Shown here: in pieces, positions 1-64,000 of the stretch
How positions within the stretch are numbered: position 1 is the first letter of the stretch
How the letters are laid out: every line of letters starts with the position of its first letter
Assembly: GCA_014799395.1 (NCBI GenBank)
Contig: JAAVID010000003.1
Coordinates: 63,105 to 127,104 of the forward strand
Length of the DNA stretch: 64,000 nt
Direction of reading: 5' to 3'
Source of the DNA: Oscillospiraceae bacterium
GTDB taxonomy: Bacteria > Bacillota > Clostridia > Oscillospirales > Ruminococcaceae
Notes under the pieces: generated by a model
The model's database searches: none
Seen by the model: the letters and a program-made list of their open reading frames with translations, nothing else
What the model was told of the DNA's origin: nothing
Program-made: the position numbers and the translations under genes

Positions 1-213
1 AAGCCCTCTGTTAGCCCACTGTATCATCAGAGTGTGACCGTTCCCCAAATCAAACCACCGTTTCCTTTGAGGATCATTCAAATATTCTTGCTCTGCTGAA
101 TTGAAGTCCTTTAAGAACGCCTCCCACTCGGCATTGCGCTTTATTTGGCGTTCTCTTTCTTCATTGCAATACTTTTTTATTTCTTCAAGCTCTTCAAGTT
201 CTTCTGTTGTCAT
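1..213 (-). CDS. Hypothetical phage protein, runs off window (MTTEELEELEEIKKYCNEE...)
   Basis: GGAGG RBS before ATG at 213; open frame to window edge; translated by hand. Confidence 0.6.
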   Translation of the reverse strand, partial: MTTEELEELEEIKKYCNEERERQIKRNAEWEAFLKDFNSAEQEYLNDPQRKRWFDLGNGHTLMIQWANRGL

Positions 214-268
214 TGCTTTTTTACCTCCAATATTAGGGCGGCGGTGCGCCGCCCGTTTATCCTTCTTA

Positions 269-436
269 TTACTTGCTAAAAACCTCGTTGTACCATCTCT
301 GACAGTCGCTCCAGCTCATTTTGATAGAGCCCGTAAGTCTTGCCTTTATCTGCATTTCTTTGTTCTCTGCCTTAATAATGCCGCGCGCAATCTGATCTTC
401 TACGCAAGCTGTAATCATTTCTTTTCTTGTCATCAT
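269..436 (-). CDS. Small hypothetical protein, 55 aa (MMTRKEMITACVEDQIARG...)
   Basis: AGGAGG RBS, ATG, stop at 269; below ORF-track cutoff. Confidence 0.65.
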   Translation of the reverse strand: MMTRKEMITACVEDQIARGIIKAENKEMQIKARLTGSIKMSWSDCQRWYNEVFSK

Positions 437-524
437 TGTTATTTCCTCCTGCCTTTTGGTTGTTTCCCTTTCTGTAATTTTATTATATCATATACGCATG
501 TAAAAGATATCGAGCAAAACAAAT

Positions 525-558
525 AAAATCGTCCCCGCAGAATTACGGGGGCGATTTT
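525..558. terminator. Bidirectional intrinsic terminator after the six-gene cassette
   Basis: aaaatcgtccccg...cgggggcgatttt inverted repeat with A/T tails. Confidence 0.75.
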
Positions 559-615
559 CGATTATTATACATTAAGTAATAATCAAGTTGCCGGCAAATT
601 AAAAATAATTCGCTG

Positions 616-1167
616 TCAAACCTTTTCGGCTTTTTTCTTGTACTTCTTGTGCAGCTTGCTCTGCTGTTCCTGAATAAACTCGATTGAGAAATCGACGGAT
701 TTCAAGGTGAGCAGCATACGCTCGGCGCGCTTGAGCTCTTCCTCGGTTTCGCAAAGCCGCTCGCTGATCTCGCATACAGCCGCGTAATCGCCGAGCTCGC
801 CGAGTTCCTTTACAGCCTCATTCAGGAACGCGCAAACACTGCGTTCCCACTCGACCCACTTTTCAAATCCCGTCTTAACGCCCTTTTTGACGTCGGCGGA
901 AGTGACCTCGCTGCGCTTGTAGCCGTACCAGTCTTTCGGGATCGCTCTCGAGTACTCTCCGCTTTCGGGGAGCAGTTTCTGATAGCGGTTCATATAGTAA
1001 CCGTGAAGTTTGCGGTTACACTCGCTCTCGCATTTGCAGTGATATTCGTGCAGGCGCTTGTAGCCGTGAAGGTTCAGAAAATCAAAATACTGCACCATGT
1101 CGTTATGGAACATTATACCGTTAAGGTAGGCATTGGCGATTTTGGAAAATATTTCCTCACAAGTCAT
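616..1167 (-). CDS. Ferritin-like four-helix-bundle protein
   Basis: Helical, with spaced E/H ligand-like residues (GIMFH, RLHEYH..E, WVEWE, ETEEEL). Confidence 0.6.
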   Translation of the reverse strand: MTCEEIFSKIANAYLNGIMFHNDMVQYFDFLNLHGYKRLHEYHCKCESECNRKLHGYYMNRYQKLLPESGEYSRAIPKDWYGYKRSEVTSADVKKGVKTGFEKWVEWERSVCAFLNEAVKELGELGDYAAVCEISERLCETEEELKRAERMLLTLKSVDFSIEFIQEQQSKLHKKYKKKAEKV

Positions 1168-1179
1168 AGGCGACCTCCG

Positions 1180-1584
1180 TTATACCTTGGTCACGACAAC
1201 GCCGATATTATTTACAGTCGCCTCCGCTTCGGTCAAAACGAACGTCAGCGTTGAAGAACTGTTGCAGCACTGAAGACGTACAAGCGCGGGAATAGAGAGA
1301 TTGACCGCCGTATCCGCCGCCGCAACGGTCGCCGAGGCGGTCGCTCCGGGAATCGCCACACCGTCGCAGAGCAGCGAAACGGTGACAGTTCCCGCCGCCG
1401 TCGGAGTAAGCGTTATAGACGCGTCTACATCATAGTAGCCCGAGCCGCTCATTATGATACCGTTACCCGAGAGGTTGATATTGTTTCCGAAACGGCGGAT
1501 AATGGTGCCGAGAGGGATTGTACTGCCGACCGCGACAGTCGTCGCAGTGGCATTTGCCGTATAGATAGCAGATTTACAAGACAT
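1180..1584 (-). CDS. BclA C-terminal/C1q-like beta-sandwich protein
   Basis: Beta-rich Thr/Ala/Val pattern; GTIIRRFG..INLSGNGI...GYYDVDASIT. Confidence 0.55.
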   Translation of the reverse strand: MSCKSAIYTANATATTVAVGSTIPLGTIIRRFGNNINLSGNGIIMSGSGYYDVDASITLTPTAAGTVTVSLLCDGVAIPGATASATVAAADTAVNLSIPALVRLQCCNSSSTLTFVLTEAEATVNNIGVVVTKV

Positions 1585-1665
1585 ATTATCATTTCCTTTC
1601 TTAACAAGAACGGCGGAGACTTCTGCCCCCGCCGTTGAGTTTTAATACCCGGTCGAGATCAGACC

Positions 1666-2316
1666 TTAGATGTTGGCAAAGCCGACGTTATTGCCGTTGC
1701 AGCAACTGTTGCAAAACGGGCTTGTACCTGCGTTATACGACATCGAATTGGGATAACGTACTACGCCGCACAGAGCGCTCTGGAGCTGGAGCTGATTGAT
1801 CTGGTTCTGCATCTGATTGATGCGGTCGTCCTTCATCTCCATACGCAGCCCGCAAATCGCGTCAAGAACCTTCTGGTTGCTTGCTACCGTAGTAGCGTTG
1901 ATCGATGCGGTATTCTGCGCTGCCTCGTAGCGTACCGCGTCAATATTGCGGTTTACCTCGCAGCAGCACTGCGATACCAGCGCCTCGATAGTGTTGAAGT
2001 TGCGGAGCGTCTCGTAACCGAGGTTACAAATGCCGTTGGAGAGCGTCATTGTCTGGTTCTGCTGCTGATCGTTCAGGCGACCAACCGCATTCTCCAGATT
2101 GTTGAAGTTCATGGCATTGCAGAGAGCGCTTTCGGTAACAACGTCCTGTCTGTTGTTACCACCGCCGAACCAACCGCCATTTCCGGTAAACAGTCCTCCA
2201 AGCAAAAGACCCCAGACAATACCGTTGTCTCCGAACATACCACCATAGCCATTTCCGTAGTTGTAACCGTTTCTGCCGGTGACCAAAGCAACATCGCTTG
2301 CCGATAATGCGTCCAT
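1666..2316 (-). CDS. Gly/Asn/Cys-rich protein (CCC motif, coiled coil, Cys-rich tail)
   Basis: Gly-rich hydrophobic N-terminus, QCCCE, NQINQLQLQ heptads, PFCNSCCNG tail; RBS supports ATG at 2316. Confidence 0.8.
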   Translation of the reverse strand: MDALSASDVALVTGRNGYNYGNGYGGMFGDNGIVWGLLLGGLFTGNGGWFGGGNNRQDVVTESALCNAMNFNNLENAVGRLNDQQQNQTMTLSNGICNLGYETLRNFNTIEALVSQCCCEVNRNIDAVRYEAAQNTASINATTVASNQKVLDAICGLRMEMKDDRINQMQNQINQLQLQSALCGVVRYPNSMSYNAGTSPFCNSCCNGNNVGFANI

Positions 2317-2384
2317 AAAGAAACACATCCTTTCAAAGATTTTTTATAATCAATCTTTGTGCGCACAAAAGATGGATTTCTTGG

Positions 2385-2681
2385 TTAATTAAAAGCAGCT
2401 ACTATAGCATCCGGGTCAACACCGTGCTGCCGTGCCGTCTGATAAAACAGCTCCTTCAGTGACATTCCAGAACTGTTCGCCGTTTGCATAAACTGTGCCA
2501 TTTGCGGATTATGCTGTGAAAGCATATTCATTACCGCCTGAGGATCGCGGCTATCATTTATCATGCTCGCCATTTTTTTGATCCTTTCAACCAATGTTCG
2601 GTCAATTGCGGGCTGTGTTGCCTGTTGAGCCTGCCGCTGCGGCTGTTGGTTGTTCACAATTTGCTGATACAGGCTGTTCAT
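2385..2681 (-). CDS. Gln/Met-rich small helical protein
   Basis: ORF track; RBS GGAAAGGAG; DPQAVMNML..NPQM..LFYQTARQHGVDP. Confidence 0.8.
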   Translation of the reverse strand: MNSLYQQIVNNQQPQRQAQQATQPAIDRTLVERIKKMASMINDSRDPQAVMNMLSQHNPQMAQFMQTANSSGMSLKELFYQTARQHGVDPDAIVAAFN

Positions 2682-2970
2682 TGTTCGCGCTCCTTTCCTC
2701 GATCAACGCTTTTAGTGCGTTGAATTCTTCGCGGCTTACAAAATTGGACATGTCAATATTCGCTGCCGGCTTTTCCTGCGGAACTATTTCCGTGTAGCGG
2801 AATGTCCGAAGCGTATACATACCAACGTTATCGCATATCTTGATGTAAAATATGCCCTCGTTTTCTCTGTCCATAAGAACGGCGTTTGTGTTCGGCATAA
2901 GCGGATACGCGTTTGCTCCCGCTATACCCTGCACCCAGTTGATGCCGCCCTGCTGCGGGTAATAATTCAT
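2602..2970 (-). CDS. Hypothetical cassette protein (MNYYPQQGGINWVQG...)
   Basis: GGGGTGAG RBS before ATG 2970; overlaps the next gene by 80 nt. Confidence 0.8.
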   Translation of the reverse strand: MNYYPQQGGINWVQGIAGANAYPLMPNTNAVLMDRENEGIFYIKICDNVGMYTLRTFRYTEIVPQEKPAANIDMSNFVSREEFNALKALIEERSANNEQPVSANCEQPTAAAAGSTGNTARN

Positions 2971-3069
2971 ATTCTCACCCCTCGAGTGTTTCATTTGATA
3001 ATCCCATTATAACGCAAAAAGAGGGCTCCCAACATGTGGGAAACCCTCTTAAATAATGCTTATATTCTG

Positions 3070-3279
3070 TTAGAAATCTGCTTTAATTCTGCGGATTTTC
3101 TTCCTTACGCTTTTCGAGAGCGCGTTTACCTTGCTTTCGCTCCAGAATTTTGCCGTTCCGATCTGGACGTGCGTTTTGTACTTTGCGCGCTCGTTGAAAT
3201 AGAAAAGCTCATCGGGCGTGAAATTGCACATCTCGCGGAACATATCAAGCTCGGGTTTGGTGAGTTCGTATATCTTCAT
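3070..3279 (-). CDS. Small LuxR/GerE- or sigma70-region-4-like HTH regulator
   Basis: 69 aa; FTPDE..YF..RAK.KTHVQI...WSESKVNALSKSVRKKI matches the stand-alone LuxR-type HTH layout. Confidence 0.65.
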   Translation of the reverse strand: MKIYELTKPELDMFREMCNFTPDELFYFNERAKYKTHVQIGTAKFWSESKVNALSKSVRKKIRRIKADF

Positions 3280-3286
3280 TGTGCGC

Positions 3287-4570
3287 TCACCCCTGAACGT
3301 CCTCGGCGTTTACCCAGCCGTACACAGTACAGCCTCCGCCCTCGTTGACAAGGTGAATAGGGTGCGCCGCGCCGTCAACAATGCGCGTGATCTTGGCTTT
3401 GCCGGGCTTGCACGCCGTTCCGCGCGTGGCGGTCGAGCCTGCATAGTGGGTTGTTCCCGTGAAGTTTACGGTATCGCCGACCTTTAACGCCGTAGGAGTA
3501 CTCGCCGTTGTGGGCGGCAGGATAAAGCCTTGGAACTTATACGCTCCAAAGTTGTAGCCGTCGCTTTTCTTGACGGTCGTTGTATAAAAGCGGCTGCCGC
3601 CGTAGGCGCTGTTTGAGGTCACGATATCGCCGTTAGACAATATCTGCTCTACGATTGCAACATGACCCGCGCCGTCGGCTTCGTTGCCGACAACGCCCTT
3701 GCTCCAGCAGATAACCGCACCGAGCGCGGGGATTTGCGAACGCTTATAGCCGTCCGCGGTATTGCCGTACCACATCTCGGCGTTGTTCTTACTTAATTTC
3801 GGCTTCTCGCCGATTATTTCGTAAAAACGCCCCCATGCGTAGCCTACGCAGTTCGGCAGCACCGAGCCGCCGTTGATCTCGATGCAGTCATTCAATCCGC
3901 CTTTGGTCGACTTTATCCAGTGCTTGTCCGCAGCGGACGGCGCTGTCAGGCGCGGAGAGAATTTCGCGCTCGCAGTACCGCTTGTCGTGCTGACAGTACC
4001 ATAAGATTTGACCTTATCCCTAAACCAGTTCATATCCTTCCCGAACTTGGAAAGCCAGTTCTCGGGATCGCCGTGATTACTTGCGTAACCGCGAGCGCAA
4101 GCCTCTTTGTGGGAAACAATATTCTCGAGCTTGATCGACGGATAAGTCTGCATAAGCTCCGCGCAGAACTGCGCCGCCAGATCGAACGCCGCCTCAAAAT
4201 AAGACTTGTCCGTAAGCCCGTCCTCGCAGATCTCAAACTGAATATGTGTATCATTATAGCTGCCGTTTTTGCCCGGGCCGCAGCCCCAGCAACGCATATT
4301 AAACGGAAGCACCTGCGCGAGAGCGACCTTGCCGCTTTTGTCTTTTCCGATCGCCGCGTGAGGTATTCCGTTCTTCTCCTGCTCCTCGACCGTGCCTGTA
4401 CCCCAATAATTTTTGTAAATATTCTCGCCGAGCTGCGCGGGAGAATTTACATAGCGTTTAAGATTGGGATTGTTCGCGCCCGTGCTATGTACGACAATAC
4501 CCGACGGCGAGATCGTTTTCCCCGCCTTGTAGCACTCGCTCCATGTTGCATATGCCTTGATGATCTCCAT
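3287..4570 (-). CDS. Endolysin: amidase_2 + CHAP + C-terminal cell-wall-binding domain
   Basis: IVVHSTG, HIQFEICED, SHKE..HGDP amidase motifs; NCVGYAWGRF..GHVAIVE CHAP motifs. Confidence 0.92.
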   Translation of the reverse strand: MEIIKAYATWSECYKAGKTISPSGIVVHSTGANNPNLKRYVNSPAQLGENIYKNYWGTGTVEEQEKNGIPHAAIGKDKSGKVALAQVLPFNMRCWGCGPGKNGSYNDTHIQFEICEDGLTDKSYFEAAFDLAAQFCAELMQTYPSIKLENIVSHKEACARGYASNHGDPENWLSKFGKDMNWFRDKVKSYGTVSTTSGTASAKFSPRLTAPSAADKHWIKSTKGGLNDCIEINGGSVLPNCVGYAWGRFYEIIGEKPKLSKNNAEMWYGNTADGYKRSQIPALGAVICWSKGVVGNEADGAGHVAIVEQILSNGDIVTSNSAYGGSRFYTTTVKKSDGYNFGAYKFQGFILPPTTASTPTALKVGDTVNFTGTTHYAGSTATRGTACKPGKAKITRIVDGAAHPIHLVNEGGGCTVYGWVNAEDVQG

Positions 4571-4583
4571 AAAATCACACTCC

Positions 4584-4889
4584 TTACGAAATAATGATAC
4601 CTTCGCTGTTAAGCTGCTTGACTGCCGCTTCGATAGCCGCGTTCACACTGTCTGTGTCTACGGTAAAACCATTCTTGGCGAGAAAATCAAGCACATACTG
4701 TTTCTTGTCCGCGCCTTTGCCCGAGCCTTTATAGATCTGTTCCGCTGCGGAAACGGCGATCTTTACCCATGCGACAAGCTCCTCGCGCTGCTGTGCGGTG
4801 GTCTTGGACTTTATCCACGGGATAAGAAACGTGCTCACAATAGCCGCGATCAGTGCGATAACGGCGTTTATAATTACTGTAATGTTCAT
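4584..4889 (-). CDS. Holin (LL-H-like)
   Basis: N-terminal TM helix, AVSAAEQ..G.G..KK.YV, IEAAV pattern; next to endolysin. Confidence 0.8.
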   Translation of the reverse strand: MNITVIINAVIALIAAIVSTFLIPWIKSKTTAQQREELVAWVKIAVSAAEQIYKGSGKGADKKQYVLDFLAKNGFTVDTDSVNAAIEAAVKQLNSEGIIIS

Positions 4890-4899
4890 TTGATACCTC

Positions 4900-5298
4900 C
4901 TATATATTGTTTATGTTGTTTAAATCAACGGAAATCCCCTCTGTTTCCTCGGGGTTGTCCTTTTTGATTTTAACAATATTCTCCGCTTTTGCTTTCCAAC
5001 AATAAAAGCCTATCGCGGCGGCTGTGGGCGTTCCTATGTATGCCAATAATACGCCGAGCTGCGAAAAGTCAATCAACGATACTTTCACGCCGATAAAAAC
5101 GCCCACAAAATAGGTCAACAAAACAAATGTAAGCACAATTTTTGAAAATTCGAGCTTACGCGGGGATTTTAATTTATTTACGGCGGTCTGCTTCCCCTGC
5201 TTTTTGTTTCCCGAATTGGCGATCAAAAACATAATAAGCACCGCCGCCAAGCCGCCAATAACAAGCGCCATAAGCGCTATGATAATATATAACGCCAT
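4900..5298 (-). CDS. Membrane protein in lysis module
   Basis: Three hydrophobic segments; FYCWKAKAEN motif. Confidence 0.7.
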   Translation of the reverse strand: MALYIIIALMALVIGGLAAVLIMFLIANSGNKKQGKQTAVNKLKSPRKLEFSKIVLTFVLLTYFVGVFIGVKVSLIDFSQLGVLLAYIGTPTAAAIGFYCWKAKAENIVKIKKDNPEETEGISVDLNNINNI

Positions 5299-5311
5299 TT
5301 CAAACGCCTCC

Positions 5312-5542
5312 TTAATGTCCTTTGTGATACTGCTTGAGCTCGTTGACATCCTTTTCGATGTCGTCAAGGCGCTGTTCCACAAGCGGCATTCTCCGCGCGA
5401 ATTTGTTGTGTTCCTCGACCTTTTTTTCGAGCTGCTCGATACGGTACGCCGTCAGCTTTGACGACACCACGATACCGCCCAGAGAGCCGCCGAGCGTTCC
5501 GATAAGCGATAATACCGCAACTATGATCGCTGTGAAGTCCAT
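5312..5542 (-). CDS. Holin-like TM + coiled-coil protein
   Basis: N-terminal TM then YRIEQLEKKVEEHN. Confidence 0.7.
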   Translation of the reverse strand: MDFTAIIVAVLSLIGTLGGSLGGIVVSSKLTAYRIEQLEKKVEEHNKFARRMPLVEQRLDDIEKDVNELKQYHKGH

Positions 5543-5556
5543 TCCATCACCCCCAC

Positions 5557-6288
5557 TCAAATATGAATATGCTCGATATCAAACGATTTCACGGGGACAG
5601 CGAACATAGACGGCTTAGTGGTTACGGTATTATTCGCCCCCGCTTTTAAAGTCGAAAAGCCGACATATTTTTTATCCCCGTGCAAAAGCTCGATATAATG
5701 TACGCGGTTAGGAACGGACTGCGCAAAGTACAAAGACTTCGGCAGAACCGCGAGATTTGTTTTAGGCTGTTTGCCAAAGCACCACGGAGCGCCCACGCTT
5801 TCCAATACATTTGGAAACATTCGGGAAGCCGTGGCGGTGTCGTCAAGCAGAGTTGCGGGAGACTCGGCGGTATTCGTGTTGACCATACCCCAGATGATGT
5901 ATTCGCTTCCGTCCTCGTATTTTCCCCATATCACATTAAATCCGTATGACGTTTCGTTAGTAACATCCGTTCTGAAACCTAATGCAACAGTGCCGCGGTC
6001 TTCGGCTTCCAGAATATCAATGAAACTATATCCCGAGCCAATGTTCCACACCTGGCTTAATGCCGTGTATGTCGTTTTGCTGTTACCGACTTTTATTGTC
6101 TCGGCAGATGAGTTTGCTGTGGGCGCAAATTCAAAAAACATCTCACCGTGCGTAAAGCGGGCAGTTTTTCCATCGTCGTCAAACGTATACTCCCATTCGC
6201 TTCCAAGCTCATCCGCCAGCCTGTCAAAAAGCGGTTTTGCGGCAGAGATGCCACTGCCCGATGATGGCTTAAATTCCAAAGTTTTCAT
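5557..6288 (-). CDS. Hypothetical distal tail / receptor-binding candidate
   Basis: Last gene of tail module, beta-rich. Confidence 0.5.
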   Translation of the reverse strand: MKTLEFKPSSGSGISAAKPLFDRLADELGSEWEYTFDDDGKTARFTHGEMFFEFAPTANSSAETIKVGNSKTTYTALSQVWNIGSGYSFIDILEAEDRGTVALGFRTDVTNETSYGFNVIWGKYEDGSEYIIWGMVNTNTAESPATLLDDTATASRMFPNVLESVGAPWCFGKQPKTNLAVLPKSLYFAQSVPNRVHYIELLHGDKKYVGFSTLKAGANNTVTTKPSMFAVPVKSFDIEHIHI

Positions 6289-6292
6289 TTTA

Positions 6293-6670
6293 TCATACCT
6301 CCATTGTCTCTGCCGATTCCGTCAAGAAAACGGGATCGGGCAGGATAAGTCCCATTACCGCACCGTTCATGAACATCGCGCCGCCACCGTCCGCAGACCG
6401 TGACGGCTGTTTAAAATTTACGCCCGAATAGTCCGTGCCCGTGCACTGCACGCGCCCCGTTCCGAGAAGATACAGCGAACCGTGCGTGTCAAACACGACC
6501 TCGCCCGAGCCGCCCGCTATCTCGGCTACGCCGTCGGCTTCCGCCGTTATGCCCGGGGAAGCGCTCGCGTAAATGATACCCGCGCCGAGATTTTTGACGA
6601 TGACATTCTGTCCGCCTATCTCGACTTTAGTTTCGCTGCCGTCGAGGGTTATTGTTTTGATGTCGCTCAT
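6293..6670 (-). CDS. Hypothetical tail-associated protein
   Basis: ORF track; position in tail module. Confidence 0.6.
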   Translation of the reverse strand: MSDIKTITLDGSETKVEIGGQNVIVKNLGAGIIYASASPGITAEADGVAEIAGGSGEVVFDTHGSLYLLGTGRVQCTGTDYSGVNFKQPSRSADGGGAMFMNGAVMGLILPDPVFLTESAETMEV

Positions 6671-8316
6671 GTTTCCTCCTGTTCAAATGCTACTTTTTTG
6701 CCATTTAGCGTTATCGAACTGTTTGACGTGCTGACCTCAAGTATTCCACCGCTTCCTCTATACCGAAGAACGGAGGGGTCAACAACAAATATCTCCACAC
6801 CGTTTTTATCACAAATGGTTAAATTCCCGTTGTCACGGAGCTTGATTTTCGCGCCTTTTCGGTTGATCTCAATATAATCATTCGCGAATGCCGCAGAATT
6901 TTCACCGCTTTTAAAATAAAACTGATCGCCGTAATCGATCTTCTGCACCGAGAACATTTCTTTCCCTTTGTCGTCCAGCGCCACGATTTTTGTCGGATCA
7001 TTCCATTTGAGCACATACGGAGCGCCGAAATTGCCGACAAGTTTTGTCGCGTCGGTTTTGCCTTGCAGTTCCTTTCTCGACTGATCTTTCGGCGGCAGAT
7101 AGTTCAGTTCGTCGGTCGAACGCGCGGAAAACACGCTCACCGCGCTTGCTAGGTTTTCGCCCTCCTGGTCCTCGCCGTCAAAAACTATAGGCACGGAACC
7201 CGCATTCGCTATGACCTGGTGTCCGTGATACACCCATGTGTTATGGGTAATAATTCCTATAAATTTGCCGATATTGGACGACCTTTTGATAGCGCCGCCC
7301 TCCATACAGACGGTGTCTCCGACATCAAGCGCGGGGTCTTGTGCGATCTCGGCACTGAACGGGTAAAAATACGCTCCCGACAGTTCTCTTAATATCGCCG
7401 AAAGAATATCCGCAAGCGGCGTTTCGCTGTCCATTATCAGAGGGTTTTGCTCAAGCTCAACGGTAACTTGCGTGTCCGAGCTTTTGTCAAAGTCGTACCG
7501 CTTTGTTACCAGTACTCCGTCCGCGCCGCGCATAGTAACGCCCGAAATATGTACGCGGTCGTCCGAAAACGTTATGCTGTATCTTTCCGAGCCGCCAATT
7601 GTCCGCGCGGTAAGATACCCAAGGTCGCCCTCCGTCGTTCCGTGCGTTTTTATCTGTACGAATTCCAAGGCTCCCCATCGGTTCACGCGCGCAAAACAGC
7701 CCATTATCTGAGCTATCCACATAATAGCGTCGCGGGCAATCTCTATCTGCTCCGAATCGAAGTTCAGCGGCAGGTCGGAATTTGGGAATTTCGCCAAATC
7801 CCCCGTATCTTGAGCAAATGAAAGTAAACCAACATTGCACAAGTACTGTGCAGCTTCCCAGGCGGTCTTGCCTTTAAGGTCTCGGCGCATTACCGCCGTG
7901 AGCTCATAGTGCAGCAATATCATTCCGTCGTATGCCTTGAAGCCGATATTATTTCCCTCGCGGCTTATCGACATACTGTCGATAAAGAATTTACCCATAG
8001 GTATATCTTCGTATTTATCGCTTGGCAGCTTTAACCCCGTGTACACCCACAGTCTCGCGCCCGAAAATATGTGTGTATCTATTGTCGGACTTTTTACGGT
8101 CATTGTGAGCATTTTTGAAGTCGCGGCGCCAATATCAATAGTGTTGCTTGACGCACTGCCCGACATTGCCTGACTCGTTATAGTAACATCACCGATAATG
8201 TGACTGTCGGTCAGCCTTAAAATCGTGTCATCGCGCAGGTAAATGTTTGCCTGCATTCTGAATTTTCGCGATCTTTCGGCTATCGCGGTTTTATATTCCG
8301 CGCTTACCTTATACAA
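6667..8316 (-). CDS. Tail protein (baseplate hub/Tal-like)
   Basis: IDIGAATSK.L, IPMGKFFI, AYDGM, EIAQDPALDVGD motifs typical of Firmicutes phage tail proteins. Confidence 0.75.
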   Translation of the reverse strand: MYKVSAEYKTAIAERSRKFRMQANIYLRDDTILRLTDSHIIGDVTITSQAMSGSASSNTIDIGAATSKMLTMTVKSPTIDTHIFSGARLWVYTGLKLPSDKYEDIPMGKFFIDSMSISREGNNIGFKAYDGMILLHYELTAVMRRDLKGKTAWEAAQYLCNVGLLSFAQDTGDLAKFPNSDLPLNFDSEQIEIARDAIMWIAQIMGCFARVNRWGALEFVQIKTHGTTEGDLGYLTARTIGGSERYSITFSDDRVHISGVTMRGADGVLVTKRYDFDKSSDTQVTVELEQNPLIMDSETPLADILSAILRELSGAYFYPFSAEIAQDPALDVGDTVCMEGGAIKRSSNIGKFIGIITHNTWVYHGHQVIANAGSVPIVFDGEDQEGENLASAVSVFSARSTDELNYLPPKDQSRKELQGKTDATKLVGNFGAPYVLKWNDPTKIVALDDKGKEMFSVQKIDYGDQFYFKSGENSAAFANDYIEINRKGAKIKLRDNGNLTICDKNGVEIFVVDPSVLRYRGSGGILEVSTSNSSITLNGKKVAFEQEET

Positions 8317-8703
8317 CTATGTCACCTCCGAGTCTTCGATCTGCGTAAACGTCACACTGACATTCCAGCGGTTGTATTTTTCGGTATTCGGCTTTGTTTC
8401 GCTTTTGAGGAGTTCGCACTCCAGGTCGCCCGCAGTCACCCAAACGGTGATATATCGTCCGCGCCAATAGGTAAGTTGGAATTTGTCATAAGCGGTCAGC
8501 ACACCCATAAGCACAGAGTACTCATTCAGACTGAGCTCCGCGAATTTGACCGAGATAACGGCTTTATAATCGCTGAGGTAATCAAGGATACGATCACCGT
8601 TTTCGGCAGTTCCCGCACCCTTTCCCTCGGTTCTCGTAAGGGTAACATTAAAGTCCTGTATCTTTGTCAGCGACATTCTGCCGATTTTGAGCAATGTTAT
8701 CAC
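8317..8703 (-). CDS. Distal tail (Dit-like) protein
   Basis: 128 aa directly after TMP; RWNVSVTFTQ C-terminus. Confidence 0.6.
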   Translation of the reverse strand: MITLLKIGRMSLTKIQDFNVTLTRTEGKGAGTAENGDRILDYLSDYKAVISVKFAELSLNEYSVLMGVLTAYDKFQLTYWRGRYITVWVTAGDLECELLKSETKPNTEKYNRWNVSVTFTQIEDSEVT

Positions 8704-8705
8704 AT

Positions 8706-11700
8706 TTATCTCCCCTTACCGTTAGTAATATACAAATCGACGCTTTCGTTCGGGCTGTACTTCTCAACGACCGTAGTCTGTTCCAGTCTGCCGTTTATGT
8801 AGACGTTCAGCGTGATAGGCGCTTGCTCGTCGCTTTGCGTTTCCGAGTAAGGCGCGGGCTGTGCCGCCATTGCCTTATACTGCGCTGATGTTAGCGGCAT
8901 TTCCGCCGCTGCGCGCATATCGCCGAGCATACCGTTGACGTTAGCCTTGAAATCAAATTCGGTCGGCACGGAGTTCTCGATCTGCTTTCCAACGTCTTTC
9001 ATCGCGTCCTCAAAGCCTCCGCCGAGACCGAGCGCCATATTGTCGCCGATACCCGCGAAAACCGTTGACGGAGAGTGAATGCCGAGCATATTTTTGACGC
9101 CGTTGACAATATCGTCGAAGAACCCGAAAACCTTGTCGCCGAGCCATTCGCCCATACTTTCAAGCCCCTGCCACAGACCCTCTACAAGATTTTTGCCAAT
9201 ATTTAGCATTTGTGGGATTTCTTCGGAAAATCCGCTCACCATAGCGCTGATAAGCTCGGGGATTCGTTTCAAGAGGTCGGGGATAGCCTTCACCAAGCCC
9301 ATTCCGATCTGCACTGTTAAGCCGAATCCAAGCTCTAAAATCTGTGGCAGTGATTCGGTGATTGTGGTCACGAGCCCGCTCGTGATCTGCGGAACCGTTT
9401 CGCCTAAAAAATTTGGCAGAGCAGAAATCAGTCCGTCCGCCAAATTTAAAAGCAAATCTATTCCCAATTCCAAGATAGTCGGCAAATTTTCGTTTATCGA
9501 ACCGACAATGCCGTTTATCACTATCGGCAATGTTTCGAGCAGCTTTGGAATTGCTGTCAAGATACCATTTCCGAGTGTTTTGAGCAAATTCATTCCAAGC
9601 TGTAAAATTGTCGACAGATTATTGCTGTCTGTAAATCCGTTAATGACGGTTTGAATTACCTCAACGGACATCGTCAAGAGCTCGGGCAAAGCGGTACTTA
9701 TGCCTTTAATCAGTTCGTCGAGAATTAGCTGCCCAGATCGCAAAATTTCAGGAAGCGCGGTTTTAAGTGAACTTACGAGCGATTTTATGATCTGCGGCGT
9801 TTTGGCTGTTAATTTTGGGATAGCGCTTAAAATTCCCGTCGTCAATCCTTTGATTATTTGCAAACCTGCCGAAAGCAGCTTGTCCGCATTGTCGACCAGA
9901 GATTGAACGACGGTCATCAGCATATCTACGGCGACCGGCAGCAAAGTCGGCAGAGCGCTTGAAATGCCGTCGGAAAGTGATTTTACCATATTTACAGCCG
10001 ATGTCGTGAGCATTTCGGCGTTTTCCGACAAACTTCCAACGAGCGTCTGAATTATTTCCGATCCCGCAGAAAACAATTTCGGCAAAATATTATTTGCGAT
10101 AGAGTCCACCAACTTCATCGTAATGTCTAATGCCGCACTCGCGACAGCACCGATATTTGACGTAATCCCCTCTACCAAAGCGTCAATAAGACCGATACCC
10201 GCATCGAGGATAGAAGTCAGCAGCTCGTTATCGGTTAAAAGCGGTATAATCTTTTCGGACAGCATAGGTCCAAGCGCCGCAACCGCCTCGGAAATACCCT
10301 GCATTATTTGTTCAAGTCTGGGTATAACGTTTTCGCCGACAGTCACAATGCTTTCAAAAAGGCTGTTCATAAGCTCCGCGACATTGCCGCTTGCTGCAAG
10401 TCCGACCGTAAAATTTTCCCACGCAGACTTTAAAGAAGAAACACTTCCCTCAATCGTCGTACTTGCTTCTTTGGCGGTGGTACCCGTGATACCCATTTCG
10501 GTTTGAATAACATGGATAGCCTCAACTATATCCGCATAAGACGATAGATCGTAATGCACATTGGATATTGCCTCCGCGTCGGCGAGCAAGCGCTCCATTT
10601 CCTCTTTAGTGCCGCCATATCCGAGCTTGAGGTTATCAAGCATTGTATAATTCTGCTTTGCAAAGCCATTATACGCGCTCTGAATGGCGTCCATCGTCGA
10701 ACCCATCTTATTAGCGTTATCGGACATGTCGATAATAGCCATATTAGCAAGCTCTGCCGCTCGCTGTACGCTTTCGCCCGTTTTTTCGCTCGCGCTGTTG
10801 GCGGCTTCGGCTTCAGCTAATCTATCCTTATTTGCAGCCTTTAATTCGGCTAACTGAGCCTTGTTTGCGGCTTTCAGCTCCGAAAGTTCATCTTCGTTAG
10901 CGCGCTTAAGCGCTTTCAGATCTGCTTCTTTTTGCGCTGTCAGCGCGTCAACGTTTGTGCTCTTGTTCTTTTTGGCGAGAGCGATTTTGTCAGCCCAGCT
11001 TTTTTGAATAGCCTTGTATTCGTCGTCAAGCTCCCGCTTTCTCGCCTTGTATTCATCGTCGAGCGCCTGTTTGGTTATGTCATATTCCTCGCCAAGAGCC
11101 GCGTCAAGTTCGTCTATGTCCTGCTGTGCCCCTCTGCCCGTGCTTTGAATAAGCGCGGCAGAAAAACTCGTGACGGTCTCCATGTAGTCGTTTGCGGACA
11201 TTCCCGCCGTCTTAAAGGCATTTTCGGCGTTTTCCATTACCAAGCTCTGCGCGTCTTGCAGTCTTTGGTATTCGTCCGCTATCTCGTCAACGGTTTTTCC
11301 CTGCTCCTCGGCATATTCTTCAAGACTTTTTCCGCCCGTTCCGAAGAGTGTTTCAACGCCGCCGACAAGCTGCTCGTAATTGGCGTACCCCTCAAGCGCC
11401 GTTTTGGACAAAGTGGCGACGGCAGCAGATGCCGCTCCTATTGAAGCACCTATCGCCGCAACACTCGCCGAAACAGCCTTTCCAACACCCTTGAGCATTT
11501 TGCCCAGGTTCTCAAATCCGGAGCCCGATTTCTCTACCTCGGCGGCGGCTTTTTTTGTCTCGTTAGCAAAGTCCTTAACATTGTCCTCCGCATCGTCAAA
11601 GGCTTTCCCCGCGGTCTCAATTGCTCTATTGTTTGAGGCGAGAGTCCGCTGCATATCGTTCAGCTCTGCTTCGGCATTGTTGAGCTGAGTGCGCCACGCC

Positions 11701-11975
11701 TTTGTGCGGTTGTCGTTCTCGCCGAACGAGTTTGCCGCGTTCTCCAAAGCCTTGCGCAGCGTTTCAATCTTGCTTTTCTGCGCGTCGATCTGCTTGTTGA
11801 GCACTTCATTTTGCGCCGTAAGCGATTCGACGGATTTGTCGTTCTTGTCGAACTGCGAAGTTGCGAGCGCCATTTCGGACGTCAGTTCCTTAAATTCGGC
11901 ATTGATATCCTTTATCGCCTTTTTAAAATCGCGCTCGCCTTCAACGCCGATCTTTACGCCTATTTCGTCAGCCAT
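8706..11975 (-). CDS. Tape measure protein
   Basis: 1089 aa; DMSDNANKMG..AYNGFAKQNYTMLDNLKLGYGGT motif; amphipathic repeats; GIHSPS motif. Confidence 0.95.
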   Translation of the reverse strand: MADEIGVKIGVEGERDFKKAIKDINAEFKELTSEMALATSQFDKNDKSVESLTAQNEVLNKQIDAQKSKIETLRKALENAANSFGENDNRTKAWRTQLNNAEAELNDMQRTLASNNRAIETAGKAFDDAEDNVKDFANETKKAAAEVEKSGSGFENLGKMLKGVGKAVSASVAAIGASIGAASAAVATLSKTALEGYANYEQLVGGVETLFGTGGKSLEEYAEEQGKTVDEIADEYQRLQDAQSLVMENAENAFKTAGMSANDYMETVTSFSAALIQSTGRGAQQDIDELDAALGEEYDITKQALDDEYKARKRELDDEYKAIQKSWADKIALAKKNKSTNVDALTAQKEADLKALKRANEDELSELKAANKAQLAELKAANKDRLAEAEAANSASEKTGESVQRAAELANMAIIDMSDNANKMGSTMDAIQSAYNGFAKQNYTMLDNLKLGYGGTKEEMERLLADAEAISNVHYDLSSYADIVEAIHVIQTEMGITGTTAKEASTTIEGSVSSLKSAWENFTVGLAASGNVAELMNSLFESIVTVGENVIPRLEQIMQGISEAVAALGPMLSEKIIPLLTDNELLTSILDAGIGLIDALVEGITSNIGAVASAALDITMKLVDSIANNILPKLFSAGSEIIQTLVGSLSENAEMLTTSAVNMVKSLSDGISSALPTLLPVAVDMLMTVVQSLVDNADKLLSAGLQIIKGLTTGILSAIPKLTAKTPQIIKSLVSSLKTALPEILRSGQLILDELIKGISTALPELLTMSVEVIQTVINGFTDSNNLSTILQLGMNLLKTLGNGILTAIPKLLETLPIVINGIVGSINENLPTILELGIDLLLNLADGLISALPNFLGETVPQITSGLVTTITESLPQILELGFGLTVQIGMGLVKAIPDLLKRIPELISAMVSGFSEEIPQMLNIGKNLVEGLWQGLESMGEWLGDKVFGFFDDIVNGVKNMLGIHSPSTVFAGIGDNMALGLGGGFEDAMKDVGKQIENSVPTEFDFKANVNGMLGDMRAAAEMPLTSAQYKAMAAQPAPYSETQSDEQAPITLNVYINGRLEQTTVVEKYSPNESVDLYITNGKGR

Positions 11976-11987
11976 ACCCTCACCTCC

Positions 11988-12206
11988 TCATATCCCGTCG
12001 GGAATAATCTCGTCAATAAAGTGTTCAACAACAGGCTCCGCCAAGCCGTGGAACTGCTTGTACAGTTCTACCTGGTCGAGCAGATGTCCGATCCCCATCT
12101 CCCAGACCTCCGCCTCGGCACGTCCGAGCAGAGTCACGCCGTAAAAAATAAGCCGCTCGAAAACCGCCTCGTCGGACAGCGAGGCGGCACGGCTTACGCG
12201 TTTTTT
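11988..12206 (-). CDS. -1 frameshift extension of tail assembly chaperone (gpGT-like)
   Basis: Slippery A AAA AAC at 12200-12206, open -1 frame (..LSDEAVFERLIFYGVTLLGR..IIPDGI*). Confidence 0.8.
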   Translation of the reverse strand, partial: KKRVSRAASLSDEAVFERLIFYGVTLLGRAEAEVWEMGIGHLLDQVELYKQFHGLAEPVVEHFIDEIIPDGI

Positions 12207-12559
12207 GACTGCTCGGAAACGATAGAACGCGACGTTCCGCGCGACATTGCGAGCAGAATAGCGTCCTGCATACCTTCCAGATCATCAAGACCTGCCATAA
12301 GCTCCACATCTTCGATGGTAAGCAGAGGCTTTTCCTCTCCGATGTGTGCGCGGTTATAGGTCATAATGGGCTGATTTGCAAGCAATATTATCAGCCATAC
12401 AACGTCATCGATCGTGTCCATTATGTTCGAATTATTCGCCATGGATTCGCCGAGTTTCTCCAAACCGCCGTATTTCTCGCTGATCTCCTTGACCGCGCGG
12501 ACAGACATAAATAAAGGATATTCCTTACCGCCGAGTGTGATTTTAGCCTCGTTTTCCAT
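12194..12559 (-). CDS. Tail assembly chaperone (gpG-like)
   Basis: Between MTP and TMP; ITLGGKEYPL..VKEISEKYGGLEKL. Confidence 0.85.
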   Translation of the reverse strand: MENEAKITLGGKEYPLFMSVRAVKEISEKYGGLEKLGESMANNSNIMDTIDDVVWLIILLANQPIMTYNRAHIGEEKPLLTIEDVELMAGLDDLEGMQDAILLAMSRGTSRSIVSEQSKNA

Positions 12560-12562
12560 AGA

Positions 12563-13198
12563 TTACTCTCCCTTCGACAAAGACTTAGACAGCGACATTT
12601 CGCTTGCGGTACTTACAGTGTTTGCTGCACTTCCAGAAGGTTCGTAAACCTTTTCGTACCACTTATCAATGGTCGGTTTGTTCTCCTTGGTTTCGTCCAA
12701 CTGTGCTTTCCAGTTATGTTTACCATTGATCTCCTTTATGCGCTGCGAGATCGCACCCTCAATTGAAGGCGTTTTGAAATTTATGCTGTCGCCCTTTGTT
12801 TCGTGGCTGTCGGAGGGCGTCGCAAACTTAACGCGATATATCCAGTAATAGCGGTATGTACCGTTAGACTTTTTCGCGCGAAATCCGATTGCAACGTAAT
12901 TTCCCACGTCCTCGCCAGAGGAAATTACAACGCCGTTCTCATCGATGAATGCACCTGCCAAATCGCTAAGTACTTCCGGAGAAAGGTCGTCAATGCCGAT
13001 TGTTATAGTTCCGCCCGCGAATTCCTTAGAGCTTTCGGAAGCGCTGTCATCGGCGTAAAGGATAGCCTCCGCGATCTCTACCGACAAATCAACAGTCATT
13101 GCCTTTGCCAGCTTTTTCGGGGTTCCGTAGTTCTCCTCGCCGTTTTCGTTCTCGGTGATAATTGAATAATACAGCTTATCCAAGCCTATAGTTGCCAT
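12563..13198 (-). CDS. Major tail protein (phi13-like)
   Basis: MATIGLDKLYY..LYADD..VAIGFRAKKSNG.YRYYW..TKGDSINF. Confidence 0.92.
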   Translation of the reverse strand: MATIGLDKLYYSIITENENGEENYGTPKKLAKAMTVDLSVEIAEAILYADDSASESSKEFAGGTITIGIDDLSPEVLSDLAGAFIDENGVVISSGEDVGNYVAIGFRAKKSNGTYRYYWIYRVKFATPSDSHETKGDSINFKTPSIEGAISQRIKEINGKHNWKAQLDETKENKPTIDKWYEKVYEPSGSAANTVSTASEMSLSKSLSKGE

Positions 13199-13211
13199 AA
13201 AATACCTCCTG

Positions 13212-13544
13212 TCAATTAACCCCAGCTACCTCAATGATGTAGTGGTGATAACCCGTGTCTTGTTCATACTCCATATACCGCCGGCTTGAAATTGTGATGT
13301 CGGCGGCTATAAGAGCGTTTGTGACCTCGTCCCGAAAGCCGAGATAATTGCCTTTGCAGTATAACTGGAGCGCCGCGCCCTCAACAAAGTCAAGCGGCTT
13401 GTCGTCCGCGTAAGTAATATCGTCATTTTCGGGAATGATCACAATAAATTTGTTGATTTTGCCGCTGTCGGTCGGGTTTTCCATAACGGATACGGGAACC
13501 CCCGGCAGCGCTAACGCCACGTTAATGCGCTCGGTCAAATTCAT
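13212..13544 (-). CDS. Tail terminator/completion protein
   Basis: Position; YEQDTGYHHY motif. Confidence 0.75.
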   Translation of the reverse strand: MNLTERINVALALPGVPVSVMENPTDSGKINKFIVIIPENDDITYADDKPLDFVEGAALQLYCKGNYLGFRDEVTNALIAADITISSRRYMEYEQDTGYHHYIIEVAGVN

Positions 13545-13972
13545 AATTTATCCACCTTCTTGTCAAAGGTCTCGACCATAGTCTGTACGCACTGCTTTTT
13601 TGTCGCCGATATTGCGGGCTTGAGCCACGGCTTTGCCGCCATATCGGAACGCCCGTGCTCCAGAACCATAGCCTTTAACGCGTTAGGAACGCCGTCGCTG
13701 TCATAGCCGTAAATACCGACCTTGATATGCCAGTCGCCGTTCGCGACCTGATACGCCTTTGTGACCCTGACAGCCTTGATAAGATTACCCTTAGAACGCG
13801 GTTTCGACTTTGTTCCCTTGCCGATAACCTCCTTGAGATTGCTTTCTATCTGCTTTTGCAGCGGCTCTATGCCGTCGGAAAGCATATCCTGTACAATAGC
13901 GTCATACTCCGTTCCCAGCCGCTCCAGTTTTTTCAGCGTTTCCTCCGGGAGCTTTAAGGTCATTCGCGCCAT
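13541..13972 (-). CDS. HK97 gp10-like protein
   Basis: LEHGRSDMAAKPWLKPA motif. Confidence 0.85.
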   Translation of the reverse strand: MARMTLKLPEETLKKLERLGTEYDAIVQDMLSDGIEPLQKQIESNLKEVIGKGTKSKPRSKGNLIKAVRVTKAYQVANGDWHIKVGIYGYDSDGVPNALKAMVLEHGRSDMAAKPWLKPAISATKKQCVQTMVETFDKKVDKL

Positions 13973-14285
13973 AGGTCCACTCCTTTGCCATAACCGTTGT
14001 GATGTTGTCGCGGCGGTTGTTGAGCACAGACGTTATCTCGTAAATGCTGTCACCGCACACCACGCGCATTGTGTTGTCGATCTTCGGATTATACCGAATA
14101 AAAATTTTGACGGTAGTTTCCGCCGTTTCGGTATCCGCCGAGAGATATTCCCGTGACGAAACGGCGGTAATATCCGCCCAAACAGAAAGGACGGGCTCCC
14201 ACTGCTTAGTGACAAAACCGTCCTTGTCCTTATCGCTTTTATACCGCTGAAATTCGGCGCGGTACCGCATTCTGCCTAATTTCAA
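13902..14285 (-). CDS. Head closure protein
   Basis: MKLGRMRYR..VWADI...FIRY..IDNTMRV. Confidence 0.85.
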   Translation of the reverse strand: MKLGRMRYRAEFQRYKSDKDKDGFVTKQWEPVLSVWADITAVSSREYLSADTETAETTVKIFIRYNPKIDNTMRVVCGDSIYEITSVLNNRRDNITTVMAKEWTYGANDLKAPGGNAEKTGAAGNGV

Positions 14286-14578
14286 AAGTAATCACCCCGC
14301 CGTATGCCGAAAAGCAGCGCACGGAGCGACAATGTGAGCTTATCGTGATCCGCCTCCTCGCGGTGCTCGTACAGATAAGCCGACGCGTACAGTATGCCCA
14401 TACGCATCATCTTGACCTCGTGCTCGTCGAGCTCGCCGTCTATCCTCGCGACATCGCGGCACATGGTCTCCGCGGTCTCGTTCAGATGTTCCAGGAATTT
14501 GTCCTCGTCATTGCTGTCAATGCGCAAATAGCCTTTAAGCTCTTCAAGATCGACTATCATTGCCGCTCCTTTCCGCAA
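14282..14578 (-). CDS. Head-tail connector (gp6-like)
   Basis: LEELKGYLRIDSNDED..YLYEHRE. Confidence 0.88.
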   Translation of the reverse strand: MRKGAAMIVDLEELKGYLRIDSNDEDKFLEHLNETAETMCRDVARIDGELDEHEVKMMRMGILYASAYLYEHREEADHDKLTLSLRALLFGIRRGDYF

Positions 14579-15766
14579 TTATGTACCGCTTTTCTCCGCA
14601 GATGTGAATTTCAGTATCTGAACCGCCTCACGCAGCACAAGAATACCGTCAACACGCTGCTGCATAATAAAGCCGACCATTCCCTCGTCTGCAAAGCGCT
14701 CACCAAGACGCTTAATAGAACGTGTGCCGCGGTCACCGATCTTGTAATACCTGAAATCACCGAATGCGATTTTGTCCTTGGGAGCGTCTGTAGAGGTGTA
14801 TAACTTATACCCCATAAGCGTATCGGGCTCTCCGGCTATCATAGACGGCTGCCACATAAATGCACCACTGCCGTCCTTAAGCTTACGCAAAGCGGCTACG
14901 CTCATATCATTCATAATAAGCGAGGCGTTCTTGCGATACGGGCGCTTGAGCGCATAAATAAGGTCGAGAATATTATCGGAATCGACACTTTTCCCAGCAG
15001 CGGTTACAGCAAGTGTACCGCCCTTTGCTGTATCAAAGATACCGGTCGGACCCTTTACTCCGTCGCCGTTAAGAAACTTCTCCTCCTCGGCATTTCCGAT
15101 TGCCGACGCAAAGGAGTCCATAAGCTCCCCCTCGAGATTGTAAGCATTATCCTGAAGAAGTTCTTCGGAAACCTTTACCGCAACCGTAAGTTTGTGTGCG
15201 TCAAGAATAACCTCTCCGAACTTCGCCTCTCCGAAATCAATCTTGCCGCCCTCATCTGTCCAAGCAGCAACGGGCTTTTCCGCAAGAAACGGTATTTTGC
15301 GTTCGCCACTGGTCGTAACTATGGTTCCGAGCATACGCATTATATTTTCTCCCTCAAGTGCCTTGACTAAGTTCTTATCCCACTCATCGGGCACAAGATA
15401 TCCGCCGTCCGCTGCAACGCCTTCCTGCAACACATTTTCAATAGCGCGGAAGTTAGAACGAACCGCGTTGAAAAATGCCGCCTTATACTCGTTGGACGCT
15501 CTGCCCGTCTTTTCGGGCGCGTTCTTTGCCGACGGAGTAGTCAAAATCGGCGAGCTCGTAGGCTTTGCAAGCTCCGCGTCGATTCTCTCCTGCTGTTCAA
15601 GGCGCTTTACCGCCTTGTTGATGTCCTCAAGTTCAGCCTCCATTTTGGCATATGTAGCATCGTCCTCCGCGGACAGCGTTCCCTTTTCGGTTGTGTGCGA
15701 ATTGAGAAACCCCTTCATCGAATCCCAGTGTTTCGCGCGCTTTTCCAGCATTTCATTAAGTGTCAT
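14579..15766 (-). CDS. Major capsid protein (HK97 fold)
   Basis: Coiled-coil delta domain, DGGYLVP, VSEELLQD, GAFMWQP, FGDFRYY. Confidence 0.95.
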   Translation of the reverse strand: MTLNEMLEKRAKHWDSMKGFLNSHTTEKGTLSAEDDATYAKMEAELEDINKAVKRLEQQERIDAELAKPTSSPILTTPSAKNAPEKTGRASNEYKAAFFNAVRSNFRAIENVLQEGVAADGGYLVPDEWDKNLVKALEGENIMRMLGTIVTTSGERKIPFLAEKPVAAWTDEGGKIDFGEAKFGEVILDAHKLTVAVKVSEELLQDNAYNLEGELMDSFASAIGNAEEEKFLNGDGVKGPTGIFDTAKGGTLAVTAAGKSVDSDNILDLIYALKRPYRKNASLIMNDMSVAALRKLKDGSGAFMWQPSMIAGEPDTLMGYKLYTSTDAPKDKIAFGDFRYYKIGDRGTRSIKRLGERFADEGMVGFIMQQRVDGILVLREAVQILKFTSAEKSGT

Positions 15767-15779
15767 ATTGTTATCCTCC

Positions 15780-16490
15780 TTAAAAATAATTCTTGATCAT
15801 ATCCAGCCGTGCGGAAAGTTCATCAACGCGCCTTCCGCCGTCCTTTTCTTCCGCGCAGAGCTTATTTACCAGCGCGTTATTTACTGTTTTCTGCGAGAAC
15901 ATCACCGAATTTTCAGCCTTGCTCTCACCGCCGATTATCTCATCTGCAAACCCAAGCTCGACCGCCTTGTTTGCGTTCATCCAGGTCTCCTCGTCCATCA
16001 GCTTGGACAGGCGATTTCTCGCAAGACCCGTTTTACGTTCGTAAGCGTTGATAATGCTCTCCTTGCATTCGTCAAGCATTTCGATCGCTCTCTGCATATC
16101 CTTGTGATCGCCCCAGGAAATGGTTGACGGATTATGTATCATCATCATACCGACGGGCGACATCTGCACAACATCGCCCGCCATTGCTATAACGCTCGCC
16201 GCCGATGCCGCGATACCGTCGATCTTGACCGTAACCTTGCCCTTGTAATCCTTGAGCATATTGTATATCTGCGCCGCCGCGAAACAGTCGCCGCCCGGGG
16301 AATTTATCCATACGGTAATATCTCCCACACCTTTTTCCAACTCCGCCTTGAAAAGCTCGGGCGTGACGTCATCGTCAAACCAGCTATCCTCCGCGATAGC
16401 GCCGTCAAGGTAAAGTGTGCGTTCTTCGGTATCCGCGCCAATATCGTTGTTCATCACTTTGACGCTTTTCCAGTTCCAGAATTTCTTCAC
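15780..16490 (-). CDS. ClpP-type prohead protease
   Basis: INSPGGD, DGIAASAASVI, MIHNP, ETWM..AVELGFAD. Confidence 0.95.
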   Translation of the reverse strand: MKKFWNWKSVKVMNNDIGADTEERTLYLDGAIAEDSWFDDDVTPELFKAELEKGVGDITVWINSPGGDCFAAAQIYNMLKDYKGKVTVKIDGIAASAASVIAMAGDVVQMSPVGMMMIHNPSTISWGDHKDMQRAIEMLDECKESIINAYERKTGLARNRLSKLMDEETWMNANKAVELGFADEIIGGESKAENSVMFSQKTVNNALVNKLCAEEKDGGRRVDELSARLDMIKNYF

Positions 16491-17749
16491 TCGTTCTCCT
16501 CCTCACCTTTGTTATAAGCCGCTCCCGCGCTGTTCAGAGGGAGCATATTGCCGTTGACGAGATACAGATCGCCGCCGTCCTCTGCGGGTATCCTGTCGAG
16601 ATTTTCCAGCTCGCGGATATCGTTTGCGGACATCCAGCCGTTTTGTCTCGCGATAGCGTAGCCGTTCATGCGGCTTTCATAATCGCCGCGCATAAGCCCG
16701 TCAACATTGAATTTAATGGAATGGTCGCGCTTTTCCGAGGGCAATAAAAGAGCTCTTGCCAAACCTTGTTCCCAGCGCACTATCCACGGTTCAAGTGTAA
16801 ACTTGACAAATCCGATAGATTGCTGTTCGACATTTGAAAACGTCGCTTTTTCAAGGTCGCCTATCATATGTGGCGGCACTCTATATATACTCGCAATCTC
16901 GCTGCGCTGAAATTTACGCGTTTCGATAAATTGTGCCTGATCGGGCGGTATCGAGATCGGGGAGTACTTCATTCCCTCCTCCAGAACAACGACCTTTCCC
17001 GAATTGCCCGAACCGCCGTAAACGCTCTGCCAGCTTTCACGCAGCTTATCTGGATTTGTAATAGTTCCGGGGTGTTCAAGAACTCCGGCGGGTGCCGCTC
17101 CCTTTTCAAAGAACCGAGCGCCGAATTCATCACACGCGATATTCATTCCGATAGCGTTCTTAGCCATTGCAATCGGCGAATATCCGACCAGCCCGTCAAA
17201 TCCAAGCCCCGGGATATGCAGCACGTCGCGCGGCGACAAGCGGTAAACGCCGTTCGGCATTGTTTTTGCGTCGTCCGCGTATTTCGTATATTCATAATAC
17301 AAACGCCCGTCGCTGTCGCGGTCGACCGTCATTCTGTCCGGCATAAGCGGATACAGCGCCACAACCTCGCCGCGCCCGTTGCGTATGATCTGCGCATACG
17401 CGTTCCCCCACAATAACAGGTGTGTCATAAGCGTTTCAAAAAACACTATGCTTGTCATCTCGGGGTTGGGCTCATTGTGCAGCAGATAAAACAAAGGATT
17501 GTTTATATCCTTTGTTTTGCTGCCGTTCGCCTCGAGCCGATAAACGTTAAGCGGCAGACTTGCCACGCCCTCCGCCAAAACGCGGACGCAGCTGTAAACC
17601 GCCGACACCTGCATTGAGGTTCGCGCGTTTACCCGTTTTCCGCTTGTGCTCATTCCGGGATAGAACATATACGCCGAGCCGCTCGTGCTGTCGGTCACGG
17701 GGTGATCTCTCGACCGAAAGAGATTACTGAAAAAATCCTTAAAAGCCAT
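16487..17749 (-). CDS. Portal protein (HK97 family)
   Basis: AVYSCVRVLAE, LLLWGNAY, VLHIPGLGFDGLVGYSPI, VPPHMIG. Confidence 0.96.
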   Translation of the reverse strand: MAFKDFFSNLFRSRDHPVTDSTSGSAYMFYPGMSTSGKRVNARTSMQVSAVYSCVRVLAEGVASLPLNVYRLEANGSKTKDINNPLFYLLHNEPNPEMTSIVFFETLMTHLLLWGNAYAQIIRNGRGEVVALYPLMPDRMTVDRDSDGRLYYEYTKYADDAKTMPNGVYRLSPRDVLHIPGLGFDGLVGYSPIAMAKNAIGMNIACDEFGARFFEKGAAPAGVLEHPGTITNPDKLRESWQSVYGGSGNSGKVVVLEEGMKYSPISIPPDQAQFIETRKFQRSEIASIYRVPPHMIGDLEKATFSNVEQQSIGFVKFTLEPWIVRWEQGLARALLLPSEKRDHSIKFNVDGLMRGDYESRMNGYAIARQNGWMSANDIRELENLDRIPAEDGGDLYLVNGNMLPLNSAGAAYNKGEEENE

Positions 17750-17788
17750 AGTTAAACTCCTTTTGGTTCAAACAAAACTGTTTACTTC

Positions 17789-18091
17789 TTATTTCCGCTT
17801 AAAATCATTACATTTACAATCTAAATCGCATGCAGGATTATTAGGGTAATAAGAGCCCATATACCAAGTACCGCCATTGTCAATGGCGTGCTTGCAACTT
17901 CTGCAATATCCCGTACACACCCTATCACCTTTGAGTGTCTTTCTCAGCAACGCTATCTCGTTATCTTTGAGCCTGCAATTTTCTTTGTTGTTTACGAGGT
18001 CATTTTCGAGTTGACTTATTTGCAAGCTCTTTTGATCGATAATGCGTTCAAGCTCTTTGATTTTGGATTTTAACGCAATTTTGCTCTCCAT
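17789..18091 (-). CDS. AT-rich hypothetical protein between terL and portal
   Basis: ORF track; coiled coil plus Cys cluster. Confidence 0.65.
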   Translation of the reverse strand: MESKIALKSKIKELERIIDQKSLQISQLENDLVNNKENCRLKDNEIALLRKTLKGDRVCTGYCRSCKHAIDNGGTWYMGSYYPNNPACDLDCKCNDFKRK

Positions 18092-18122
18092 ATAAATCCT
18101 CCGTTAATTTAGAAAAAATTTA

Positions 18123-19715
18123 TCAAAACGTAATAAGCCCGCGCTCATCATAAACGCTATTCTCGGCGACTCCTCCGCATTTCAGCGCCCTGTCAAGCGC
18201 CATTACCGTCGCGACAGCTCCGTCGATCTTCTCGGTGGATTTCTCCTTATCGGGCTTGATATTGCCCGCGGGGTCCTTACGGATACAAATATTATCCATA
18301 TTCCAGCGGAGAATAGGGTGTCCGCCGTGCGCGAGCCGTTGGCTCAACGCAAGATTCATAAGTTCCTTTGTCGGCGGCGACATATCCTTGAAGCCCTGAC
18401 CGAAACGAATAACGGTAAAACCGAGTTTTTCAAGATTCTGAACAACGTGCTCTGCGCCCCAGCGGTCAAACGCTATCTCGCGGATATTGTACTTTTGCCC
18501 GAGTTCTTCAATGAATTTCTCTATGTACTCATAGTGAATTACATTGCCCTCCGTCACCTGCAAAAAGCCCTGTCGCGCCCATAGGTCATAAGGAACATGA
18601 TCGCGCCGCACTCTAAGGTCAAGCGTTTCCTCGGGAACCCAGAAAAACGGCAGTATCTGATACTTGTCGTCCTCGTCCTCGGGAGAAAACACCAGCACAA
18701 AAGACGTAAGGTCGGTCGTCGTCGAGAGATCAAGCCCGCCGTAGCACGCCCGACCCTCAAGATTTTTGCAATCGATTGCAAAAGCACATTTATCCCAGAT
18801 CTCCATCGGCATCCAGCGAACCGCTTGCTTGACCCACTGATTAAGTCGGAGCTGACGGAATGCGTTTTCTTCACTCGGCTGTTGCCGCGCCGATTCATAA
18901 GCCGCTCGGACCTTATCGATATTGATTGTCTTTCCGAGCGAGGGATTAGCCTTTTTCCAGACTTTCGGGTCGGACCAGTCGTCGTTTTCGTCCGCGCCGT
19001 AAATTACGGGATAAAACGTCGGGTCGATTTTCCGACCCGCGATTATATCCTTAGCCTTTTGATGAACCTCGTAGCAAATGCTGTTGGTATTGTCGCCGGC
19101 GGTGGTTATCAAAAAGAAAAGCGGCTGCATACGCGCGTCGCCCGAGCCCTTTGTCATTACGTCGTACAGCTTGCGGTTCGGTTGAGCGTGAAGCTCGTCG
19201 AATACTACGCCGTGAACGTTGTAGCCGTGCTTACTCGCGACCTCCGATGAAACGACCTGATAGAAGCTGTTTGTCGGCTTATATGTGATCCTCTTTTTGC
19301 TGTCCGAGATAATACAGCGCTTTTTCAGCGCGGGGCAAAGATTTACCATTTCTTTCGCGACGTCAAAGACTATCGCGGCCTGCGCTCTGTCTGCGGCGCA
19401 GCCGTAGATCTCCGCGCCCTGTTCGCCGTCGCCGCAAAGCAGCAGCAAAGCAATGGCCGCCGCGATCTCGGATTTACCGTTCTTTTTCGGTATCTCGACA
19501 TAAGCGAAATTGAACTGCCTGTATCCGTCCTTTTTTACAACGCCGAAAATATCGCGGATTATCTGTTCCTGCCAATCGAGGAGCTTAAAATGCTTTCCGT
19601 ACCATATACCCTTGGTATGGCAGAGATTTTCAATGAATTCAACGGCAAAATCGGCTTTTTCCTTGTCGTACACCGATGATTTGAGTTTGAATTTAGTCGG
19701 CTTATACTTTGCCAT
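18123..19715 (-). CDS. terL: Terminase large subunit
   Basis: Walker A IPKKNGKS, Walker B VVFDELH, GGLDLS, IAFDRWG, KIDGAVA. Confidence 0.97.
   Translation of the reverse strand: MAKYKPTKFKLKSSVYDKEKADFAVEFIENLCHTKGIWYGKHFKLLDWQEQIIRDIFGVVKKDGYRQFNFAYVEIPKKNGKSEIAAAIALLLLCGDGEQGAEIYGCAADRAQAAIVFDVAKEMVNLCPALKKRCIISDSKKRITYKPTNSFYQVVSSEVASKHGYNVHGVVFDELHAQPNRKLYDVMTKGSGDARMQPLFFLITTAGDNTNSICYEVHQKAKDIIAGRKIDPTFYPVIYGADENDDWSDPKVWKKANPSLGKTINIDKVRAAYESARQQPSEENAFRQLRLNQWVKQAVRWMPMEIWDKCAFAIDCKNLEGRACYGGLDLSTTTDLTSFVLVFSPEDEDDKYQILPFFWVPEETLDLRVRRDHVPYDLWARQGFLQVTEGNVIHYEYIEKFIEELGQKYNIREIAFDRWGAEHVVQNLEKLGFTVIRFGQGFKDMSPPTKELMNLALSQRLAHGGHPILRWNMDNICIRKDPAGNIKPDKEKSTEKIDGAVATVMALDRALKCGGVAENSVYDERGLITF
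18766..18781. promoter_or_regulatory. Palindrome TTGCAATCGATTGCAA copy 1 (inside terL)
   Basis: Perfect palindrome, 20 bp with flanks. Confidence 0.7.
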
Positions 19716-19754
19716 TTCGTCACCACCGTAAATCTCCTTTCCGCGAATATAAAA

Positions 19755-19771
19755 GCCGCTCAAAAAGCGGC
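19755..19771 (-). terminator. Terminator-like hairpin just upstream of terL
   Basis: - strand GCCGCTTTTTGAGCGGC followed by TTTTAT. Confidence 0.55.
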
Positions 19772-19918
19772 ATAAACTGTACGACAGACCGCACGGAGCG
19801 CGGCGGTTATTCAGACAATATCAATAGTTGGCTCTGTGTCCGTTCCGCACTCCGAACGGCTGCGGTCTGTACCCGCAAACGCGGATACACAGCGCGGCCG
19901 TTCAAGCCGTCCTGATTT

Positions 19919-19934
19919 TTGCAATTGATTGCAA
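19919..19934. promoter_or_regulatory. Palindrome copy 2 (TTGCAATTGATTGCAA), intergenic upstream of terL
   Basis: Direct sequence match. Confidence 0.7.
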
Positions 19935-19942
19935 AACCGATT

Positions 19943-20152
19943 TTATTTCGTCCTCAGATGTATGATCTGCTGTAATTTGTTGTGAATAGTCTCCGCCTGG
20001 GATTTCCAGCGCTCGATCATCTCGATATGTACCGTAGTTTCGGTATCGATCTTGCCTTTGCGCAGTTCCTCAATCTGCAAGCCGTATGAATACGCCTGCT
20101 TGACCGCTAACGTATCAAGCGCTATTATTTCCTCGTCCGTGAATTCGGGCAT
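19943..20152 (-). CDS. Hypothetical protein
   Basis: ORF track, coupled to VRR-NUC gene. Confidence 0.65.
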   Translation of the reverse strand: MPEFTDEEIIALDTLAVKQAYSYGLQIEELRKGKIDTETTVHIEMIERWKSQAETIHNKLQQIIHLRTK

Positions 20153-20514
20153 TACAATTTTCCCTCCAGATAGTTTATAATATCGCGCCGCGCCTCGTCA
20201 AAGCCAAAGCATATACACGCCGCGTAACCTCTCGCCTCCAGAACCGAAAGCCATTTCGCCTGATTATCTGTGGGCTTGCCCTTTGGTGCTTTCAGCTCGA
20301 TAAACAGTCCGTGAAATCCGCCGCGAGGAACAGGAAGAAACAGATCGGGAACTCCCGGCTTTACTCCCATGCGCTTAAACCTAGCCGCCTCGCGCGCGTC
20401 ACGCTTTCCGCCGTTTGGGATATGAAAGAGCGACATCAGCTCGGGATATTTGCCCGACTGCATTGCCGCCCAATCAAAAAGATGTATCTGCTCGGTGTCC
20501 TCAATATGGTTCAT
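20152..20514 (-). CDS. VRR-NUC domain nuclease
   Basis: HIPNGG.R..GVKPGVPDL..FIELK..QAKW. Confidence 0.92.
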   Translation of the reverse strand: MNHIEDTEQIHLFDWAAMQSGKYPELMSLFHIPNGGKRDAREAARFKRMGVKPGVPDLFLPVPRGGFHGLFIELKAPKGKPTDNQAKWLSVLEARGYAACICFGFDEARRDIINYLEGKL

Positions 20515-20723
20515 TATTCTGCACCTCTTACATTATCTTTAAAGCGCGCCAAATTCCCACAGCAAGGACACTTGCTATAAAAACATATGGAGCAATTTTC
20601 CATATAGGGATCGTACTCGCCCTTATCGGCTTCAAAAACACAGCCGCACTTGTCGCATTCAAAACGCTTTAAGCAACTTACCGGCTTAAGTCTGTTAAGG
20701 TCTCCCTCTTTGATAATTGTCAT
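20514..20723 (-). CDS. Small Zn-ribbon protein
   Basis: CDKCGC and CPCCG pairs. Confidence 0.7.
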   Translation of the reverse strand: MTIIKEGDLNRLKPVSCLKRFECDKCGCVFEADKGEYDPYMENCSICFYSKCPCCGNLARFKDNVRGAE

Positions 20724-21181
20724 GTCGCACAACCTCCATAGCAATTAAACGGCGATCCCATTACCAAACCCCACGAACCAAGCCCCATTCTGTTCATTAT
20801 AATGCGGTGCAGTTTTGCTATAACGCTTTGAACCGTTTCGTCATTACGACATGAATTATTCGATTGAGTAAAAAGACTTAATCCGTATGCCGATAAAGCT
20901 GTATAGAGTGTTTTCATCTCCTCGTCTGAGAACTCGTAACCGCCGCCCATCTCCGAAACAGCTTTTGCAACAACCTCACGCGCACTGAGAACCTTCGATT
21001 TAAGCGCGTCTAAGTTTTCAAGGTTCTCATCAAGAGCATTCAATACCGCACGCCGTTCTTTTTCTACGAGAACAAACTTTTCGTTTGTCTCCTCAATCCG
21101 CTTGGCCTGTTCGTCGGTGACCTCCACCTCGTAGATCACACCGTTAAGCTTTAATGCTGCTTTCATTTGCATATCCTCCAA
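20720..21181 (-). CDS. Hypothetical protein
   Basis: ORF track; GGAGG RBS. Confidence 0.65.
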   Translation of the reverse strand: MEDMQMKAALKLNGVIYEVEVTDEQAKRIEETNEKFVLVEKERRAVLNALDENLENLDALKSKVLSAREVVAKAVSEMGGGYEFSDEEMKTLYTALSAYGLSLFTQSNNSCRNDETVQSVIAKLHRIIMNRMGLGSWGLVMGSPFNCYGGCAT

Positions 21182-21199
21182 ATTTATTTGATGTAACCG

Positions 21200-21484
21200 C
21201 TATCTCTTATCAACATAATCCCTTACTATTGCAGTTACTTCGGATCTGTCGATAAATTTATCACAATCCTTACACGGGCAATGTCCGAGCCCCTTGTTGA
21301 AATAGGAGCAAGTCGGAACGTGAGCGCCCATATCCGGAATGCTTTCAAAGAAATAGCAATTTTCTTTGTGTTCCTGAATCAAATTCCCGAAACAAGCCCC
21401 ACAGCCGGGAATATATTCACCAACCGCGGACGGATAGCGAATCTTATCGACAGGCAATACGCCTTTCACAAAATTGTCCATCAC
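21200..21484 (-). CDS. Cys-rich hypothetical protein
   Basis: ORF track; GAGG RBS. Confidence 0.65.
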   Translation of the reverse strand: MMDNFVKGVLPVDKIRYPSAVGEYIPGCGACFGNLIQEHKENCYFFESIPDMGAHVPTCSYFNKGLGHCPCKDCDKFIDRSEVTAIVRDYVDKR

Positions 21485-21501
21485 ATTACCTCACTTATTA
21501 T

Positions 21502-23028
21502 TCATATGTTCATATCGCTTACATCGATTTTTCCGCTCATAAGGTCTGGGAGCATTGCGTCGCGCAATTCTGCCAAAAGGCGGTTTTCTTCGGAGTTTAA
21601 ATATGAAATATGCTGCTCCCACATCAACAAGAAAAAATTGATAATGTTGGACAAGATTTCCTTGTCTTGATTTTCAATTTTAAACTCATTTTTGTTTTTT
21701 GATAACGTTATATACCGTCGGCTTTCATATTTTCCTCCCAAAATTTCAAACGTTTTGTTAAGATCAATATCGCTCGCCTTTTCCTCTTGAGATACCAGTT
21801 TGTCTAATTTGAGGCTCTTTGCCAGCGTTTCGTTACAAGTGATCTTAATTACACTGCGCTCTCTGGAAATACGGTTAATATCCGCCATAATATCCTCATA
21901 TGGGCGGTGTTGAGCCTCACGTCGCTCAAATTTAATATATCTTGACGGAACCAATATGTATTCTTTTTCAGCAATTTCTTCCGTGTTCACCTCGCGGGAA
22001 AACTCGGCAATATCCTCGCACTCGCCGCATACGCTTTCAATCACATCATCGGGAAGAATGTTGACGGTCTTGTGATACGTCCTGTTCTCGTGGCTAGCGC
22101 CTCCGAACTGCCCGTTTTGATCGCGCTGCTCTTGTACCGCTTTGCGGCGGCAATCGTAAAATTTTACTGTTTTGTTGCTGGCAGAGAACACAATAATGCA
22201 AGTCGGAATAGATGTCGCCTCAAACATCTTATCGGGGAGAGTTATAACGCGCTCGATCATACCCGAATTTATCAGATGTTCACGCATATCTTTCTCAACA
22301 TCAGATGACAAAACCCCGTTCGGGAGCACAAATGCACACCGCCCGTCCTGTTTCATTCTGCTAAGAGCAGTCAGAACAAACGCGAAATTAGCATTCGAGC
22401 TCGGCGGAATAGGTTTGCCTTGAAATCTTTCATCAGCCAACAGCGGCGCGGGAGCTTCCCACTTGATGTTATAAGGCGGGTTTGAAACAACTTCGTCCGC
22501 CACAATATCGGGAACGTTGTTAATTACTGAAATATCCGAAAAATTTTCACCGCTTATGAGTCGATAACACTTAACGATTTCCAATGTCAGCGCATTTCGA
22601 TTTATAACATAGCCTGAAATGTTGCGAACCGCCAAATTGAAAAGCAATATCGGTATTACTCTATCGTCAAGCTCCTCGCAAATAAAGGTTTTTGCTTTAT
22701 TTTCTACCCACTTCTGAATTGTCAGTGCTCCGCTCCCAGCACAAAGATCATATACGGTATCGCAATTTGTCCGCGTTTGCGCAGCGCATAACTTGGCAAT
22801 GCTCTTTGGCGTATAATCTTGACATTTCTCTTTTCGGTCTGCATAATGATATTGGAAAATCTTTTGCAGATTATCGGTTAATAAATCGCCGCCTACTAAC
22901 TCCACATAAGCGGACAGAATGTCATTTTTACGCTCTGAAAACAGTATATTCCCGATAGATTCAAACAAATTATCCTTTTCTGCGCCAATAAGGTTTAAAA
23001 AAGAATTTGTTAATTTAGACAATTCCAC
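21502..23028 (-). CDS. Orphan N6-adenine DNA methyltransferase (HsdM-like)
   Basis: QDYTP, YDLCAGSGAL (SAM binding), VVSNPPY (catalytic), FVLPNGVL. Confidence 0.92.
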   Translation of the reverse strand: MELSKLTNSFLNLIGAEKDNLFESIGNILFSERKNDILSAYVELVGGDLLTDNLQKIFQYHYADRKEKCQDYTPKSIAKLCAAQTRTNCDTVYDLCAGSGALTIQKWVENKAKTFICEELDDRVIPILLFNLAVRNISGYVINRNALTLEIVKCYRLISGENFSDISVINNVPDIVADEVVSNPPYNIKWEAPAPLLADERFQGKPIPPSSNANFAFVLTALSRMKQDGRCAFVLPNGVLSSDVEKDMREHLINSGMIERVITLPDKMFEATSIPTCIIVFSASNKTVKFYDCRRKAVQEQRDQNGQFGGASHENRTYHKTVNILPDDVIESVCGECEDIAEFSREVNTEEIAEKEYILVPSRYIKFERREAQHRPYEDIMADINRISRERSVIKITCNETLAKSLKLDKLVSQEEKASDIDLNKTFEILGGKYESRRYITLSKNKNEFKIENQDKEILSNIINFFLLMWEQHISYLNSEENRLLAELRDAMLPDLMSGKIDVSDMNI

Positions 23029-23031
23029 AAT

Positions 23032-23907
23032 CTACCCTCCCCTTTGCTTAAGCAGCCGCTCCATAGGATCGTCCGAATTGCCGAGAACGCTCTCGCCGCA
23101 GCTTTCCTTGACGATCTGATATATCTGATACCAAATTTGATTGACTTGTTTCATATAATCCTGCGACATACGCACATACGGCGACGCCATTGCCTGCCCC
23201 GTCGTAGGGTGCTTGGCGAGAAATCCGCATTCGGATATCAACTCCTCTGTCTGTATCCAACGCGCTACCGACATAGCGTACTGTTCGACAAGTTGCTTTG
23301 AGACCGCACCATCGCATTTGATCTTTTTAAGCCATTTCATAGTCTGCGCAACGATACGATCCGCCTGTAAACTCTTACCGCATTGCTGCTGCGCCCGAAG
23401 AAACTCGTCAACGGGCGGAACGTCCGCCCCCACAAGCTCGGGAATATCATTATCCGCCGTATCAGCGGACTTTTTAACGCTTTTCCCAATCGCCGCCGAA
23501 GATACCGATTTCTCCTGCACCTTTCCCGCCGACTTTGCAGTCGAAGTCACCGACGATTTCGCTTTTGCCGCCGTTTTAGACCTTGAAGTGGATTTCGTTC
23601 CGGAAGATGTTGATTTTTCCTTGGTTTTTGACGTTGTTTTAGACTTTGAGGTCGTTTTCGAGGCGGTTTTCGGTGATTTTTTGCCCGTTTTGACCTCTTT
23701 TCCGGACGTTTTTGACCCCAAATCGGCACTTTTTGCGCACTTTTCGGCACTTTTTTTGCCGTTTTTGACCTCAAAATCGTCCTTTTCAGCGTCAAATTCT
23801 TCGTCAAAATTGATCAAAGGAGGCGCTTTTTTGGTTGTTTTCGGTCCAGAACCAATTCGCGCGCCGCCCCTTCTGGTGCCGTCTTTAGCCACTTTTTCTA
23901 CCCCCAT
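23032..23907 (-). CDS. terS: Terminase small subunit (P27-like) with long Lys/Ser/Thr-rich insertion
   Basis: AKDGTRRGGARIG N-terminus; YAMSVARWIQ.E, GFLAKHPTTG, DDPMERLL. Confidence 0.88.
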   Translation of the reverse strand: MGVEKVAKDGTRRGGARIGSGPKTTKKAPPLINFDEEFDAEKDDFEVKNGKKSAEKCAKSADLGSKTSGKEVKTGKKSPKTASKTTSKSKTTSKTKEKSTSSGTKSTSRSKTAAKAKSSVTSTAKSAGKVQEKSVSSAAIGKSVKKSADTADNDIPELVGADVPPVDEFLRAQQQCGKSLQADRIVAQTMKWLKKIKCDGAVSKQLVEQYAMSVARWIQTEELISECGFLAKHPTTGQAMASPYVRMSQDYMKQVNQIWYQIYQIVKESCGESVLGNSDDPMERLLKQRGG

Positions 23908-23929
23908 TCATACATCGGATAAAAAACAG

Positions 23930-24015
23930 GGGCATATACCCCCTTTGAACTTCCATTCACGCGCGTGAAGGGTTACGCCCGTTGCACGAGCAAGAGGGTC
24001 ACAGAGATTTAACCT
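23930..24015. other. Probable cos/packaging initiation region
   Basis: Between HNH and terS; GGGGAGGTTAAATCTCT..CAACGGGCG..CACGCGCGTGAA layout typical of HNH-P27 cos phages. Confidence 0.55.
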
Positions 24016-24368
24016 CCCCCTACCCCTCGCCGCAGACCCAGATGTATGCGGGAGTGGCACGCTTTACACAGCGCCATAAGATTACTTTCGGCATTTGTTC
24101 CGCCGTCCGTCAGCGGCACAATATGGTGTACGTGCTCGGCGGGTACCGCAAGCCCGCGGCGCAGACATTCCTCGCATAACGGGTGCGTGGAGATGTAACG
24201 CTTTCGTATCGCTCGCCATGCGGTACCGTAGCGCTTAGCTGTCGCGGGGTCACGCTTGGTTTGCTCGTACCGCTTGTTCATCAACCGCTCGTGTTCGTCA
24301 CAATATCTCCCGTTGGTCAGTCGCGGACAGCCCTGATACGCACACGGACGCTTTGCCTTATACGGCAT
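24009..24368 (-). CDS. HNH endonuclease (packaging-associated)
   Basis: HPLCEEC, HVHHIVPL..GGTN..NL..LCKACH. Confidence 0.93.
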   Translation of the reverse strand: MPYKAKRPCAYQGCPRLTNGRYCDEHERLMNKRYEQTKRDPATAKRYGTAWRAIRKRYISTHPLCEECLRRGLAVPAEHVHHIVPLTDGGTNAESNLMALCKACHSRIHLGLRRGVGGG

Positions 24369-24490
24369 TATGATCCCTCCAAACAAAAAGACCCGACGTC
24401 ATTGCCGAGCCTTTAAATTATTATCACAATTATATTGTACCATATCTCAATTGAGCATTCCGAGCAAACCGAGCAAGTTTTCAAAAAAAT

Positions 24491-24916
24491 TTATTCGTCA
24501 ATGTGTTTCTTGATGTACCGGGAGCACATGAAACGGACACTATCGAATGTGTTTCTGCCGCCGAGCTCGTCGGCGATCGTGCCCCAGTCCTTTCGGTCGT
24601 AAAAACGCTTTTCAAATATCATGCGCGTAAGGAGATCGTCAATGCTGTCGATATAAAGCTCGACGCGGGCTTTCTGACGCCTGTATTCGGCTCTCTGTGC
24701 GCGTATCTTGCCGTATTTCTCGATATTGTCTATGTACGCGTCCTCTATTCTGTTGCGGTGTGAGGGCGTGGAAACAACGCCGTCAAGTCTCGGCGAGCGA
24801 TACATTCCCGTTTCTATTTCTTTCAGTCTGTCGTCGCAGTCTTTTATAGCGACCTCAAGCAAATAGTAGCTGTTGAGCTCTTTATACTGTTTTTCATACA
24901 ATTCCTTACGCGTCAC
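24491..24916 (-). CDS. ArpU/RinA-like late transcription activator
   Basis: Last gene before packaging module; IFEKRFYDRKDWGTIADELGG C-terminal HTH. Confidence 0.75.
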   Translation of the reverse strand: MTRKELYEKQYKELNSYYLLEVAIKDCDDRLKEIETGMYRSPRLDGVVSTPSHRNRIEDAYIDNIEKYGKIRAQRAEYRRQKARVELYIDSIDDLLTRMIFEKRFYDRKDWGTIADELGGRNTFDSVRFMCSRYIKKHIDE

Positions 24917-24950
24917 TTCATTTTCCCCCTTGATTTTTTCCGTTGACCGC

Positions 24951-25052
24951 TTGACTTTTTCTCGGCAATGCGGTATAATAGGAGTGAGGGTAAGTCTCAT
25001 ATAATCCATATTTTCCTTTAGCCGCTCGACTGTTGCCGCAGTCGGGCGGTTT
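24951..25052 (+). promoter_or_regulatory. Antisense sigmaA promoter + hairpin unit A
   Basis: TTGACT-17-TATAAT (24951-24979); hairpin 25021-25049. Confidence 0.65.
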
Positions 25053-25072
25053 GTCTTATGAACATTTCTTGT

Positions 25073-25246
25073 TCAAACCTTAGTGCCCACATACCAGACA
25101 GTTAAAGAAGGGCTTGCAATTCCAAGAACCACATGAAAAAAGCTCTCATATATCGAGTCAATACGACCGTCTTTTTTTCTTATGCGCGCCCATTTTCTTT
25201 TTCGGCAGCCATCGAGCTTAACAAGCCTTAGCTTTGTTTTCTTCAT
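25073..25246 (-). CDS. Small basic hypothetical protein (57 aa)
   Basis: GGAGG RBS, hand-translated. Confidence 0.5.
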   Translation of the reverse strand: MKKTKLRLVKLDGCRKRKWARIRKKDGRIDSIYESFFHVVLGIASPSLTVWYVGTKV

Positions 25247-25258
25247 AATCCGCCTCCG

Positions 25259-26182
25259 TCAGCTTATATCCACTATCGGAGTTCCCGAGCCCTGATATTT
25301 GGGGAGCTCACCGTTCCAGTTCTCGTACTTGATCTTTTCGATCAGCTCGGGAGTGAGCGACTGCGCGATCTTTCTGTTTGCCTCTGCCTCGGCATCGGCG
25401 GCGATCTTCTTTGCGTCAGCCTCGCCCTGCGCCTTTATTTTCGCCTGCTCCGCCTGTATCTGCGCCGCCTCTTTGTTCTTCTCAGCCTCGATTATGGCGA
25501 CCTTCTTGTCCTTTTCGGCTTGCACGGTCGCGGTCTCCGCCTGGATATTCGCGAGTTCAAGCTCCTGCTGAGCCGTTACCTTACGCTGAATTGCGGCGGC
25601 GGTCTCGTCGTCAACGGAAATATCCGTGAAGTTTACCGTGTCGATCACAATGCCATACGGCTCGAATCTGTCCTTTAAGTAACTGTCAAGCGCGGCGTTG
25701 ATCTCCGTTCGCTTGTCGCCGAATATCTCCGTGACGGGATATTTCGCCGATACCTCCTGCGTCCAGGCTATTATTTTGGGCTTAATGAACGTGTCCTTGA
25801 CGTTCTCGCCCGATTTGCCCTTGAACTGTACAAACGTATCGGTAACGCGGTCGGGATCGAACCTGTACGAGAACTCCAGATTTACCTTGACGGTCTTCCC
25901 GTCGGAGGTGGGAATGTTGAAACTTTCGTCATTTTTGGAGTCGCCCTTGTCTTCGGCAGTCAGATAAGACTGCTCTATCCCGATAGAATATACGGTCACT
26001 TTCTTTGTGGGCGCCGTGATATGCCAGCCCTGGGCGAGCGTTTCACCGTCAACGCCGCCCGACATATTGTAGACTACTCCCACATAGCCCGCGGGAATTC
26101 TTACCGCGCACATCGCGATAAGAATTATCACCAGAACCATTGCCACTCCGAGCGTTATAGCTCCTATCAAACCTTTTTTCAT
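25259..26182 (-). CDS. SPFH/prohibitin (band 7) family protein
   Basis: TM, RIPAGYVGVVY, AAIQRKVTAQQE, AEA repeats, KWNGELP-like tail. Confidence 0.92.
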   Translation of the reverse strand: MKKGLIGAITLGVAMVLVIILIAMCAVRIPAGYVGVVYNMSGGVDGETLAQGWHITAPTKKVTVYSIGIEQSYLTAEDKGDSKNDESFNIPTSDGKTVKVNLEFSYRFDPDRVTDTFVQFKGKSGENVKDTFIKPKIIAWTQEVSAKYPVTEIFGDKRTEINAALDSYLKDRFEPYGIVIDTVNFTDISVDDETAAAIQRKVTAQQELELANIQAETATVQAEKDKKVAIIEAEKNKEAAQIQAEQAKIKAQGEADAKKIAADAEAEANRKIAQSLTPELIEKIKYENWNGELPKYQGSGTPIVDIS

Positions 26183-26355
26183 TACTTGTCCTCACTTTCA
26201 TTTTTTGTTGTATTGTCACTGTCCTGTTCCATTTGGTTCATTGCGTCCGTATAGATTCGGTACACAAATTTGCCTAACGGAATAAAAACAAATGATAACA
26301 AAAACCATAATACGACCGCTCCTAAGAGAACCAATATCACAAATGCAGGGTTCAT
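26182..26355 (-). CDS. Small membrane protein coupled to SPFH gene
   Basis: MNPAFVILVLLGAVVLWFLLSF TM helix; stop/start overlap. Confidence 0.75.
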   Translation of the reverse strand: MNPAFVILVLLGAVVLWFLLSFVFIPLGKFVYRIYTDAMNQMEQDSDNTTKNESEDK

Positions 26356-26894
26356 TGCGCCTCTCCTTTTATGTCGACTGTATAAACATTCCAACCTTTT
26401 ACACTGCTGCGTTTAGCGTGTATATCCGAGGCGGGATAATGCTTTCTGATCCTTGATAAATGCACTTCTGCACCATCATAACCTGGAGGATCGTAGAATG
26501 TGTACTCCCAGACCCCGTCACTTCGGCGTTTGTAGATAGTTGCGTCGCAGTGTCTGCAAATCGCCGTGCGCGTGTGTTCTGTGCCGTTCAATTCCATAAA
26601 GAATATTTCGTCGTTCCTGCCGCAAAAGGGGCATTTCGAGAGGTTATCTTTCCCTTTCGTCAGCCGCTCCAGAAGATTTCCTATCTCGGTATCGCACCGA
26701 GGGCAGATATTCAGTATATCGTTGCTCTTGCCCAGATTAGCGCCATATAGATGGAACCGTCCGCCGCAATAGCTGCCTTTAAAAATCGCGGGGTCGGGCT
26801 CCATGTAGGGAACTTCGTATGTATACTCGTCGCCGCATATATCGCACTTTTGTGTACACTTTACGCTGTCAAACATATCGGTCTCCTTTCTCAC
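26352..26894 (-). CDS. Hypothetical protein with several CxxC motifs
   Basis: CDIC, CPRC, CPFC, CRHC. Confidence 0.7.
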   Translation of the reverse strand: MRKETDMFDSVKCTQKCDICGDEYTYEVPYMEPDPAIFKGSYCGGRFHLYGANLGKSNDILNICPRCDTEIGNLLERLTKGKDNLSKCPFCGRNDEIFFMELNGTEHTRTAICRHCDATIYKRRSDGVWEYTFYDPPGYDGAEVHLSRIRKHYPASDIHAKRSSVKGWNVYTVDIKGEAQ

Positions 26895-27838
26895 TTAACG
26901 CCGTTCTTCGCCGCAAGCGTTTTATAGCAGTGCAGCGTCGCCAGAGCGTCGGCGAGGCTGTTGTGAGCGTTGCCGCGCCACTCGTAGCCGCAGTACTCCG
27001 CGCATTTAACAAGGCTCTGCCATTTGTATTTGTTTTGCTCCCAGTCCCATTCACCCGCGATCGGCGTGAATATTGCCTGAACGTCAATCACCTTTATATC
27101 CACTCGGAACTCAACTCCCGCTTTTTGCAGAAAAGCTAGATCAAAGCCCGTATTATATCCGATAATCGTTCCGCATTGCGCGAATATCGCGTTTAACTGC
27201 GGCACAGCCTGCTTGAACGCGATCTCCCTTTTCACCATACTCGGCGTGATGTGGTTGATCTCTTCCGCCTTTTCCCAGCTTTCGTGCCGCTCGGGACGGA
27301 AAAGTCTGTCGCATATGATACAGCCGCTCTCATCGACGATTGACAGCTGGAGTATTTCGTCCTCATCGGGGTTTAACCCCGTGGTTTCCGTGTCGATAAC
27401 GTAAAAGCGCTCGGTTTTTAACAGCGGATCGGGATTATCGTAAATATTGCTGATAACCACGAGATCGCGCCCGGGAACAGTGATATTGCGTAATCTGAAC
27501 CACTCGTTTTCCGCCAGTATTCCGAATTCGCCGTTCTTATATTCAACCACTCCTCGGTTATACTCAGCGCCATCGTCACCGATAAAAGCATAAACCGTAC
27601 TGTCGCAATAAAAACTTTTGAATACGCAAATATCTCCCTCGAAAACCTTCTTACCGTTTATATCGGTCTCGCCCGAGCACGCTCCGAGAGTTGACGTGTC
27701 TACCTCGTAGCTCTCCATAGTTGTCGGCTCGTGAATTATGGCGCGGTTCTCCTTTTTGCTGTAATCGCTCAGATAGCCCTCCACAAAATACGATTTCCGG
27801 AGAGGCTTGCCGCGCCAGATACCTCTATTCTCGTCCAT
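26891..27838 (-). CDS. YopX domain fused to DEDDh 3'-5' exonuclease
   Basis: YopX (WRGK..DINGKKVFEGDI..NIYDNP) then IDTETTG, GYNTGFD, HNSLADA. Confidence 0.85.
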   Translation of the reverse strand: MDENRGIWRGKPLRKSYFVEGYLSDYSKKENRAIIHEPTTMESYEVDTSTLGACSGETDINGKKVFEGDICVFKSFYCDSTVYAFIGDDGAEYNRGVVEYKNGEFGILAENEWFRLRNITVPGRDLVVISNIYDNPDPLLKTERFYVIDTETTGLNPDEDEILQLSIVDESGCIICDRLFRPERHESWEKAEEINHITPSMVKREIAFKQAVPQLNAIFAQCGTIIGYNTGFDLAFLQKAGVEFRVDIKVIDVQAIFTPIAGEWDWEQNKYKWQSLVKCAEYCGYEWRGNAHNSLADALATLHCYKTLAAKNGVK

Positions 27839-28058
27839 TGTCCTGTCTCCTTTCATTCTCTTGATTGTGCAAAACCTCCGCCAGCCTCAAGCATATTCCG
27901 TCATGATAGCCGGCACAATTCTCGCCGATACAAGGATAAAAACTTTGCGTGACTATATCGCCTTGACCGACCATTAGCGCCTTGTGTTCTTCCGTAAAGA
28001 TTCTGTAAGGACAAGCCTTGAGTTCGCCTTTGTCATCTATACAGTTCGCGTGGCTCAT
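27825..28058 (-). CDS. Small Cys-rich hypothetical protein
   Basis: ORF track. Confidence 0.65.
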   Translation of the reverse strand: MSHANCIDDKGELKACPYRIFTEEHKALMVGQGDIVTQSFYPCIGENCAGYHDGICLRLAEVLHNQENERRQDNGRE

Positions 28059-28416
28059 TTGCCCTCACCGCCCTCTGTTCTTTCTTCTGCCCTTTCCAGT
28101 GGTTTCCCAGCTCCAGCGCCATATATAAATTGCCGAGGAAATCTTGATTGCGGTCTTTTTCGAGTGCCATTACGACCATTCCAATCAATTTTGGAAATAC
28201 TTCAAGTTCGTCCTGCTTGTATTTGGAAATGATTTTCTGATATTCCGTTTCGCGCACAGCGGCGTTTTGCTCGTCAACGCAATTCGAGATCGATATCGCC
28301 GCCAGTGATACGAAATCCGCCCAGACCTCCCAAGCTGCCCTCGAAGTCATAAGGCTGTTGAACGTTTTGACGAACTCGGCGGAATCCTCGTTTATGTGCC
28401 TGATTGTTTTCGCCAT
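28033..28416 (-). pseudogene. Truncated N6 DNA methyltransferase (N-terminal part only)
   Basis: DFLGNLYMALELGNHWKGQ is not followed by the usual FFTP and catalytic domain. Confidence 0.75.
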
Positions 28417-28425
28417 ATCATCACC

Positions 28426-29391
28426 TCACACAACATACTTTTTATGGCTCGCCTTGACGTTCTCCATATCCGACTGCGCGTAAATCGTAGTAGTGCCGAT
28501 AACGGCATGACCCAGCATTTTTTGAACCTGGTCTATCGGCATTCCGCGGTTGAGCGCGATTGTCGCCGCCGTTCTCCGAAAACGGTGCGGATGACATTTT
28601 TCAACGCCCGCCTTTAAGCCGAGTTCACGGAAAAGCTGCTCTACCGTTCCGTGTTTCAGCCGCTCGTGCGGTTTTCTTAATCCAACAAACAGCGCGGGAT
28701 CATTATCGGTTCTCTCGGATAAATATTCGCTTATTGCGAGCTGAGATTTGGCGTTCAGATAACAAACGCGCTCTTTGCCGCCTTTGCCGAATACCGTTAT
28801 TTCGTTTCCGTCTATGTTTTTACGCTCCATTCCGCAAAGCTCGCTCACGCGACAGCCTGTGGAATACAGCGTCTCCAATATCGCAAGGTCGCGTTTGTTT
28901 CCGACGCTTTTGCGGAGCTTTTCAAGCTCGATTTCGGAAAATGCCTTTTTAATGCGCTGATCGCGCTTTATGGGCTTGACGTTCCTTGTCGGGTCTTTTT
29001 CTATGTAGTCCTCGGAGGTACACCAGCCGAAAAAGCTTTTCAGAACGTGCAGCTCGTTGTCCTGCGATACTTTGCTCAATCCGTCACGTTCGGAACGGAT
29101 AGCGATATAGTACCGTATCACGTCGGAAGTTACCGTCTCGAGATTGCAATTAGCGTCGGTGAAAAATCTTTTCAGAACGCCCCGATAGTACGTTATTGTC
29201 CGCGGAGAACAGCCCTCGACGTGCTTTGTGACGAAAAACATTTGCAGAGCACGGGCGCGTTTATCCTCAATCACGGCCAGCTCGTTTGACTTTTTGGTGA
29301 TCTCATAGCCGTTAAGCACTATGCGCAGATTGTTTTCCGTCATTCCGCCCAGAGCAGTTACCTCGCGGATTATGTCCTCTGCTGAGCTCAT
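28426..29391 (-). CDS. Tyrosine recombinase (XerD-like, SAM-like N-domain)
   Basis: STGCRVSEL, GKGGKER, HPHRFRRT, LGH..IGTTTIY. Confidence 0.93.
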   Translation of the reverse strand: MSSAEDIIREVTALGGMTENNLRIVLNGYEITKKSNELAVIEDKRARALQMFFVTKHVEGCSPRTITYYRGVLKRFFTDANCNLETVTSDVIRYYIAIRSERDGLSKVSQDNELHVLKSFFGWCTSEDYIEKDPTRNVKPIKRDQRIKKAFSEIELEKLRKSVGNKRDLAILETLYSTGCRVSELCGMERKNIDGNEITVFGKGGKERVCYLNAKSQLAISEYLSERTDNDPALFVGLRKPHERLKHGTVEQLFRELGLKAGVEKCHPHRFRRTAATIALNRGMPIDQVQKMLGHAVIGTTTIYAQSDMENVKASHKKYVV

Positions 29392-29771
29392 TCCGTTTCC
29401 TCCCGTTGATTCTCCTTGCCGTCCATTACCGCGCCGCAGTGAGGGCAAAGCTCATAATCCAAACCGCGTGAATACGTTGCGTCACTTACCTTACGGCTGC
29501 ATTCCGAGCATTCGTAATTCATTGCCACGCCTCTCCGCTTATCACTGTCGTCATCATAAAGCGGTATCCAATGTCCGTATACCACGGCGCGAGCGTCAGC
29601 GGCAGGGAGAGCGTTTACGCAATTTAAAATATACGCGGCGGTGTCATTAGCGCCCTCCATGCTTTCCGGCGAATATTTTAGATCATAGTCGTGATCGTCG
29701 TCAATCTTTCTTTGACACTCGACGAGTATCGCAATAACATCGGCTTTTTTCACAAATTCCGTATCAGCCAC
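29388..29771 (-). CDS. Hypothetical Zn-ribbon protein
   Basis: LPAADARAVVYGHWI, CSEC, CPHCGAVMD. Confidence 0.75.
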   Translation of the reverse strand: MADTEFVKKADVIAILVECQRKIDDDHDYDLKYSPESMEGANDTAAYILNCVNALPAADARAVVYGHWIPLYDDDSDKRRGVAMNYECSECSRKVSDATYSRGLDYELCPHCGAVMDGKENQREETE

Positions 29772-29782
29772 TATTTACCCTC

Positions 29783-30283
29783 CTACTGTATCATATATTT
29801 TGCTCGCTGCATTTCTTTGTTTAACTGCACATACATCTTTAGCGCGTCTGCCGCTTGCAGAATATCCGCGCTGTTGTCATGCTTGGAATACAAATCGAGC
29901 GCCAATCCGATTACAGTTCCGCAAGCCTCGCCGAATGAAGAACAGGTGTTAGGATTCTCACATTTGAACGCCTCAGCCAAACCCACAATTGCCGTGCCTA
30001 AATCGGATATAACCTTGAAGAGTTCATCTTTAAAGCCGTAGTTAAAATCGTGCTTCATCTGCTCTGCTTCTTGTTTCATTCGGTGCATTTGCTCTTGCAA
30101 AGCAGAAGTAATTGTGGTGACCTCGCTTTCGGATAAATCAATTGTTAAATTGCACGATTTTGACCCGTGTTCTTCATCATAATCGCGTTTGCGGTTTAAT
30201 TTCTCGGTGAGCTTATTTAAAAGCGGAGAAAGCTCGCTGCTAATGTATAATTTCCGATCTTTAACCAATTCTTCAGCGTCCAT
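29783..30283 (-). CDS. Hypothetical protein
   Basis: GGAGG RBS before ATG 30283. Confidence 0.65.
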   Translation of the reverse strand: MDAEELVKDRKLYISSELSPLLNKLTEKLNRKRDYDEEHGSKSCNLTIDLSESEVTTITSALQEQMHRMKQEAEQMKHDFNYGFKDELFKVISDLGTAIVGLAEAFKCENPNTCSSFGEACGTVIGLALDLYSKHDNSADILQAADALKMYVQLNKEMQRAKYMIQ

Positions 30284-30500
30284 TGTTATCCTCCTTATCA
30301 GTTCTCCTGTTGAAATTCCCGACGGGATTTTCCGCCTCGCGACCGTTGGAGCTGATCTGCTTATCTCCGCCAAAGCTGACGATTGCACGGCACTCCTTGT
30401 GGGTGCACATGAAATACGTCACATTATACAGTCCGTTTATTATTTTTACCTCTGCGCCGCAGAACGGACACGGTTTCAAAGAAATTCTAGACTTCATCAT
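30273..30500 (-). CDS. Lar-family restriction alleviation protein
   Basis: LKPCPFCG..C...C..(W/F)NRR signature. Confidence 0.8.
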   Translation of the reverse strand: MMKSRISLKPCPFCGAEVKIINGLYNVTYFMCTHKECRAIVSFGGDKQISSNGREAENPVGNFNRRTDKEDNNGR

Positions 30501-31104
30501 TTCCCTCCAGTTTCAGCTGTTCGTCGATCATCTCGCGCATTTCCGAGAGATGATAAATATACTTGTCCTTGACGGCGTTGATGATCCCGCCCAGTTCGTC
30601 AAACAAATCGTGAAGTGCCTCTTCGGTGAATTTAACACCCAGAATGACCGCCTCGGGCAGGAATCCCTTTTTAACGCAAAGCGCCGTGTGAACACCGTGC
30701 GACGTGCGGAATGTCCGCATAAAGTAAGTGGTCTGATCGTCGGCGACTATCGGCTTGAGATACGCGCCGTCGATAAACAGCAGTTTTGTTCCCGTCTCGA
30801 ATATCAGATATTCCTCGTTTTTGATAATAACCCGTTTGGGCGGCGTTTCTATCTGAATATCGGTGCTGTTGTGCTCGGCAAATAAATCGTCGGTAACTCT
30901 CGGCTCGGTAAAAGAGATCTCCCTGATGTTCTTTTCGGTATAATCCAGCATTGACGCCAGACTGTCAAAGGACATAGGCTCGATTCCCGCGAGTATGTAA
31001 AACGCGCTGCTGTCGCCGATCCACTGCTCGCCGCCCTCCGTCGTATGCGACGCCAATTCTTTTTGCGAACGGCATATCGCCGCTACGCGCTTTTTCTTTA
31101 TCAT
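30487..31104 (-). CDS. Conserved phage hypothetical protein
   Basis: ORF track; QWIGD..AFY, YLKPI. Confidence 0.75.
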   Translation of the reverse strand: MIKKKRVAAICRSQKELASHTTEGGEQWIGDSSAFYILAGIEPMSFDSLASMLDYTEKNIREISFTEPRVTDDLFAEHNSTDIQIETPPKRVIIKNEEYLIFETGTKLLFIDGAYLKPIVADDQTTYFMRTFRTSHGVHTALCVKKGFLPEAVILGVKFTEEALHDLFDELGGIINAVKDKYIYHLSEMREMIDEQLKLEGNDEV

Positions 31105-31415
31105 GACAACGCCTCCTTCATTTTTCCGACCATAGCCGTTATTGCCGCAACGGGCTTTTCGCGCTCCTCCTCGGGCAGCGCGTTCAATGCTTCCAATGCT
31201 GCGTTAAAATTGCGCAGACATTCCTCAACATGGAATTTCACACGCTCCTTTTGCGTGCTGGGAGGCGTCTTTTTTGCAAGCGATTGCAAAGCGGCGTTTT
31301 CGGTTTCCAGCCGCTCGAGTTTCTCCGCGTTCGCGTTGATCCGGCTGTCAAGAAATGCCGCGAGGTTTTCACGCAAGTCTGTGTCCTGCGCCTTTGTCAT
31401 CTTGTTGTTGTCCAT
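31101..31415 (-). pseudogene. Probable internally deleted DUF3102-type protein
   Basis: LDSRINANA (domain start) joins directly to the C-terminal coiled coil. Confidence 0.45.
31274..31289. promoter_or_regulatory. Palindrome copy 3 (TTGCAAGCGATTGCAA), intragenic
   Basis: Direct sequence match. Confidence 0.65.
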
Positions 31416-31418
31416 ATT

Positions 31419-31685
31419 TTACGCTCCTATCCTGATTCGATTTTCCGTATCGCCCGGTTCGAGCGACCATGCGCGCTCCTGCTCCTCGCTGATATCCGCA
31501 CAGCCGCCCACAGCGAGCTTTCTACCTTTGTCGTGGCAGAACTTCCAGCAGCCCGCCAGCGTCAGCTTTTTGCCCTCGATATCCTCCTCGTTCATCGTGG
31601 TGAGGATAGGCTCAATATACGCGAGTGTGCGTTTCTCGAACGCTGTTTTTGCTTCTCCGAGTATCTTTCTTGTTTTATCTGTCAT
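31419..31685 (-). CDS. PcfK-like protein, probably truncated or fused
   Basis: KKLTLAGCWKFCHDKGRKLAVGGCADI; no PcfJ gene follows. Confidence 0.55.
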   Translation of the reverse strand: MTDKTRKILGEAKTAFEKRTLAYIEPILTTMNEEDIEGKKLTLAGCWKFCHDKGRKLAVGGCADISEEQERAWSLEPGDTENRIRIGA

Positions 31686-32518
31686 GGTGATTTTCCTTTC
31701 CTGCGTACCGCTTTATAGAGCGATACATAATGTCTGTATTTTTTCTTTCTGACGAGCTTGAACCGCGCGAACGGTCTGCCCGTGATCTCGTTTGTGCCGA
31801 TGTAGTAACTGACCAACGCCCAGCCTATGTACAACCGCTCGACGTACTTTTTCACCTCGTCGTTCCGCGCTGCGTCCTGCATCTTGCGCATACGTTTCTT
31901 GGATACGCTGTTGTCATCGGTAATCGTATCGGGACGGAGCAGGTTTGTTGAGCAGTTCCACGATCGCTCGAACTTGGCCGCTCTCTTGAATTCCTTTGAG
32001 ATGTACTCGCACAGCGCCTCGCAAAGCTCTCCGCCGTCATCGGGCTGCATACGCCGCGATTGAGTAAGACCCAGCTTCCACAGCCGCTCAATATCGTCAC
32101 GGTTGATACCCGTACCGCTGTTGATGACAACATGAAAGTGCGGCCGCGTTCCCTTGCTTCTGCCCTCGTAGACGTAAAGGTACTTCAAATCCAAACCGAG
32201 TTTAACATAAAGCCGCCGTAAACGCTTGATGTAGTTGGCGAAGTCCTTCTGTGCTTGCTTTTTGTTGGTGGGATCGGCAAACGTCAATGTTACGACGTAA
32301 TCTCCCGCACGGAAATTGTTGTGAAACAGCCAGCGGAAGTATTTCCTGGAGTACTCGTCGTTCATGTCCTTGACCTTTGGTGGAGAAGCGCGGGTTCTGC
32401 TTCGACGGGGTTTTCTTACCGCCTCTTTTTCCTCCTCGGAGTACTCGTACCAATCGACCTCCTTGTACCGACAATTATGTCGGCTGAGAGATTTTTCCCG
32501 AATGAAGGTATGCTTCAT
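31682..32518 (-). CDS. HUH rolling-circle replication initiator (inovirus Gp2/G2P-like)
   Basis: Motif I TLTF, motif II HFH, motif III YISK. Confidence 0.85.
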   Translation of the reverse strand: MKHTFIREKSLSRHNCRYKEVDWYEYSEEEKEAVRKPRRSRTRASPPKVKDMNDEYSRKYFRWLFHNNFRAGDYVVTLTFADPTNKKQAQKDFANYIKRLRRLYVKLGLDLKYLYVYEGRSKGTRPHFHVVINSGTGINRDDIERLWKLGLTQSRRMQPDDGGELCEALCEYISKEFKRAAKFERSWNCSTNLLRPDTITDDNSVSKKRMRKMQDAARNDEVKKYVERLYIGWALVSYYIGTNEITGRPFARFKLVRKKKYRHYVSLYKAVRRKGKSP

Positions 32519-32648
32519 AAATTACGTATCACTCTCCTCTGAAAATCCAAAAACGGCAGAGTTGTCAATACTCATTACAAGCCCGTCAAGCGGCAGTGTG
32601 AACGCCTTTTTTTACGGCGTTCTTGCCGCATTTTTTTGAATTTTCCTA

Positions 32649-32765
32649 TTGACTTTTGAGCGGGAAAGTGATATAATATTTATAGGGTGATTTTGCAATC
32701 GATTGCAAAATGAATTTTTTCACTTTCCTGCTTTGTTCCCGCCGGCTTTGGCGGGGATTTTTTTA
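32649..32765 (+). promoter_or_regulatory. Antisense sigmaA promoter + terminator unit B
   Basis: TTGACT-17-TGaTATAAT (32649-32677); hairpin 32737-32757 plus T run. Confidence 0.7.
32693..32708. promoter_or_regulatory. Palindrome copy 4, just downstream of the unit B -10 box
   Basis: Perfect 20-bp palindrome 32691-32710. Confidence 0.7.
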
Positions 32766-33605
32766 TGCCTTTTCCGGGAAAAGACAACGCACGATCGACG
32801 TGCCGCCGAAATCGGTGAAATGCTCGCACTTAAAACAATGTTCTTGACAGACCGATGTCTTATATTTCGGACATTGCGCCCAGCTGCCGTTTTCTTTGTG
32901 CGTTTTTCCGCAGATCGGACACGGAAGCGGAAGCGTTTTTTCGCCTCGCGTTACCCTTTTCAACAAATAGTTGTAATATTCCTCGAGGAAACGCTTTAAC
33001 GCCGTTTCGCCTCCGTCAAAGCCCGCGCTGTACAGCTTGCCATCGAGGGCTCTCACGCCGAATATCTCTCGGTCCCCTATCTGTTTGCGACAAAGAGCGA
33101 TCTTTGAGAACTTCGCCTCGCCGCCCGGTTCTCTCGGCGGTGCAGCGCACGCGAATACCGTTTCCCACTCCGAAGTATTCGCCACGACTGCCGTTTTCGG
33201 CGGCTCGGGGGGCTCGTCCTGCGGAGCTTCGGGAATATTCTCCGGGTATCTTCTCGCCAGGTCGGCAAGCTCCGCGCCAAAGCCTTGACTTTCGCTGCCA
33301 AAGCTAATATTATATTTATCGCACAGCTTGTGCAGTTCGTTATATAAATCGCATTTCGGCTTATCTTTCGGCACGTCGGGAACTTCTTGAGACTGTATAT
33401 ACAATGGTTTCAAAAGGCTGAACTCCGTGCGTTCGCTGCCTTTTTTCAATATGTGGTTTATAGCCCTTTTTGCACCGACTTCACTTTTGTACCTATGCAC
33501 TCGGCTATCGAGCGTTCCCATAACAGGGCGATCATCCGAATCATCGCCATAATAATAAACATTATCCTTACTGTCATAAACTACCCATTTGTTTTCTATC
33601 AGCAT
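32763..33605 (-). CDS. Hypothetical protein with C-terminal Cys/His cluster
   Basis: ORF track; CPIC..H..C..C..HC..C. Confidence 0.7.
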   Translation of the reverse strand: MLIENKWVVYDSKDNVYYYGDDSDDRPVMGTLDSRVHRYKSEVGAKRAINHILKKGSERTEFSLLKPLYIQSQEVPDVPKDKPKCDLYNELHKLCDKYNISFGSESQGFGAELADLARRYPENIPEAPQDEPPEPPKTAVVANTSEWETVFACAAPPREPGGEAKFSKIALCRKQIGDREIFGVRALDGKLYSAGFDGGETALKRFLEEYYNYLLKRVTRGEKTLPLPCPICGKTHKENGSWAQCPKYKTSVCQEHCFKCEHFTDFGGTSIVRCLFPEKA

Positions 33606-33619
33606 TTTTCACACTCCTC

Positions 33620-34078
33620 TCAAAACGGATAATCGTCGCTGCCTGTGTCGGTAAAGTCGGGCGAAGGGGGCTTTGACTGCTGCGCCGTGGTGTTATTATT
33701 CGCGTACTGCGGAGGCTCTGGCGGCAATGGCGGCGGTTCTGGCGCGCTGCTTTTCTCGCCCGTAAAGCTAAGCCGTTCCGCCATTATCTCGTACCATGTC
33801 GCGGGGGTTCCGTTCTTGTCGGTGTACTGCCGCGTCTGCATTTCGCCCTCGACTAAGATCATTCTGCCCTTTGCGAAATATCTCACAACGAATTCCGCAG
33901 CCGCTCGCCACGCGACGACGTTAAAGAAATCCGTCTTTTTCTCCTCGCCCTTGACCTGATAATTGCGGTCAACGGCGATACGGAACGAGCAGACACTCAA
34001 GCCTGTCGGTGTGGTCTTTAATTCGAGATCGTTGCATATCCTGCCCATCATTATTACTTTGTTAAACATTGCTTTCAC
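33620..34078 (-). CDS. ssb: Single-stranded DNA-binding protein
   Basis: NKVIMMGR, FRIAVDR, KGRMILVEG, acidic DDYPF tail. Confidence 0.95.
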   Translation of the reverse strand: MKAMFNKVIMMGRICNDLELKTTPTGLSVCSFRIAVDRNYQVKGEEKKTDFFNVVAWRAAAEFVVRYFAKGRMILVEGEMQTRQYTDKNGTPATWYEIMAERLSFTGEKSSAPEPPPLPPEPPQYANNNTTAQQSKPPSPDFTDTGSDDYPF

Positions 34079-34343
34079 CGCCCTTTACATTGTCTTTTGG
34101 TTCGGGGAAAAGTTGAGCCTCGATTTTGTAAATCTTTTTTATCACCTCACAATAATTTGTTATGCGATTATACAGCTCAACACTTTCCTTAAGCGAATCC
34201 ATTGCGTTTAACGCCTTTTTAAAAATCGGCTCGATAGCCTTCCCGACGTATTCAGCAAATCCGTAAATAGCGCCTTTGAAACTTTTCGCCTCAATAATCA
34301 CGAATGAGTCATTAACGCCGTAAATAATTAAATATTCACACAT
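34062..34343 (-). CDS. Hypothetical protein
   Basis: ORF track. Confidence 0.6.
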   Translation of the reverse strand: MCEYLIIYGVNDSFVIIEAKSFKGAIYGFAEYVGKAIEPIFKKALNAMDSLKESVELYNRITNYCEVIKKIYKIEAQLFPEPKDNVKGGESNV

Positions 34344-34656
34344 TGCTCTTGCCGCCCTTTCCGCCCATTTTCGCGCCGCAATTTGGGCAAAATTTCGTTA
34401 CATACCACAACAGGTGTCCGCAGTCGGAACAACGAAATGTATCGTGCCTATCACCTTTGCAGCGGAATCGCTCCCACCGCCCGCGCCTTTCGGGGCGAAC
34501 ATCGGCAGCGGGAGCGTTTTCAACTATCCCAATAGCCTTGTTTAAACCTCTGTTTATTCCCTCGTTAACGTACAAATCGCCATCGGAGCTGATTAAATCA
34601 ATGAAACGGCTTTTTATTTCAGAGAGAACCTTTTCGCGCTCTATGCATTCAGCCAT
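34336..34656 (-). CDS. Hypothetical Zn-ribbon protein
   Basis: PAADVRPERRGRW, CSDCG, FCPNCGAKM. Confidence 0.75.
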   Translation of the reverse strand: MAECIEREKVLSEIKSRFIDLISSDGDLYVNEGINRGLNKAIGIVENAPAADVRPERRGRWERFRCKGDRHDTFRCSDCGHLLWYVTKFCPNCGAKMGGKGGKSNV

Positions 34657-34699
34657 TATTCCATCACCTCCACCCTCTCAAACTCGATAACCCACACCC
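34656..34699 (-). pseudogene. Gene remnant: only C-terminal VWVIEFERVEVME* survives
   Basis: Matches the (NP)WVWVIEFER tail of a common phage protein; no start or upstream body. Confidence 0.5.
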
Positions 34700-34711
34700 T
34701 CAGACCTCCCG

Positions 34712-35074
34712 CTATCTCTTGTAATAATCGCCGGTTCTGTAGGTGTTGTAATCGTTTTCCGTAACCTCGAACGTATATTCAACGATTTTGCCGTCCTTGT
34801 CGCCCTTGATCGTAAAGTAATAGGTCGCGGGGTGATATTCGATTACTGGCATAGTCATACCGTCGGAAATACGGCGATCCGTTGTTTTTGAATACGCTGC
34901 GTTGTAGTTTTTGTCAACAATAACGCCCTCGCTTATTCTATTGTGCTCGTTCGCTGTCACGCCGCATATAATCAGCGTCATCATAACAACAACTGCCGCG
35001 ATTATAAAAGTATGAAGTATGTTTTCTTTTATGATCGCGCCAATACTCGAGAGATATTTTTTCACTTTTTTCAT
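34712..35074 (-). CDS. Membrane-anchored hypothetical protein
   Basis: TM then EGVIVDK..Y. Confidence 0.7.
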   Translation of the reverse strand: MKKVKKYLSSIGAIIKENILHTFIIAAVVVMMTLIICGVTANEHNRISEGVIVDKNYNAAYSKTTDRRISDGMTMPVIEYHPATYYFTIKGDKDGKIVEYTFEVTENDYNTYRTGDYYKR

Positions 35075-35946
35075 TCCACGTCCTCCAAAGTAATCTGTCT
35101 GGGGTCGTCGCCGACCCACCAGCGCATAACGTCCTCGCCTGTTTCCCAGCTTGTGGGTAAATTGCGGCGTTTGCGTTCTTTAAGCATACGGTCAAAGGCT
35201 CTGACGTAATTCAAACGGTATTTGGGATATTTCGCGAAATCGGCTTTCATACCCTTGAAGCCCTGCATAGGGCAGCCGATACAACCGATACGCCCCTCGC
35301 CACATTGATACAATGGATTTGCATTACAGCTGTAATGATGAAGAAACTCCCATACATCATCATCTGACCAGTCAATGATCGGGTTTATCATGGTCGCAAT
35401 AGTACGGTAACAATACTCAACAAGCCGACGCGCGGGGTCGTTATCCATATTCATAACCAAGCCGCCCTTATCCGTCACACGGTAATCCGCGCCCATTTCT
35501 TCGGCGGCTTTTTGGGTAGTCTTAGGCTTGCCGAGAACCTTAACCAAATCAGAACTTTCGGCACGTGCGTGACTTTCCGCTTTGCGAACGCCCGTTATTT
35601 TCAAGCGACCTCGACCACCACGCTCTTTCAATTCCTCGCAACAGTAGCGAACCCAACGAGTTGGCGGCATTAACTTCTCGGGGATAAGCTCCCACATTGA
35701 TTTTTCGGGCTCGCTGATATCAACATTAGGTATCGACCTTACATAATAGACCGTTTCGGGCGCGTCTACCGTTGTAAGATTATGAACTATATCGTGCTTA
35801 ACGCCCGCGAGCGCGGCTAATATGCGTATGCAGTCGCTGTCCTTGCCGCCGCTGTAACAGAGATAATAACCCTTGCCGTCTCTCGGCTCGAATGATTTCA
35901 AATGCTTGATTGCACGGCGTTCCTTTTCTGCTAAACCGTCATTCAT
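35071..35946 (-). CDS. PAPS reductase family protein
   Basis: YSGGKDS, RYCCEELKE, GVRKAES.R, RIGCIGCPM. Confidence 0.9.
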   Translation of the reverse strand: MNDGLAEKERRAIKHLKSFEPRDGKGYYLCYSGGKDSDCIRILAALAGVKHDIVHNLTTVDAPETVYYVRSIPNVDISEPEKSMWELIPEKLMPPTRWVRYCCEELKERGGRGRLKITGVRKAESHARAESSDLVKVLGKPKTTQKAAEEMGADYRVTDKGGLVMNMDNDPARRLVEYCYRTIATMINPIIDWSDDDVWEFLHHYSCNANPLYQCGEGRIGCIGCPMQGFKGMKADFAKYPKYRLNYVRAFDRMLKERKRRNLPTSWETGEDVMRWWVGDDPRQITLEDVE

Positions 35947-35962
35947 CTCTTGACAAATCCTC

Positions 35963-36883
35963 CTATCCTTTATAATTCTTGAAATCAGGGCAGTTGCGGA
36001 ATATCTGCCGCCCGTTGCACCACCGCTGTAACCGCCGTATCTCGCGCGGAGCGGTTTCTTTTTGGTAGATCATCACATACGGATTATATCCAAGATCGCG
36101 CAGAGTGTATATACGATATAAATCCTCTTCGAGAGTGCTGTTGAAATTAGTCAATACATACACAGACCTACTTCGCTGCCCCTTTACCGTCGTAAGTTCC
36201 GCAAACCGTTTGAAATATTCGGTTAGATCATCTCCGGGATTATCCCATGCAAAGTGCAGCACTGGCGTTTTTACAGCGTTCAACAGCTTGATATTGTCGG
36301 GATTAGTTAATCTGATATCAAGCCCCTGCGTGAAGTCGATTTTAGCACTGCTGTCTGCCAGATCATGGAGTAACTGTTCGTGATTTGCACATGCGAGAAT
36401 GTTCGGATCAAGTAGCTTTATCAACCGCTGACCGCGCCAGAATTCCGAAAGCTCTGCGACCTGCCGTGAACAGCGTCCCTCTTTCTTCCCGACAATGCAG
36501 AATTCACACCCACGCGGACAACCCCGTGTCAGAAATCCGACCGCGAAATCATACTCGGGGTACAGATTGTAATCGGGATAAATATGCTCTATCTCTGGCG
36601 GCAACGGTGTATTTAGGCTCTCGTCAAAAATTTCCTTACCGTCCTTTATCGTGATACAGTAGCCCGTTCCGCCGCGACGCAATTCATCTGCGCGGACAGC
36701 GTACTCATTGTCAATATCCGCAGTAAAGCTAAACGTCTTGGACGAGTACACAAGATCGTATTCCTCCATAGGCGAGTACAGTGAAACACAATCGCCAAGC
36801 GATTTATGATATGCCGACAGTTTCATCAACGGTAGCGACGGAAAATTGTGGCAGTCGCTCCATAGACCGATTTTTGTTTGCAT
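35963..36883 (-). CDS. Radical-SAM-like Fe-S protein
   Basis: LTRGCPRGCEFC (CxxxCxxC); NFPSLPLMKLSAYHK N-terminus. Confidence 0.85.
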   Translation of the reverse strand: MQTKIGLWSDCHNFPSLPLMKLSAYHKSLGDCVSLYSPMEEYDLVYSSKTFSFTADIDNEYAVRADELRRGGTGYCITIKDGKEIFDESLNTPLPPEIEHIYPDYNLYPEYDFAVGFLTRGCPRGCEFCIVGKKEGRCSRQVAELSEFWRGQRLIKLLDPNILACANHEQLLHDLADSSAKIDFTQGLDIRLTNPDNIKLLNAVKTPVLHFAWDNPGDDLTEYFKRFAELTTVKGQRSRSVYVLTNFNSTLEEDLYRIYTLRDLGYNPYVMIYQKETAPREIRRLQRWCNGRQIFRNCPDFKNYKG

Positions 36884-36887
36884 TTAC

Positions 36888-36975
36888 TTGACAAATCGCC
36901 TCCTGTATGCTATAATAAAATTGTCTTATTAGGTTTGCCGCTTACCGAGTTCGCTCGGGGCGGCGTTTTTTATTT
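36888..36975 (+). promoter_or_regulatory. Antisense sigmaA promoter + terminator unit C
   Basis: TTGACA-17-TGcTATAAT (36888-36916); hairpin 36940-36968 plus T run. Confidence 0.7.
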
Positions 36976-37652
36976 TGTCCACTGGTTCGCCATTGCCTCG
37001 GCGATACCCGAAAAGGTTTTTGAACGTATTTTTGCAGTTAGAGGGTTATTCCAACCGATAATTTTACCAGTTTCATCTGTTGCATATAAAGCCGCGCCAG
37101 AATAAGCCTTACCACCTGAATATTTTTTATCGGGTACAACGATATTTGTAGGTTGCAATTTCGGCAAGCCTTTCAACCATAAACATGTTTTCTTACTTAC
37201 CTTGTGCCCGTATTCATAAGGCTGAATAATCTGATCCGCCTTTCGGTAATGAGTATTCATATAACCAATAGGGTTTTCAACAGCAATTTTATTACAATCA
37301 GCATTTATGAATTTCATAAAAAATTCCGCTGCTTTGTTGCGTTCTTTAAATCGCTGCAATGCTTTTCGCCGTATTTCTTCACATTAAACCACCTGTTTCC
37401 GCTTACTGTCAGATATGTACACGGCGGGTGCGCTATCAGCAAATCCCATTTTCCGTCGATTTTATGAACCGAGCCGTCCATTGTCGTAAACTCGCAGTTG
37501 CCGTTGATGATCGGCAGAACGTCGCCGAGAATATGCCATTTGGGGTGACCGCCCGACGGCTTCTGAATATCCGCGCTGTACGCCTCGTGACCGCGCTCGC
37601 GCATTGCTTTACACACCGTCTGGCTCTCCTCACATGCTATCAGTATCTTCAC
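36970..37652 (-). pseudogene. C5-cytosine DNA methyltransferase-like gene split by a frameshift
   Basis: ILIACEES and AHPPCTY in 37314-37652; IAVENPI, KKTCLWLKGLP, RSKTF in 36970-37359; shift at A4 run 37363-37366. Confidence 0.8.
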
Positions 37653-38059
37653 TGCTTGTCCTCCTTTAACGGTAATGTAGTCACATCGGGGAGTTCCGCG
37701 GTAACTTTAAGCATTTCCTCCCAATGTTTCCTAGTAAATTCAATCGAGCTTTTACCCGCTCCCGTTCTTCCGTGAGTAATGCGAACAAATCTATCATCAT
37801 CGCGGTCGTCGTCCTCCGTGAAGAATTCCACACCATCAATGATTAAGCGCTTTCCGTGACTGCGTTCACGCCATTTGTTCGTGCCATCGCTGCACGCTTT
37901 GAAGTACTCTGTTTGATAGTCCGCACCCTCTGTATAATCATCGTGTTCAAAATCCATGCACTCGCCACAACCTAATTCAATAGAAGCTCTCGTACAAGCG
38001 CCATTGCGATAATGCACGCATTTTGTCATATCACACTCTACCACTGTCATTATCATCAA
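37649..38059 (-). CDS. Hypothetical Cys-rich protein
   Basis: ORF track. Confidence 0.65.
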   Translation of the reverse strand: MMIMTVVECDMTKCVHYRNGACTRASIELGCGECMDFEHDDYTEGADYQTEYFKACSDGTNKWRERSHGKRLIIDGVEFFTEDDDRDDDRFVRITHGRTGAGKSSIEFTRKHWEEMLKVTAELPDVTTLPLKEDKQ

Positions 38060-38399
38060 CCTCCTCGAAAAATTCTCGCAAGCCGAGGATAACCATTCCG
38101 TCCTTGCAGAATTGCGGATTAGCCAGAATATACGTTATTGTGAACAGCTTGCAAGCTCCCGTATAATAGCCACCCTCAGCCTTGCGCGGCTCAGTGTTAT
38201 TTATAATCGCCGCGAACCTGCGAAACGGAGCAAAGAAATCAGTCATATCTTTCTCAAACTGCTCCTCGGGAATAAACTCGTTGACCGCAAGAATATCGCC
38301 GACCTCGTAAGGACGGTCGTTTTTGCGTACCTCAAAGGTTTTATCTCCTGCCGCCAGAGCGCTGTAATATTCGGGATATGCTTTAACTGCGTGAACCAT
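38031..38399 (-). CDS. DUF3850/ASCH-like protein
   Basis: HAVKAYPEYY..GDKTFEVRKNDRPYEVGD. Confidence 0.85.
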   Translation of the reverse strand: MVHAVKAYPEYYSALAAGDKTFEVRKNDRPYEVGDILAVNEFIPEEQFEKDMTDFFAPFRRFAAIINNTEPRKAEGGYYTGACKLFTITYILANPQFCKDGMVILGLREFFEEVDDNDSGRV

Positions 38400-38811
38400 T
38401 GTCGTCAGCTCCTTTCAGCAGCTCGGGATTATCATGGATATTGCCGATTATTTCGCATTCAGCGTTAAATACATCGGTACCGAATATATAGCTGTATACT
38501 CCGTCATTAACAACAAACGCTCCACTGTATCTGTCATATTCAACAAAACCGACAATGGTTTCCGAGCCATATTTGAACTTTATAATATCTTCTTCAAAAG
38601 AGAGTATATCATTCTTGTCGAGAAATCCTGTACATTCGCCGAGGGTTGAGGGGTCTACCCAATAACTTTCGTAGTCGCGTTCAACATAAACTTGTGCAGA
38701 ATTCAAATCGTCAACACCTTTGCCAGAACGATACGAAAGAAGTCCTGTCACCCAACCTTCGCCACTAATGCGCTTCCCACGCCAAAGCCCGCGCATATCA
38801 TTCATTGACAT
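38383..38811 (-). CDS. YopX family protein
   Basis: WRGKR..GWVTG..VDPSTLGECTG..DKND..EEDI..IGNIHDNPELL. Confidence 0.9.
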   Translation of the reverse strand: MSMNDMRGLWRGKRISGEGWVTGLLSYRSGKGVDDLNSAQVYVERDYESYWVDPSTLGECTGFLDKNDILSFEEDIIKFKYGSETIVGFVEYDRYSGAFVVNDGVYSYIFGTDVFNAECEIIGNIHDNPELLKGADDNGSRS

Positions 38812-39052
38812 CTTCGTCCACCTCGCTTTCGTCCTCGAATTCCAGATTTCGCCCCATAATCGTTCCGATCAGCATTAGGATAATACCTACAACGCCCTTT
38901 CCCAGCGCGAACCACAGTTCCTCGATTCCGTATGTAATACGCTGCTCGTTCAGATAGTCAAGGCGACCCATAGAGCATAATAACACTAAAATGCCAAACC
39001 AGAACAGAACGTTCGTGATGATAAGCCGACGCTTGGTTTGTTTTTCCGTCAT
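38798..39052 (-). CDS. Two-TM membrane protein
   Basis: Two hydrophobic segments. Confidence 0.7.
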   Translation of the reverse strand: MTEKQTKRRLIITNVLFWFGILVLLCSMGRLDYLNEQRITYGIEELWFALGKGVVGIILMLIGTIMGRNLEFEDESEVDEDVNE

Positions 39053-39720
39053 GGCTTTTCCTCCGCGCAATAATAGGATTTAAGCATTTTTATAATCTCT
39101 CCGCCGAATGCGTTCTCGGTCAATTTGATGAATTCCTCGACCGTCATACCGGAATCAAGATCAACGTCGTGTTCCTTTGCAAACTGGCTTCGACCCATTT
39201 CACATGAACCCGTGAGTTTGTTGTGCCAATCATAAAACAGCCTATTGGAATAGACCGTATTGGGCTTGAATTCCTCACAAAACACTTTGATACGCTCCTC
39301 AACGGGCATATCTGCGAAAAGCTTGTCGTTAAGCGCTGCCATGGCCTCGCGAAGCGTTTCGCCATGTGCAAAAGTATTACCGCGCTTGACTACATAACAT
39401 GGTGTGAGTGTCAAATCATCGTTTACGATCGCGCCTTTGGCACAATCCTTATGAACGCTATATATAATGGTTGCGACTCCATCTATATTATGTATCTTAT
39501 GTGAATTTAAAACAGCGCCGAATAAGGAGCCGGAGCCGTAGCCGTAGCCGTAGCCGTCGCCGGAGCCGTAGCCGTAGCCGGAGCCGTAGCCGTCGCCGGA
39601 GCCGTCGCCGGAGCCGGAGCCGTAGCCGGAGCCGGAGCCGGAGCCGTCGCCGGAGCCGGAGCCGTAGCCGTAGCCGGAGCCGGAGCAAACCTCGACAAAC
39701 TTTCGAATCATCTCTTCCAT
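39049..39720 (-). CDS. G-[S/Y/D] dipeptide-repeat protein with globular C-domain
   Basis: 26 G-x pairs then IDG..CYVVK..FAHGET..HNKLTGSCEMGR. Confidence 0.85.
   Translation of the reverse strand: MEEMIRKFVEVCSGSGYGYGSGSGDGSGSGSGYGSGSGDGSGDGYGSGYGYGSGDGYGYGYGSGSLFGAVLNSHKIHNIDGVATIIYSVHKDCAKGAIVNDDLTLTPCYVVKRGNTFAHGETLREAMAALNDKLFADMPVEERIKVFCEEFKPNTVYSNRLFYDWHNKLTGSCEMGRSQFAKEHDVDLDSGMTVEEFIKLTENAFGGEIIKMLKSYYCAEEKP
39527..39686. repeat. 6-nt tandem repeat array (GCCGTA/GCCGGA/GCCGTC)
   Basis: Directly visible. Confidence 0.95.
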
Positions 39721-40007
39721 ACTTTCACACCCTCAATAACATTGCGCGCTTTATCCGTTGCAGGAATGAGCTCGATAACGTCAAAAAGTCCCAAAGTCTC
39801 AACGGGCATAGTAAATTTGCAATTATTTGGTGCTACGGTTCCGTCAACCGCTATCTGAGATATCGAAGCCGCACCGTCCCACCACCAAAGGCGGCGAACA
39901 TCTTTCAGAATAACCGCCTGACCTTCGTGCTCTGCGACCGTGCCCGCAAAAACTCCGGCGCGATTAGACCTTACCACACAATACTTGTCCACAAAACTGA
40001 AATTCAT
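39708..40007 (-). CDS. DUF6948-like protein
   Basis: VVRSNRAGVFAG..RRLWWWDGAASISQIAVDG. Confidence 0.8.
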   Translation of the reverse strand: MNFSFVDKYCVVRSNRAGVFAGTVAEHEGQAVILKDVRRLWWWDGAASISQIAVDGTVAPNNCKFTMPVETLGLFDVIELIPATDKARNVIEGVKVWKR

Positions 40008-40041
40008 AATTTCCTCACTTTCCTTGCTTTCGCAAAACAAT

Positions 40042-40197
40042 TTATTGTTGATTTTCGCCCTTGTGGTCGGTGACGAGCCACGAGAGCGATACCTTGAACA
40101 CGTTCGCTACCATTGCCAATTCGGAGAACGTCCACAGTCTTGGATTTCGCTTGCGGCGGTTGTAGCAATCGCGTTTCATTCCGAGCTTGTCCGCCCT
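40042..40197 (-). pseudogene. N-terminally truncated XRE-type HTH gene
   Basis: ADKLGMKRDCYNRRKRNPRLWTFSELAMVANVFKVSLSWL with in-frame stops immediately upstream. Confidence 0.55.
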
Positions 40198-40215
40198 TTA
40201 AACTTCCTATTCAAA

Positions 40216-40413
40216 TTACTTCACGCCCCGAACCGCTTTTCGCGCCTCGTCCTCAGCCCATATTCTAGCAATATTATCCAGATGTTTCCGAATTTTTGCG
40301 GGATCGTGTTCAACGTAATTATCCGCTATATAACCTATAACTCGTCCGTTCTCATCGTAACAAGTCTGTACTATGTGCGGTTCATCAAGCGGCTTAATTC
40401 CTCTTTTTGCCAA
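40216..40413 (-). CDS. Small hypothetical protein
   Basis: GGAGG RBS, TTG start. Confidence 0.65.
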   Translation of the reverse strand: MAKRGIKPLDEPHIVQTCYDENGRVIGYIADNYVEHDPAKIRKHLDNIARIWAEDEARKAVRGVK

Positions 40414-40479
40414 ACGATCACCTCCCGATTCATTCTATGCAAAGACGGATTGTACAGTTTCCGCCGTCAGCATCATAGT

Positions 40480-40761
40480 CTACGCGTAGCCGCAGGTCGT
40501 TCCGATCTGCTCCCAGTAGTCGCCGTGGTTTCCGTATTTGTAGATCTCGCCGTGATGTGGTGTCTCCGCGATAACCGTTACCGTGCCCCACTCTTTGCAC
40601 ACCTTGACCTTGCTCAACGGCAGATCGCTGCCAATGTAGGTGTCTACCTTTTTGTCGCGGATAACCTTTATGAAGTCGCTAAGTATGACCTCGCGCGGGT
40701 TTTCTATCTTTTTGGGGAATGTTTCATTCATTAGGGTGTCCTCACTTTCCTTGCTTTTCAC
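40480..40761 (-). CDS. Hypothetical protein
   Basis: ORF track; start possibly 40731. Confidence 0.65.
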   Translation of the reverse strand: MKSKESEDTLMNETFPKKIENPREVILSDFIKVIRDKKVDTYIGSDLPLSKVKVCKEWGTVTVIAETPHHGEIYKYGNHGDYWEQIGTTCGYA

Positions 40762-40788
40762 CGACCTATGCGGTATAATAGTCGGCGT

Positions 40789-41113
40789 TTATAATACTTC
40801 CGTAAGAATGCGGAAATCCACGAAAGAGTTTTTGTCAATAGTAATTTCCACAGGTTTTCCAACAAGTTCGGAAACATAATTGACCTTTGCCGCTTTTAAA
40901 ATCTCCGCTACCTTTTCAACGGTAGATGTGATAGTTCCTTCACGACTATGTTCATTCCATTTACATGCGCTGGATATGTTAACGGTGTATTTCCCCCCGT
41001 CCATTACTCCAGAGCCGCTCATAGAAAAGCCCAACTGAATACCGATTAAGAAAGGATGGTCCTTAACAGTGCCGTACTCTGCAAAGTCGATTTTTCCTAA
41101 AACTTTTTCCATT
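40789..41113 (-). CDS. Hypothetical protein (MEKVLGKIDFAEYG...)
   Basis: GAGGTG RBS within repeat copy. Confidence 0.7.
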
Positions 41114-41222
41114 GGTCTCACCTCGCTTTCGTTTTGGGTTCAGCCGCTCGGGGGCGGTTAGGCTTTTCGTCTTGTATTTCACCGACCTTTGTGCTATAAT
41201 GAAAGCGAAAGGGGGTGAGTTT

Positions 41223-41405
41223 ATGGAAAAATCCTATTGTCCGTTAGTGGGCGGTGCCTGCCGCAAAGACTGTATGTTCCGCCTTTCCAATTCGGACGCG
41301 CTGGAGCTTAACAAGAAATGTCAGCTCTTTAAGGTCGTTGAGAATGTCGAGTATCTCATTGACCATGATATGCTTACAGATTGTCGTCAACATAGCGATC
41401 AATAA
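41223..41405 (+). CDS. Small Cys-containing moron protein (60 aa) with own promoter
   Basis: TTGTAT-17-TGcTATAAT at 41172-41200; GGGGGTG RBS. Confidence 0.75.
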   Translation: MEKSYCPLVGGACRKDCMFRLSNSDALELNKKCQLFKVVENVEYLIDHDMLTDCRQHSDQ

Positions 41406-41553
41406 TCTTTAATGCCTCATCGTATGCCACCGTCGTCGCGTGTAAAACGGTTGTTTCCAAATCCCTTATCAGCCACTTCACATCTTCAGCGGTGGCATTG
41501 TATTTTTTAAGAACCTGCAATATTTCTGTCACCGCTTTAATTCTGTCAGTCAC
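41374..41553 (-). CDS. Small hypothetical protein (59 aa, GTG start)
   Basis: GAGGTG RBS in repeat; overlaps the + strand gene tail-to-tail by 32 nt. Confidence 0.65.
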   Translation of the reverse strand: MTDRIKAVTEILQVLKKYNATAEDVKWLIRDLETTVLHATTVAYDEALKIIDRYVDDNL

Positions 41554-41597
41554 GCTCTCACCTCGCTTTCGTTTTGGGTTCAGCCGCTCGGGGGCGG

Positions 41598-41816
41598 TTA
41601 GGCGGTTGCGGGTTCGCTCTTGGTGAAGAGGTAGATGAAATCCATCTCGGGGAAAAGATTGATTTTTATGTTCATAGCCTGTTCAACCGTGAACCCACAC
41701 TCCGAGCGCCCATTGATCTTCGATCTGAATGTCGGCTCGGGTATTCCCGTCGCGGCTGCCGCCGCAGTTACCGATATTCCTTTTCTTTTCAGTTCCCTGC
41801 TAAGATTTTCGTACAT
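41598..41816 (-). CDS. Cro-like HTH regulator
   Basis: MYENLSRELKRKGIS..AAATGIPEPTFRSKING..FTVEQAMNI. Confidence 0.88.
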   Translation of the reverse strand: MYENLSRELKRKGISVTAAAAATGIPEPTFRSKINGRSECGFTVEQAMNIKINLFPEMDFIYLFTKSEPATA

Positions 41817-42060
41817 TCTAACACTTCCTTTCTTAAATTGTGTCCGCATTTGCGGACTTTGTACATTCATTATATCCCATTTTGCGTACATTGTCAAGTG
41901 GTTTTGTACAAATTTGCGTACTTTCTCCATTTTGTACATAAATGCGTTGATTTTTTGTACATTTGTACAGTTTTGCGTACATTTCTTATATAACGCGCGG
42001 AAATGTATTGACATTCGGATTTTTATATGGTATAATCATAAATAGTAAGGGGGTATTTAA
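41817..42060. promoter_or_regulatory. Lysis/lysogeny switch with divergent promoters and operators
   Basis: Repeated TGTAC..TGCGTAC half-palindromes; TTGACA..TATAAT toward cI at ~42008-42036. Confidence 0.8.
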
Positions 42061-42429
42061 TTGGGCTTTGGAAAGAAACTAGAGGAAAAAATGTCCGCAA
42101 AAGGCTTGAAACAAGCCGATATAGTCAGAGCGACGGGCATTTCAAAAACAACGTTAAGCAGCATGATCAGCCGAGATAATACAAAGGTTGATGTAGAAAT
42201 GTTTATCCGTATCTGCGATTTGCTTGAATGCGATCCTATGGATTTTGCAAGTGAAGTCCGACAAACGGCTAAAGAACCGGCTATGTATACCGCCGACCAA
42301 GAATATGTGATAGAAACTATGAATGAACTGAATGAGGACGGTATGAAAGAGCTGGTCAACTACTGCGAATTTCTGCGAATGAAAGGGTGCTTTAAAAAAG
42401 TGCCCGATAAGAATGCTTCCGAGGCGTAA
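42061..42429 (+). CDS. CI-like XRE repressor without peptidase domain
   Basis: LKQADIVRATGISKTTLSSMI HTH; divergent from cro; 122 aa. Confidence 0.88.
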   Translation: MGFGKKLEEKMSAKGLKQADIVRATGISKTTLSSMISRDNTKVDVEMFIRICDLLECDPMDFASEVRQTAKEPAMYTADQEYVIETMNELNEDGMKELVNYCEFLRMKGCFKKVPDKNASEA

Positions 42430-42481
42430 ATAAAAAAGCCGCTCCAAGGAGCGGCAAATAACATCTGAGGAGAACGACAAA

Positions 42482-43396
42482 ATGAACAAATCGAAAAAAG
42501 CACTTTTGGCGGCGCTGTTTTGCGCTGCGGTTTTAAGCGGTTGTACGCCTGGGGAAACTTCGGGCTCAAATATAAGCACAAGCTCCGATAACTCAACATC
42601 TTCAAGTTCCGAGCAGTCATCAAGCACAAAATCCGAGGAAAGCTCAACGGACAGCGAACCAGCTCCCGAAAGCTCCGTCCCCGTTAAAGAGGCAAATATA
42701 AAAGTCGCGTCCTGGAAACTGTCAACGGATTACAGCGGCAAGGACGTGCTCGTTATTGAATACGAATGGACGAACACTAAGGACGATACCGCGAACTTTA
42801 TGACAACGTTCATTGATAAGGTCTACCAGAACGGTGTCGAGTGCGACAGTGGCGTTATAGGCTGTGATGATGTTGACTCCCAAAAGCAGATGAACGACAT
42901 CAAGCCCGGAGTTACTTACAATGTAGCGGTCGGTTATCTGCTCCAGGATAAAACCAATGTGAATGTTGTTGTAAATGAATTCCTCGGCGACGAGCTGTTG
43001 AACGAGACTATCGAGCTTGGCGGCGGCGAGGGTGCGGCTCCCGGCGGAGAGATCGCCGAGACTTCGATCAAGATCGCAAACCATTCGATTTCAAAGGATT
43101 TTGAGGGTGCCGACGTGCTTGTTGTAAATTACGAGTTCTACAACGGCGAGGACAGCGCAAAAGGGTTCAGCTTTATGTTTACCGATAAGGCGTTCCAGAA
43201 CGGCGTAGAATGCGACAGCACGGTCATAGGCTGTGATGAAGTCGACGTTCAGACGCAGCTCAACGAGATACAACCCGGGGTAACGTATACGGTGTCCGTC
43301 GGGTATCACATTGAGGATATGTCCGAGGTGGAGATCGAGGTAAAGGATTTGTTCGGTACTAAGGATTATCTGAACGAGAAGATTTCTCTTTCGTAA
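42482..43396 (+). CDS. Lipoprotein with two DUF5067-like domains
   Basis: Lipobox LSGC, Ser-rich linker, duplicated (Y/F)QNGVECD..IKPGVTY.V.VGY. Confidence 0.8.
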   Translation: MNKSKKALLAALFCAAVLSGCTPGETSGSNISTSSDNSTSSSSEQSSSTKSEESSTDSEPAPESSVPVKEANIKVASWKLSTDYSGKDVLVIEYEWTNTKDDTANFMTTFIDKVYQNGVECDSGVIGCDDVDSQKQMNDIKPGVTYNVAVGYLLQDKTNVNVVVNEFLGDELLNETIELGGGEGAAPGGEIAETSIKIANHSISKDFEGADVLVVNYEFYNGEDSAKGFSFMFTDKAFQNGVECDSTVIGCDEVDVQTQLNEIQPGVTYTVSVGYHIEDMSEVEIEVKDLFGTKDYLNEKISLS

Positions 43397-43401
43397 ACAA
43401 T

Positions 43402-43431
43402 AAGCGGCTGTTCGTTATCAAAACAGCCGCT
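43402..43431 (+). terminator. Hairpin terminator after lipoprotein gene
   Basis: agcggctgtt..aacagccgct. Confidence 0.6.
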
Positions 43432-43433
43432 CT

Positions 43434-43449
43434 TTGCAATTGATTGCAA
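43434..43449. promoter_or_regulatory. Palindrome copy 5, abutting ATG of TM2-HIRAN gene
   Basis: TTGCAATTGATTGCAA ends 2 nt before the 43451 start. Confidence 0.7.
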
Positions 43450-43450
43450 A

Positions 43451-44542
43451 ATGACTTTTGAGGAGATTTACAAAATGACCGATAAAAATAAAACGCTGAC
43501 ATTGATATTGTGTGTGCTTTTCGGCTATCTCGGTATGCACCGCTTTTATGTAGGAAAAAATAAATCGGGAATAGTATGGCTTTTGACAGGCGGGCTTTGC
43601 GGAATAGGCTGGATTATTGATATAATTTTAATATGCACGGATAAGTTTGACGGGGTTACGGGAACGCAAAACACATCTGTATCTCAACCTATCCAACAAC
43701 CTTTACAATCGAAGAGCGCGTCCATACCGCAACCTGTTCAACCGCCAACTGCTCCGATGCAGGAAACGGTTCAGGTGCAAACACCACAGCCGCAAGCCGC
43801 TCCGATACCGAAAGCTGTTCAAGTGCAAATACCACAGCCGCAAACTGCTCCAATACCTAAAGCCGTTCAAGCACAAGTACCACAGCAGCAAGCTGCTCCG
43901 ACTTTGGTTTCCACCTATGTGCCTATGCCCTGCTTTTTACCGATCACCGACGGCAAGGGGTTAAAATACGAGTATGAAAACGATTTGTGCATGATAAATA
44001 CTACAGCGGCGGAGCTTAACGCAGAATTGGGTGGAGAGGTCACGTTCAAGCAAGAACCCGAAAACGCCAATGACGCAAACGCGGTCGCAGTATGGCAGAA
44101 CGAACGCAAGCTCGGCTATATCTATCGCGGACAAAGTCAAGAAATGGCTAACCGTTGGTTGAAAAGCAACGATCCATTAATGGGATTTATAAGCCACGTG
44201 GATATTGTGCAGAATAAGGTCAAGTACAAAATCGGATTTTACAGACCGCTTGAGGAAATGGAAAAGGGTAAATTCAAGCTCGCGGGTATACGGCAAAAGG
44301 ATAATTTAGGCGATCTGCGGCAGGATAATTTAGAATGCTGCAAAGAGGGAGAGACGCTTTCAATTGAGTTCGACGACGAAACGGAAAAATATATCGTTTG
44401 GGGCGGTGGCGGCGAAATCGGCGTGCTGCCGAAAAAAGCAGAAGATTTTCTCGGTTCAAAAGACAGAGCCGTCGGCATTCTGACAAAAATGGAGTGTGAC
44501 GATGACGGCAAATATAACGCCGAGGTTGAAGTGTATATATAA
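43451..44542 (+). CDS. TM2 (NINE) membrane protein + P/Q repeat linker + tandem HIRAN-like domains
   Basis: FGYLGMHRFYVGK..GIVWLLTGGLCGIGWIID; EPENANDANAVAVW..KLGYI; second repeat GEIGVLPK. Confidence 0.8.
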   Translation: MTFEEIYKMTDKNKTLTLILCVLFGYLGMHRFYVGKNKSGIVWLLTGGLCGIGWIIDIILICTDKFDGVTGTQNTSVSQPIQQPLQSKSASIPQPVQPPTAPMQETVQVQTPQPQAAPIPKAVQVQIPQPQTAPIPKAVQAQVPQQQAAPTLVSTYVPMPCFLPITDGKGLKYEYENDLCMINTTAAELNAELGGEVTFKQEPENANDANAVAVWQNERKLGYIYRGQSQEMANRWLKSNDPLMGFISHVDIVQNKVKYKIGFYRPLEEMEKGKFKLAGIRQKDNLGDLRQDNLECCKEGETLSIEFDDETEKYIVWGGGGEIGVLPKKAEDFLGSKDRAVGILTKMECDDDGKYNAEVEVYI

Positions 44543-44551
44543 CACAATATC

Positions 44552-44567
44552 TTGCAATCGATTGCAA
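44552..44567. promoter_or_regulatory. Palindrome copy 6, 21 nt upstream of integrase ATG
   Basis: TTGCAATCGATTGCAA. Confidence 0.7.
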
Positions 44568-44588
44568 AACCACATTTGAGGTGATATA

Positions 44589-46172
44589 ATGGAACGCTAC
44601 GCAATGTACCTCCGCAAATCCCGAGCCGATCTGGACGCGGAGGCTCACGGCGAGGGCGAAACCCTCGCCCGGCACAAAGCCGCTTTGCTTGCATTAGCAA
44701 AGCGGCTGAATTTAACGGTCTCGGAAATATATCAGGAGATCGTATCAGGTGAAACAATAGCCGCTCGTCCGATGATGCAGCAGCTCCTCCAGGAGGTCAG
44801 TGAAGGAAAATGGACGGGAGTTATCGTAATGGAAGTTGAACGTCTCGCCCGCGGTGATACTATGGACCAGGGTTTTGTTTCGCAGACATTCAAATACAGT
44901 GGAACGAAAATCATCACACCGCTGAAAATATACGATCCGTCCAACGAATTCGACGAGGAATATTTTGAATTCGGTCTGTTTATGAGCCGCCGCGAATATG
45001 TCACTACAAACCGCCGCCTACAACGCGGACGCGCCGCCTCTGCCCGTGAGGGTAAATTTGTAGGAAGTATCGCTCCGTTTGGATATAAGCGCAAAAAAAT
45101 CGAAAACGACAAGGGATATACTCTTGAAATAGTTCCGGAGCAAGCGGAGATCATCAAAATGATTTTTGACTTCTACGTCAACGGTACAGATGTTAACGGC
45201 GAACACAAGCGACTTGGTTTTCAAGCAATCGCACGCAAGCTCAACGAGCTGAAAATTCCGCCAATACGTCACGACTATTGGCAAAAGGAATCCATCAAAG
45301 ATATCATAACAAATCCCACATATGCCGGAATGATACGCTGGGGATACCGCAAAGTAAAGAAAACGGTCACTCCGCAGGGAAAGAAAACGTCGCGCCCGAT
45401 AACATTGGACGATAATTGCATCATAGCCAAAGGGTTACATGAGGCTATAATTCCGAAAGATATATTCGACAGAGCTCAGGAATTTCTTGCAGAACAGCCG
45501 TCACCACCGGTCGGATATAAAAGCGAGATTAAAAATCCTCTGTGCAGTCTTGTCATTTGTGCGAAATGCGGTCGAAAAATGGTGCTAAGGCGCGGCACGG
45601 ACAAAAAGCCGGATTACATTGTATGTCACGCGCGCTCTTGTACGGTAGTATCAACTCCGCTTTATTTGGTTGAAGATCGTGTGCTTAATATTTTAAAACA
45701 ATGGGCGAATGACTATGAAGTAATCTCAAAGAATATGGATCTACAATTCGGAGCCAATATTGCCGATTATACGACGGTCAGCGAAAATCTTCAACAAGAG
45801 TTAAACGTTCTTGAACGCCAACAGCGCACGATATATGACCTTGTCGAACGCGGATTGTACACCGACGAGGAATTTAAAAAACGAATTACCGAAATCAAAC
45901 AGCGCATAGAAAATGCCAAAAACGGCTTAAAAAAGCTTGGTCTCGATAGAGAAATAGTGGAGAGAAGAAAAAAAGCAATTGAAGAATTCGCTCCAAAGGT
46001 CGAACATATCCTTGAGATATACTCCACTCGAACGTCTGCCGCCGCCAAAAACGAGATACTGAAAGAGGTACTTGAACGTGTTGTATATGATAAAGAAAAA
46101 AGCGGCGCGCTCAAGGGCTGTTCAGCAGATGATTTTACGCTGATTGCATATCCCAAATTGCCAAAACTATGA
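44589..46172 (+). CDS. Large serine recombinase (prophage integrase)
   Basis: YLRKS catalytic Ser, ERLARGD, recombinase domain, Zn ribbon CAKCG..C, coiled coil. Confidence 0.96.
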   Translation: MERYAMYLRKSRADLDAEAHGEGETLARHKAALLALAKRLNLTVSEIYQEIVSGETIAARPMMQQLLQEVSEGKWTGVIVMEVERLARGDTMDQGFVSQTFKYSGTKIITPLKIYDPSNEFDEEYFEFGLFMSRREYVTTNRRLQRGRAASAREGKFVGSIAPFGYKRKKIENDKGYTLEIVPEQAEIIKMIFDFYVNGTDVNGEHKRLGFQAIARKLNELKIPPIRHDYWQKESIKDIITNPTYAGMIRWGYRKVKKTVTPQGKKTSRPITLDDNCIIAKGLHEAIIPKDIFDRAQEFLAEQPSPPVGYKSEIKNPLCSLVICAKCGRKMVLRRGTDKKPDYIVCHARSCTVVSTPLYLVEDRVLNILKQWANDYEVISKNMDLQFGANIADYTTVSENLQQELNVLERQQRTIYDLVERGLYTDEEFKKRITEIKQRIENAKNGLKKLGLDREIVERRKKAIEEFAPKVEHILEIYSTRTSAAAKNEILKEVLERVVYDKEKSGALKGCSADDFTLIAYPKLPKL

Positions 46173-46199
46173 GAACAATAACTGTAAAGCCGCATTATC

Positions 46200-46250
46200 T
46201 CTATAGATGTTAACGTGTGTGTTCTGTTTCATCGGCGCACTCTCCGCTGA
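46200..46250. other. Hybrid att site (prophage right junction) inside asnB
   Basis: asnB homology ends after GAT GAA (46228-46233); next codons ETEHTR* are phage-derived. Confidence 0.8.
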
Positions 46251-47358
46251 GCGCCACGGGAAAGCCCGCGTTCTTGATCTCGCGGCAGAACAGCCACAGC
46301 GAGCTGTCAACGTCCGCCATTCCGGGGAGATCGCGCGCGTACGTCGAATCGTTCAGCGCCTCGGCGAGCGCGGGAGTATCCAGCACGACATTGGTGTGCT
46401 CCGAGCCGATAAACCTTGCCATTTCCTCTACATACGGCGCGTCCTCGTCGGGCTGAAACGCGCTTGCCTTGAAGTTCTCGCGGTTGTTCTTGTAATCTAT
46501 CGAAAACGTATGCAGGCGCTCGCCGCGCTTGGCGAATTCCGCCGCCGCTATCGCAGAGATGACCGAGCTGTCCAGCCCTCCCGACAGGAACGTACACAGC
46601 GGCACGTCGCTTACGAGCTGACGTTTCACAGCGTCGAAAATAAGCTCGCGGACGCGGCTCGCGGTCTCGGTGAAGCTCTCGTTGTGCGGGGAAGCCGTCA
46701 GTTTCCAGTAGCGCTTTACGGTCATTCCTTTGCGCGAGAACTCGGCGCAGTGCGCCGCGGGAATGTCGTGTATATCGCGGAACACGCCGCCGCCGACTAT
46801 CCGCGCGGGACCTATAAGCATTATCTCCGCCGCGCCCTCCTCGGTTATCACGGGCTTGACCCCGGGGTGCTTCAAAAGCGCCTTTATCTCGCTCGCGAAC
46901 ACCAGACCGTTCTCCGTTTCCGCGTAGAACAGCGGCTTTACGCCTATCCTGTCGCGGGCGAGGAACAGCGTCTGTTCGCTCCTGTTCCAGACCGCAAACG
47001 CGAAGATGCCGTTGAACATTTCAAGACACTTCTCGCCGTACTCGGCGTAGGCTTTCAGCACCACCTCGGTATCGGAATGTCCGAGGAAACGGTAACCGCG
47101 CTTTTCGAGCCCTCCGCGTATCTCCGTGGTGTTGTACAGCTCGCCGTTGTAGACGAGCGTGAGGTCTCCGAAGGTCATGGGCTGAGCGCCGTTTTCGGGG
47201 TCGATTACGATAAGCCGCCTGTGCGCGAGACAGACGTGCTCATGCTCGAAAAATCCGTCCGCGTCGGGTCCGCGCGGCGTAAGCGCACGGCTCATCTCGC
47301 GTATTATTTCGTTATTGATCTGCGTTCTGAAATTGATCTCTCCTGCAATTCCGCACAT
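46210..47358 (-). pseudogene. asnB: 5' part of glutamine-hydrolysing asparagine synthetase (AsnO-like), interrupted by prophage
   Basis: MCGIAG, RGPD, HRRL, LSGGLDSS, ARDLPGMADVDSSL, ends at SGECADE; full-length enzymes are ~600 aa. Confidence 0.92.
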
Positions 47359-47615
47359 AATGATCGCTCCTTTCGTGCTGCATTATATGCGTTTTCCGGA
47401 AATTTGACAGCGCGTTTATTCGTCGTTTTCCGACGGCAAAAAGTCCCAAAAATTTTACATAAATTCAAAATTGCGGCTATGACTTTGTGCAAGTTGCCTA
47501 TTGAAAACGATTAACTTTTGTGGTATTATATACATAAAGAACAAAAACGATCTGTCTATATTTCAAATGACAGACCAAAAAGCGTTTTCGTCAATTTTAT
47601 TAGGAGGCGAACACC

Positions 47616-48611
47616 GTGAATATCACTATCAAAGATGTTGCAAAAGCCGCGAACGTGTCCGTCGCAACCGTTTCGCGCGTGCTCAACAACAAGAACAACG
47701 TATCCGAGGAGGCTGTACAAGCGGTAAACCGCGCCGTTGAGGAGCTCGGTTACAGCCCGAATTTCCTCGGGCGCGACCTGCGCAAAAGCGAAACCAAGCG
47801 CATTCTCGCGATAATCGGCTCTACGGAGCAGAGCTTTTACAGCGACGTTCTGCGCGGTATGCAGGACGCGGCTTTCGTCGACGGCTACGATATTCTCATA
47901 GCCACCACGCGCAACGACCCCGAGCACGAAATGCACCTGCTCGGTATGCTGTTTTCACGCGCGGTGGACGGCGTTGTGCTGCTCGCGCCAAAGCTCGACA
48001 GCAAGACCATAAGCGACCTGTCCAAGCGCTACCGTATCGCGATCTGTCTTGAAAGGCTCGACATCAGCGACATTCTCTGCGTGACTATCGACAACGAGCG
48101 CGCGGGCTTTGACGCCACGAGCTACCTTATCGGCAAGGGCAGACGGCGTATCGGTCTGATAACCACGGAGGTTCGCAGTCAGTCCTCTGTCGACCGCGAA
48201 AACGGCTATATGCGCGCTCTCAAGGCGGCAAATATCCCGTTCGACCCCGATCTGGTGTTTTACGGCGACTACGACGCCGACACGGGAACGCGCGGCTGTG
48301 AAGCGCTTATGAGCCTCCCGAACAAGCCCGACGCGATCTTCTCCATTTCGGACACCATCTCGATAGGCGCTATGACCTACGCCGTTCAGCACGGCATAAC
48401 CGTCGGCAAGGATCTGCTGTTCTTCGGCTTTGACAATATCGCCTACTCGCATATGTTCATACCGCGGCTCTCGACCGTCGAGCAGCCGTGCTATCTGCAA
48501 GGCAAAACGGTAGTGGAAAAGCTCATCGCCAATATGAAGACCGATGAGCCCGATAAATCTACATATATGCTCCCGCACAGCCTTATCCTGCGCGAGTCCA
48601 CGGGAGATTAA
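47616..48611 (+). CDS. LacI-family transcriptional regulator
   Basis: TIKDVAKAANVSVATVSRVLN HTH plus sugar-binding domain. Confidence 0.96.
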   Translation: MNITIKDVAKAANVSVATVSRVLNNKNNVSEEAVQAVNRAVEELGYSPNFLGRDLRKSETKRILAIIGSTEQSFYSDVLRGMQDAAFVDGYDILIATTRNDPEHEMHLLGMLFSRAVDGVVLLAPKLDSKTISDLSKRYRIAICLERLDISDILCVTIDNERAGFDATSYLIGKGRRRIGLITTEVRSQSSVDRENGYMRALKAANIPFDPDLVFYGDYDADTGTRGCEALMSLPNKPDAIFSISDTISIGAMTYAVQHGITVGKDLLFFGFDNIAYSHMFIPRLSTVEQPCYLQGKTVVEKLIANMKTDEPDKSTYMLPHSLILRESTGD

Positions 48612-48617
48612 AGCGGG

Positions 48618-49754
48618 TCAAATAACGCTCTGACCGCGCTGATTTGCCACGCATTCGGCGATAATATCCGCCGCCGCGGTTATCTCCTCCTCGGTATTGT
48701 TGTCCGAGAGAGTGAGCCGAAGCGTTCCGTCAAGCAGGCTTTCGTCAAGCCCGAGCGCCGCGAGAACGTGCGAGCGGTGCTGTTTCCCGGCGGAGCAAGC
48801 GGAAGCTGTCGAGGCGCACACGCCCATAAGGTCGAGTGTCATCACAAGCGCCTCGCCGTCAATATCCGAAAACGAGAAGTTCACGTTTGAGCAAAGCCGC
48901 TCCGAGCGGCTTCCGTTCAGACGCGAATTCGGTATTTTTTCAAGCTTTTCGATAAGCATATCGCGAAGCCGTGACAGTTTTTGACAGCGTTCGGGAATAT
49001 CGCGGCAGACTTCCGTAATAGCTGCGCCGAGAGCCGCAATCGCCGCGACGTTCTCCGTGCCCGAGCGTATCCCCCGCTCCTGACCGCCGCCGAATATCAT
49101 CGGCGTTATCGGAGCTCCCTTGCGTACATACAGCAGCCCCGCGCCCTTTATCCCGCCGATCTTATGCGCCGAGACCGTCAGCATATCAACGGGAAGCTCA
49201 CGCATATCGAGAGGGATATTCCCGACCGCCTGAACCGCGTCGGTATGAAATAAAACGCCCCTCCGACGGCAGAGCTCGCCTATCTCCGCGACAGGCTGAA
49301 GCGTTCCTATTTCGTTGTTCGCCGTCATTACGGAGACAAGCGCGGTGTTATCGTCGATAGCCGCCGCAATGTCCTCGGCGTGAATTACGCCCTCGCTGTC
49401 GGGCGAAATTTGTACAACCTCAAATCCCCGCCGTTCAAGCTCCGAACAAGCGTTCAGCACGGCGGGGTGTTCTATTGCCGTAGTCACGATTTTTCGCTTA
49501 TGGTGAACACTCAGCGCCGAAAAAACCGCCAGATTATCGCTCTCCGTGCCTCCGCTCATGAAGAATATCTCCTCGGGGAGCGCTCCGAGAGCTGCCGCGC
49601 ACTGTTCCCGCGCTGCGATCACCGCGAGCCTTGCCTCGCGTCCGGGCGTGTGGACGGAAGACGGGTTCGCGAAATTTTCCGTTATAAACGGCATAGCAGC
49701 GGCAAGCGCTCTCGGGTGAACGGGAGCGCTTGCCGCGTTGTCAAGATATATCAT
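48618..49754 (-). CDS. iscS: Cysteine desulfurase (IscS/NifS family)
   Basis: YLDNAA, HTDAVQ, SAHK, RSGTEN, SACS. Confidence 0.9.
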   Translation of the reverse strand: MIYLDNAASAPVHPRALAAAMPFITENFANPSSVHTPGREARLAVIAAREQCAAALGALPEEIFFMSGGTESDNLAVFSALSVHHKRKIVTTAIEHPAVLNACSELERRGFEVVQISPDSEGVIHAEDIAAAIDDNTALVSVMTANNEIGTLQPVAEIGELCRRRGVLFHTDAVQAVGNIPLDMRELPVDMLTVSAHKIGGIKGAGLLYVRKGAPITPMIFGGGQERGIRSGTENVAAIAALGAAITEVCRDIPERCQKLSRLRDMLIEKLEKIPNSRLNGSRSERLCSNVNFSFSDIDGEALVMTLDLMGVCASTASACSAGKQHRSHVLAALGLDESLLDGTLRLTLSDNNTEEEITAAADIIAECVANQRGQSVI

Positions 49755-50143
49755 TCTCCAAGTGCCTTTCTCAGATCGCGCAGATACGCCGCCTGCTGTT
49801 TTTTCAGATACCCTTTGACAAACGGTCTCATTATCAATTTTTTTGGCGTGATATACTCGGTGAAGTCAATGGCGGTTCTGCCATTTTTCGCAGACAGCTT
49901 TCCTGTCCAATGTCCCGATATATTGTCATTGTCAATATCGAACTCATACAGCAAATAAGGTTCAAATACGGTTATAGTGAAGTGCGTTTTAAAGCCGCTT
50001 TTGTCGACCTCAACGAAGTTCTTTTCGTCAAGACGCTCTATCCCGCGAAGATCGCTGCGCCACGCGCCGTCAAACGATGTGATGAGCGTCCACACTTTTT
50101 CTATATCCGCGGACAACTCCGCTTTGATATTTGATACAGCCAT
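49751..50143 (-). CDS. SRPBCC/polyketide cyclase-like protein
   Basis: ADIEKVW..WRSDL..FDIDN pattern. Confidence 0.75.
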   Translation of the reverse strand: MAVSNIKAELSADIEKVWTLITSFDGAWRSDLRGIERLDEKNFVEVDKSGFKTHFTITVFEPYLLYEFDIDNDNISGHWTGKLSAKNGRTAIDFTEYITPKKLIMRPFVKGYLKKQQAAYLRDLRKALGE

Positions 50144-50146
50144 ACT

Positions 50147-50578
50147 TTACTCCAGTATTATTGTGAACGGTCCGCTGTTCACAAGCTCCACGCGCATTTC
50201 CGCGCCGAAAACTCCCTTTTCAACGTGTATTTCGCGACTGCAAAGCTCGCAGAAATACTCGTACAGCCGCTCCGCTTCTTTCGGTTCTTTCGCCATAAGG
50301 AAGTTCGGGCGGTTTCCCTTTCGGCAGTCCGCGTACAAGGTGAACTGCGAGATTATCAGCAGACTTCCGTTCACGTCTTTAAGCGAAAGGTTGGTCTTGC
50401 CGTTTTCGTCCTCGAAAATGCGCAGTCCTATCAGCTTTTTCGCCAGTCTCTCGCAGTCGGCTTCGGTATCCTCCGCACCGACGCCGAGCAGCACCAGAAA
50501 CCCCTTTCCTATCGCGCCGACTTCTTTTCCGTCAACGGATACGCTTGCGCGTTCCGTTCGTTGTATTACCAGCTTCAT
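50147..50578 (-). CDS. dtd: D-aminoacyl-tRNA deacylase
   Basis: VIQR..ASV, SQFTL, GVFGAEM, NSGPFT. Confidence 0.95.
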
Positions 50579-51429
50579 TATCTGTGACGACCTCCGCCTC
50601 CGCCGTGACCTCCGCTGCGGTGACTTCCTCCACCGCCGCCGTGATGTCCTCCGCTATGACCGCCGCCGCTGCTACTGCTGACAACGTGGCTTGTGGTGTA
50701 CTCGCGGACGAAACGGTCTACCTGACGGGTAATGCGCGTGCGGCTTTGATCCAGGTAGTTCGCCGCGCTTATGGGAGCGCGCTTTTTGTAGCTTCTGACA
50801 ACGCTGCTGACGATAACTACCGTGAGTATCGTCGCGATAACAAGCCCTATCGTGCTTCCGCCGAATATCGTGCTTATCAGCTTATCGTCCACCATAAGGC
50901 TCGCCGTGCCGCCCGAGCCGCTGCCGTAGCGCTCCGCGACGGAGCAGAAGTTCCTGCACGCGGCGTAAAAGCCCGAGCTGTCAAGCCCGTCGTACACCTT
51001 GTTGAACATAGCGTTTATATGGCTGTCATATTTGTTGCGCCCCATTCCGCTTGTGGAAATACGATCCTCGTAACTCGCATACGCGGGATTGTCGTATGTA
51101 TTCAGCAGCATAAGCACGACAAACGAGCTTCCGTTGCCGAACGCCGCGTCGCCGAATTCGTCCGCGAACTTTACGTCCGACATACCGTTAAGGTCGCGCG
51201 TTATTACTATCCCGACGTTGCAGCTCGCCTTGTCTGCCGTTTCCTGCATAAGCTGACGGAGATCGTATTCCTGCTCGTCGGTAAGGCAGTCGTCTAAATC
51301 GGCGAGCGCCGCCGAAAAACTGCCGTCCGTACCCGCGAAAGCGGTCATGCCGAATACGGGCAGAATAAGCAGCATTACCGATACTACCACCGTAAAATAT
51401 TTTATTTTAAGCAACGCACAGCCCTCCAA
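50578..51429 (-). CDS. TPM-domain membrane protein
   Basis: [13 protein letters not shown], Gly/His/Ser-rich tail. Confidence 0.8.
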
Positions 51430-52498
51430 ACAAAGACCCCAATACCAGTGTGAGCAGGAATATCCCCGCGCCGAAGAAAAACGTTCTCAGCTTGCTGACG
51501 GGCAGCTCGCCGAACATTTTCTCAGTCTGCCCGTTCATAACGAACGCGTAGTCCTTTCCGCGGTACCGATAATTCAAAAACCAAACGGGAAGCAGCGCGT
51601 AGACGTATTTCTGCTGACGGTAAACAAAGCTCGTGCGCACCGATTCCAGCGAGGTGTACACCGAAGCCATCCGCCGTATCTCAGCCTCGGCGGCGGCAAG
51701 CACGCGCTGGTCTATCCGCACGGCTGCCTGTTCCTTGGAAACGTCGTACTTTTCCGCGGCGCAGCCCGACAGATAGGACATAGAAAACGGCTTGAGACCG
51801 CTGTATGTAAACGGCTCTATGCTCTCCATAAGGCTGTCGTCGATACGCTTTGAGCCGTCGCACGGCACGCGTATAAACGACAATTCCGCGTCGCGCTCCA
51901 CATCATAGACCTTGGTGTGGGTGTACTGTCTGTCGCCCGTTCTCCAGGTGCGCACCGTCTTGCCCGTCGCGGTGAGCTGAACGTCCGCCAGACCGCTTTT
52001 CAGCCAGTACGGAACATACAGCGCCGAGATGTTGCTTATCTGCGCCTCGGACTTGAATCCTCTCGGCAGCAGGAATTTACCCTTTATGTACTCCTTGAAC
52101 CTCTGTTCCGCGCGTTCTCTCGTCGTGGAGAACGGGATTATCATATTCGGCTTGAACTCGCCCGAGAGCCTTCCCGAAAGAATTACGGGCGTATGGCAGA
52201 AGTGACATCTCGTAGACGACGTAAGACTGTCGCAGATAACGCCCGCGCCGCAGTTCGGACAGGTGTACAAAGCGCTCTGCCCCGTAAATTCCTCCGACCG
52301 TTCCTGCGATTCGTCAAGCTCGGGCTCCGCCGTATCGAGGTTTACCTCCTGCTCGTTGTGCTTGAAGATATTCCGTATCTCGTAGTCCGAGAACGTGCTG
52401 TCGCAGTAAAAGCACCTGAACCCGCCGCTCGCGTTGTCGTATTCCAGCGCAGCGTTGCAGTTCGGGCACTGATAAGTAATAGTCTGAACCGTTTCCAT
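51407..52498 (-). CDS. Double Zn-ribbon membrane protein
   Basis: CPNC..CFYC, CPNCGA..CHFC, YVPYW, LLPVW, MNGQT. Confidence 0.8.
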   Translation of the reverse strand: METVQTITYQCPNCNAALEYDNASGGFRCFYCDSTFSDYEIRNIFKHNEQEVNLDTAEPELDESQERSEEFTGQSALYTCPNCGAGVICDSLTSSTRCHFCHTPVILSGRLSGEFKPNMIIPFSTTRERAEQRFKEYIKGKFLLPRGFKSEAQISNISALYVPYWLKSGLADVQLTATGKTVRTWRTGDRQYTHTKVYDVERDAELSFIRVPCDGSKRIDDSLMESIEPFTYSGLKPFSMSYLSGCAAEKYDVSKEQAAVRIDQRVLAAAEAEIRRMASVYTSLESVRTSFVYRQQKYVYALLPVWFLNYRYRGKDYAFVMNGQTEKMFGELPVSKLRTFFFGAGIFLLTLVLGSLFGGLCVA

Positions 52499-52507
52499 TT
52501 TTACTCC

Positions 52508-53221
52508 TTACCTGACCTCAATATCGGCAAACACCTTGCCGATACTGTCGCTTATGACCAGCTCCGCGTTTTTGTCCGCGTTGGTTGGGGATCGGTTTAT
52601 CACAACAAGGTGCTTGCCGTTGAAGTAATTCACAAACCCCGCCGCGGGGTACACGACAAGCGAAGTACCGCCGATCATCAGCGTATCGGCGTTCATTATC
52701 TCGTTTACCGCGCGGTTTATATCGTCGCCGTTAAGACTCTCCTCGTACAAGACCACGTCGGGCTTTATGCGCCCTCCGCACTTTTCGCAGTACGGCGTGC
52801 CGTCATAATTTATTATGTAGTCGAGCGGATACGGTTCGGCGCATTTAAAGCAATAATTCCGGTGAATACTGCCGTGAAGCTCGATAACGTTCCTGCTCCC
52901 CGCCGCCTGATGAAGCCCGTCGATGTTCTGCGTTATCACCGCCGAGAGCTTCCCCGCGCGTTCAAGCTCGGCGAGCTTTAAATGCGCGGCGTTCGGCTTC
53001 GCGTCCGAGAATATCATCTTGTCGCGGTAAAACCTGAAAAACTCCTCGTAATCGCGCTCGTAAAAGCTCCTGCTGATTATCGTTTCGGGAGGATATTTGT
53101 ACTTCTGATTATACAAGCCGTCCTGACTTCGGAAGTCGGGGATACCGCTTTCCGTGGACACCCCCGCGCCGCCGAAGAACACTATCCGCTTGCTGTCGTC
53201 GATTATCTCCTGCAACGTCAT
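52508..53221 (-). CDS. cobB: Sir2-family NAD-dependent deacylase
   Basis: GAGVSTESGIPDFRS, TQNIDGLH, LHGS, KPDVVLY. Confidence 0.93.
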   Translation of the reverse strand: MTLQEIIDDSKRIVFFGGAGVSTESGIPDFRSQDGLYNQKYKYPPETIISRSFYERDYEEFFRFYRDKMIFSDAKPNAAHLKLAELERAGKLSAVITQNIDGLHQAAGSRNVIELHGSIHRNYCFKCAEPYPLDYIINYDGTPYCEKCGGRIKPDVVLYEESLNGDDINRAVNEIMNADTLMIGGTSLVVYPAAGFVNYFNGKHLVVINRSPTNADKNAELVISDSIGKVFADIEVR

Positions 53222-53233
53222 TCTATCCGCTCC

Positions 53234-53902
53234 TCACTGTAAAATTTTCCCATCGGATATTCTCACGAGCCGCTGAGCCTTTTTCGCCGTGTCCTCGTTG
53301 TGAGTTATCATCACGACCGTTTTTCCTTTGCGGCTGAGCTCCGAGAGTATATCGAGCACCTCCGCGCCCGAGCGGCTGTCGAGGTTGCCGCAGGGCTCGT
53401 CGGCGAGTATCATCGCGGGGTCTGCGGCTATCGCCCGAGCGATAGCAACGCGCTGCTGCTGACCTCCCGAAAGCTCCGTCGGACGGTGCAGCGCCCTGTC
53501 CGAGAGCCTTACGCTGTCAAGCGCCCTCATCGCGATCTCGCTGCGCCGTTTTTTCGGCACTTTCCTGTACAGCAGCGGCAACTCGACGTTCTCCAGAGCG
53601 GTCAAGCCCTGTATAAGATTAAAGCTCTGAAAAATAAATCCGATCTTCACGCTGCGAATATCGGACAGCGTGTTGTCGGAAAGCGTCGCGACGTTCTCGC
53701 CGTCGAGCAGATAGCTCCCCGCGGTAGGCGTGTCGAGACAGCCGAGGATATTCATAAGCGTGGACTTTCCCGAGCCCGACGTTCCGACGACCGTGACGTA
53801 TTCTCCGTCGTCAATATCCAGCGAAACACCGTCCAGCGCCTTTATCGTATTCGCGCCGACGGTGTAGTATTTTTGCAGCTCCCGTACATATATCATTGCC
53901 AA
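53234..53902 (-). CDS. ABC transporter ATP-binding protein (LolD/MacB-like), no adjacent permease
   Basis: [23 protein letters not shown]. Confidence 0.92.
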
Positions 53903-53953
53903 ATTCCTCCCAAAACAGAAAATTATTACTATTTTGGGCGGAATAAGTAAAAT

Positions 53954-54784
53954 TTATTCACCGTTTGAGCCGTCAATGATCTCGGCGATATAAGCGTACT
54001 CGGGGAACTCCGCGAGCAGCCGATTTCTGCACTTCCGTAAAAAATCGCTGCGCAGCTCGGGGTGGTCGCGCATTGCCTGCTTAGCGCCCCACAGGTGTGT
54101 GAAATCGCTCTGAGGATAGAACAGATTATCCTTGTCGAGAAGCGTTCTCACGGGCGTTCCCGTGTAGTCCGCGCACATTGCGGCAAGTCTTTGCTCGGCG
54201 AACACCATATATTTAAGATAGTCGCCGCACTTTACCGCCGACTTCATAAACGAGATAGCCTGGCCGGTGTAAAATTCCTTAAAATCGTTGTCGGGAACGT
54301 ACAGAAACGCCGTGTTGAGCGGCAAAACCTCCTCGCTGAAGTCGGGGAGGATATGGTCTCCGACGTTGAAAGATCCGAGCGGCGGATATATCCCGTCCGA
54401 GATGTCCTCTCGGTGAGCGGCAATAATTTCATCTCCGAATCGAAGCGTTTTCCATACGATAAAATCCGTGTCCGTCATCACCACGGGAGCCTCGACCTCG
54501 CGCAGCGCGAGCAGCTTTCCGCCCGCCCAGAACATCAGCGGGTCAATGCCCTCCAGATCGTCCGCGACGCATACTTTAATATCGTTCCAAATATCGGTAA
54601 TGCCGAGATTTTTGTAATATTCGGCGCTGCGGTTGTCGCAGCACAGTGTGATGTTCCCGTTGAATTTTCTCCAGCACAGCGCCGAAAGCGCCATACAGTA
54701 CAAGTCGAAATCCTCGGTACGGAGCTCCGTTTTTCCCTTTGCGAACGCGGGCGCGGAGCTTGCGATATGTATAGCGTTCATCAA
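53954..54784 (-). CDS. DUF6734-like protein (possible GT-A fold, DTD motif)
   Basis: FWAGGKLLAL..PVVMTDTDFIVW..NTAFLY..FAEQRL. Confidence 0.6.
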   Translation of the reverse strand: MMNAIHIASSAPAFAKGKTELRTEDFDLYCMALSALCWRKFNGNITLCCDNRSAEYYKNLGITDIWNDIKVCVADDLEGIDPLMFWAGGKLLALREVEAPVVMTDTDFIVWKTLRFGDEIIAAHREDISDGIYPPLGSFNVGDHILPDFSEEVLPLNTAFLYVPDNDFKEFYTGQAISFMKSAVKCGDYLKYMVFAEQRLAAMCADYTGTPVRTLLDKDNLFYPQSDFTHLWGAKQAMRDHPELRSDFLRKCRNRLLAEFPEYAYIAEIIDGSNGE

Positions 54785-55431
54785 TATCCGCCCGAAAGGA
54801 TTTTGCGGAGCACAATAAACGCCGTGCCGCCGATACCCACCACCAGAAGCACTATGGAAATGATAAGCGCGGCGGTAGAGTTGCTCCCGTCATTGCCAAC
54901 GTTTATCGTGTAGGCGACAAGGTTCGTGGGGTCGCCGCCTATGTCGCTTATGTACTCCTGAAACAGCTTTAATCCGTCGCCTTTAAGCTGGGTTACCTTG
55001 CCCTGTATCTTTAAGGAAGTCCACTCGGGGAGCTCCTTGTCGTTGATAAGGTAGTCAAACGTTTCGTCCACTATCTTGTCCGCAATGCTCTGCGTCGCGC
55101 TGTCGGGTATGGAAAGCGAAACGAATTTCGGTTCGTAGTCGTCATATGTAGCGGGGAGCGGCATAGCGTAATATCTCGACGTTACCTTTGTATTGTACGA
55201 TATACCGAAAACGGTGTCGGATTCCTCCATAACGGCGTAGTTATCCCAAAGCTCGTATATCTCGCCCTCTACAAAGCGCCCGTTGTAAAAATCGCTTGCT
55301 TTCATAGTTTCGAGATCGCCGCGCGGTTTTCCCAGCTCGACTTTATCCTTTATCGAACCGATAAGCAGCGCGATACCGAGTATAATAAGAACGATAAAAA
55401 CTATCAGCAATCTGATACTTGACATTTTCAT
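54781..55431 (-). CDS. Membrane protein (N- and C-terminal TM)
   Basis: Two terminal hydrophobic segments. Confidence 0.75.
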   Translation of the reverse strand: MKMSSIRLLIVFIVLIILGIALLIGSIKDKVELGKPRGDLETMKASDFYNGRFVEGEIYELWDNYAVMEESDTVFGISYNTKVTSRYYAMPLPATYDDYEPKFVSLSIPDSATQSIADKIVDETFDYLINDKELPEWTSLKIQGKVTQLKGDGLKLFQEYISDIGGDPTNLVAYTINVGNDGSNSTAALIISIVLLVVGIGGTAFIVLRKILSGGY

Positions 55432-55510
55432 AACTTTTTTTCTCCTAAAAGATATTAAAACACGCCGGAAACGCGCGTTTTGTACATAATTACCAACACC
55501 GAGCAAATAT

Positions 55511-56209
55511 TTAATACCCCGTGCTCTCGCGGTGCTTTTTTAACGCGAGCAGGACGATACCGCCCGCCCCGACCAATGTTACGACCGCGCCGATTATTAT
55601 CAGCAAAAAATCTTTGCCGCCGTTTCTTTGAACATAGAAAACATACGGGCTGATGTGGTTGAAACCGTTTGTGTAGGTGGGCATGGTAAGTGCCGGGTCT
55701 CCGACGAGATCCACCAGCGCCTCGTCTTTGATGAGTTGTGCGTGAAATATGAAATAATTCGACATTTTTTCAACAAAAGGAGGGTCCATATCCCCGAGCA
55801 CGCCGCTGACCGCGAGCGGAGTTCCCGAGCCTGCGGCGGACAGGTTTTCCGAACGCAGTTCGTCCATCGCCTTAACGTCCTCCTCATCGGTAACGCATAT
55901 CAGCATATAGTCCTGCTCGGGCGGCGAAAATATCTTTCCCGCGGGGATAACGTAATAATGCTGCGTTATCGGGTCGCCGTATGCGACGTCGAAAATTCTC
56001 CGTCTTGTCGACGTCGTAAAGACTTTGCCGAACTGCCTGTCGACGTTCGAGTTCACAGACATTCCCACGACATACTGCTGACACGGAACGCTTGCCAGCG
56101 ATACGGGCAGGCTGTTGTTACCCGCGTTCTGCTGTATGCCCGCAAACAGCAGAAACACGCCCGCGTATGTCACAAGTCCAAGAAATACAAAGGCAATGAT
56201 ATATTTCAT
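55511..56209 (-). CDS. Membrane protein, same architecture as neighbour
   Basis: Two terminal TMs; shared YY..P motif. Confidence 0.72.
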   Translation of the reverse strand: MKYIIAFVFLGLVTYAGVFLLFAGIQQNAGNNSLPVSLASVPCQQYVVGMSVNSNVDRQFGKVFTTSTRRRIFDVAYGDPITQHYYVIPAGKIFSPPEQDYMLICVTDEEDVKAMDELRSENLSAAGSGTPLAVSGVLGDMDPPFVEKMSNYFIFHAQLIKDEALVDLVGDPALTMPTYTNGFNHISPYVFYVQRNGGKDFLLIIIGAVVTLVGAGGIVLLALKKHRESTGY

Positions 56210-56248
56210 ATGTATTCTCCGAATTGCTGTAAATTATTGTGAATTTTG

Positions 56249-56956
56249 TCAGATGTTGTGTATTCCGTAGCCGAAACGGTCGAGAGGACATCTCATCAGT
56301 GTTTCGAGCATAATTCTGTCATACTCGTCAAGCAAATTGAAATCGTTTACAAAAGGCAAATAAAGACTGCCGACGGGATAACCGAACCGCCAAAAGCTCC
56401 CGAATGAGCCGCCCGCAAAGCTTCCCGAGCGGAACACCTCAAACAGCCATTCCCACTCCCATTCGTGAAAGCTTGTAAAGCTGCCGGCAGTAAACGAGCC
56501 GCTTTTGTAGAGGTTGAACAGCCACTCCCATTCCCACTCGTGCATACCGCTGCCGAAGAAGTAGCTCCCGAAGCGGAACGAACCGCCGAACAGCGAGTTC
56601 CAAGCGCTTCCGAACGAGCCTGGCGCGAGACTGTACGAGCCGTTTGACCCCATACCGATAAAACTGCGCGGCATACTGCCCGAGCAGGGGGGCGCGTTTG
56701 GCGCGGGGGTATCGGTGCCGAAGCGCTTGCCTTCCGCAGAGCCGCCGAATATTTTCGCGAGCTTTTCATTCAGCTCGGGGTCGTCGGGGCGGAGCTTTGC
56801 GAGCTTTTTCGCGCAGCGCTCGCCGCCGTGTTCCCGCAGCCAGCCGACAAGGCTTCCCGCGAGGAAATAACCGCGCAGAGACGCTATATCGGGATTTCCG
56901 GCGATTTCGTCCGCGGAGTAGATTTTCCGCCTGTTGAGCCACAGCGCGCAGTCCAT
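56249..56956 (-). CDS. Protein with GSF-rich and duplicated HEWEWEW repeats, GYGIHNI tail
   Basis: ORF track; GGGGGCGG RBS; low-complexity C-half. Confidence 0.78.
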   Translation of the reverse strand: MDCALWLNRRKIYSADEIAGNPDIASLRGYFLAGSLVGWLREHGGERCAKKLAKLRPDDPELNEKLAKIFGGSAEGKRFGTDTPAPNAPPCSGSMPRSFIGMGSNGSYSLAPGSFGSAWNSLFGGSFRFGSYFFGSGMHEWEWEWLFNLYKSGSFTAGSFTSFHEWEWEWLFEVFRSGSFAGGSFGSFWRFGYPVGSLYLPFVNDFNLLDEYDRIMLETLMRCPLDRFGYGIHNI

Positions 56957-57174
56957 AAGCCCGCCCCCTATCGATTTACTTCTTGTATATTTTACATTAA
57001 ATTTTTTACAAACAGTTTAATACATAATAATTATATCACAAAAATTCAAAGTTTTCAACATATTTTAAGAATTTTTTCAACTTTTTTATACGATTGGTAA
57101 AATTTACTTTTGGGGGTTGCAATATTGGTGGTTTTAGGTTATAATAAAAGGTAGTAAAGTAATCGGCTCGCAGC

Positions 57175-57821
57175 AAAAACGGGATTCCAAAGGGGCTTGC
57201 CCCTTTGGCGGAATGCAAGGGCAGAGCCCTTGCTAGGTCCGGGCAAAGCCCGGATAGCCGTGCGTAAGCACGGCTGTTGCGCACGAAGTGCGCAACGCGG
57301 CGCGTAGCGCCGAGCCCCCACAAGCGCTAAAAGGGTTTGAGGAAAAACAAGGACACCAGTGCCACGTTTTCCCCAAATCGGTGAATTTGCTAACAGGCAA
57401 ATGCGCCGATCAATCACTTTTTTCTGCCGGTGGCAGAAAAAAGTGATCCCCGCTCCGAACAAGACTATACAAGGAGAGCAACTTCAAGCCGAATGAATTA
57501 TCGGCTACCTGCAACGCCGTATACTAGCTCATAGCGCGGTTGAGAAAATATGCCCCCGGCATATTTTCTCAATAGTCGACGATTACGCCTGACGGCGCAA
57601 TCGCTGACGCGGAGCTCTGCTCCGCACCTCGCTGGGGGAAAACTCTTGTTTTCCCCCAGACCCCTTTAGCGCTCCGGGGGCTCGGCGCTACGCGCCGCGT
57701 TGCGCACTTCGTGCGCAACAGCCGTGCTTCGCACGGCTATCCGGGCTGCCGCCCGTACCTGCGCAGAGGCTCTGCCTCTGCACTCCGCCAAAGGGGCAAG
57801 CCCCTTTGGAATCCCGTTTTT
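57175..57821. repeat. REP/MITE-like composite element with ~145-bp inverted arms
   Basis: 57175-57319 is largely the reverse complement of 57676-57821; many internal hairpins. Confidence 0.85.
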
Positions 57822-57868
57822 TTAGCCGTAAAGACGACTGTCAATTTTATCCGAAAGGAGTTTCTATA

Positions 57869-59638
57869 ATGAGAAGAACAAAGATCGTATGCACGCTCGG
57901 TCCCTCCACTCAATCCGACGAGGTTCTGCGCTTGCTTATCGAAAACGGTATGAACGTCGCGAGGCAGAACTTTTCCCACGGCTCTCACGAGAGCCACAAG
58001 GTCACTCACGACCAGATCGTCCGCGTCGCAAAAGAGCTCGGAAAACCGGTCGCTACACTGCTCGACACCAAAGGACCCGAGGTTCGCTTGAAAAAGTTCA
58101 AGGATAACCAAAAGGTCGAGATCAAAACCGGCAGCACCTTCGTGCTTACCACCGCCGAGGTCGAGGGCGACAACACGCGCGTTTCCATTTCCTACAAGGG
58201 TCTCCCCGACGATATTCAGGTCGGAACGCGTATCCTTATCGACGACGGCAACGTTACCGTTCGCTGCTCGGACATAATCCACAACGCGGACGGCACCGCG
58301 GATATTGTCTGCTCGGTCGTGAACGGCGGCGTTTTGTCCAACAACAAGGGCGTGAATATCCCCGGCGTAAAGCTGTCTATGCCGTACCTTTCCGAGGTCG
58401 ACATCTCCGATATACGCTTTGCGGCTCAGGAGAGCTTTGACTTCATCGCGGCTTCGTTCGTCACCTGCCCCGACGACGTTCTTGCTATCCGCAAGATACT
58501 CGAGGAGGAAGGGCGCGGCGATATACGCATAATCTCCAAGATCGAGAACGGCGAGGGCGTAAAGAATATCGACGATATTCTCCGCGTTTCGGACGGAATT
58601 ATGGTAGCGCGCGGCGATATGGGCGTTGAGATACCGTTCGAGGAGATACCTCAGATACAGAAAATGCTCATTACAAAGGGCTATAACGCGAATAAGCAGG
58701 TCATTACCGCGACCCAAATGCTCGAAAGTATGATACACAACCCGCGCCCCACAAGAGCCGAGACCACCGACGTCGCCAACGCCATCTACGACGGCACGAG
58801 CGCTATTATGCTGTCGGGCGAGACCGCGGCGGGCGAACACCCCGTTGAGGCGGTAAAGACTATGGCGCTCATCGCGGAGACCACCGAAAAGGCTATCGAC
58901 TACAAGGAGCGCTTCTACAAGCAGGAAACGCGCGATAATGTAAACGTTTCGGCGGCTATTTCGCACGCTACGGTCAGCGCGGCTATGGACTTGGGCGCTA
59001 CGGCGATAATCACCGTTACAAAGACGGGTACGACCGCGCGTATGATCTCGCGTTACCGCCCCGAATGTCCGATAATCTCCTGCACGACAAGCGAAGTCGC
59101 ATGGAGACAGGCGGCGCTTTCGTGGGGCGTTATCCCGCTTATGGCGGAGGAAATGATGACGAATACCGACGACCTTATCCACCACGCGGTCGCAAAGGCT
59201 GTCGACGCGGGGCTGCTCAAAAACGGCGATCTTACCGTGATCACGGCGGGCGTGCCGCTAGGCGTTTCGGGTACTACCAACCTTATGAAAGTTCATATCG
59301 TCGGCGACGTGCTTGTTACGGGAACGGGCATTACCAAGGGCACCGTCACCGCGCCCGTATGCGTGGCGCAGACCGAGGAGGACGCGCTGGAGCGCTTTGA
59401 GTCGGGGCAGATACTCGTTATCCGCAAGACCTCGAATAAGGTGCTGTCTCTGCTGAAAACGGCGGCGGGTATCATCACCGAGGAGAGCGGCGCGGATTCA
59501 CACGCGGCTATCGTCGGAATGGCGCTTGATATTCCCGTTATCGTCGGCGCGGAGAACGCCGCGGCTATACTGAGGAGCGGCACTGCCGTAACGATCGACG
59601 CGGACAAGGGCATAGTTTCCTCGGGCGCGGATAACTGA
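57869..59638 (+). CDS. pyk: Pyruvate kinase with C-terminal PEP-utilising mobile domain
   Basis: RRTKIVCTLGP, DTKGPE, MVARGDMGVE, ATQMLES, MLSGET. Confidence 0.97.
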   Translation: MRRTKIVCTLGPSTQSDEVLRLLIENGMNVARQNFSHGSHESHKVTHDQIVRVAKELGKPVATLLDTKGPEVRLKKFKDNQKVEIKTGSTFVLTTAEVEGDNTRVSISYKGLPDDIQVGTRILIDDGNVTVRCSDIIHNADGTADIVCSVVNGGVLSNNKGVNIPGVKLSMPYLSEVDISDIRFAAQESFDFIAASFVTCPDDVLAIRKILEEEGRGDIRIISKIENGEGVKNIDDILRVSDGIMVARGDMGVEIPFEEIPQIQKMLITKGYNANKQVITATQMLESMIHNPRPTRAETTDVANAIYDGTSAIMLSGETAAGEHPVEAVKTMALIAETTEKAIDYKERFYKQETRDNVNVSAAISHATVSAAMDLGATAIITVTKTGTTARMISRYRPECPIISCTTSEVAWRQAALSWGVIPLMAEEMMTNTDDLIHHAVAKAVDAGLLKNGDLTVITAGVPLGVSGTTNLMKVHIVGDVLVTGTGITKGTVTAPVCVAQTEEDALERFESGQILVIRKTSNKVLSLLKTAAGIITEESGADSHAAIVGMALDIPVIVGAENAAAILRSGTAVTIDADKGIVSSGADN

Positions 59639-59738
59639 CACCGTATTTTCACATAATATCCCCTTGACAAACCGTGAAAAAAATGTCATAATATTGTTGG
59701 TTCACAATATCTTAATTTACCAAAGGAGTTAATGCATT

Positions 59739-61082
59739 ATGAAGAAAATTTCGGCAATGGCGCTGTGCGCGGCGCTGATATTGTCAATGACGGCTTGTAC
59801 GGACAGCGGCTCGAGCTCAAGTTCGAGTTCAAGTTCGAGCAGCTCGGAAAGCCAAAGCTCGCAGTCGAGCACCGAGACGGGAAGCGCTCCCGAAAATTCC
59901 GATAACAACAGTACCGAACCGAGCGGCGACAGTACGCCCGAAATAGAGGAGGTGGCTTATACGCTTGGAGGAGAATTAACGCCTACCATGATCGCGAATT
60001 CGCGCTATAACGTGGGCAATCAGGTGCGTCTTGCGAATGTTATCAAAAAATTACAGGCGGGCGAGGACGTTACCGTGGTCTATCTCGGCGGCTCGATAAC
60101 GCAGGGTACTTCGGCGGGCGACGACCTCTGCTACGCGCGTCTTACCAACAACTGGCTCGAGGAAAAGTTCCCCGACGCGAACATAACCTATGTAAACGCG
60201 GGTATCGGCGCTACGGGCTCTTATATCGGCGTTCACCGCGCTGACAAGGACGTGCTGTCCAAAGACCCCGACCTTATCTTTATCGACTTCTCGGTAAACG
60301 ATACTACCGAGCGCACCGAGATAAACAAGGAGACCTACGCGAGCCTTCTCAGAAAGCTCTGGAACCATTCGACCAACCCCGCGATAATCACCGTGGCTAT
60401 GACGCAGGAGAACGGCACGAGCTTTATCAATTATCACGGCGAGATAGTAAAGAAGTTCGACATTCCGATGATCTCCTATAAGGACGCTATCCTTGACGTT
60501 ATCGACAAGGGTTATATCAAGTGGACGGATATTTCGGGCGACAATATCCACCCGAACGTGCCCGGACACGCTATTCTCAGCGAACTTATCACGAATTACA
60601 TTCAGTCTGTGATCGACGACCTCGACAACATTTCGGGCGCGGAGAGCGACTTCGCTTCCGTTACCGATATCGGAAACACCTATGTGAACGCCAAGCTCCT
60701 TATGTCCGACAATACCGAGCCCACAAAGCTCGGAGCGTTTGAAATGAAAGAGACCAACTTCGGTAACTTTATGAATCCTTGGATTGCCAAAGTAAACGAC
60801 GGACAGTTCACCGATGACGACGCTATCGAATTCGAGTTTGAGGGCACAAACGTCGGTATTCTGTACGGAAAGCTCACCAAGAACAGCTGCGCGGTCGACG
60901 TTTACCTTGACGGCGAGCTCGCGGCTACCATTGACGCGGCGTTCCCCGACGGCTGGGGCAACTATGTCGAGTTCGAGCAGATAAAGACGGGCTTGAGCGA
61001 GGGCAAGCACACCTTGAAGATCGCGCCCAAATCGCAGGACGGTCCCGCAATGTTTTATGTATCGGCTATCGCGATAAGCTAA
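59739..61082 (+). CDS. SGNH/GDSL hydrolase lipoprotein
   Basis: Lipobox MTAC, GGSIT, NAGIG, FSVND, DNIHP. Confidence 0.88.
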   Translation: MKKISAMALCAALILSMTACTDSGSSSSSSSSSSSSESQSSQSSTETGSAPENSDNNSTEPSGDSTPEIEEVAYTLGGELTPTMIANSRYNVGNQVRLANVIKKLQAGEDVTVVYLGGSITQGTSAGDDLCYARLTNNWLEEKFPDANITYVNAGIGATGSYIGVHRADKDVLSKDPDLIFIDFSVNDTTERTEINKETYASLLRKLWNHSTNPAIITVAMTQENGTSFINYHGEIVKKFDIPMISYKDAILDVIDKGYIKWTDISGDNIHPNVPGHAILSELITNYIQSVIDDLDNISGAESDFASVTDIGNTYVNAKLLMSDNTEPTKLGAFEMKETNFGNFMNPWIAKVNDGQFTDDDAIEFEFEGTNVGILYGKLTKNSCAVDVYLDGELAATIDAAFPDGWGNYVEFEQIKTGLSEGKHTLKIAPKSQDGPAMFYVSAIAIS

Positions 61083-61103
61083 AAAAACAACAAATAAAAC
61101 CGC

Positions 61104-61131
61104 GGCGGATTTTTCGATCCGCCGCTTTTTT
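61104..61131. terminator. Bidirectional terminator
   Basis: gcggcggat..atccgccgc followed by T run. Confidence 0.75.
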
Positions 61132-61134
61132 GTA

Positions 61135-63306
61135 TTACTTTACATTATCCTTTCGTCGAAGAACGCCAAGCGCAATATCGGTCAAAATCAGAACCGCGGT
61201 ATATCCCCAAGCGTCATCGATTATCTCCCTGTCGACGGAAAACGGCATACATACCGGAAGCACGAACTCCGCGCCCGCGAGATACAGCATAACGGGAAGC
61301 GCGAACACCGCCATACTTATCAGCAGAGCCGCCGAAACGTTATTGCACTTTGACGAAATAAACAGAATCACCCACCCGCAAAGTATGAGCGAGAGCGTTC
61401 TCAAAACGCATAGTAAGGCGATATACGCGGCTATCGGAATATCGAAAAAGCGCTCGAATTCGGGTATGCAGCGTATCGAAAATTCCGCGCCGTCGGTCTT
61501 GTAAAGCGACAGGATACCGGTTATGCGGGGAACGTTCACCGCTATTGAGATCAGCGCCGAAGCTATAGCGGAAACGGCTGTATTGCGGCGGAAATATCCG
61601 CGCTTGCCGTGCGGATTTGTGTACAGTAAATACCCCAATCTTCGGCGGTTGTCGTAGGCGATAAGCGGCGAGATACCAAAGCAGATACCCAGCGCGGCGA
61701 AGAGGGTAAGCTGCATATCCTCCGCGTATCCGTCCGCGCCGAAAAGTCTCCGCCAGCCCGTCTGATAAAACATCGCCTTGTTATTGCTGTCCAGCGCGGA
61801 GATGTACCTTTGCTGTTCGTATGCGCGCTTGAAGCCGTCCTCCGCGCTCAGCTCGTCGTGAATTTCCTGCATTTCGGCTAAGTCGGCGGTGAGTATGCGT
61901 TCGTGAAGCTCCTCGAAACGCCGCTTTTCCGTCTCGGCGAATTCGTCCGCCTGTTGTTCCGTCATCTGCGAGAACTGCACGCAGTAGGCGCGGTAACGCA
62001 TATCGTCCGTGTTGAATTCGATACGGTAATTAGCCGCCAAATAAATTTGCACACCCAAGATAAGCAGAATTATCAGCGCGCCATTGTGCGTTGCGAATTG
62101 CTTATAAACCGCATAAGAAAACGGTTTCTTCGGGATATATCGAATTGACGGGATGATCCGTCGGGTCTTGAAATCTTTAATTGCAATTCTCGAAAACAGG
62201 AAATTTTGCAGAATAAAAAAGCCGATAATTCCAACGGCGAGCGAAATAATAGTCACAAAAATTATATTGCAAGGCTCGCCGAAAATATTTATGTTGAGGT
62301 AGTTTTTGAATACGCCCGCGCTTTGAGAAAACGCCGCGAGATTTATTTTTCCGAAAACCGCCGCCCAAGAATTGCCGTCGATAATAACGAACATAATTAC
62401 TTCAGCCGCTGTAATCACCGCCGCCGCGATATACGCGTAAATAGAATAAAGCGCGGTGCAGAGGCACTCGAAAATAAGCGCGGCGAGGAACGCGGCTGCG
62501 ATCTTCACAATGAAAATCAGCGCCATTGCCGTACCGATATTTATCGGCAGATTGCACCCGATAAATCCACTCAGCGACTGAACGGGAAGCGACAGATCGC
62601 CAAGCCCGAACCGCGCCGCGCCGACCGCAAGAGCGCTCCCGTAAAGCAAAATTCCCGTGACGATTATGCATAGCAGGACCGCCGCCGATTTTGCCGAGGC
62701 GAGGTGCGCGCGCCCGTGACGAAGCGGTTTTATCAGCGCGGTTATTCCGGATTCGCGCTCCTTGACTATCAGCACGACGACCGCCGTTAAAGCGCAAAAA
62801 ATCAGCATAATATCGCAGGAGGGATCGTCAATGGCGAGACGAATCCCCTCCGAGCGCGAGTACGCGGGCGCGACCCCGCGAACCGCGTTATAAGCGGCGG
62901 GAGTGCGCGTGATGTTCTTGTACGCGAAGCTGTCCTTTTTGGCGAAGATAGACACGCTTGTCATTCGCTCAGCCGAAGCGTCTATTTCGGAGAGGTAGTT
63001 TTTATAGTCGGCGATAAGCTCCGCCTGTTCGAGCTCTCCGCGCAGAAAATAGAGCCGGTTTACCATATCAAATGTGTATTCGCCGTTGTAAAGCTCGTCG
63101 ATTTTCGCGCTTATCGCCGCGGTCTTTTCGGCGTCGGATATTCCGTCAAGCTCGTCGAAAAACGCTCTGTACTGCTCGTCCGAGACTTCAACCGGGTCAG
63201 CGGTAAAGCACAAATACAAATTAAGAATTACCGCCGCCGAGACGATAAAAATAAAAATTCCCGACGAAAAAATCTTCCGCAGCTCGCAAAACAATACTCT
63301 CATCAT
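61135..63306 (-). CDS. ABC transporter permease (duplicated ABC-2-like)
   Basis: Multi-TM, two similar halves, follows ATPase. Confidence 0.8.
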   Translation of the reverse strand: MMRVLFCELRKIFSSGIFIFIVSAAVILNLYLCFTADPVEVSDEQYRAFFDELDGISDAEKTAAISAKIDELYNGEYTFDMVNRLYFLRGELEQAELIADYKNYLSEIDASAERMTSVSIFAKKDSFAYKNITRTPAAYNAVRGVAPAYSRSEGIRLAIDDPSCDIMLIFCALTAVVVLIVKERESGITALIKPLRHGRAHLASAKSAAVLLCIIVTGILLYGSALAVGAARFGLGDLSLPVQSLSGFIGCNLPINIGTAMALIFIVKIAAAFLAALIFECLCTALYSIYAYIAAAVITAAEVIMFVIIDGNSWAAVFGKINLAAFSQSAGVFKNYLNINIFGEPCNIIFVTIISLAVGIIGFFILQNFLFSRIAIKDFKTRRIIPSIRYIPKKPFSYAVYKQFATHNGALIILLILGVQIYLAANYRIEFNTDDMRYRAYCVQFSQMTEQQADEFAETEKRRFEELHERILTADLAEMQEIHDELSAEDGFKRAYEQQRYISALDSNNKAMFYQTGWRRLFGADGYAEDMQLTLFAALGICFGISPLIAYDNRRRLGYLLYTNPHGKRGYFRRNTAVSAIASALISIAVNVPRITGILSLYKTDGAEFSIRCIPEFERFFDIPIAAYIALLCVLRTLSLILCGWVILFISSKCNNVSAALLISMAVFALPVMLYLAGAEFVLPVCMPFSVDREIIDDAWGYTAVLILTDIALGVLRRKDNVK

Positions 63307-64000
63307 TCGTCACCATAGCACTGCATATACAGATTTTCCAGCGTTTTCTCCGCGTCCTCCACCTTTTCGCAAAGCTCTGCAACGCTTCCGTTTTCGATAA
63401 TTTCTCCCGATTTTATCATCACTATCTTGTCGGCGATAGTCTCGATATCCGACACGATATGCGTTGAAACAATGATTATTCTCCCCTCGGAAAGCGAACC
63501 GATAAGCCGCCGGATTATCACGCGCTGTTTCGGGTCAAGACCCGCGGTCGGCTCGTCGAGAATTATCAGCTTCGGGTCGCCGAGAAGCGCCTGCGCTATA
63601 AGAACGCGCTGCTTCATTCCTCCCGAAAAACCGCCGATTTTTTTATTCGCGCAGTCCGATAACTCCACGAGTTCAAGAACCCGCGCGGCTTCGCCTTTAA
63701 TTTCTTTGGGAGGAATACCCTTTAAAGCCGCCAGATAACCGACAAACCGCTCCGCCGTAAACGTCGGATACAGCTCCTGCTGCTGCGGCATAAACCCGAT
63801 AAGACTGCGGAATCTCACGCCGAGCGACGACGTTTTTTCGCCGTTCCAGAATATCCCGCCGCCGATGTCCGCCGGGATATTCTGCGTGACGATATTCATA
63901 AGCGTGGACTTGCCCGCGCCGTTGGGTCCGAGCAAACCGTAAATGCCGTCGGTAAGCGTTATGGAAACGTTATTCAGCGCGGCTTTTTTGCCGTAGTGCT
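63303..64000 (-). CDS. ABC transporter ATP-binding protein (5' end outside window)
   Basis: GPNGAGKST, FSGGMKQR, LDEPT. Confidence 0.92.
   Translation of the reverse strand, partial: HYGKKAALNNVSITLTDGIYGLLGPNGAGKSTLMNIVTQNIPADIGGGIFWNGEKTSSLGVRFRSLIGFMPQQQELYPTFTAERFVGYLAALKGIPPKEIKGEAARVLELVELSDCANKKIGGFSGGMKQRVLIAQALLGDPKLIILDEPTAGLDPKQRVIIRRLIGSLSEGRIIIVSTHIVSDIETIADKIVMIKSGEIIENGSVAELCEKVEDAEKTLENLYMQCYGDE

Follow-up and report, generated by a model that had tools for sequence, protein, structure and literature searches.

Six genes at positions 616-3279 of the window (the whole 64,000-nucleotide stretch of DNA analysed here), referred to as g1 to g6, constitute a mobile accessory cassette with a fixed gene order, which is found in tailed phages of anaerobes and, among gut anaerobes, in thousands of phages. 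The cassette represents an undescribed phage function, probably a Cys-rich stalk bearing a BclA/C1q-like knob.

A fixed-order cassette with its own transcriptional punctuation

An earlier reading, made from the window sequence and referred to here as the sequence-only reading, described six co-oriented genes of distinctive composition closed by a terminator. All six minus-strand ORFs were recovered where that reading had placed them, and the terminator proved to be real. The features of the region, in the direction of transcription, are as follows.

3287-4570, minus strand: Amidase_2+CHAP lysin gene, preceding the cassette.
3070-3279, minus strand: g1, 69 aa, a stand-alone member of an HTH family of the sigma-70 region-4/GerE type (ORF, jackhmmer family).
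3019-3050, minus strand: T1, a hairpin of 12 pairs that resembles a terminator and has a T-run after it, immediately 3′ of g1 (fold z −2.9).
3006-3011, minus strand: consensus −10 hexamer TATAAT, 5 nt past the T1 T-run (identified by sequence; putative promoter).
2602-2994, minus strand: g2, with a Y/Q/P-rich N-terminus, a small α/β core and a helix (ORF, phrog_21718, AF2).
2385-2681, minus strand: g3, a 98-aa Q/M-rich helical protein (ORF, family alignment).
1666-2328, minus strand: g4, 220 aa, with a Gly-rich hydrophobic segment, a long helix, a CCC motif and a Cys/Gly tail (alignments, AF2, phrog_16490).
1610-1635, minus strand: T2, an 11-bp GC-rich hairpin with a weak U tract, in the g4-g5 gap (fold analysis).
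1180-1584, minus strand: g5, a 134-aa stand-alone BclA-C-terminal/C1q-TNF-like protein (Pfam match below cut-off, family profile).
616-1167, minus strand: g6, a 183-aa ferritin-like four-helix-bundle protein, the optional last gene of the cassette (family profile vs PDB).
533-550, minus strand (wider stem 525-558): T3, a strong intrinsic terminator closing the cassette (T-run after the stem; z −5.25, with 0 of 200 shuffles folding as well).

The same gene order, g1>g2>g3>g4>g5(>g6), recurs with all genes on a single strand across the 167 loci that were retrieved; clustering these by g4 at 75% identity leaves 73 representatives. Because order and strand recur in this way, g1 to g6 are no chance ORFs. 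The synteny check agrees with the statement, in the sequence-only reading, that similar blocks recur in gut Clostridia phages as hypotheticals. Finding these relatives required an alignment query; a scan of viral contigs with a single protein returned nothing. The g2 family was present in 158 of the 167 loci, those of g5, g3 and g1 in 135, 127 and 116, respectively, and that of g6 in 27. Clustered at 50% identity, the g4 family alone falls into 3377 groups, and none of 2136 g4 homologues contains a Pfam domain. A search of plasmids for g4 gave no match, and among 401 genomes sampled from the phylum g4 was found in the window's own genome only.

The g1 start lies 7 nt past the lysin stop codon, and g1 consequently reads as the final gene of the late/lysis transcription unit. 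It is followed directly by T1, and this arrangement is conserved: a hairpin with a T-run occupies the g1-g2 gap in 20 of 27 representative loci, as compared with 29 of 172 other same-strand gaps. The upstream hairpin is present in those 20 of the 27 loci in which g1 is adjacent, and in 7 of 19 loci that lack g1. Any −35 element belonging to the TATAAT box would fall within the descending arm of T1, where the corresponding hexamer (TTGGGA, 15-nt spacer) is a poor −35. Boxes resembling a −10 element follow the T-run in many relatives, although the enrichment is modest (10/20 vs 8/29).

The second hairpin, T2, likewise has counterparts, since terminator-like hairpins were observed in the g4-g5 gap of 20 of 36 representative loci and in only 3 of 46 g2-g4 and g3-g4 gaps. 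The genes g2 to g6 are thus insulated as a unit, with a strong terminator at its end and a second conserved hairpin before g5. The block had been called tightly coupled, but it is not so throughout: hairpins whose positions are kept in relatives separate g1 from g2 and g4 from g5. The proposal that the module stands apart from genes with a recognisable role in the virion or in lysis is supported, and the module is conserved and has its own transcriptional punctuation.

The encoded proteins

No Pfam match was obtained for the window g1 in a single-sequence search. At the family level, Sigma70_r4 was matched by 21 of 34 members and GerE by 11 of 34, which is in line with the suggestion that a stand-alone LuxR/GerE-like HTH protein heads the cassette; in addition, the g1 homologue of one locus (L003) matches region 4 of TIGR02937 (E value 1.5e-6).

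The likelier start of g2 is the ATG at position 2970, ahead of which lies the ribosome-binding site GAGGGGTGAG. The protein matches phrog_21718 (E value 1e-14), and its AF2 model (pLDDT 83 overall, approximately 97 in the core) contains an α/β core at residues 19-66 and a helix at 88-103. Foldseek searches with this model found nothing significant in the PDB, where only SH2-like noise at E values of about 0.3 was seen, and in BFVD the matches were to uncharacterised gut-phage proteins only, from metagenomic phage genomes labelled as siphovirus, podovirus and myovirus. The family alignment of g3 shows NPxxxM repeats and a helix with the motif ...G(V/I)D...; no meaningful Pfam match was found for it. 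In the window the final 80 nt of g2 are shared with the beginning of g3, which is read in the +1 frame, and g3 also lies in the +1 frame of g2 in all 20 representative-locus cases in which the overlap exceeds 4 nt. Programmed frameshifting between the two genes was considered and set aside, as the constant frame may be simply inherited.

The g4 protein consists of an acidic N-terminal tail, the Gly-rich hydrophobic segment, a predicted helix at residues 67-186 with CCC at 121-123, and a Cys/Gly-rich tail (CGVVRYP...C.CC). The CCC motif is invariant across 68 aligned sequences, in keeping with the G/N/C-rich, CCC-containing coiled-coil protein that had been described. The AF2 model is a single 120-residue helix with a mean pLDDT of only 67, and the length of the putative stalk differs among relatives through internal repeats. 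A match to phrog_16490 was found (E value 2e-11). The Kyte-Doolittle hydropathy of the hydrophobic segment has a family median of 1.65, the window copy being weak at 1.09, and charge bias according to the positive-inside rule does not fix the topology of g4. By hydropathy analysis, g1, g2, g3 and g6 have neither a TM segment nor a signal peptide, and g5 has no signal peptide; its hydrophobic maximum falls in internal strands.

As a single sequence, g5 matches the Pfam family BclA_C (PF18573) with an E value of 3.6e-7 and 30.5 bits, under the curated cut-off of 38 bits. A 40-sequence profile matches BclA C-terminal domain (CTD) structures in the PDB (2z5w, 3twi, 2r6q and 1wck, E values 5e-8 to 2e-7) over positions 8-134, with further matches to cerebellin, C1q-related factor and TNF ligands. 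The description of g5 as a BclA-CTD-like β protein therefore stands at the family level. The family has conserved Cys motifs (RxxGC and CC); no collagen GXX repeats and no exosporium-targeting N-terminus were found in the g5 sequence, which is β domain from the outset. F-ENA (DUF4183) was considered as a relative of g5 and dropped, being a different family, with no Pfam match. Some phages carry a Cys-rich protein, g5′, in place of g5, and no relation between the two was detected with hhalign. Covariation between the type of g4 tail and the choice of g5 or g5′, which would have hinted at a contact, is not strict (25/6 for CGVVRYP-type tails, 9/11 for P.PAY-type tails). PDB profile searches with g2, g3, g4 and g5′ gave no meaningful match, those to TALE, M-protein and syntaxin being compositional.

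The single g6 sequence matches Pfam Ferritin (PF00210) with an E value of only 0.23. The family profile matches PDB ferritins at 3.5e-5 to 4e-4, with residues 3-172 of the query aligned to residues 7-158 of the chain across all four helices. H21, G35, E108 and E144 are invariant in the family and H40 is nearly so; the positions of ferritin E17 and H53 fall on non-conserved g6 columns in the HMMER alignment, and g6 lacks the canonical set of di-iron ferroxidase ligands, which includes Glu17, Glu50, His53 and Glu94, so that its metal site is non-canonical. A ferritin-like protein of the spore-coat type had been proposed for g6. The fold is upheld by the family profile, but the nearest relatives are classical ferritins with no CotJC/CotF likeness, and neither Pfam nor PDB profile searches gave a Coat_F or Mn-catalase match. 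Other loci carry a DUF7841 or rubrerythrin-like gene beside the cassette.

Carriers, hosts and candidate roles

The cassette is carried by siphovirus prophages, one phi29-like podovirus and C. perfringens phages. CPD1 and XP41-N3 are examples of the last group, in which one plaque-isolated carrier has no integrase. Carriers are of sipho-, podo- and myo-type and come from gut and rumen, with hosts among the Clostridia, Erysipelotrichia, Negativicutes and Coriobacteriia; most hosts belong to the monoderm Bacillota or the Coriobacteriia. On its upstream side the cassette borders on lysin, holin and tail genes, whereas integrases, host genes or DUF7841 lie downstream. In the chromosomes of Collinsella (289-kb contig), Bulleidia and Phascolarctobacterium (545-kb contig), the cassette is situated at a prophage end with host housekeeping genes flanking it. 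Spo0A_C was missing from 19 of 50 carrier genomes and SpoIVA also from 17 of those 19, so that, judged by these two markers, about a third of the carrier host genomes examined are unable to form spores.

These hosts bear directly on the role that the sequence-only reading had assigned to the cassette, namely that of a lysogen-expressed conversion module remodelling the spore coat or exosporium. Restriction to spore-forming hosts, the check that it had named, does not hold, given the prophages of Collinsella, Bulleidia and Phascolarctobacterium and the 17 genomes that lack both markers. The cassette also occurs in a phage that does not integrate and among the structural genes of a podovirus, and this argues against such a module, as does a g5 without a collagen region or exosporium-targeting N-terminus. 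It is true that the host of the window has Spo0A and SpoIVA and is a spore-former, that its prophage splits an asparagine synthase gene through a serine recombinase (as had been recognised), that g5 resembles the BclA CTD, that Cys-rich proteins lacking signal peptides recall spore proteins assembled in the mother cell, and that T1 with TATAAT gives a moron-like layout. Nevertheless, a spore-coat module is very improbable, and a spore-surface function as the general role of the cassette is largely refuted.

The cassette directly adjoins holin and lysin genes, both in the window and in numerous relatives. T4 holin T and the i-spanin Rz have an N-terminal TM segment followed by a large Cys-bearing helical domain, and the putative topology of g4 recalls both. 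It could be supposed that g4 acts at the membrane together with the holin and the endolysin, whether as antiholin, lysis timer or spanin-like envelope disruptor, with the other proteins as cofactors; a weak BMFP 'membrane fusogenic' match in the C-terminal helix of g2 (E value 0.064) would fit such a role, but it is below significance. The canonical lysis set, an LLH holin and the amidase/CHAP lysin, is already complete, however, and in C. perfringens phages kilobases separate the cassette from the lysis genes. Most hosts, moreover, are monoderm and hence need no spanin, which pairs a TM and coiled-coil protein with an outer-membrane lipoprotein in a diderm host; no partner with a lipobox or signal peptide was found. 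A lysis accessory is accordingly quite unlikely.

In the phi29-like podovirus, the cassette lies within the late structural operon, between collar and fibre genes, and elsewhere it adjoins tail, connector and lysis genes. This setting suggests a virion-associated fibre, in which trimers of g4 tipped by a g5 knob would decorate the head, neck or tail and serve in adsorption or adhesion, g2 and g3 being chaperones. Such a fibre would resemble those on the phi29 head, T4 fibritin, reovirus sigma-1 or the PRD1 P5 spike. The predicted stalk and jelly-roll knob (g4 model, g5 profile) suit such an architecture, as do the variation of stalk length through repeats and the lack of signal peptides, which virion proteins do not need. 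Movement of the cassette between unrelated morphotypes with differing capsid and tail proteins is, on the other hand, hard to square with a specific docking site. In most cases the cassette follows the terminator of the late operon and has a regulator of its own. Fibres do not usually possess a conserved hydrophobic Gly-zipper segment or a ferritin-like partner, and the literature on C. perfringens carrier phages yields no usable virion proteomics. A fibre is therefore considered unlikely.

The interpretation preferred here, at a little less than even confidence, is that the cassette is a very-late accessory unit, gated by g1, whose products assemble within the infected cell into a coiled-coil stalk that is linked through Cys residues and capped by a TNF/C1q-like domain. 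The term 'very late' reflects the architecture of the locus, according to which the cassette would be switched on after the late genes. The g1 protein may gate g2 to g6 either by acting at a putative promoter that lacks a −35 element or by permitting read-through of T1; gating by g1 is not universal, since the phi29-like case has neither g1 nor T1. It is proposed that g4 oligomerises into a coiled-coil stalk of approximately 18 nm, tethered by its Gly-rich hydrophobic N-terminal segment and cross-linked, or bound to metal, via a ring of CCC motifs and the Cys/Gly tail. The stalk would be capped, through a putative contact, by a trimeric knob of the TNF/C1q type, formed by g5 or elsewhere by the unrelated Cys-rich g5′, with g2 and g3 as cytoplasmic assembly partners and g6 as an optional ferritin-like helper. 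As g2, g3, g5 and g6 lack signal peptides, the assembly would form either in the cytoplasm or against the cytoplasmic side of the membrane, and it may act in the infected cell or after lysis. The cassette could function in lysis timing or completion, in exclusion, or in making a product that is released at lysis. The building of a particle, which had also been envisaged, is compatible with these data.

More broadly, it may be conjectured, although this is doubtful, that phages of strict anaerobes from several host phyla share an unrecognised very-late programme in which a region-4-only protein, produced as the late operon ends, turns on an insulated cassette, yielding a Cys- or metal-cross-linked stalk-knob structure in the dying cell that acts at or after lysis. 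With its BclA/C1q/TNF-like knob and ferritin-like helper, the assembly might, for example, surround released virions with a matrix that protects them, or makes them adhere, when they meet oxygen. The very-late occlusion genes of baculoviruses would be a loose analogue.

Comparison with known systems

The sequence-only reading had considered the cassette a candidate for an undescribed system, and no described system was found to match it. PADLOC defence-system models gave no significant match for g1 to g6, g5′ or the DUF7841 protein, NCBIfam and Rfam searches yielded nothing useful, and literature searches on BclA/prophage/C1q and on DUF7841 turned up no account of the cassette. A conserved multi-protein function so common in gut phages represents a gap in phage biology, and the cultured C. 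perfringens carrier phages make its role testable by knockout. As regards annotation, 'BclA-like' or 'ferritin-like' matches in prophages should not be taken as spore cargo.

The g5 profile aligns full length with the BclA CTD/C1q-TNF jelly-roll (PF18573; 1WCK, 2Z5W, 3TWI). Unlike BclA, g5 is a stand-alone protein of 134 aa with extra conserved Cys residues, and it is phage-encoded, including in phages of non-sporulating hosts. In type II membrane TNF ligands, collectins and class A scavenger receptors, an N-terminal anchor is followed by a trimeric stalk, either helical or collagenous, and the C-terminus forms a head that is Cys-rich or TNF-like. The likeness to the cassette is one of architecture only; the g4 stalk and g5 knob are separate polypeptides with a putative contact, and g4 has no sequence homology to these proteins.

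The g6 profile matches archaeal and bacterial members of the ferritin/Dps group (PF00210; 1S3Q, 1VLG, 5LS9) across the four helices, but the invariant His/Glu set differs and the canonical ferroxidase ligands are not conserved. With respect to GerE/LuxR and sigma-70 region 4 (PF00196, PF04545), g1 is, like GerE, a stand-alone predicted HTH protein of approximately 70 aa; it differs from GerE in being phage-encoded, in its position at the end of the late/lysis unit, with a conserved terminator-like hairpin after it, and in having no apparent link to sigma-K or the coat regulon.

Morons, or lysogenic-conversion cassettes in the concept of Hendrix and Juhala, are insulated between terminators and portable between phages. 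The present cassette resembles them in lying between its own terminators, T1 and T3, near a prophage end and after the lysis genes. Its presence in a non-integrating phage and in a structural operon indicates that the benefit is probably to the phage itself. It is further distinguished from morons in that it comprises five to six co-inherited genes in fixed order, together with a dedicated regulator.

Layout of the cassette and its prophage setting

All six ORFs of the cassette (g1 to g6) that the sequence-only reading had claimed were found, at exactly the positions it gave and on the minus strand. They are listed with the preceding lysis genes and with the hairpins that punctuate the cassette (T1 to T3).

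Features of the cassette and the adjoining lysis genes, in order of transcription (window positions)
4584-4889, minus: holin of the LLH family (Pfam, 5.7e-17), first in transcription order
3287-4570, minus: lysin with Amidase_2 and CHAP domains (domain match)
3070-3279, minus: g1, ORF of 69 aa
3019-3050, minus: T1, hairpin of 12 pairs with a T-run, after the g1 stop
3006-3011, minus: perfect TATAAT, 5 nt past the T-run of T1
2602-2994, minus: g2, ORF of 130 aa
2385-2681, minus: g3, ORF of 98 aa
1666-2328, minus: g4, ORF of 220 aa
1610-1635, minus: T2, hairpin with a GC-rich 11-bp stem and a weak U tract, in the g4-g5 gap
1180-1584, minus: g5, ORF of 134 aa
616-1167, minus: g6, ORF of 183 aa
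533-550 (stem, followed by a T-run), minus: T3, strong terminator at the cassette end (fold z-score -5.25)

Upstream of the LLH holin, at 4900-5560, the lysis region contains two more membrane-protein ORFs, one of 160 aa with several hydrophobic segments and one of 82 aa with an N-terminal TM segment followed by a coiled coil. Neither had a significant Pfam match; the 82-aa product resembles XhlA.

The prophage is approximately 47 kb in length. The window begins inside it, and its left end lies approximately 0.7 kb before window position 1, so that the cassette is situated near one end. An asparagine synthase gene is split in two by the prophage. Its C-terminal part is a 199-aa ORF at the left end, about 0.7-1.3 kb before window position 1 (Asn_synthase positions 186-354 of 354; fetched locus L004, 13728-14327), and its N-terminal part, at 46210-47358 on the minus strand, comprises GATase_7 and Asn_synthase positions 2-130 and is adjoined at the prophage junction by a large serine recombinase (44589-46172). 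Between T3 and the attachment site (window 1-436 and L004 14466-15213) are three small ORFs of 55, 104 and 82 aa, all on the minus strand and without a Pfam match. Since both Spo0A and SpoIVA are encoded in its genome (2.76 Mb, 97.8% complete), the host of this prophage is a spore-former.

Conservation and punctuation of the gene order

Of the loci fetched around relatives of g4, species genomes and viral contigs supplied 80 each, and phage records and contigs were added to them. Iterative searches recovered g4 from 167 loci, g2 from 158, g5 from 135, g3 from 127, g1 from 116 (jackhmmer) and g6 from 27. The genes present always followed the order g1>g2>g3>g4>g5>g6 on a single strand, and this order holds in 73 representatives that are more than 25% different in g4. 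Single-sequence tblastn with g4 against 50,697 phage records retrieved phages of C. perfringens and of gut metagenomes and no others. Plasmids gave no g4 match, and of 401 genomes drawn from the phylum of the host, the one that contains the window was alone in having g4. Within the limited sensitivity of these searches, the pattern fits a cassette of strict-anaerobe phages.

The genes upstream of the cassette encode endolysins, holins, or tail or connector proteins. That the cassette adjoins lysis genes, together with a likeness to T4 holin T or Rz, would suit a lysis accessory; a full canonical lysis gene set is already there, however, and the hosts are mostly monoderm, which makes such a role quite unlikely.

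Terminator-like hairpins were counted in representative loci. They were present in the g1-g2 gap in 20/27 loci, in the gap upstream of g2 where g1 is not adjacent in 7/19, and in the g4-g5 gap (loci L009-L168) in 20/36. The corresponding counts were 29/172 for other same-strand gaps, 3/46 for the g2-g4 and g3-g4 gaps and 0/14 for the gap upstream of g1. It is apparent that the layout is conserved: the late unit, with the lysin and g1, is followed by T1, then g2, g3 and g4, then T2, then g5 (and g6), then T3. Any -35 box for the TATAAT would have to be situated within the descending arm of T1 (TTGGGA, with a 15-nt spacer). Boxes resembling a -10 element follow the T-run in many loci, the excess being modest under a loose pattern (10/20 vs 8/29). 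T2 separates g5, with g6, from g2-g4; it might serve to set stoichiometry by attenuation, or act as a stabiliser of the 3′ end.

The window copy of g1 had no match in Pfam. Among representatives of its family, 21/34 matched Sigma70_r4 and 11/34 matched GerE, and one homologue matched the region-4 end of TIGR02937. On these family matches, g1 is a putative sigma region-4-only HTH. Because of this fold and the conserved layout, g1 may be an activator or antiterminator acting at T1.

The g3 start lies inside the 3′ end of g2, with an overlap of 80 nt in the window (2602-2681) and g3 in the +1 frame of g2. In 25 representative loci the overlap exceeded 4 nt in 20, and g3 was in the +1 frame in 20/20 of these; this constancy may be inherited translational coupling. 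The g2 start is probably the ATG at 2970, behind GAGGGGTGAG.

Predicted proteins and a proposed stalk-and-knob assembly

The predicted model of g4 consists of an acidic N-tail, a Gly-rich hydrophobic segment, a single unbroken helix of about 120 residues (67-186), equivalent to approximately 18 nm, and a disordered Cys/Gly tail. A CCC motif (121-123) is invariant across 68 sequences. A search of 90% clusters gave 2136 family members, all of them without a Pfam domain, and the family comprises 3377 clusters at 50% identity. In longer homologues (265-304 aa; L059, L073, L076 and L078) the helical unit GFxGVDNAxCxLGYQTQQ, about 20 aa long, is present in additional copies, which indicates that the length of the putative stalk differs between phages via internal repeats.

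Position 5 is filled by g5 or by g5′, a Cys-rich beta protein (110-150 aa) that is unrelated to g5. The match of g5 to Pfam BclA_C (3.6e-7) was under the family cut-off; a profile of 40 sequences aligned over its full length with structures of the BclA C-terminal domain (5e-8), followed by cerebellin, C1q and TNF domains. This fold is typically trimeric. g5′ was found in 22 representative loci, including C. perfringens phages (e.g. L023:7731-8135 and L171, phage XP41-N3, 9614-9991), with cysteines in MxCK..C..C at the N-terminus and CC at the C-terminus; no relatives were found in Pfam or PDB, and hhalign gave no link to g5. The last slot is also variable. As a single sequence g6 matched Pfam Ferritin marginally (E 0.23), and its family profile matched ferritins in each of the four helices (3.5e-5 to 4e-4). 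The family shows no conservation at the canonical ferroxidase positions; another set of His/Glu residues is invariant. The folds of g5, g5′ and g6 are thus profile-based assignments. Elsewhere the slot holds a neighbouring gene, either a DUF7841 protein (within the first two downstream genes for 14/127 downstream neighbours scanned, e.g. L003:6999-7475) or a rubrerythrin-like gene (2 loci), and it looks like the place of an exchangeable helper.

The predicted g2 model has a Y/Q/P-rich tail, a small beta-alpha-beta-beta-beta core (residues 19-66) modelled very confidently (pLDDT about 97) and a helix. The core had no significant neighbour in a structure search of PDB; its matches were limited to uncharacterised proteins of gut phages, whose metagenomic genomes carry the labels sipho-, podo- and myovirus. 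g3 is helical and rich in Q and M, contains NPxxxM repeats and had no informative relative in Pfam or PDB searches.

No hydrophobic segment was found in g1, g2, g3 or g6, nor an N-terminal signal in g5, and all but perhaps the N-terminus of g4 would therefore be synthesised and put together in the cytoplasm. Inter-chain disulfides or metal sites are suggested by three features: the CCC motif, which does not vary, the Cys/Gly tail, and the cysteines conserved in g5 and g5′. We propose that g4 forms a coiled-coil stalk, tethered and Cys-linked, with a trimeric knob as its cap, that g2 and g3 would be partners of this assembly and g6 an optional metal-binding helper, and that the whole would be turned on as the lytic programme ends. 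Against this reading, g4 tail type and knob type (g5 or g5′) do not strictly covary, the hydrophobic segment of the window g4 is marginal (KD 1.09 vs a family median of 1.65), and one phi29-like phage has no g1.

Host range and comparison with known systems

That phage, a podovirus identified from Phi29_MCP, gp9-type tail and GP10 connector domains, carries the core g2-g3-g4-g5-g6 between connector/collar genes and lysis and collagen-fibre genes, that is, within the late structural operon. Gene neighbourhood and architecture would both fit a virion fibre, but the cassette is portable between unrelated morphotypes and insulated behind the late terminator, and a fibre is considered unlikely.

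Plaque-isolated phages of C. perfringens contain g1, g2, g3, g4, g5′ and g6, and every gene of the phage XP41-N3 is on one strand. No integrase is annotated in XP41-N3, nor was similarity found to either integrase type used as query. This is not taken as proof of virulence; an episomal prophage, PhiSM101, is known in C. perfringens (PMC3442830).

Among 50 carrier genomes, 19 were without Spo0A_C, and 17 of those were also without SpoIVA. Misbinning in MAGs is a concern for contigs of phage-genome size; three cases are robust to it, namely Collinsella (289-kb contig, locus GC 63%), Bulleidia (120-kb contig) and Phascolarctobacterium (545-kb contig). Each of them has the cassette at the prophage end, with baseplate, endolysin or LPD38 genes upstream and an ABC-F ATPase, an ABC transporter with its binding protein, or EF-G downstream. 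Taken together, the phi29-like operon, the C. perfringens phages and the carriers without Spo0A or SpoIVA show that the cassette is not specific to spore-formers. The earlier proposal of a lysogen-expressed module altering the spore surface, which implied confinement to spore-forming hosts, is thereby contradicted and is now very improbable; of the three outcomes that it listed as refuting, the one open to direct test was observed. An extra effect on the spores of this particular host would be compatible with the present evidence, which gives it no support.

No defence-system model or Rfam family matched the cassette, and no published description of the gene set was found. According to that literature search, the combination of genes, its fixed order and its punctuation have not been described so far; the individual folds, a region-4 HTH, a C1q/TNF jelly roll and a ferritin-like bundle, are all known.

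Follow-up and report, generated by a model that had tools for sequence, protein, structure and literature searches.

A dispersed 20-bp palindrome in an Oscillospiraceae prophage and other mobile elements: a possible operator or roadblock site

The question raised by this locus is why one short palindrome recurs six times in a temperate phage genome, and what might read it. The window, i.e. the whole 64,000-nt stretch of DNA that was analysed, comprises a prophage of an Oscillospiraceae bacterium and adjoining host DNA, and a preliminary description had reported six copies of a 16-bp palindrome in it, located at phage control points. All six were recovered as exact matches to TTGCAANNGATTGCAA (Table 1), and the three with a TCGA centre match the reverse strand as well. 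Chance does not account for this number, as had been estimated before (far below 0.01), since the mean over 100 dinucleotide shuffles was 0.00. Two copies are intragenic and four intergenic, although 94 % of the genome is coding. The placements were also as first described, except that copy 5 had been put at the start codon of the TM2-HIRAN gene. ATG 43451 does abut this copy, but ATG 43476 has a GAGGAG ribosome-binding site and is the likelier start.

Table 1. Copies of the palindrome ("box") and associated features in the window
Feature	Position	Strand	Remarks
Box copy 1, TCGA centre	18766..18781		Inside terL; encodes C-A-F-A-I-D-C-K (FAIDCK)
Box copy 2, TTGA centre	19919..19934		Intergenic; 8 nt past the stop of a 69-aa ORF, 155 nt upstream of the terL start
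Box copy 3, GCGA centre	31274..31289		Inside a 104-aa ORF, 31101-31415 (-); encodes LQSLA
Box copy 4, TCGA centre	32693..32708		175 nt upstream of rep; at about +8 of the antisense promoter
Box copy 5, TTGA centre	43434..43449		Follows terminator hairpin 43402-43432 directly; the likely TM2-HIRAN start (43476) is 26 nt further on
Box copy 6, TCGA centre	44552..44567		9 nt past the HIRAN stop; 21 nt before the serine-integrase ATG 44589
Terminase large subunit (terL)	18123..19763	-	One box inside, one upstream
HUH rolling-circle Rep (REP_ORF2-G2P)	31682..32518	-	Pfam E = 2.9e-16; flanked by box copies 3 and 4
SigmaA-type promoter, predicted RNA and terminator	32649..32766	+	Antisense to the rep leader
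CI/Cro switch	41800..42040		Divergent consensus promoters; about eight repeats of TTTGCGTACA/TTTGTACA
Large serine integrase	44589..46172	+	Gene most often directly downstream of a box

The palindrome itself was confirmed, but the conserved unit is longer than the 16 bp first given. The box has the form TTTTGCAA-[T/G][C/T]GA-TTGCAAAA, a sharply bounded 20-bp palindrome whose arms do not vary and whose 4-bp centre is partly free. All 64 non-redundant copies collected have the same 12 arm bases, 73-89 % of them also have the flanking TT and AA, and conservation ends abruptly at ±3 with no excess of complementarity further out. Where phages of about 70 % DNA identity have homologous sites, the centre drifts (TCGA, GCGA, TTGA, GCAA) and the arms stay constant. 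A spacing of 4 is the sole one seen between paired TTGCAA motifs. Variants with one mismatch (C4>A three times, also T11>A/C, A6>T and others) are not compensated in the other arm. The orientation of the centre is independent of the direction of the downstream gene (12 versus 8), and the common orientation of the three non-palindromic copies in the window is not significant. The centre is not fully free, with 77 % T at its first and 77 % C at its second position in the 64 copies, which is less expected of a protein site.

Counting the motif across genomes and phages showed a distribution restricted to particular elements. The 18 kb of host DNA in the window hold no full copy, as had been noted, and none was found outside the prophage in the rest of the 2.76-Mb host assembly, save one unrelated TTGCAAAGTTTTGCAA. 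The box is present in 17 of 36 genomes of the same genus, with one to six copies per genome, and in none of 24 genomes from other families of the same order. The earlier alternative of a host-wide chromosome-organisation or uptake motif adopted by the phage is refuted by the lack of host copies outside the prophage and by the 19 congeners without a box. The box instead tracks a siphovirus lineage with Rep and a serine integrase: it is carried by 13 of 13 congeners in which Rep is present and by 4 of 23 in which Rep is absent (one-sided Fisher test over the 36 congeners, about 1e-6). Single copies are also found in Mu-like phages unrelated to the window phage, and further copies in the G008 prophage, which is without Rep and most early genes, and, in a host chromosome, right beside an Abi-like defence gene. 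G063, a complete Mu-like carrier, has only one 125-aa protein, with no function assigned, in common with the window phage; the comparison of carriers yields no candidate for a reader, a point that sits less well with a protein site.

The positions of the box are conserved as well. In G061, a 40-kb relative, five of the six positions recur. About 70 % of the copies in congeners (27/38, by ORF calls) are intergenic, lying 3-18 nt after the upstream stop and 10-40 nt, typically 14-28 nt, before the next start. The genes downstream include the integrase, the terminase, a holin-like gene and accessory cargo genes (morons); the integrase-proximal box is found 14-28 nt before the start in at least five further lineages, and the terL ATG of G008 is preceded by a box at a distance of 18 nt. 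The 69-aa ORF just before copy 2 is the ORF that follows the VRR-NUC gene, and a box after this gene also occurs in G061, L144, L145 and L289. Synonymous conservation of the intragenic copies was found for one of the two. Copy 3 is exact in G061 and has one or two mismatches in L143, L147 and L160-L162; all of these homologs, including the distant ones, retain the codons TTG-CAR-TCG-NNT-GCA. The terL copy is kept with one mismatch (TTGCAGTCGATTGCAA) in the 88 % identical terL of G061 and is absent from that of L146 (73 % identical), which reads FAVNEDK in place of FAIDCK, in line with the earlier statement that this segment is variable. The claim that the copies are non-random and located at phage control points is supported, and a trans-acting factor would be the simplest reader.

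Upstream of rep, a consensus promoter (TTGACT-17-TATAAT, 32649-32677, forward strand) precedes copy 4, with 15 nt between the -10 element and the copy. The predicted antisense RNA of about 80 nt would start near 32684 and end at a terminator (32735-32758), the box forming its 5' hairpin. This region is about 95 % identical in G061, and the layout around copy 4 is repeated in G061, L147, L151, L164 and L203. More distant Rep phages keep the antisense promoter and terminator with or without the box. In the distant relative L160, a shorter palindrome, TTTGCGTTACCGCAAA, replaces the box at the 5' end of the RNA; it keeps the hairpin potential and not the half-site spacing, which would not be anticipated for a protein site. 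About eight independent copies lie 10-21 nt after a -10 box, and some copies are found at about +3 to +14 of sigmaA-type promoters. A separate GGCTTGTAATGAGTATTGAC block about 70 nt upstream of rep is better conserved than the box and resembles CTTG-type nick sites, and it would be the likelier replication origin.

From the pattern, distribution and positional conservation of the box, we infer protein binding, a blocking function and the nature of the reader. The box is predicted to be a double-stranded operator or roadblock site for a symmetric dimeric, sequence-specific DNA-binding factor, similar to the stoperators of mycobacteriophage L5 and the conserved inverted repeats (CIRs) of the Streptomyces phage phiC31, and a rough probability of 0.42 is given to this reading. 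The two 8-bp arms, with their centres one helical turn apart, would be the contacted half-sites, and the 4-bp centre would be largely free of protein contact. A protein bound to the box, in the short gap that separates a stop codon from the following ribosome-binding site or on promoter positions +3 to +14, would block RNA polymerase and insulate tightly controlled or harmful genes from read-through. Genes insulated in this way may be those for the integrase, terminase, holin-like and membrane proteins, the morons, and the antisense RNA upstream of rep. The six exact copies confined to the prophage, the fixed and abruptly bounded arms, the changing centre at homologous sites, the uncompensated variants, the independence of orientation, the intergenic bias, the placement at promoters and the recurrence in G061 are counted in favour of a protein site, as are the terL copy in a variable segment and the synonymous codons kept at copy 3. 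Either the Rep/serine-integrase phage lineage or the host genus could supply the gene for the putative reader. No box was found within the CI/Cro switch or near cI. The CI of the window phage, an HTH protein at 42061-42429, is probably not the reader because other operators serve the switch and because CI differs from one box carrier to another. The Cro-like protein matches phrog_4583.

Alternatively, the box may act at the RNA level, as an 8-bp hairpin at the 5' ends of transcripts or a short way ahead of ribosome-binding sites, where it could stabilise or insulate downstream cistrons, serve as a processing mark or pair with the box-bearing antisense RNA from upstream of rep. This would agree with its location shortly before the start codons of unrelated genes, followed by a U-rich stretch and a Shine-Dalgarno sequence (TTTTGAGGTGA), with its presence as the 5' hairpin of the conserved antisense RNA, and with the different, shorter hairpin at the same place in L160. 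About 10 of the 64 copies also form the apex of longer terminator-like hairpins, which is easier to understand at the RNA level than for a protein site. However, the stem is conserved as a sequence and not as a pairing, since the mismatches are uncompensated and mostly not G-U compatible, most copies are unpaired beyond ±2, and the hairpin is weak (-5.9 to -6.7 kcal/mol). A reader recognising the loop is unlikely because the loop differs with the direction of transcription. In addition, the intragenic copies are distant from any ribosome-binding site, and the G066 group makes the antisense RNA without a box while retaining boxes elsewhere. An RNA element is possible but unlikely. Two related candidates were rejected. 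The box is not an intrinsic terminator, given the low stability of the box alone, the A residues that follow it and the small share of copies within longer terminator stems, and it is not a REP/BIME-like mobile palindrome, given the lack of host copies, of pairing beyond ±2 and of compensation in the variants.

The remaining explanations concern recombination, replication and carbon control. The box could be a cassette junction, i.e. a linker for swapping accessory genes or modules, or the footprint or target of a small mobile element. In L147 of G014, HIRAN and int are separated by a K+ channel gene that has boxes at both ends, and in G061 the same slot holds a TIR-like gene, flanked by one decayed and one exact box. 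Homology blocks start or end a few nt from a box in the window, L136, L147, G061 and the Mu-like phages: those shared with L136, L147 and G061 start at copy 6, and the HIRAN gene is homologous to L147 from 43454 onwards. The box at the edge of the Abi-like gene fits this as well. However, uninterrupted identity spans only 8 + 8 bp because the centre varies, which is too short for homologous recombination, and the geometry resembles neither tyrosine recombinase sites, with their 6-8 bp overlap, nor serine recombinase att sites; the attR region (46175-46230) is unlike the box. Other carriers do not share the tyrosine recombinase at 28426-29448, and intragenic copies conserved over long distances are not junctions. 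A cassette junction or recombination element is improbable. Sites of the HUH Rep, acting as origin-like, termination or auxiliary sites in rolling-circle replication, would account for the boxes flanking rep and for the strong association with Rep. Nevertheless, most of the six copies lie at a distance from rep, boxes occur in the Mu-like phages and in the G008 prophage, which has no Rep, and upstream of rep the box is varied or missing in the Rep relatives L161-L163 and in the G066 group. The GGCTTGTAATGAGTATTGAC block is the better origin candidate, and a role of the box as a Rep site is very improbable. As the single nick site of a double-strand origin, the box was rejected because six dispersed copies exist and Rep-less phages carry it too. 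Least credible is the earlier proposal of a host LacI/CcpA-type repressor bound to the box, which would make integration, replication and packaging depend on the carbon source. A LacI-family gene does adjoin the prophage, and the stated fit to the operator consensus holds loosely for the four window copies with an NCGN centre (TGNAANCGNTTNCA). A central CpG is the hallmark of LacI-family operators. It is missing from the other two copies and from at least 23 of the 64 non-redundant ones (TTGA/TCAA class). All eight cre-like sites of the host belong to the classical TGWAA..TTWCA class, and the TGCAA type does not occur among them, copies with one or two mismatches in the host chromosome are not enriched over control palindromes, and 19 of 36 congeners have no box. 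A cre operator is very unlikely given the unconserved CpG, the drifting centre at homologous sites and the lack of a host regulon of similar sites; the putative reader is probably not a LacI/CcpA-type protein, and the proposed coupling to carbon status is not supported.

Returning to the operator or roadblock reading, it is conceivable, though rather doubtful, that this 20-bp palindrome is a common regulatory currency of the mobile elements of a gut Oscillospiraceae genus with a single putative reader. If so, unrelated temperate phages (the Rep/serine-integrase siphovirus and Mu-like phages), morons and defence cassettes would place the box before genes that need to be silent, and box-carrying cassettes would be plug-and-play. 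A reader supplied by the host or by a resident prophage would allow cross-regulation or exclusion between phages, and if it were genus-wide, or that of one prophage acting on others, this would be a new mode of phage cross-talk. To our knowledge, almost nothing is known of the control circuits of gut Oscillospiraceae phages. The box offers an experimental handle as pull-down bait, as reporter insulator and as marker for related phages and their slots for cargo genes. With a common reader, it might become a tool for gene insulation in anaerobes that are hard to engineer.

Among known systems, KorB operators (OB) of plasmid RK2 and parS sites are palindromes of 13-16 bp in several dispersed copies, which can be at promoters, far away from them or intragenic. 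The box resembles them as a palindrome in several dispersed copies; a Pfam scan of the early genes (ORFs from 19943 to 42429), with the late genes covered in part, found no ParB/KorB-family domain. It is similar to cre operators in its palindromic form and in the loose fit of its CG-centred copies, and differs from them in its unconserved CpG, in flanks that reach 20 bp, in the half-sites of the host cre sites and in having no host regulon. The CIRs of phiC31 are reportedly about 17 bp long, occur in many intergenic copies and are operators bound by the repressor c, one of which is said to autoregulate the repressor gene. The box is likewise a conserved inverted repeat with many intergenic copies in a temperate phage, but no copy is near cI. 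The stoperators of L5 and other Cluster A phages are many near-identical sites, mostly in short intergenic spaces and also at promoters, that are the operators of the immunity repressor itself and are proposed to stop both initiation and elongation of transcription; they are asymmetric 13-mers, bound by a monomer, with one orientation relative to transcription and more than 20 copies per genome (PMC9283540; PMC6550527). The box shares with them the multiple near-identical copies in short intergenic spaces (4/6 in the window, 27/38 in congeners). In contrast to stoperators, it is palindromic, free in orientation, present in one to six copies per genome, absent from the CI/Cro switch with its own repeats, and common to phages with unrelated repressors and even to unrelated genomes.

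Exact matches to TTGCAANNGATTGCAA, the 16-bp core of a 20-bp palindrome with fixed arms around a 4-bp centre (the box), were found at 18766, 19919, 31274, 32693, 43434 and 44552, and none occurred in dinucleotide shuffles, which confirms the non-random occurrence of these six copies claimed in the preliminary description. Pairs of TTGCAA were found at a spacing of 4 only. A genome-wide scan covering the entire 2.76-Mb, 112-contig assembly returned the six prophage copies, one unrelated TTGCAAAGTTTTGCAA and nothing else. The motif is therefore a property of the prophage, and the host-wide motif considered as an alternative in that description had to be abandoned.

The siphovirus-like prophage spans roughly positions 1-46200 of the window, and megablast found no match to it in the INPHARED collection. 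Its genes are summarized in the table.

Genes of the prophage, from ORF lists and Pfam/PHROGs scans
Feature	Position	Strand
Lysis, tail and head genes		-
terL (terminase large subunit)	18123-19763	-
VRR-NUC and N6 methyltransferase genes		-
terS (terminase small subunit)	23032-23907	-
HNH endonuclease gene		-
ArpU/RinA-like late activator	24491-25009	-
Tyrosine recombinase gene		-
HUH Rep, ORF2/G2P type (rep)	31682-32518	-
SSB gene		-
Cro-like gene		-
cI	42061-42429	+
Lipoprotein gene		+
TM2-HIRAN gene		+
Large serine integrase (int)	44589-46172	+

An N6 methyltransferase gene, small ORFs and VRR-NUC lie between terS and terL. The gap upstream of terL (19764-19918) comprises 155 nt, is GC-rich with many hairpins, and may be a cos region; some of its blocks are conserved in G061, an IMG/VR provirus and 40-kb relative. 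At 36970-37652, two overlapping ORFs resemble the halves of a small DNA methyltransferase, with a PPC motif in one and ENP in the other, and this putative gene may be frameshifted.

To describe the box as a unit, copies were pooled from the window, from genomes of congeners and from IMG/VR records, giving 64 non-redundant ones. Their consensus is TTTTGCAA-[T/G][C/T]GA-TTGCAAAA, in which the invariance of the arms is partly built in since the 12 arm bases set the search pattern; a mismatch-tolerant search found few degenerate copies. Flanking T/A conservation amounts to 89% at ±1 and 73% at ±2 and ends at ±3, and complementarity past ±2 equals the shuffled expectation. The centre is TTGA/TCAA in 23 copies, GCGA in 22, TCGA in 11 and another sequence in 8, and its orientation is independent of which way the downstream gene points (12 against 8). 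Related phage DNA totalling 370 kb contained about eight genuine one-mismatch variants, all without compensation in the other arm. These are features of sites for symmetric dimeric DNA-binding proteins, and the box is predicted to be such a site because the arms are invariant and one helical turn apart, the centre is tolerated, the boundaries are sharp, variants are uncompensated and the orientation is irrelevant.

Other regularities were discarded. The TTT at +8 to +10 of all six window copies, a possible strand-specific 3' extension, became a weak symmetric A-rich/T-rich flank in the 64 copies. The arrangement in three pairs 1.1-1.4 kb apart, with the pairs ~12 kb from each other, was dismissed because the rep pair spans 4.3 kb in G061. 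On inspection, a sigma-54 promoter (TGGCAC-N5-TTGCA) was rejected, because the GG is missing and the spacer would need one more base. The use of TTGCAA as a sigmaA -35 element was rejected as well: a -10 box at 17 nt exists in the int copy only, where transcription would start within int.

The box occurs in 17 of 36 genomes of the host's genus, with 1-4 copies each, and was absent from 24 genomes standing for 24 other families of the order; a reversed control pattern gave 0 in all of these genomes. All 13 congeners with a Rep homolog carry it, compared to 4 of the 23 without (one-sided Fisher ~1e-6, our own calculation), and the main carrier is therefore a Rep/serine-integrase phage lineage. 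Mu-like transposable phages have a single copy, 3 nt after a ner-like gene, and share only one protein with this prophage, a 125-aa ORF. Such phages inhabit the same genus, where 32 of 101 genomes have them; some of these Mu-like prophage copies have a one-mismatch box and some have none. In one congener (G018), a copy separates a host gene from an Abi-like defence gene. This locus (L148, G018:C7, ~10000-13100) has the look of a small defence island, in which the Abi-like gene, together with a large gene resembling TerB, adjoins plsY/gpsA on the chromosome and the box marks the junction. Exact-pattern IMG/VR scans were dominated by chance matches and were informative only once filtered by centre. 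An apparent family-wide enrichment of TTTGCAA-N4-TTGCAAA was rejected: across 300 genomes of this family, the sites beyond the genus that matched only in the arms had random centres, lay inside ordinary host ORFs and were regarded as background.

Five of the six box positions are kept in G061, whose terL, Rep and integrase are 88%, 86% and 42% identical to those of the window. Its copies lie ahead of int (by 21 nt) and of rep (by about 176 nt), within the homolog of ORF 31101-31415, and directly 3' of VRR-NUC upstream of terL; an internal box with one mismatch is present in terL. Homologous sites have the same arms and different centres. The terL box is missing from a 73%-identical terL, which reads FAVNEDK against FAIDCK here, so it was written into a variable segment, as had been proposed from the sequence. 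Homologs of ORF 31101-31415 as far removed as L160-L162 still contain its box, unaltered or with 1-2 changes, and retain the codons TTG-CAR-TCG-NNT-GCA. Conservation at synonymous positions, the check suggested for intragenic copies, was thus borne out here, and judging from these codons this copy is evidently under constraint beyond the protein sequence.

Based on simple ORF calls, 27 of 38 congener copies are intergenic, compared to ~6% non-coding DNA in this phage. A typical copy lies 3-18 nt past a stop codon and 10-40 nt ahead of the next start, and is often followed by TTTTGAGGTGA. The genes directly 3' include six serine integrases, terL, a holin-like gene, a K+ channel, TM2-HIRAN, and membrane proteins or lipoproteins. 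About eight independent copies sit 10-21 nt past a sigmaA-type -10 box, including those at an int promoter of genome G009 and at the conserved antisense promoter that precedes rep, and about ten form the tips of longer terminator-like hairpins. Between the TM2-HIRAN gene and int there is a slot for cargo genes, which is empty in the window (44543-44588) and filled in G014 and G061.

At 32649-32766 (+), a consensus sigmaA-type promoter precedes a predicted ~80-nt RNA (32684-32766) that ends at a strong terminator and is antisense to the rep leader. G061 matches this region at about 95% identity, and distant Rep phages have kept it too; a search with the promoter sequence returned mostly unrelated promoters. 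The predicted RNA resembles the counter-transcript control of rolling-circle Rep, here within a tailed prophage. A box-bearing antisense RNA as the universal reader of the box was rejected, since the G066 group produces a box-free version of this RNA. Every Rep relative inspected has kept the block CTTGACGGGCTTGTAATGAGTATTGACAACTCTGCCG, which is situated some 70 nt ahead of rep (about 32560-32600 of the window, - strand). This block is similar to CTTG-type nick sites and may represent a double-strand origin or the rep promoter.

Among the other explanations, an RNA hairpin has the most in its favour, although it is still unlikely: box positions in 5' untranslated regions, copies embedded in terminators and a replacement hairpin in L160 would fit it, but the sequence rather than the pairing is conserved, intragenic copies exist, and the box as RNA folds with only -5.9 to -6.7 kcal/mol. 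A cassette-junction element is more doubtful. Accessory genes are inserted beside boxes, such as a K+ channel gene with a TTVGYGD signature and one box on each side in G014 (L147, 8750-9622) and a TIR-like gene with a decayed box on one side and an exact one on the other in G061 (1575-2431), and the edges of homology blocks often coincide with the box. However, uninterrupted identity is short and attR shows no resemblance to the box, which also excluded a serine integrase attP/attB-like site.

That the boxes are Rep sites would agree with their presence in every Rep-bearing congener, but is improbable given the Rep-less carriers and the separate conserved CTTG-type block upstream of rep. The LacI/CcpA operator favoured in the preliminary description is the least credible reading, because the CpG is lost, host cre sites are of the TGWAA type and a host regulon is absent. 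One of the 8 classical cre-like sites of the genome, TGAAATCGTTTACA, is located in the host flank at about 56338.

For the predicted dimeric-protein site, the placement of the boxes suggests an operator or roadblock role, in which the box would prevent read-through into the integrase, terminase, lysis and cargo genes as well as into the rep antisense RNA. BLAST clustering and tblastn found no reader protein common to all carriers, and the PHROGs and Pfam regulator candidates were only CI, the Cro-like protein and the ArpU/RinA-like late activator. The reader may therefore be supplied by the host genus or by a resident prophage. The cI/cro switch (41800-42040) has perfect divergent promoters at 41897-41869 (-) and 42008-42036 (+) and about eight TTTGCGTACA/TTTGTACA repeats spaced by roughly 16 bp, which are presumably the true immunity operators; this region contains no box copy.

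The CIRs of phiC31 behave similarly to the box. A resemblance in behaviour also exists to the stoperators of L5 (PMC9283540). Nevertheless, the box lacks defining properties of these systems: it is a palindrome with no preferred orientation, it does not act as the immunity operator, and it is common to phages with unrelated repressors.

Follow-up and report, generated by a model that had tools for sequence, protein, structure and literature searches.

The window analysed here is a stretch of 64,000 nt from an Oscillospiraceae bacterium (GCA_014799395.1, contig JAAVID010000003.1, positions 63,105-127,104 of the forward strand), and the gene under study sits between the repressor and the integrase of a prophage, on the same strand as both. 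The + strand block comprises a cI-like HTH repressor (42061..42429; Pfam HTH_26/HTH_3 and PHROG transcriptional repressor families), a lipoprotein with two DUF5067 domains as the second cargo gene of this lysogeny block (42482..43396; Pfam DUF5067 in two stretches, E 5e-46, lipobox-like N-terminus LSGC), the TM2-HIRAN gene, and a large serine recombinase as integrase (44589..46172; Pfam Resolvase, Recombinase and Zn_ribbon_recom; PHROG 95 integrase, E 5e-100). The longest ORF at the TM2-HIRAN gene spans 43451-44542 (+) and encodes 363 aa. In public gene calls the second ATG, at 43475, is the start codon, giving a product of 355 aa (P0001, 100% identical), and a Shine-Dalgarno sequence, GAGGAG, is located 9 nt 5' of this ATG. 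The start is most likely 43475, and the gene is described below as a CDS (43475..44542, +) for a TM2-linker-HIRAN-HIRAN' protein of 355 aa. A chance ORF is ruled out by 23 full-length homologues and by 554 clusters (50% identity) in which the two C-terminal domains (D1 and D2) form a unit with non-homologous N-terminal localisers, so that the gene called at 43451-44542 in the first-pass annotation is genuine. The same annotation had stressed co-orientation with cI, and the position in the lysogeny module, alongside repressor and integrase, recurred in each homologue context that was read (L003, L004-L006, L007 and L008), the integrases being of the serine or the tyrosine type.

A consensus promoter (TTGACA-17-TATAAT with TG; 12 of 12 matches in the promoter scan) was located 5' of the cI-like gene (42008..42036, +) and is a candidate driver of the entire + strand lysogeny block; the scan found no promoter directly 5' of the TM2-HIRAN gene. 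The TM2-HIRAN gene is probably expressed in the lysogen along with those for repressor and integrase. The gap between the lipoprotein gene and the TM2-HIRAN gene holds an unstranded GC-rich hairpin (43402..43432), which was detected by the terminator scan (RNA fold z = -3.4) and resembles a weak, bidirectional terminator; this hairpin counts against the proposal of expression in the lysogen. The gene is also flanked by two copies of a 16-bp palindrome, one just 5' of it (TTGCAATTGATTGCAA, 43434..43449, unstranded) and one in the gap to the integrase (TTGCAATCGATTGCAA, 44552..44567, unstranded), where the right half of the palindrome forms the -35 element of a TTGCAA-17-TATAAT match. The prophage contains six copies, where chance alone would give 0.38 matches. 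A reading of the palindromes as cassette boundaries of the TM2-HIRAN gene was rejected in view of the four further copies elsewhere in the prophage, and it is also countered by the related locus L007, at which the same palindrome precedes the integrase and not the HIRAN gene. The palindrome (TTGCAATNGATTGCAA) is a putative target of a regulator protein.

The N-terminus of the protein is a TM2 domain forming a two-helix membrane hairpin (residues 3-51, 43481..43627, +; Pfam PF05154, E 2.9e-19, 69.4 bits against a cut-off of 27.9). AlphaFold2 placed helices at residues 3-25, 29-39 and 41-56, and the TM2/NINE hairpin recognised in the first pass is thus borne out by the Pfam match and by two predicted helices joined by a short loop. 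Alignment of the close clade (A1) revealed 15 invariant columns within the anchor. The topology was less readily read from the protein itself: the N-tail carries 2 K+R residues, the loop HRFYVGKNKSG 3 and the segment after helix 2 a single one, and since this amounts to a tie of 3 versus 3, a positive-inside prediction from the one sequence was dropped as a basis. K+R counts predicted the module inside for 82 of the 83 relatives anchored by a 2-TM hairpin and outside for none; other relatives carry a zinc ribbon without a TM segment (8), an amphipathic 'MGIFDFFKKKK' N-terminus (9) or a tail anchor (2), and two proteins, P0027 and P0096, possess KR-rich, cytoplasmic segments ahead of the TM2 domain. 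Relatives and fusion partners thus argue for both termini inside. For eukaryotic TM2D proteins the reverse orientation is described, the loop inside and both ends outside (PMC8714088). The HIRAN module of the present protein is most likely cytoplasmic and membrane-proximal, so that the location on which the first-pass annotation depended is favoured by the relatives, whereas its own charges are ambiguous.

The anchor is followed by a disordered linker rich in P, Q, V and A (residues 56-147, 92 aa; 43640..43915, +), with AlphaFold2 pLDDT below 50 over residues 52-146 and with 21 Q and 17 P among its 92 residues. Linker length is hypervariable in alignment A1, and the linker found here is the longest of its clade (range 34-92 aa among 21 homologues). 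Inside it, Tandem Repeats Finder detected a 48-bp tandem repeat of 3.3 copies (43742..43901, +; score 194, 81% matches) encoding 16-aa units of the form PQPQaAPIPKAVQvQi, which agrees with the P/Q repeats noticed previously, then placed at 43769 to ~43905.

AlphaFold2 resolved the C-terminal part into two beta-rich domains (residues ~150-262 and 263-355) with pLDDT above 90 and the same order of secondary-structure elements. Domain 1 (residues ~158-262, 43946..44260, +) is a canonical HIRAN domain. It matched Pfam PF08797 HIRAN with 34.1 bits (cut-off 24.7, E 2.4e-8, residues 192-240 of the 363-aa ORF), as did 137 of 150 family representatives, and profile search with hmmsearch reached the stand-alone bacterial protein lp_0118. 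Foldseek against the PDB confirmed the HIRAN fold, a six-stranded beta-barrel with flanking helices, by hits to 3k2y (lp_0118; E 1.3e-5, TMt 0.69) and to the HLTF HIRAN structures 4xzg/4s0n (E 3e-4, TMt 0.64-0.66). Domain 1 and the HIRAN domains of HLTF/Rad5 (4s0n, 4xzg, 5bnh) and lp_0118 therefore have the same fold, with TM-scores of 0.64-0.69 normalised to the target, and have in common a signature loop with an invariant Asn and Asp. Unlike HLTF/Rad5, the present protein possesses neither an SNF2 motor nor a RING domain, is tethered to the membrane and has its HIRAN domain duplicated.

In HLTF, Y72 and Y93 flank the pocket that receives the 3' end of ssDNA; its residues come from a loop with N91, Y93 and D94 and from strand beta-1, which supplies Y72 (PMC4666394). 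The corresponding signature of domain 1 reads E194-P-E-N197-A-N199-D200-A-N-A203-V. Among 150 representatives, 11 columns of domain 1 were at least 90% conserved, Y165, Y167, E194, N197, D200, A203, G214 and Y215 among them, and N197, D200, Y165 and Y167, all present here, are each conserved to 95% or more across the representatives. Judged from these alignments, the pocket signature of domain 1 is under strong constraint in the family. The spacing of N197 and position 199 equals that of N91 and Y93 in the HLTF pocket, a mapping that rests on motif spacing and not on structural superposition because the profile search of PDB sequences found lp_0118 and did not reach HLTF. Position 199 is aromatic in 142 of the 150 relatives (Y in 111, H in 24, F in 7) and Asn in this protein. 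Judged by motif spacing, the pocket residues sought after the first pass would be present at N197, D200, Y165 and Y167 and the aromatic one replaced, and because Asn199 replaces the stacking residue equivalent to Y93, this copy may be weak at binding DNA ends.

Domain 2 (residues 263-355, 44261..44539, +; AlphaFold2 pLDDT 94) was identified as a degenerate HIRAN duplicate. BLASTP of the two C-terminal halves against each other gave no alignment, hhalign of D1 and D2 with shallow 10-sequence profiles reached only E 0.032 (probability 1.6%), Pfam produced no match on domain 2 of 10 homologues, and Foldseek of domain 2 alone against the PDB returned no significant match and no HIRAN, the best hits being SmpB and the FIP200 claw. 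With profiles built from ~150 representatives, hhalign aligned D1 and D2 in register over 79 columns (probability 92.8%, E 4e-7). In this alignment the EPxNxYDxNA loop is deleted from domain 2, whose sole column with at least 90% conservation is G316. Since the deep profiles align in register, the earlier designation as a tandem HIRAN protein is correct, with the refinement that domain 1 is genuine and domain 2 a degenerate copy devoid of the pocket motif.

The distribution of the family was investigated at several depths. A search for related loci with a 6-sequence alignment returned only 8 loci, all in Clostridia MAGs. An HMM search of 400-401 sampled genomes of the phylum revealed the full module in one, the window's own, and the remaining matches were bare HIRAN cores, six of them within larger ORFs of ~1200 aa. 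No cultured model is at hand, because two family members used as tblastn queries hit none of 50,697 deposited phage genomes. PADLOC gave only weak HIRAN-core matches (E 4e-6) to the candidate system PDC-M03B, and the protein was not filed under this system because the HipA partner is absent here.

The slot of the family is also occupied by other proteins. In the HIRAN-DEDDh fusions, a DEDDh RNase_T exonuclease of the DnaQ/RNase T 3'-5' type stands in the place where the present protein has its degenerate HIRAN, and these relatives share HIRAN domain 1, the repressor-integrase slot and the anchor repertoire, namely TM2 (P0238), zinc ribbon (P0239), amphipathic helix (P0234) and TM (P0235 and P0118). 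Over the part of the query containing D1, P0118 shows 42% identity. P0235 follows a cI/S24 repressor at a distance of 25 nt and precedes an integrase, and P0262, a TM2 anchor joined to an exonuclease, occupies the same slot behind the repressor. Another occupant, P0024, which starts 3 nt after a cI-like gene, is a homologue of PD-Lambda-1/SNIPE (PADLOC E 1e-82) with GIY-YIG (T5orf172) and DUF4041 domains, and its TM2 anchor is 79% identical to that of our protein. The cargo of the slot also includes an ion channel and a lipoprotein.

Membrane-associated products of the repressor-integrase gap are familiar from other prophages. Sie2009 of lactococcal phages and Ltp of S. thermophilus TP-J34 are small membrane proteins or lipoproteins that are encoded in this gap, expressed in the lysogen and able to block DNA injection; their site of action is the outer face or the tape-measure protein, and they do not work via a domain binding DNA ends. 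The present protein resembles them in being a membrane-associated product from the same gap. SNIPE is constitutively anchored in the membrane and uses a cytoplasmic nuclease to cleave phage DNA as it is being injected (Saxton et al., Nature 2026, PMC13190303). For the present protein, membrane anchoring with a DNA-binding part in the cytoplasm is predicted from relatives and the shared anchor, and the N-terminal anchors of SNIPE homologues (1 TM, 2 TM or none) are highly variable, like those of the HIRAN family. In contrast to SNIPE, the protein has neither the GIY-YIG nuclease nor DUF4041 (Pfam), was not matched to PD-Lambda-1 by PADLOC and showed no evidence of tape-measure binding, and its action would have to be non-catalytic. 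The closest precedent is thaL, a name given in 2025 to transmembrane HIRAN lysogeny genes of pneumococcal prophages (PMC12637031), so that the protein, credited with a possibly new mechanism in the first-pass annotation, is of a kind already named. The likeness, drawn by description, lies in a TM anchor combined with HIRAN, the prophage lysogeny module and the place beside a C1-type repressor (PMC12637031). The present protein differs from thaL in its TM2-type hairpin, its repeat-expanded P/Q linker and its second, degenerate HIRAN, and its host is a gut Oscillospiraceae.

We propose that the protein is ThaL-type prophage cargo, expressed in the lysogen, that traps the ends of incoming DNA without catalysis, a reading to which we would give about an even chance. 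The TM2 hairpin would fix the protein in the cytoplasmic membrane, and the floppy linker of ~92 residues would allow HIRAN and its degenerate copy to sweep the space below. HIRAN would bind the free 3'-OH end of DNA that is single-stranded or frayed, as is established for HLTF, and foreign DNA ends, presumably above all those of a superinfecting phage genome, would be captured at their entry point, whereby circularisation, replication or complete entry would be blocked. This blocking step is speculative since the protein has no nuclease domain; the variant found here would cap or sequester ends, and sister variants would employ a 3'-5' exonuclease in place of domain 2. The tether would provide a spatial distinction between self and non-self where DNA enters, the same logic as that of SNIPE. 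The first-pass annotation had spoken of a membrane-tethered catcher of incoming phage DNA ends, for instance 3' cos overhangs. A role against incoming DNA is plausible because the slot-mates comprise HIRAN-DEDDh fusions with the same anchors and the TM2-anchored SNIPE homologue P0024 behind its cI-like gene, but nothing specific to 3' cos overhangs was found.

The trap can be spelled out further as a nuclease-free defence, although in this full form we hold it tentatively and think it rather doubtful. The membrane-leashed HIRAN pair would cap the first 3' end to cross the membrane, on phage genomes and possibly on transforming ssDNA, and thereby prevent circularisation, replication and recombination; the fast-evolving D2 would provide specificity as an adaptor to an entry protein of phage or host. 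Such a protein would represent a non-catalytic counterpart to the spatial immunity of SNIPE and possibly a tool of the prophage against chromosomal curing. Genes in the repressor-integrase gap decide which further phages and DNAs a lysogen accepts, and a single slot in which a degenerate HIRAN, a 3'-5' exonuclease and a SNIPE-type nuclease alternate on a common set of anchors offers a concrete and testable model, that of a family of under-membrane devices recognising invading DNA by the location of its appearance and by its free end. Should the non-catalytic form protect, immunity by location would extend beyond nucleases, and gut-microbiome phage ecology would gain a new, widespread exclusion determinant.

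Trapping of ends under the membrane could instead be directed at transformation and not at phage DNA, the protein being an anti-curing or anti-uptake factor that holds the 3' end of transforming ssDNA, lowers recombination and so shields the prophage from deletion; we consider this unlikely. In Gram-positive bacteria, transforming DNA passes through ComEC with its 3' end leading. ComEC is encoded by the host, and the DnaQ-like 3'-5' exonuclease of the sister proteins suits ssDNA, as does the preference of HIRAN for single-stranded 3' ends (PMC4666394). Prophages and transformation are engaged in an arms race, and thaL belongs to a pneumococcal lysogeny module (PMC12637031), but the phiRMV8 lysogen with thaL is reported to be still transformable, its prophage being deleted by recombination about as efficiently as a point mutation is transferred. 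The slot is moreover used by a homologue of SNIPE, which does not block plasmid transformation (PMC13190303).

A trap for foreign ends also competes with a role in the phage's own DNA transactions, in which the protein would tether or protect genome ends at the membrane, while lysogeny is being established or once the prophage is induced, in the manner of the membrane DNA-binding protein p16.7 of phi29 or of end-protecting proteins such as Gam, or would detect damage to the host DNA by its gaps and 3' ends as an input to induction. The gene forms one block with cI and the integrase, the phage-wide palindrome that flanks it and also lies 5' of the integrase suggests co-regulation with phage functions, and SzaL and other membrane proteins 'associated with lysogeny' modulate prophage activation (PMC12637031). 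Against this, the slot is swapped freely among unrelated cargo (the SNIPE homologue, exonucleases, the ion channel and the lipoprotein), which points to an accessory gene and not to a core function of the life cycle. The full module was confined to the window's own genome in the phylum sample, and an exonuclease in the place of D2 would destroy ends instead of protecting them. An own-DNA role is likewise improbable.

The membrane hairpin itself might be the effector, as in an abortive-infection system of the lambda RexA/RexB kind in which end binding by HIRAN clusters TM2 hairpins, causes an ion leak and stops the infected cell. Small TM modules are common among defence effectors, rexAB has an immunity-region location like that of the TM2-HIRAN gene, and the 15 invariant anchor columns attest to a highly conserved hairpin in the close clade. 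Across the family, however, the anchor is exchanged for single TMs, amphipathic helices, tail anchors and even zinc ribbons without any TM, which argues for localisation and not pore formation, and the same TM2 anchor is found on a nuclease of the direct-defence type; we judge an abortive-infection role to be very unlikely. Most improbable of all, the C-terminal domains would lie outside the cell, the TM2 loop facing inwards like that of TM2D and the P/Q linker spanning the wall, and would act at the surface on, for example, extracellular DNA or a phage tail component: the largest share of positive charges in the loop HRFYVGKNKSG, the intracellular loop of TM2D, the surface lipoprotein encoded by the adjoining cargo gene and the frequency of Pro-rich linkers in wall-spanning Gram-positive proteins are outweighed by the 82 of 83 hairpin relatives predicted module-in, by zinc-ribbon-only, amphipathic and tail-anchored relatives without an export signal, by the KR-rich cytoplasmic segments of P0027 and P0096, by the same anchor on GIY-YIG and DEDDh nucleases, and by six cysteines in the C-terminal part.

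The open reading frame placed at 43451-44542 by the first-pass annotation was found in the ORF list to be genuine, lying on the plus strand and encoding 363 aa. Public gene calls start at the second ATG (43475), which has GAGGAG upstream at the right spacing and gives a product of 355 aa that is 100% identical to its database entry P0001; residue numbering throughout follows this form. The TM2 hairpin described at the N-terminus was upheld by Pfam (TM2, residues 3-51, E 3e-19), which also returned a HIRAN match (E 2e-8), both exceeding the curated cut-offs. The 48-bp linker repeats were likewise recovered by Tandem Repeats Finder (unit x3.3 at 43742-43901), their product being 16-residue P/Q/A/V repeats. 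An AlphaFold2 model based on an alignment of 21 homologues comprised a helical hairpin, disordered residues 52-146 (pLDDT <50), and two compact beta-rich domains at ~150-262 (D1) and 263-355 (D2) with pLDDT >90 and an identical order of strands and helices. The architecture of TM2, linker, HIRAN and D2 is common to 23 full-length homologues. At 92 aa, the linker of the window protein is the longest in its clade (others 34-91), where length is hypervariable; the linker repeat is a recent expansion of the leash, the sequence of which matters little. A second TM2-domain ORF, of 180 aa and with an anchor 55% identical, is present in the same genome (G000, contig C101 8796-8954; locus L002).

D1 is a standard HIRAN. 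Foldseek matched it to the stand-alone bacterial HIRAN lp_0118 (3k2y; E 1e-5, TM 0.69), which was also recovered by sequence with the family profile, and to the HIRAN of HLTF with and without DNA (4xzg, 4s0n, 5bnh and 6kcs). For D2, BLASTP gave no alignment with D1, Pfam gave nothing in ten homologues, and a separate model of the domain alone (pLDDT 94) matched no HIRAN in the PDB, the top matches being SmpB and the FIP200 claw; a resemblance between HIRAN and SmpB had already been remarked in the HLTF paper (PMC4666394). In hhalign, deep profiles of ~150 family representatives brought D2 into register with D1 across 79 columns (E 4e-7, probability 92.8%), so that D2 is an old, degenerate duplicate of D1. 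The tandem HIRAN reading therefore stands, with D2 as a copy that has the EPxNxYDxNA signature loop deleted in the alignment. Across the 150 representatives, 11 columns are at least 90% conserved in D1 versus one in D2, and mean pairwise identity is 36% and 30%, respectively.

In HLTF, the DNA 3' end sits in a cavity flanked by Y72 and Y93, and the N90/N91 double mutant loses function (PMC4666394). The family signature, E194-P-x-N197-x-[Y/H/F]199-D200-x-x-A203 plus Y165 and Y167 of strand 1, contains the best conserved columns in the entire protein (150 representatives), and N197 and position 199 have the spacing of N91 and Y93 of HLTF, the mapping being made by motif spacing. Of the putative HIRAN pocket residues, which the first pass proposed to examine, N197, D200, Y165 and Y167 are present, but the stacking position 199, aromatic (Tyr, His or Phe) in 142 of the 150 relatives, is Asn in the window protein; among close relatives it is N, S, Y or H. 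Judged from these residues, the pocket of the window copy is probably retained and may be weakened.

Scanning 1.84 billion representatives by HMMER with D1 and D2 alone revealed 554 clusters (291 below 1e-10), in which the two domains nearly always occur together behind highly varied N-terminal parts. Of 400 genomes sampled from the phylum, none but the window's own carried the full module, and tblastn of two family members against 50,697 deposited phage genomes gave no match; these counts, together with the variety of the relatives, indicate a module that is sparse per genome and very diverse overall. Genome matches with names were Clostridia MAGs throughout (Oscillospiraceae, Acutalibacteraceae and Lachnospiraceae) from gut or rumen, and the few named members were virome entries, 'HIRAN domain [Caudoviricetes sp.]'.

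The HIRAN gene lies inside the plus-strand lysogeny block of the prophage, with the remaining prophage genes transcribed leftward. The block starts with a perfect sigma-A-type promoter at 42008, followed by a cI-like HTH gene (42061-42429), a lipoprotein gene with two DUF5067 domains (42482-43396), the HIRAN gene and a large serine integrase gene (44589-46172), all on the plus strand, which bears out the co-orientation with cI proposed earlier. A GC-rich hairpin between the lipoprotein and HIRAN genes (43402-43432) is at best a weak plus-strand terminator. As a promoter scan found none specific to the HIRAN gene, its transcription by read-through from the cI promoter would be the simplest assumption. 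At the integrase side, the prophage meets an asparagine-synthetase-like amidotransferase gene of which the N-terminal 382 codons are present (46210-47358, minus strand), as would fit a gene interrupted by the prophage. In all contexts read, which cover a handful of homologues from a larger family, the gene adjoins repressor or ImmA genes and an integrase gene of the same orientation: HTH and ImmA before it and a serine integrase after it in locus L003, a tyrosine integrase in L004-L006, an ion-channel gene and then a serine integrase after the HIRAN gene in L007, and a further such setting in L008. The position is kept across different integrase types, identifying a lysogeny-module cargo gene. 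The ion-channel gene of L007, the closest relative prophage (rabbit-gut Clostridia MAG), encodes an Ion_trans-family protein of 274 aa (7054-7878), another membrane cargo in the slot. The DUF5067 lipoprotein, the second cargo of the window's block, has a conserved Cys pair per domain, is encoded at the location used for surface exclusion proteins in Gram-positive phages, and gave PHROG matches solely to families of unknown function.

A single member of the 150 (P0118) carries a DEDDh RNase_T-type 3'-5' exonuclease in place of D2. A search from P0118 yielded a set of HIRAN-exonuclease fusions with localisers as in the HIRAN-D2 family, namely a TM2 domain (P0238), zinc ribbons (P0239), an amphipathic N-terminus (P0234) and a hydrophobic helix (P0235); the gene of P0235 lies 25 nt after a gene for a cI-type HTH and S24 repressor, upstream of a tyrosine integrase. 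The TM2-exonuclease protein P0262 is encoded between ImmA and integrase (L045 2759-3958). P0024, retrieved through its anchor in the first search, is a strong homologue of PD-Lambda-1, since renamed SNIPE (PADLOC E 1e-82). The TM2 anchor of P0024 is 79% identical to that of the window protein over 61 residues (E 6e-33), and only 3 nt separate the start of the P0024 gene from a preceding cI-like gene in a related gut phage (L047 1897-3339, L048 558-2000). SNIPE cleaves phage DNA during injection, its anchor keeping the nuclease off the chromosome, and the N-terminal membrane-targeting parts of its homologues are highly diverse (PMC13190303); the homologue survey of that paper gives other anchor types, TM2 being absent from it. 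The slot in related prophages is thus read from sequence as drawing on shared anchor types, in one case the 79% identical anchor of P0024, its predicted cargo being a membrane-stationed nuclease of proven anti-phage type, a HIRAN-guided 3'-5' exonuclease or a HIRAN-HIRAN' protein. P0262 and its relatives (P0260-P0267) are TM2-anchored DEDDh exonucleases with no detectable HIRAN and with a Cys/His-rich C-terminal extension that gives a weak Phage_min_cap2 match; in other relatives this exonuclease is fused to an FtsK-gamma DNA-binding domain.

A possibly new mechanism had been put forward; as a kind the gene is not new, since transmembrane HIRAN lysogeny genes have already been named thaL in pneumococcal prophages (PMC12637031). 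The window gene agrees with all three descriptive criteria of Kwun et al. and is likened to thaL by description. The window protein is set apart by its TM2 anchor, a linker expanded by repeats, a degenerate second HIRAN and Asn in the stacking position. Unlike SNIPE, it has neither the nuclease nor DUF4041 and is thus not a member of that family, but a common spatial principle may underlie the action of both. We give an even chance to its being a lysogen-made, leashed HIRAN pair that captures foreign DNA ends at entry without a nuclease. The pair would be made in the lysogen and project into the cytoplasm from a flexible ~92-residue leash, D1 would bind free 3' ends, and foreign DNA would be captured at its point of entry. 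As this variant is without a nuclease, the end is proposed to be capped or sequestered, which would block circularisation, replication or completed entry. The faster-evolving D2 could add DNA affinity or be an adaptor that joins the protein to an entry protein of phage or host, comparable to DUF4041 in SNIPE. Transforming ssDNA might be the target instead of phage DNA, given that the 3' end chemistry fits and the host encodes ComEC, but thaL-carrying pneumococci are still transformable, and plasmid transformation is not prevented by SNIPE (PMC13190303), so that we consider this unlikely. That the protein serves induction sensing or the handling of DNA by the phage itself is equally doubtful, and a Rex-like abortive system with the hairpin as effector is less probable still, since the anchors are interchangeable.

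Capture of incoming ends by the HIRAN pair requires that the domains be cytoplasmic. The K/R residues of the window protein (two in the N-tail, three in the loop HRFYVGKNKSG and one after helix 2) are ambiguous in this respect, and eukaryotic TM2D proteins are described with an intracellular loop and with the two termini facing outward (PMC8714088), whereas the relatives point inside. Anchors were surveyed in the best 150 representatives of the 554 clusters, with transmembrane calls from a simple hydropathy and K+R script, no trained predictor. A generic two-helix hairpin was present in 83; in 82 of these, the N-tail and the flank after the hairpin have more K+R than the loop, which predicts the module inside, with one tie and zero outside. 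In about a dozen of the 150, a hydrophobic helix with lysines behind it forms the very N-terminus (N-out/C-in type), eight have N-terminal zinc ribbons and zero transmembrane segments, nine an amphipathic 'MGIFDFFKKKK' at the N-terminus, two are tail-anchored and 14 anchorless. The TM2-type P0096, with a long KR-rich N-tail, and P0027 (zinc ribbon, 2TM, KR-rich loop, TM2) also favour the module inside. By analogy with these relatives, the HIRAN module of the window protein is probably cytoplasmic, and an extracellular role is highly improbable.

A 16-bp palindrome, TTGCAATNGATTGCAA, occurs in six prophage copies (18766-18781, 19919-19934, 31274-31289, 32693-32708, 43434-43449 and 44552-44567) versus 0.38 matches expected by chance. 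Every copy has the same asymmetric extension, TTT before and AAnnnAnTTT after, in plus orientation. The HIRAN gene lies between two of the copies, one of them overlapping the -35 of a promoter-like site that precedes the integrase, and the palindrome likewise precedes the integrase in L007; it is probably an operator of a phage regulator. In the early region, a phage protein (39049-39720, minus strand) has an N-terminal stretch of ~53 residues of Gly/Ser/Tyr/Asp low complexity, GSGYGD-like, encoded by 26.8 tandem copies of a hexanucleotide at 39526-39686 (18-bp superunit x8.9), the opposite strand of which reads as a spurious Arg/Ser ORF.
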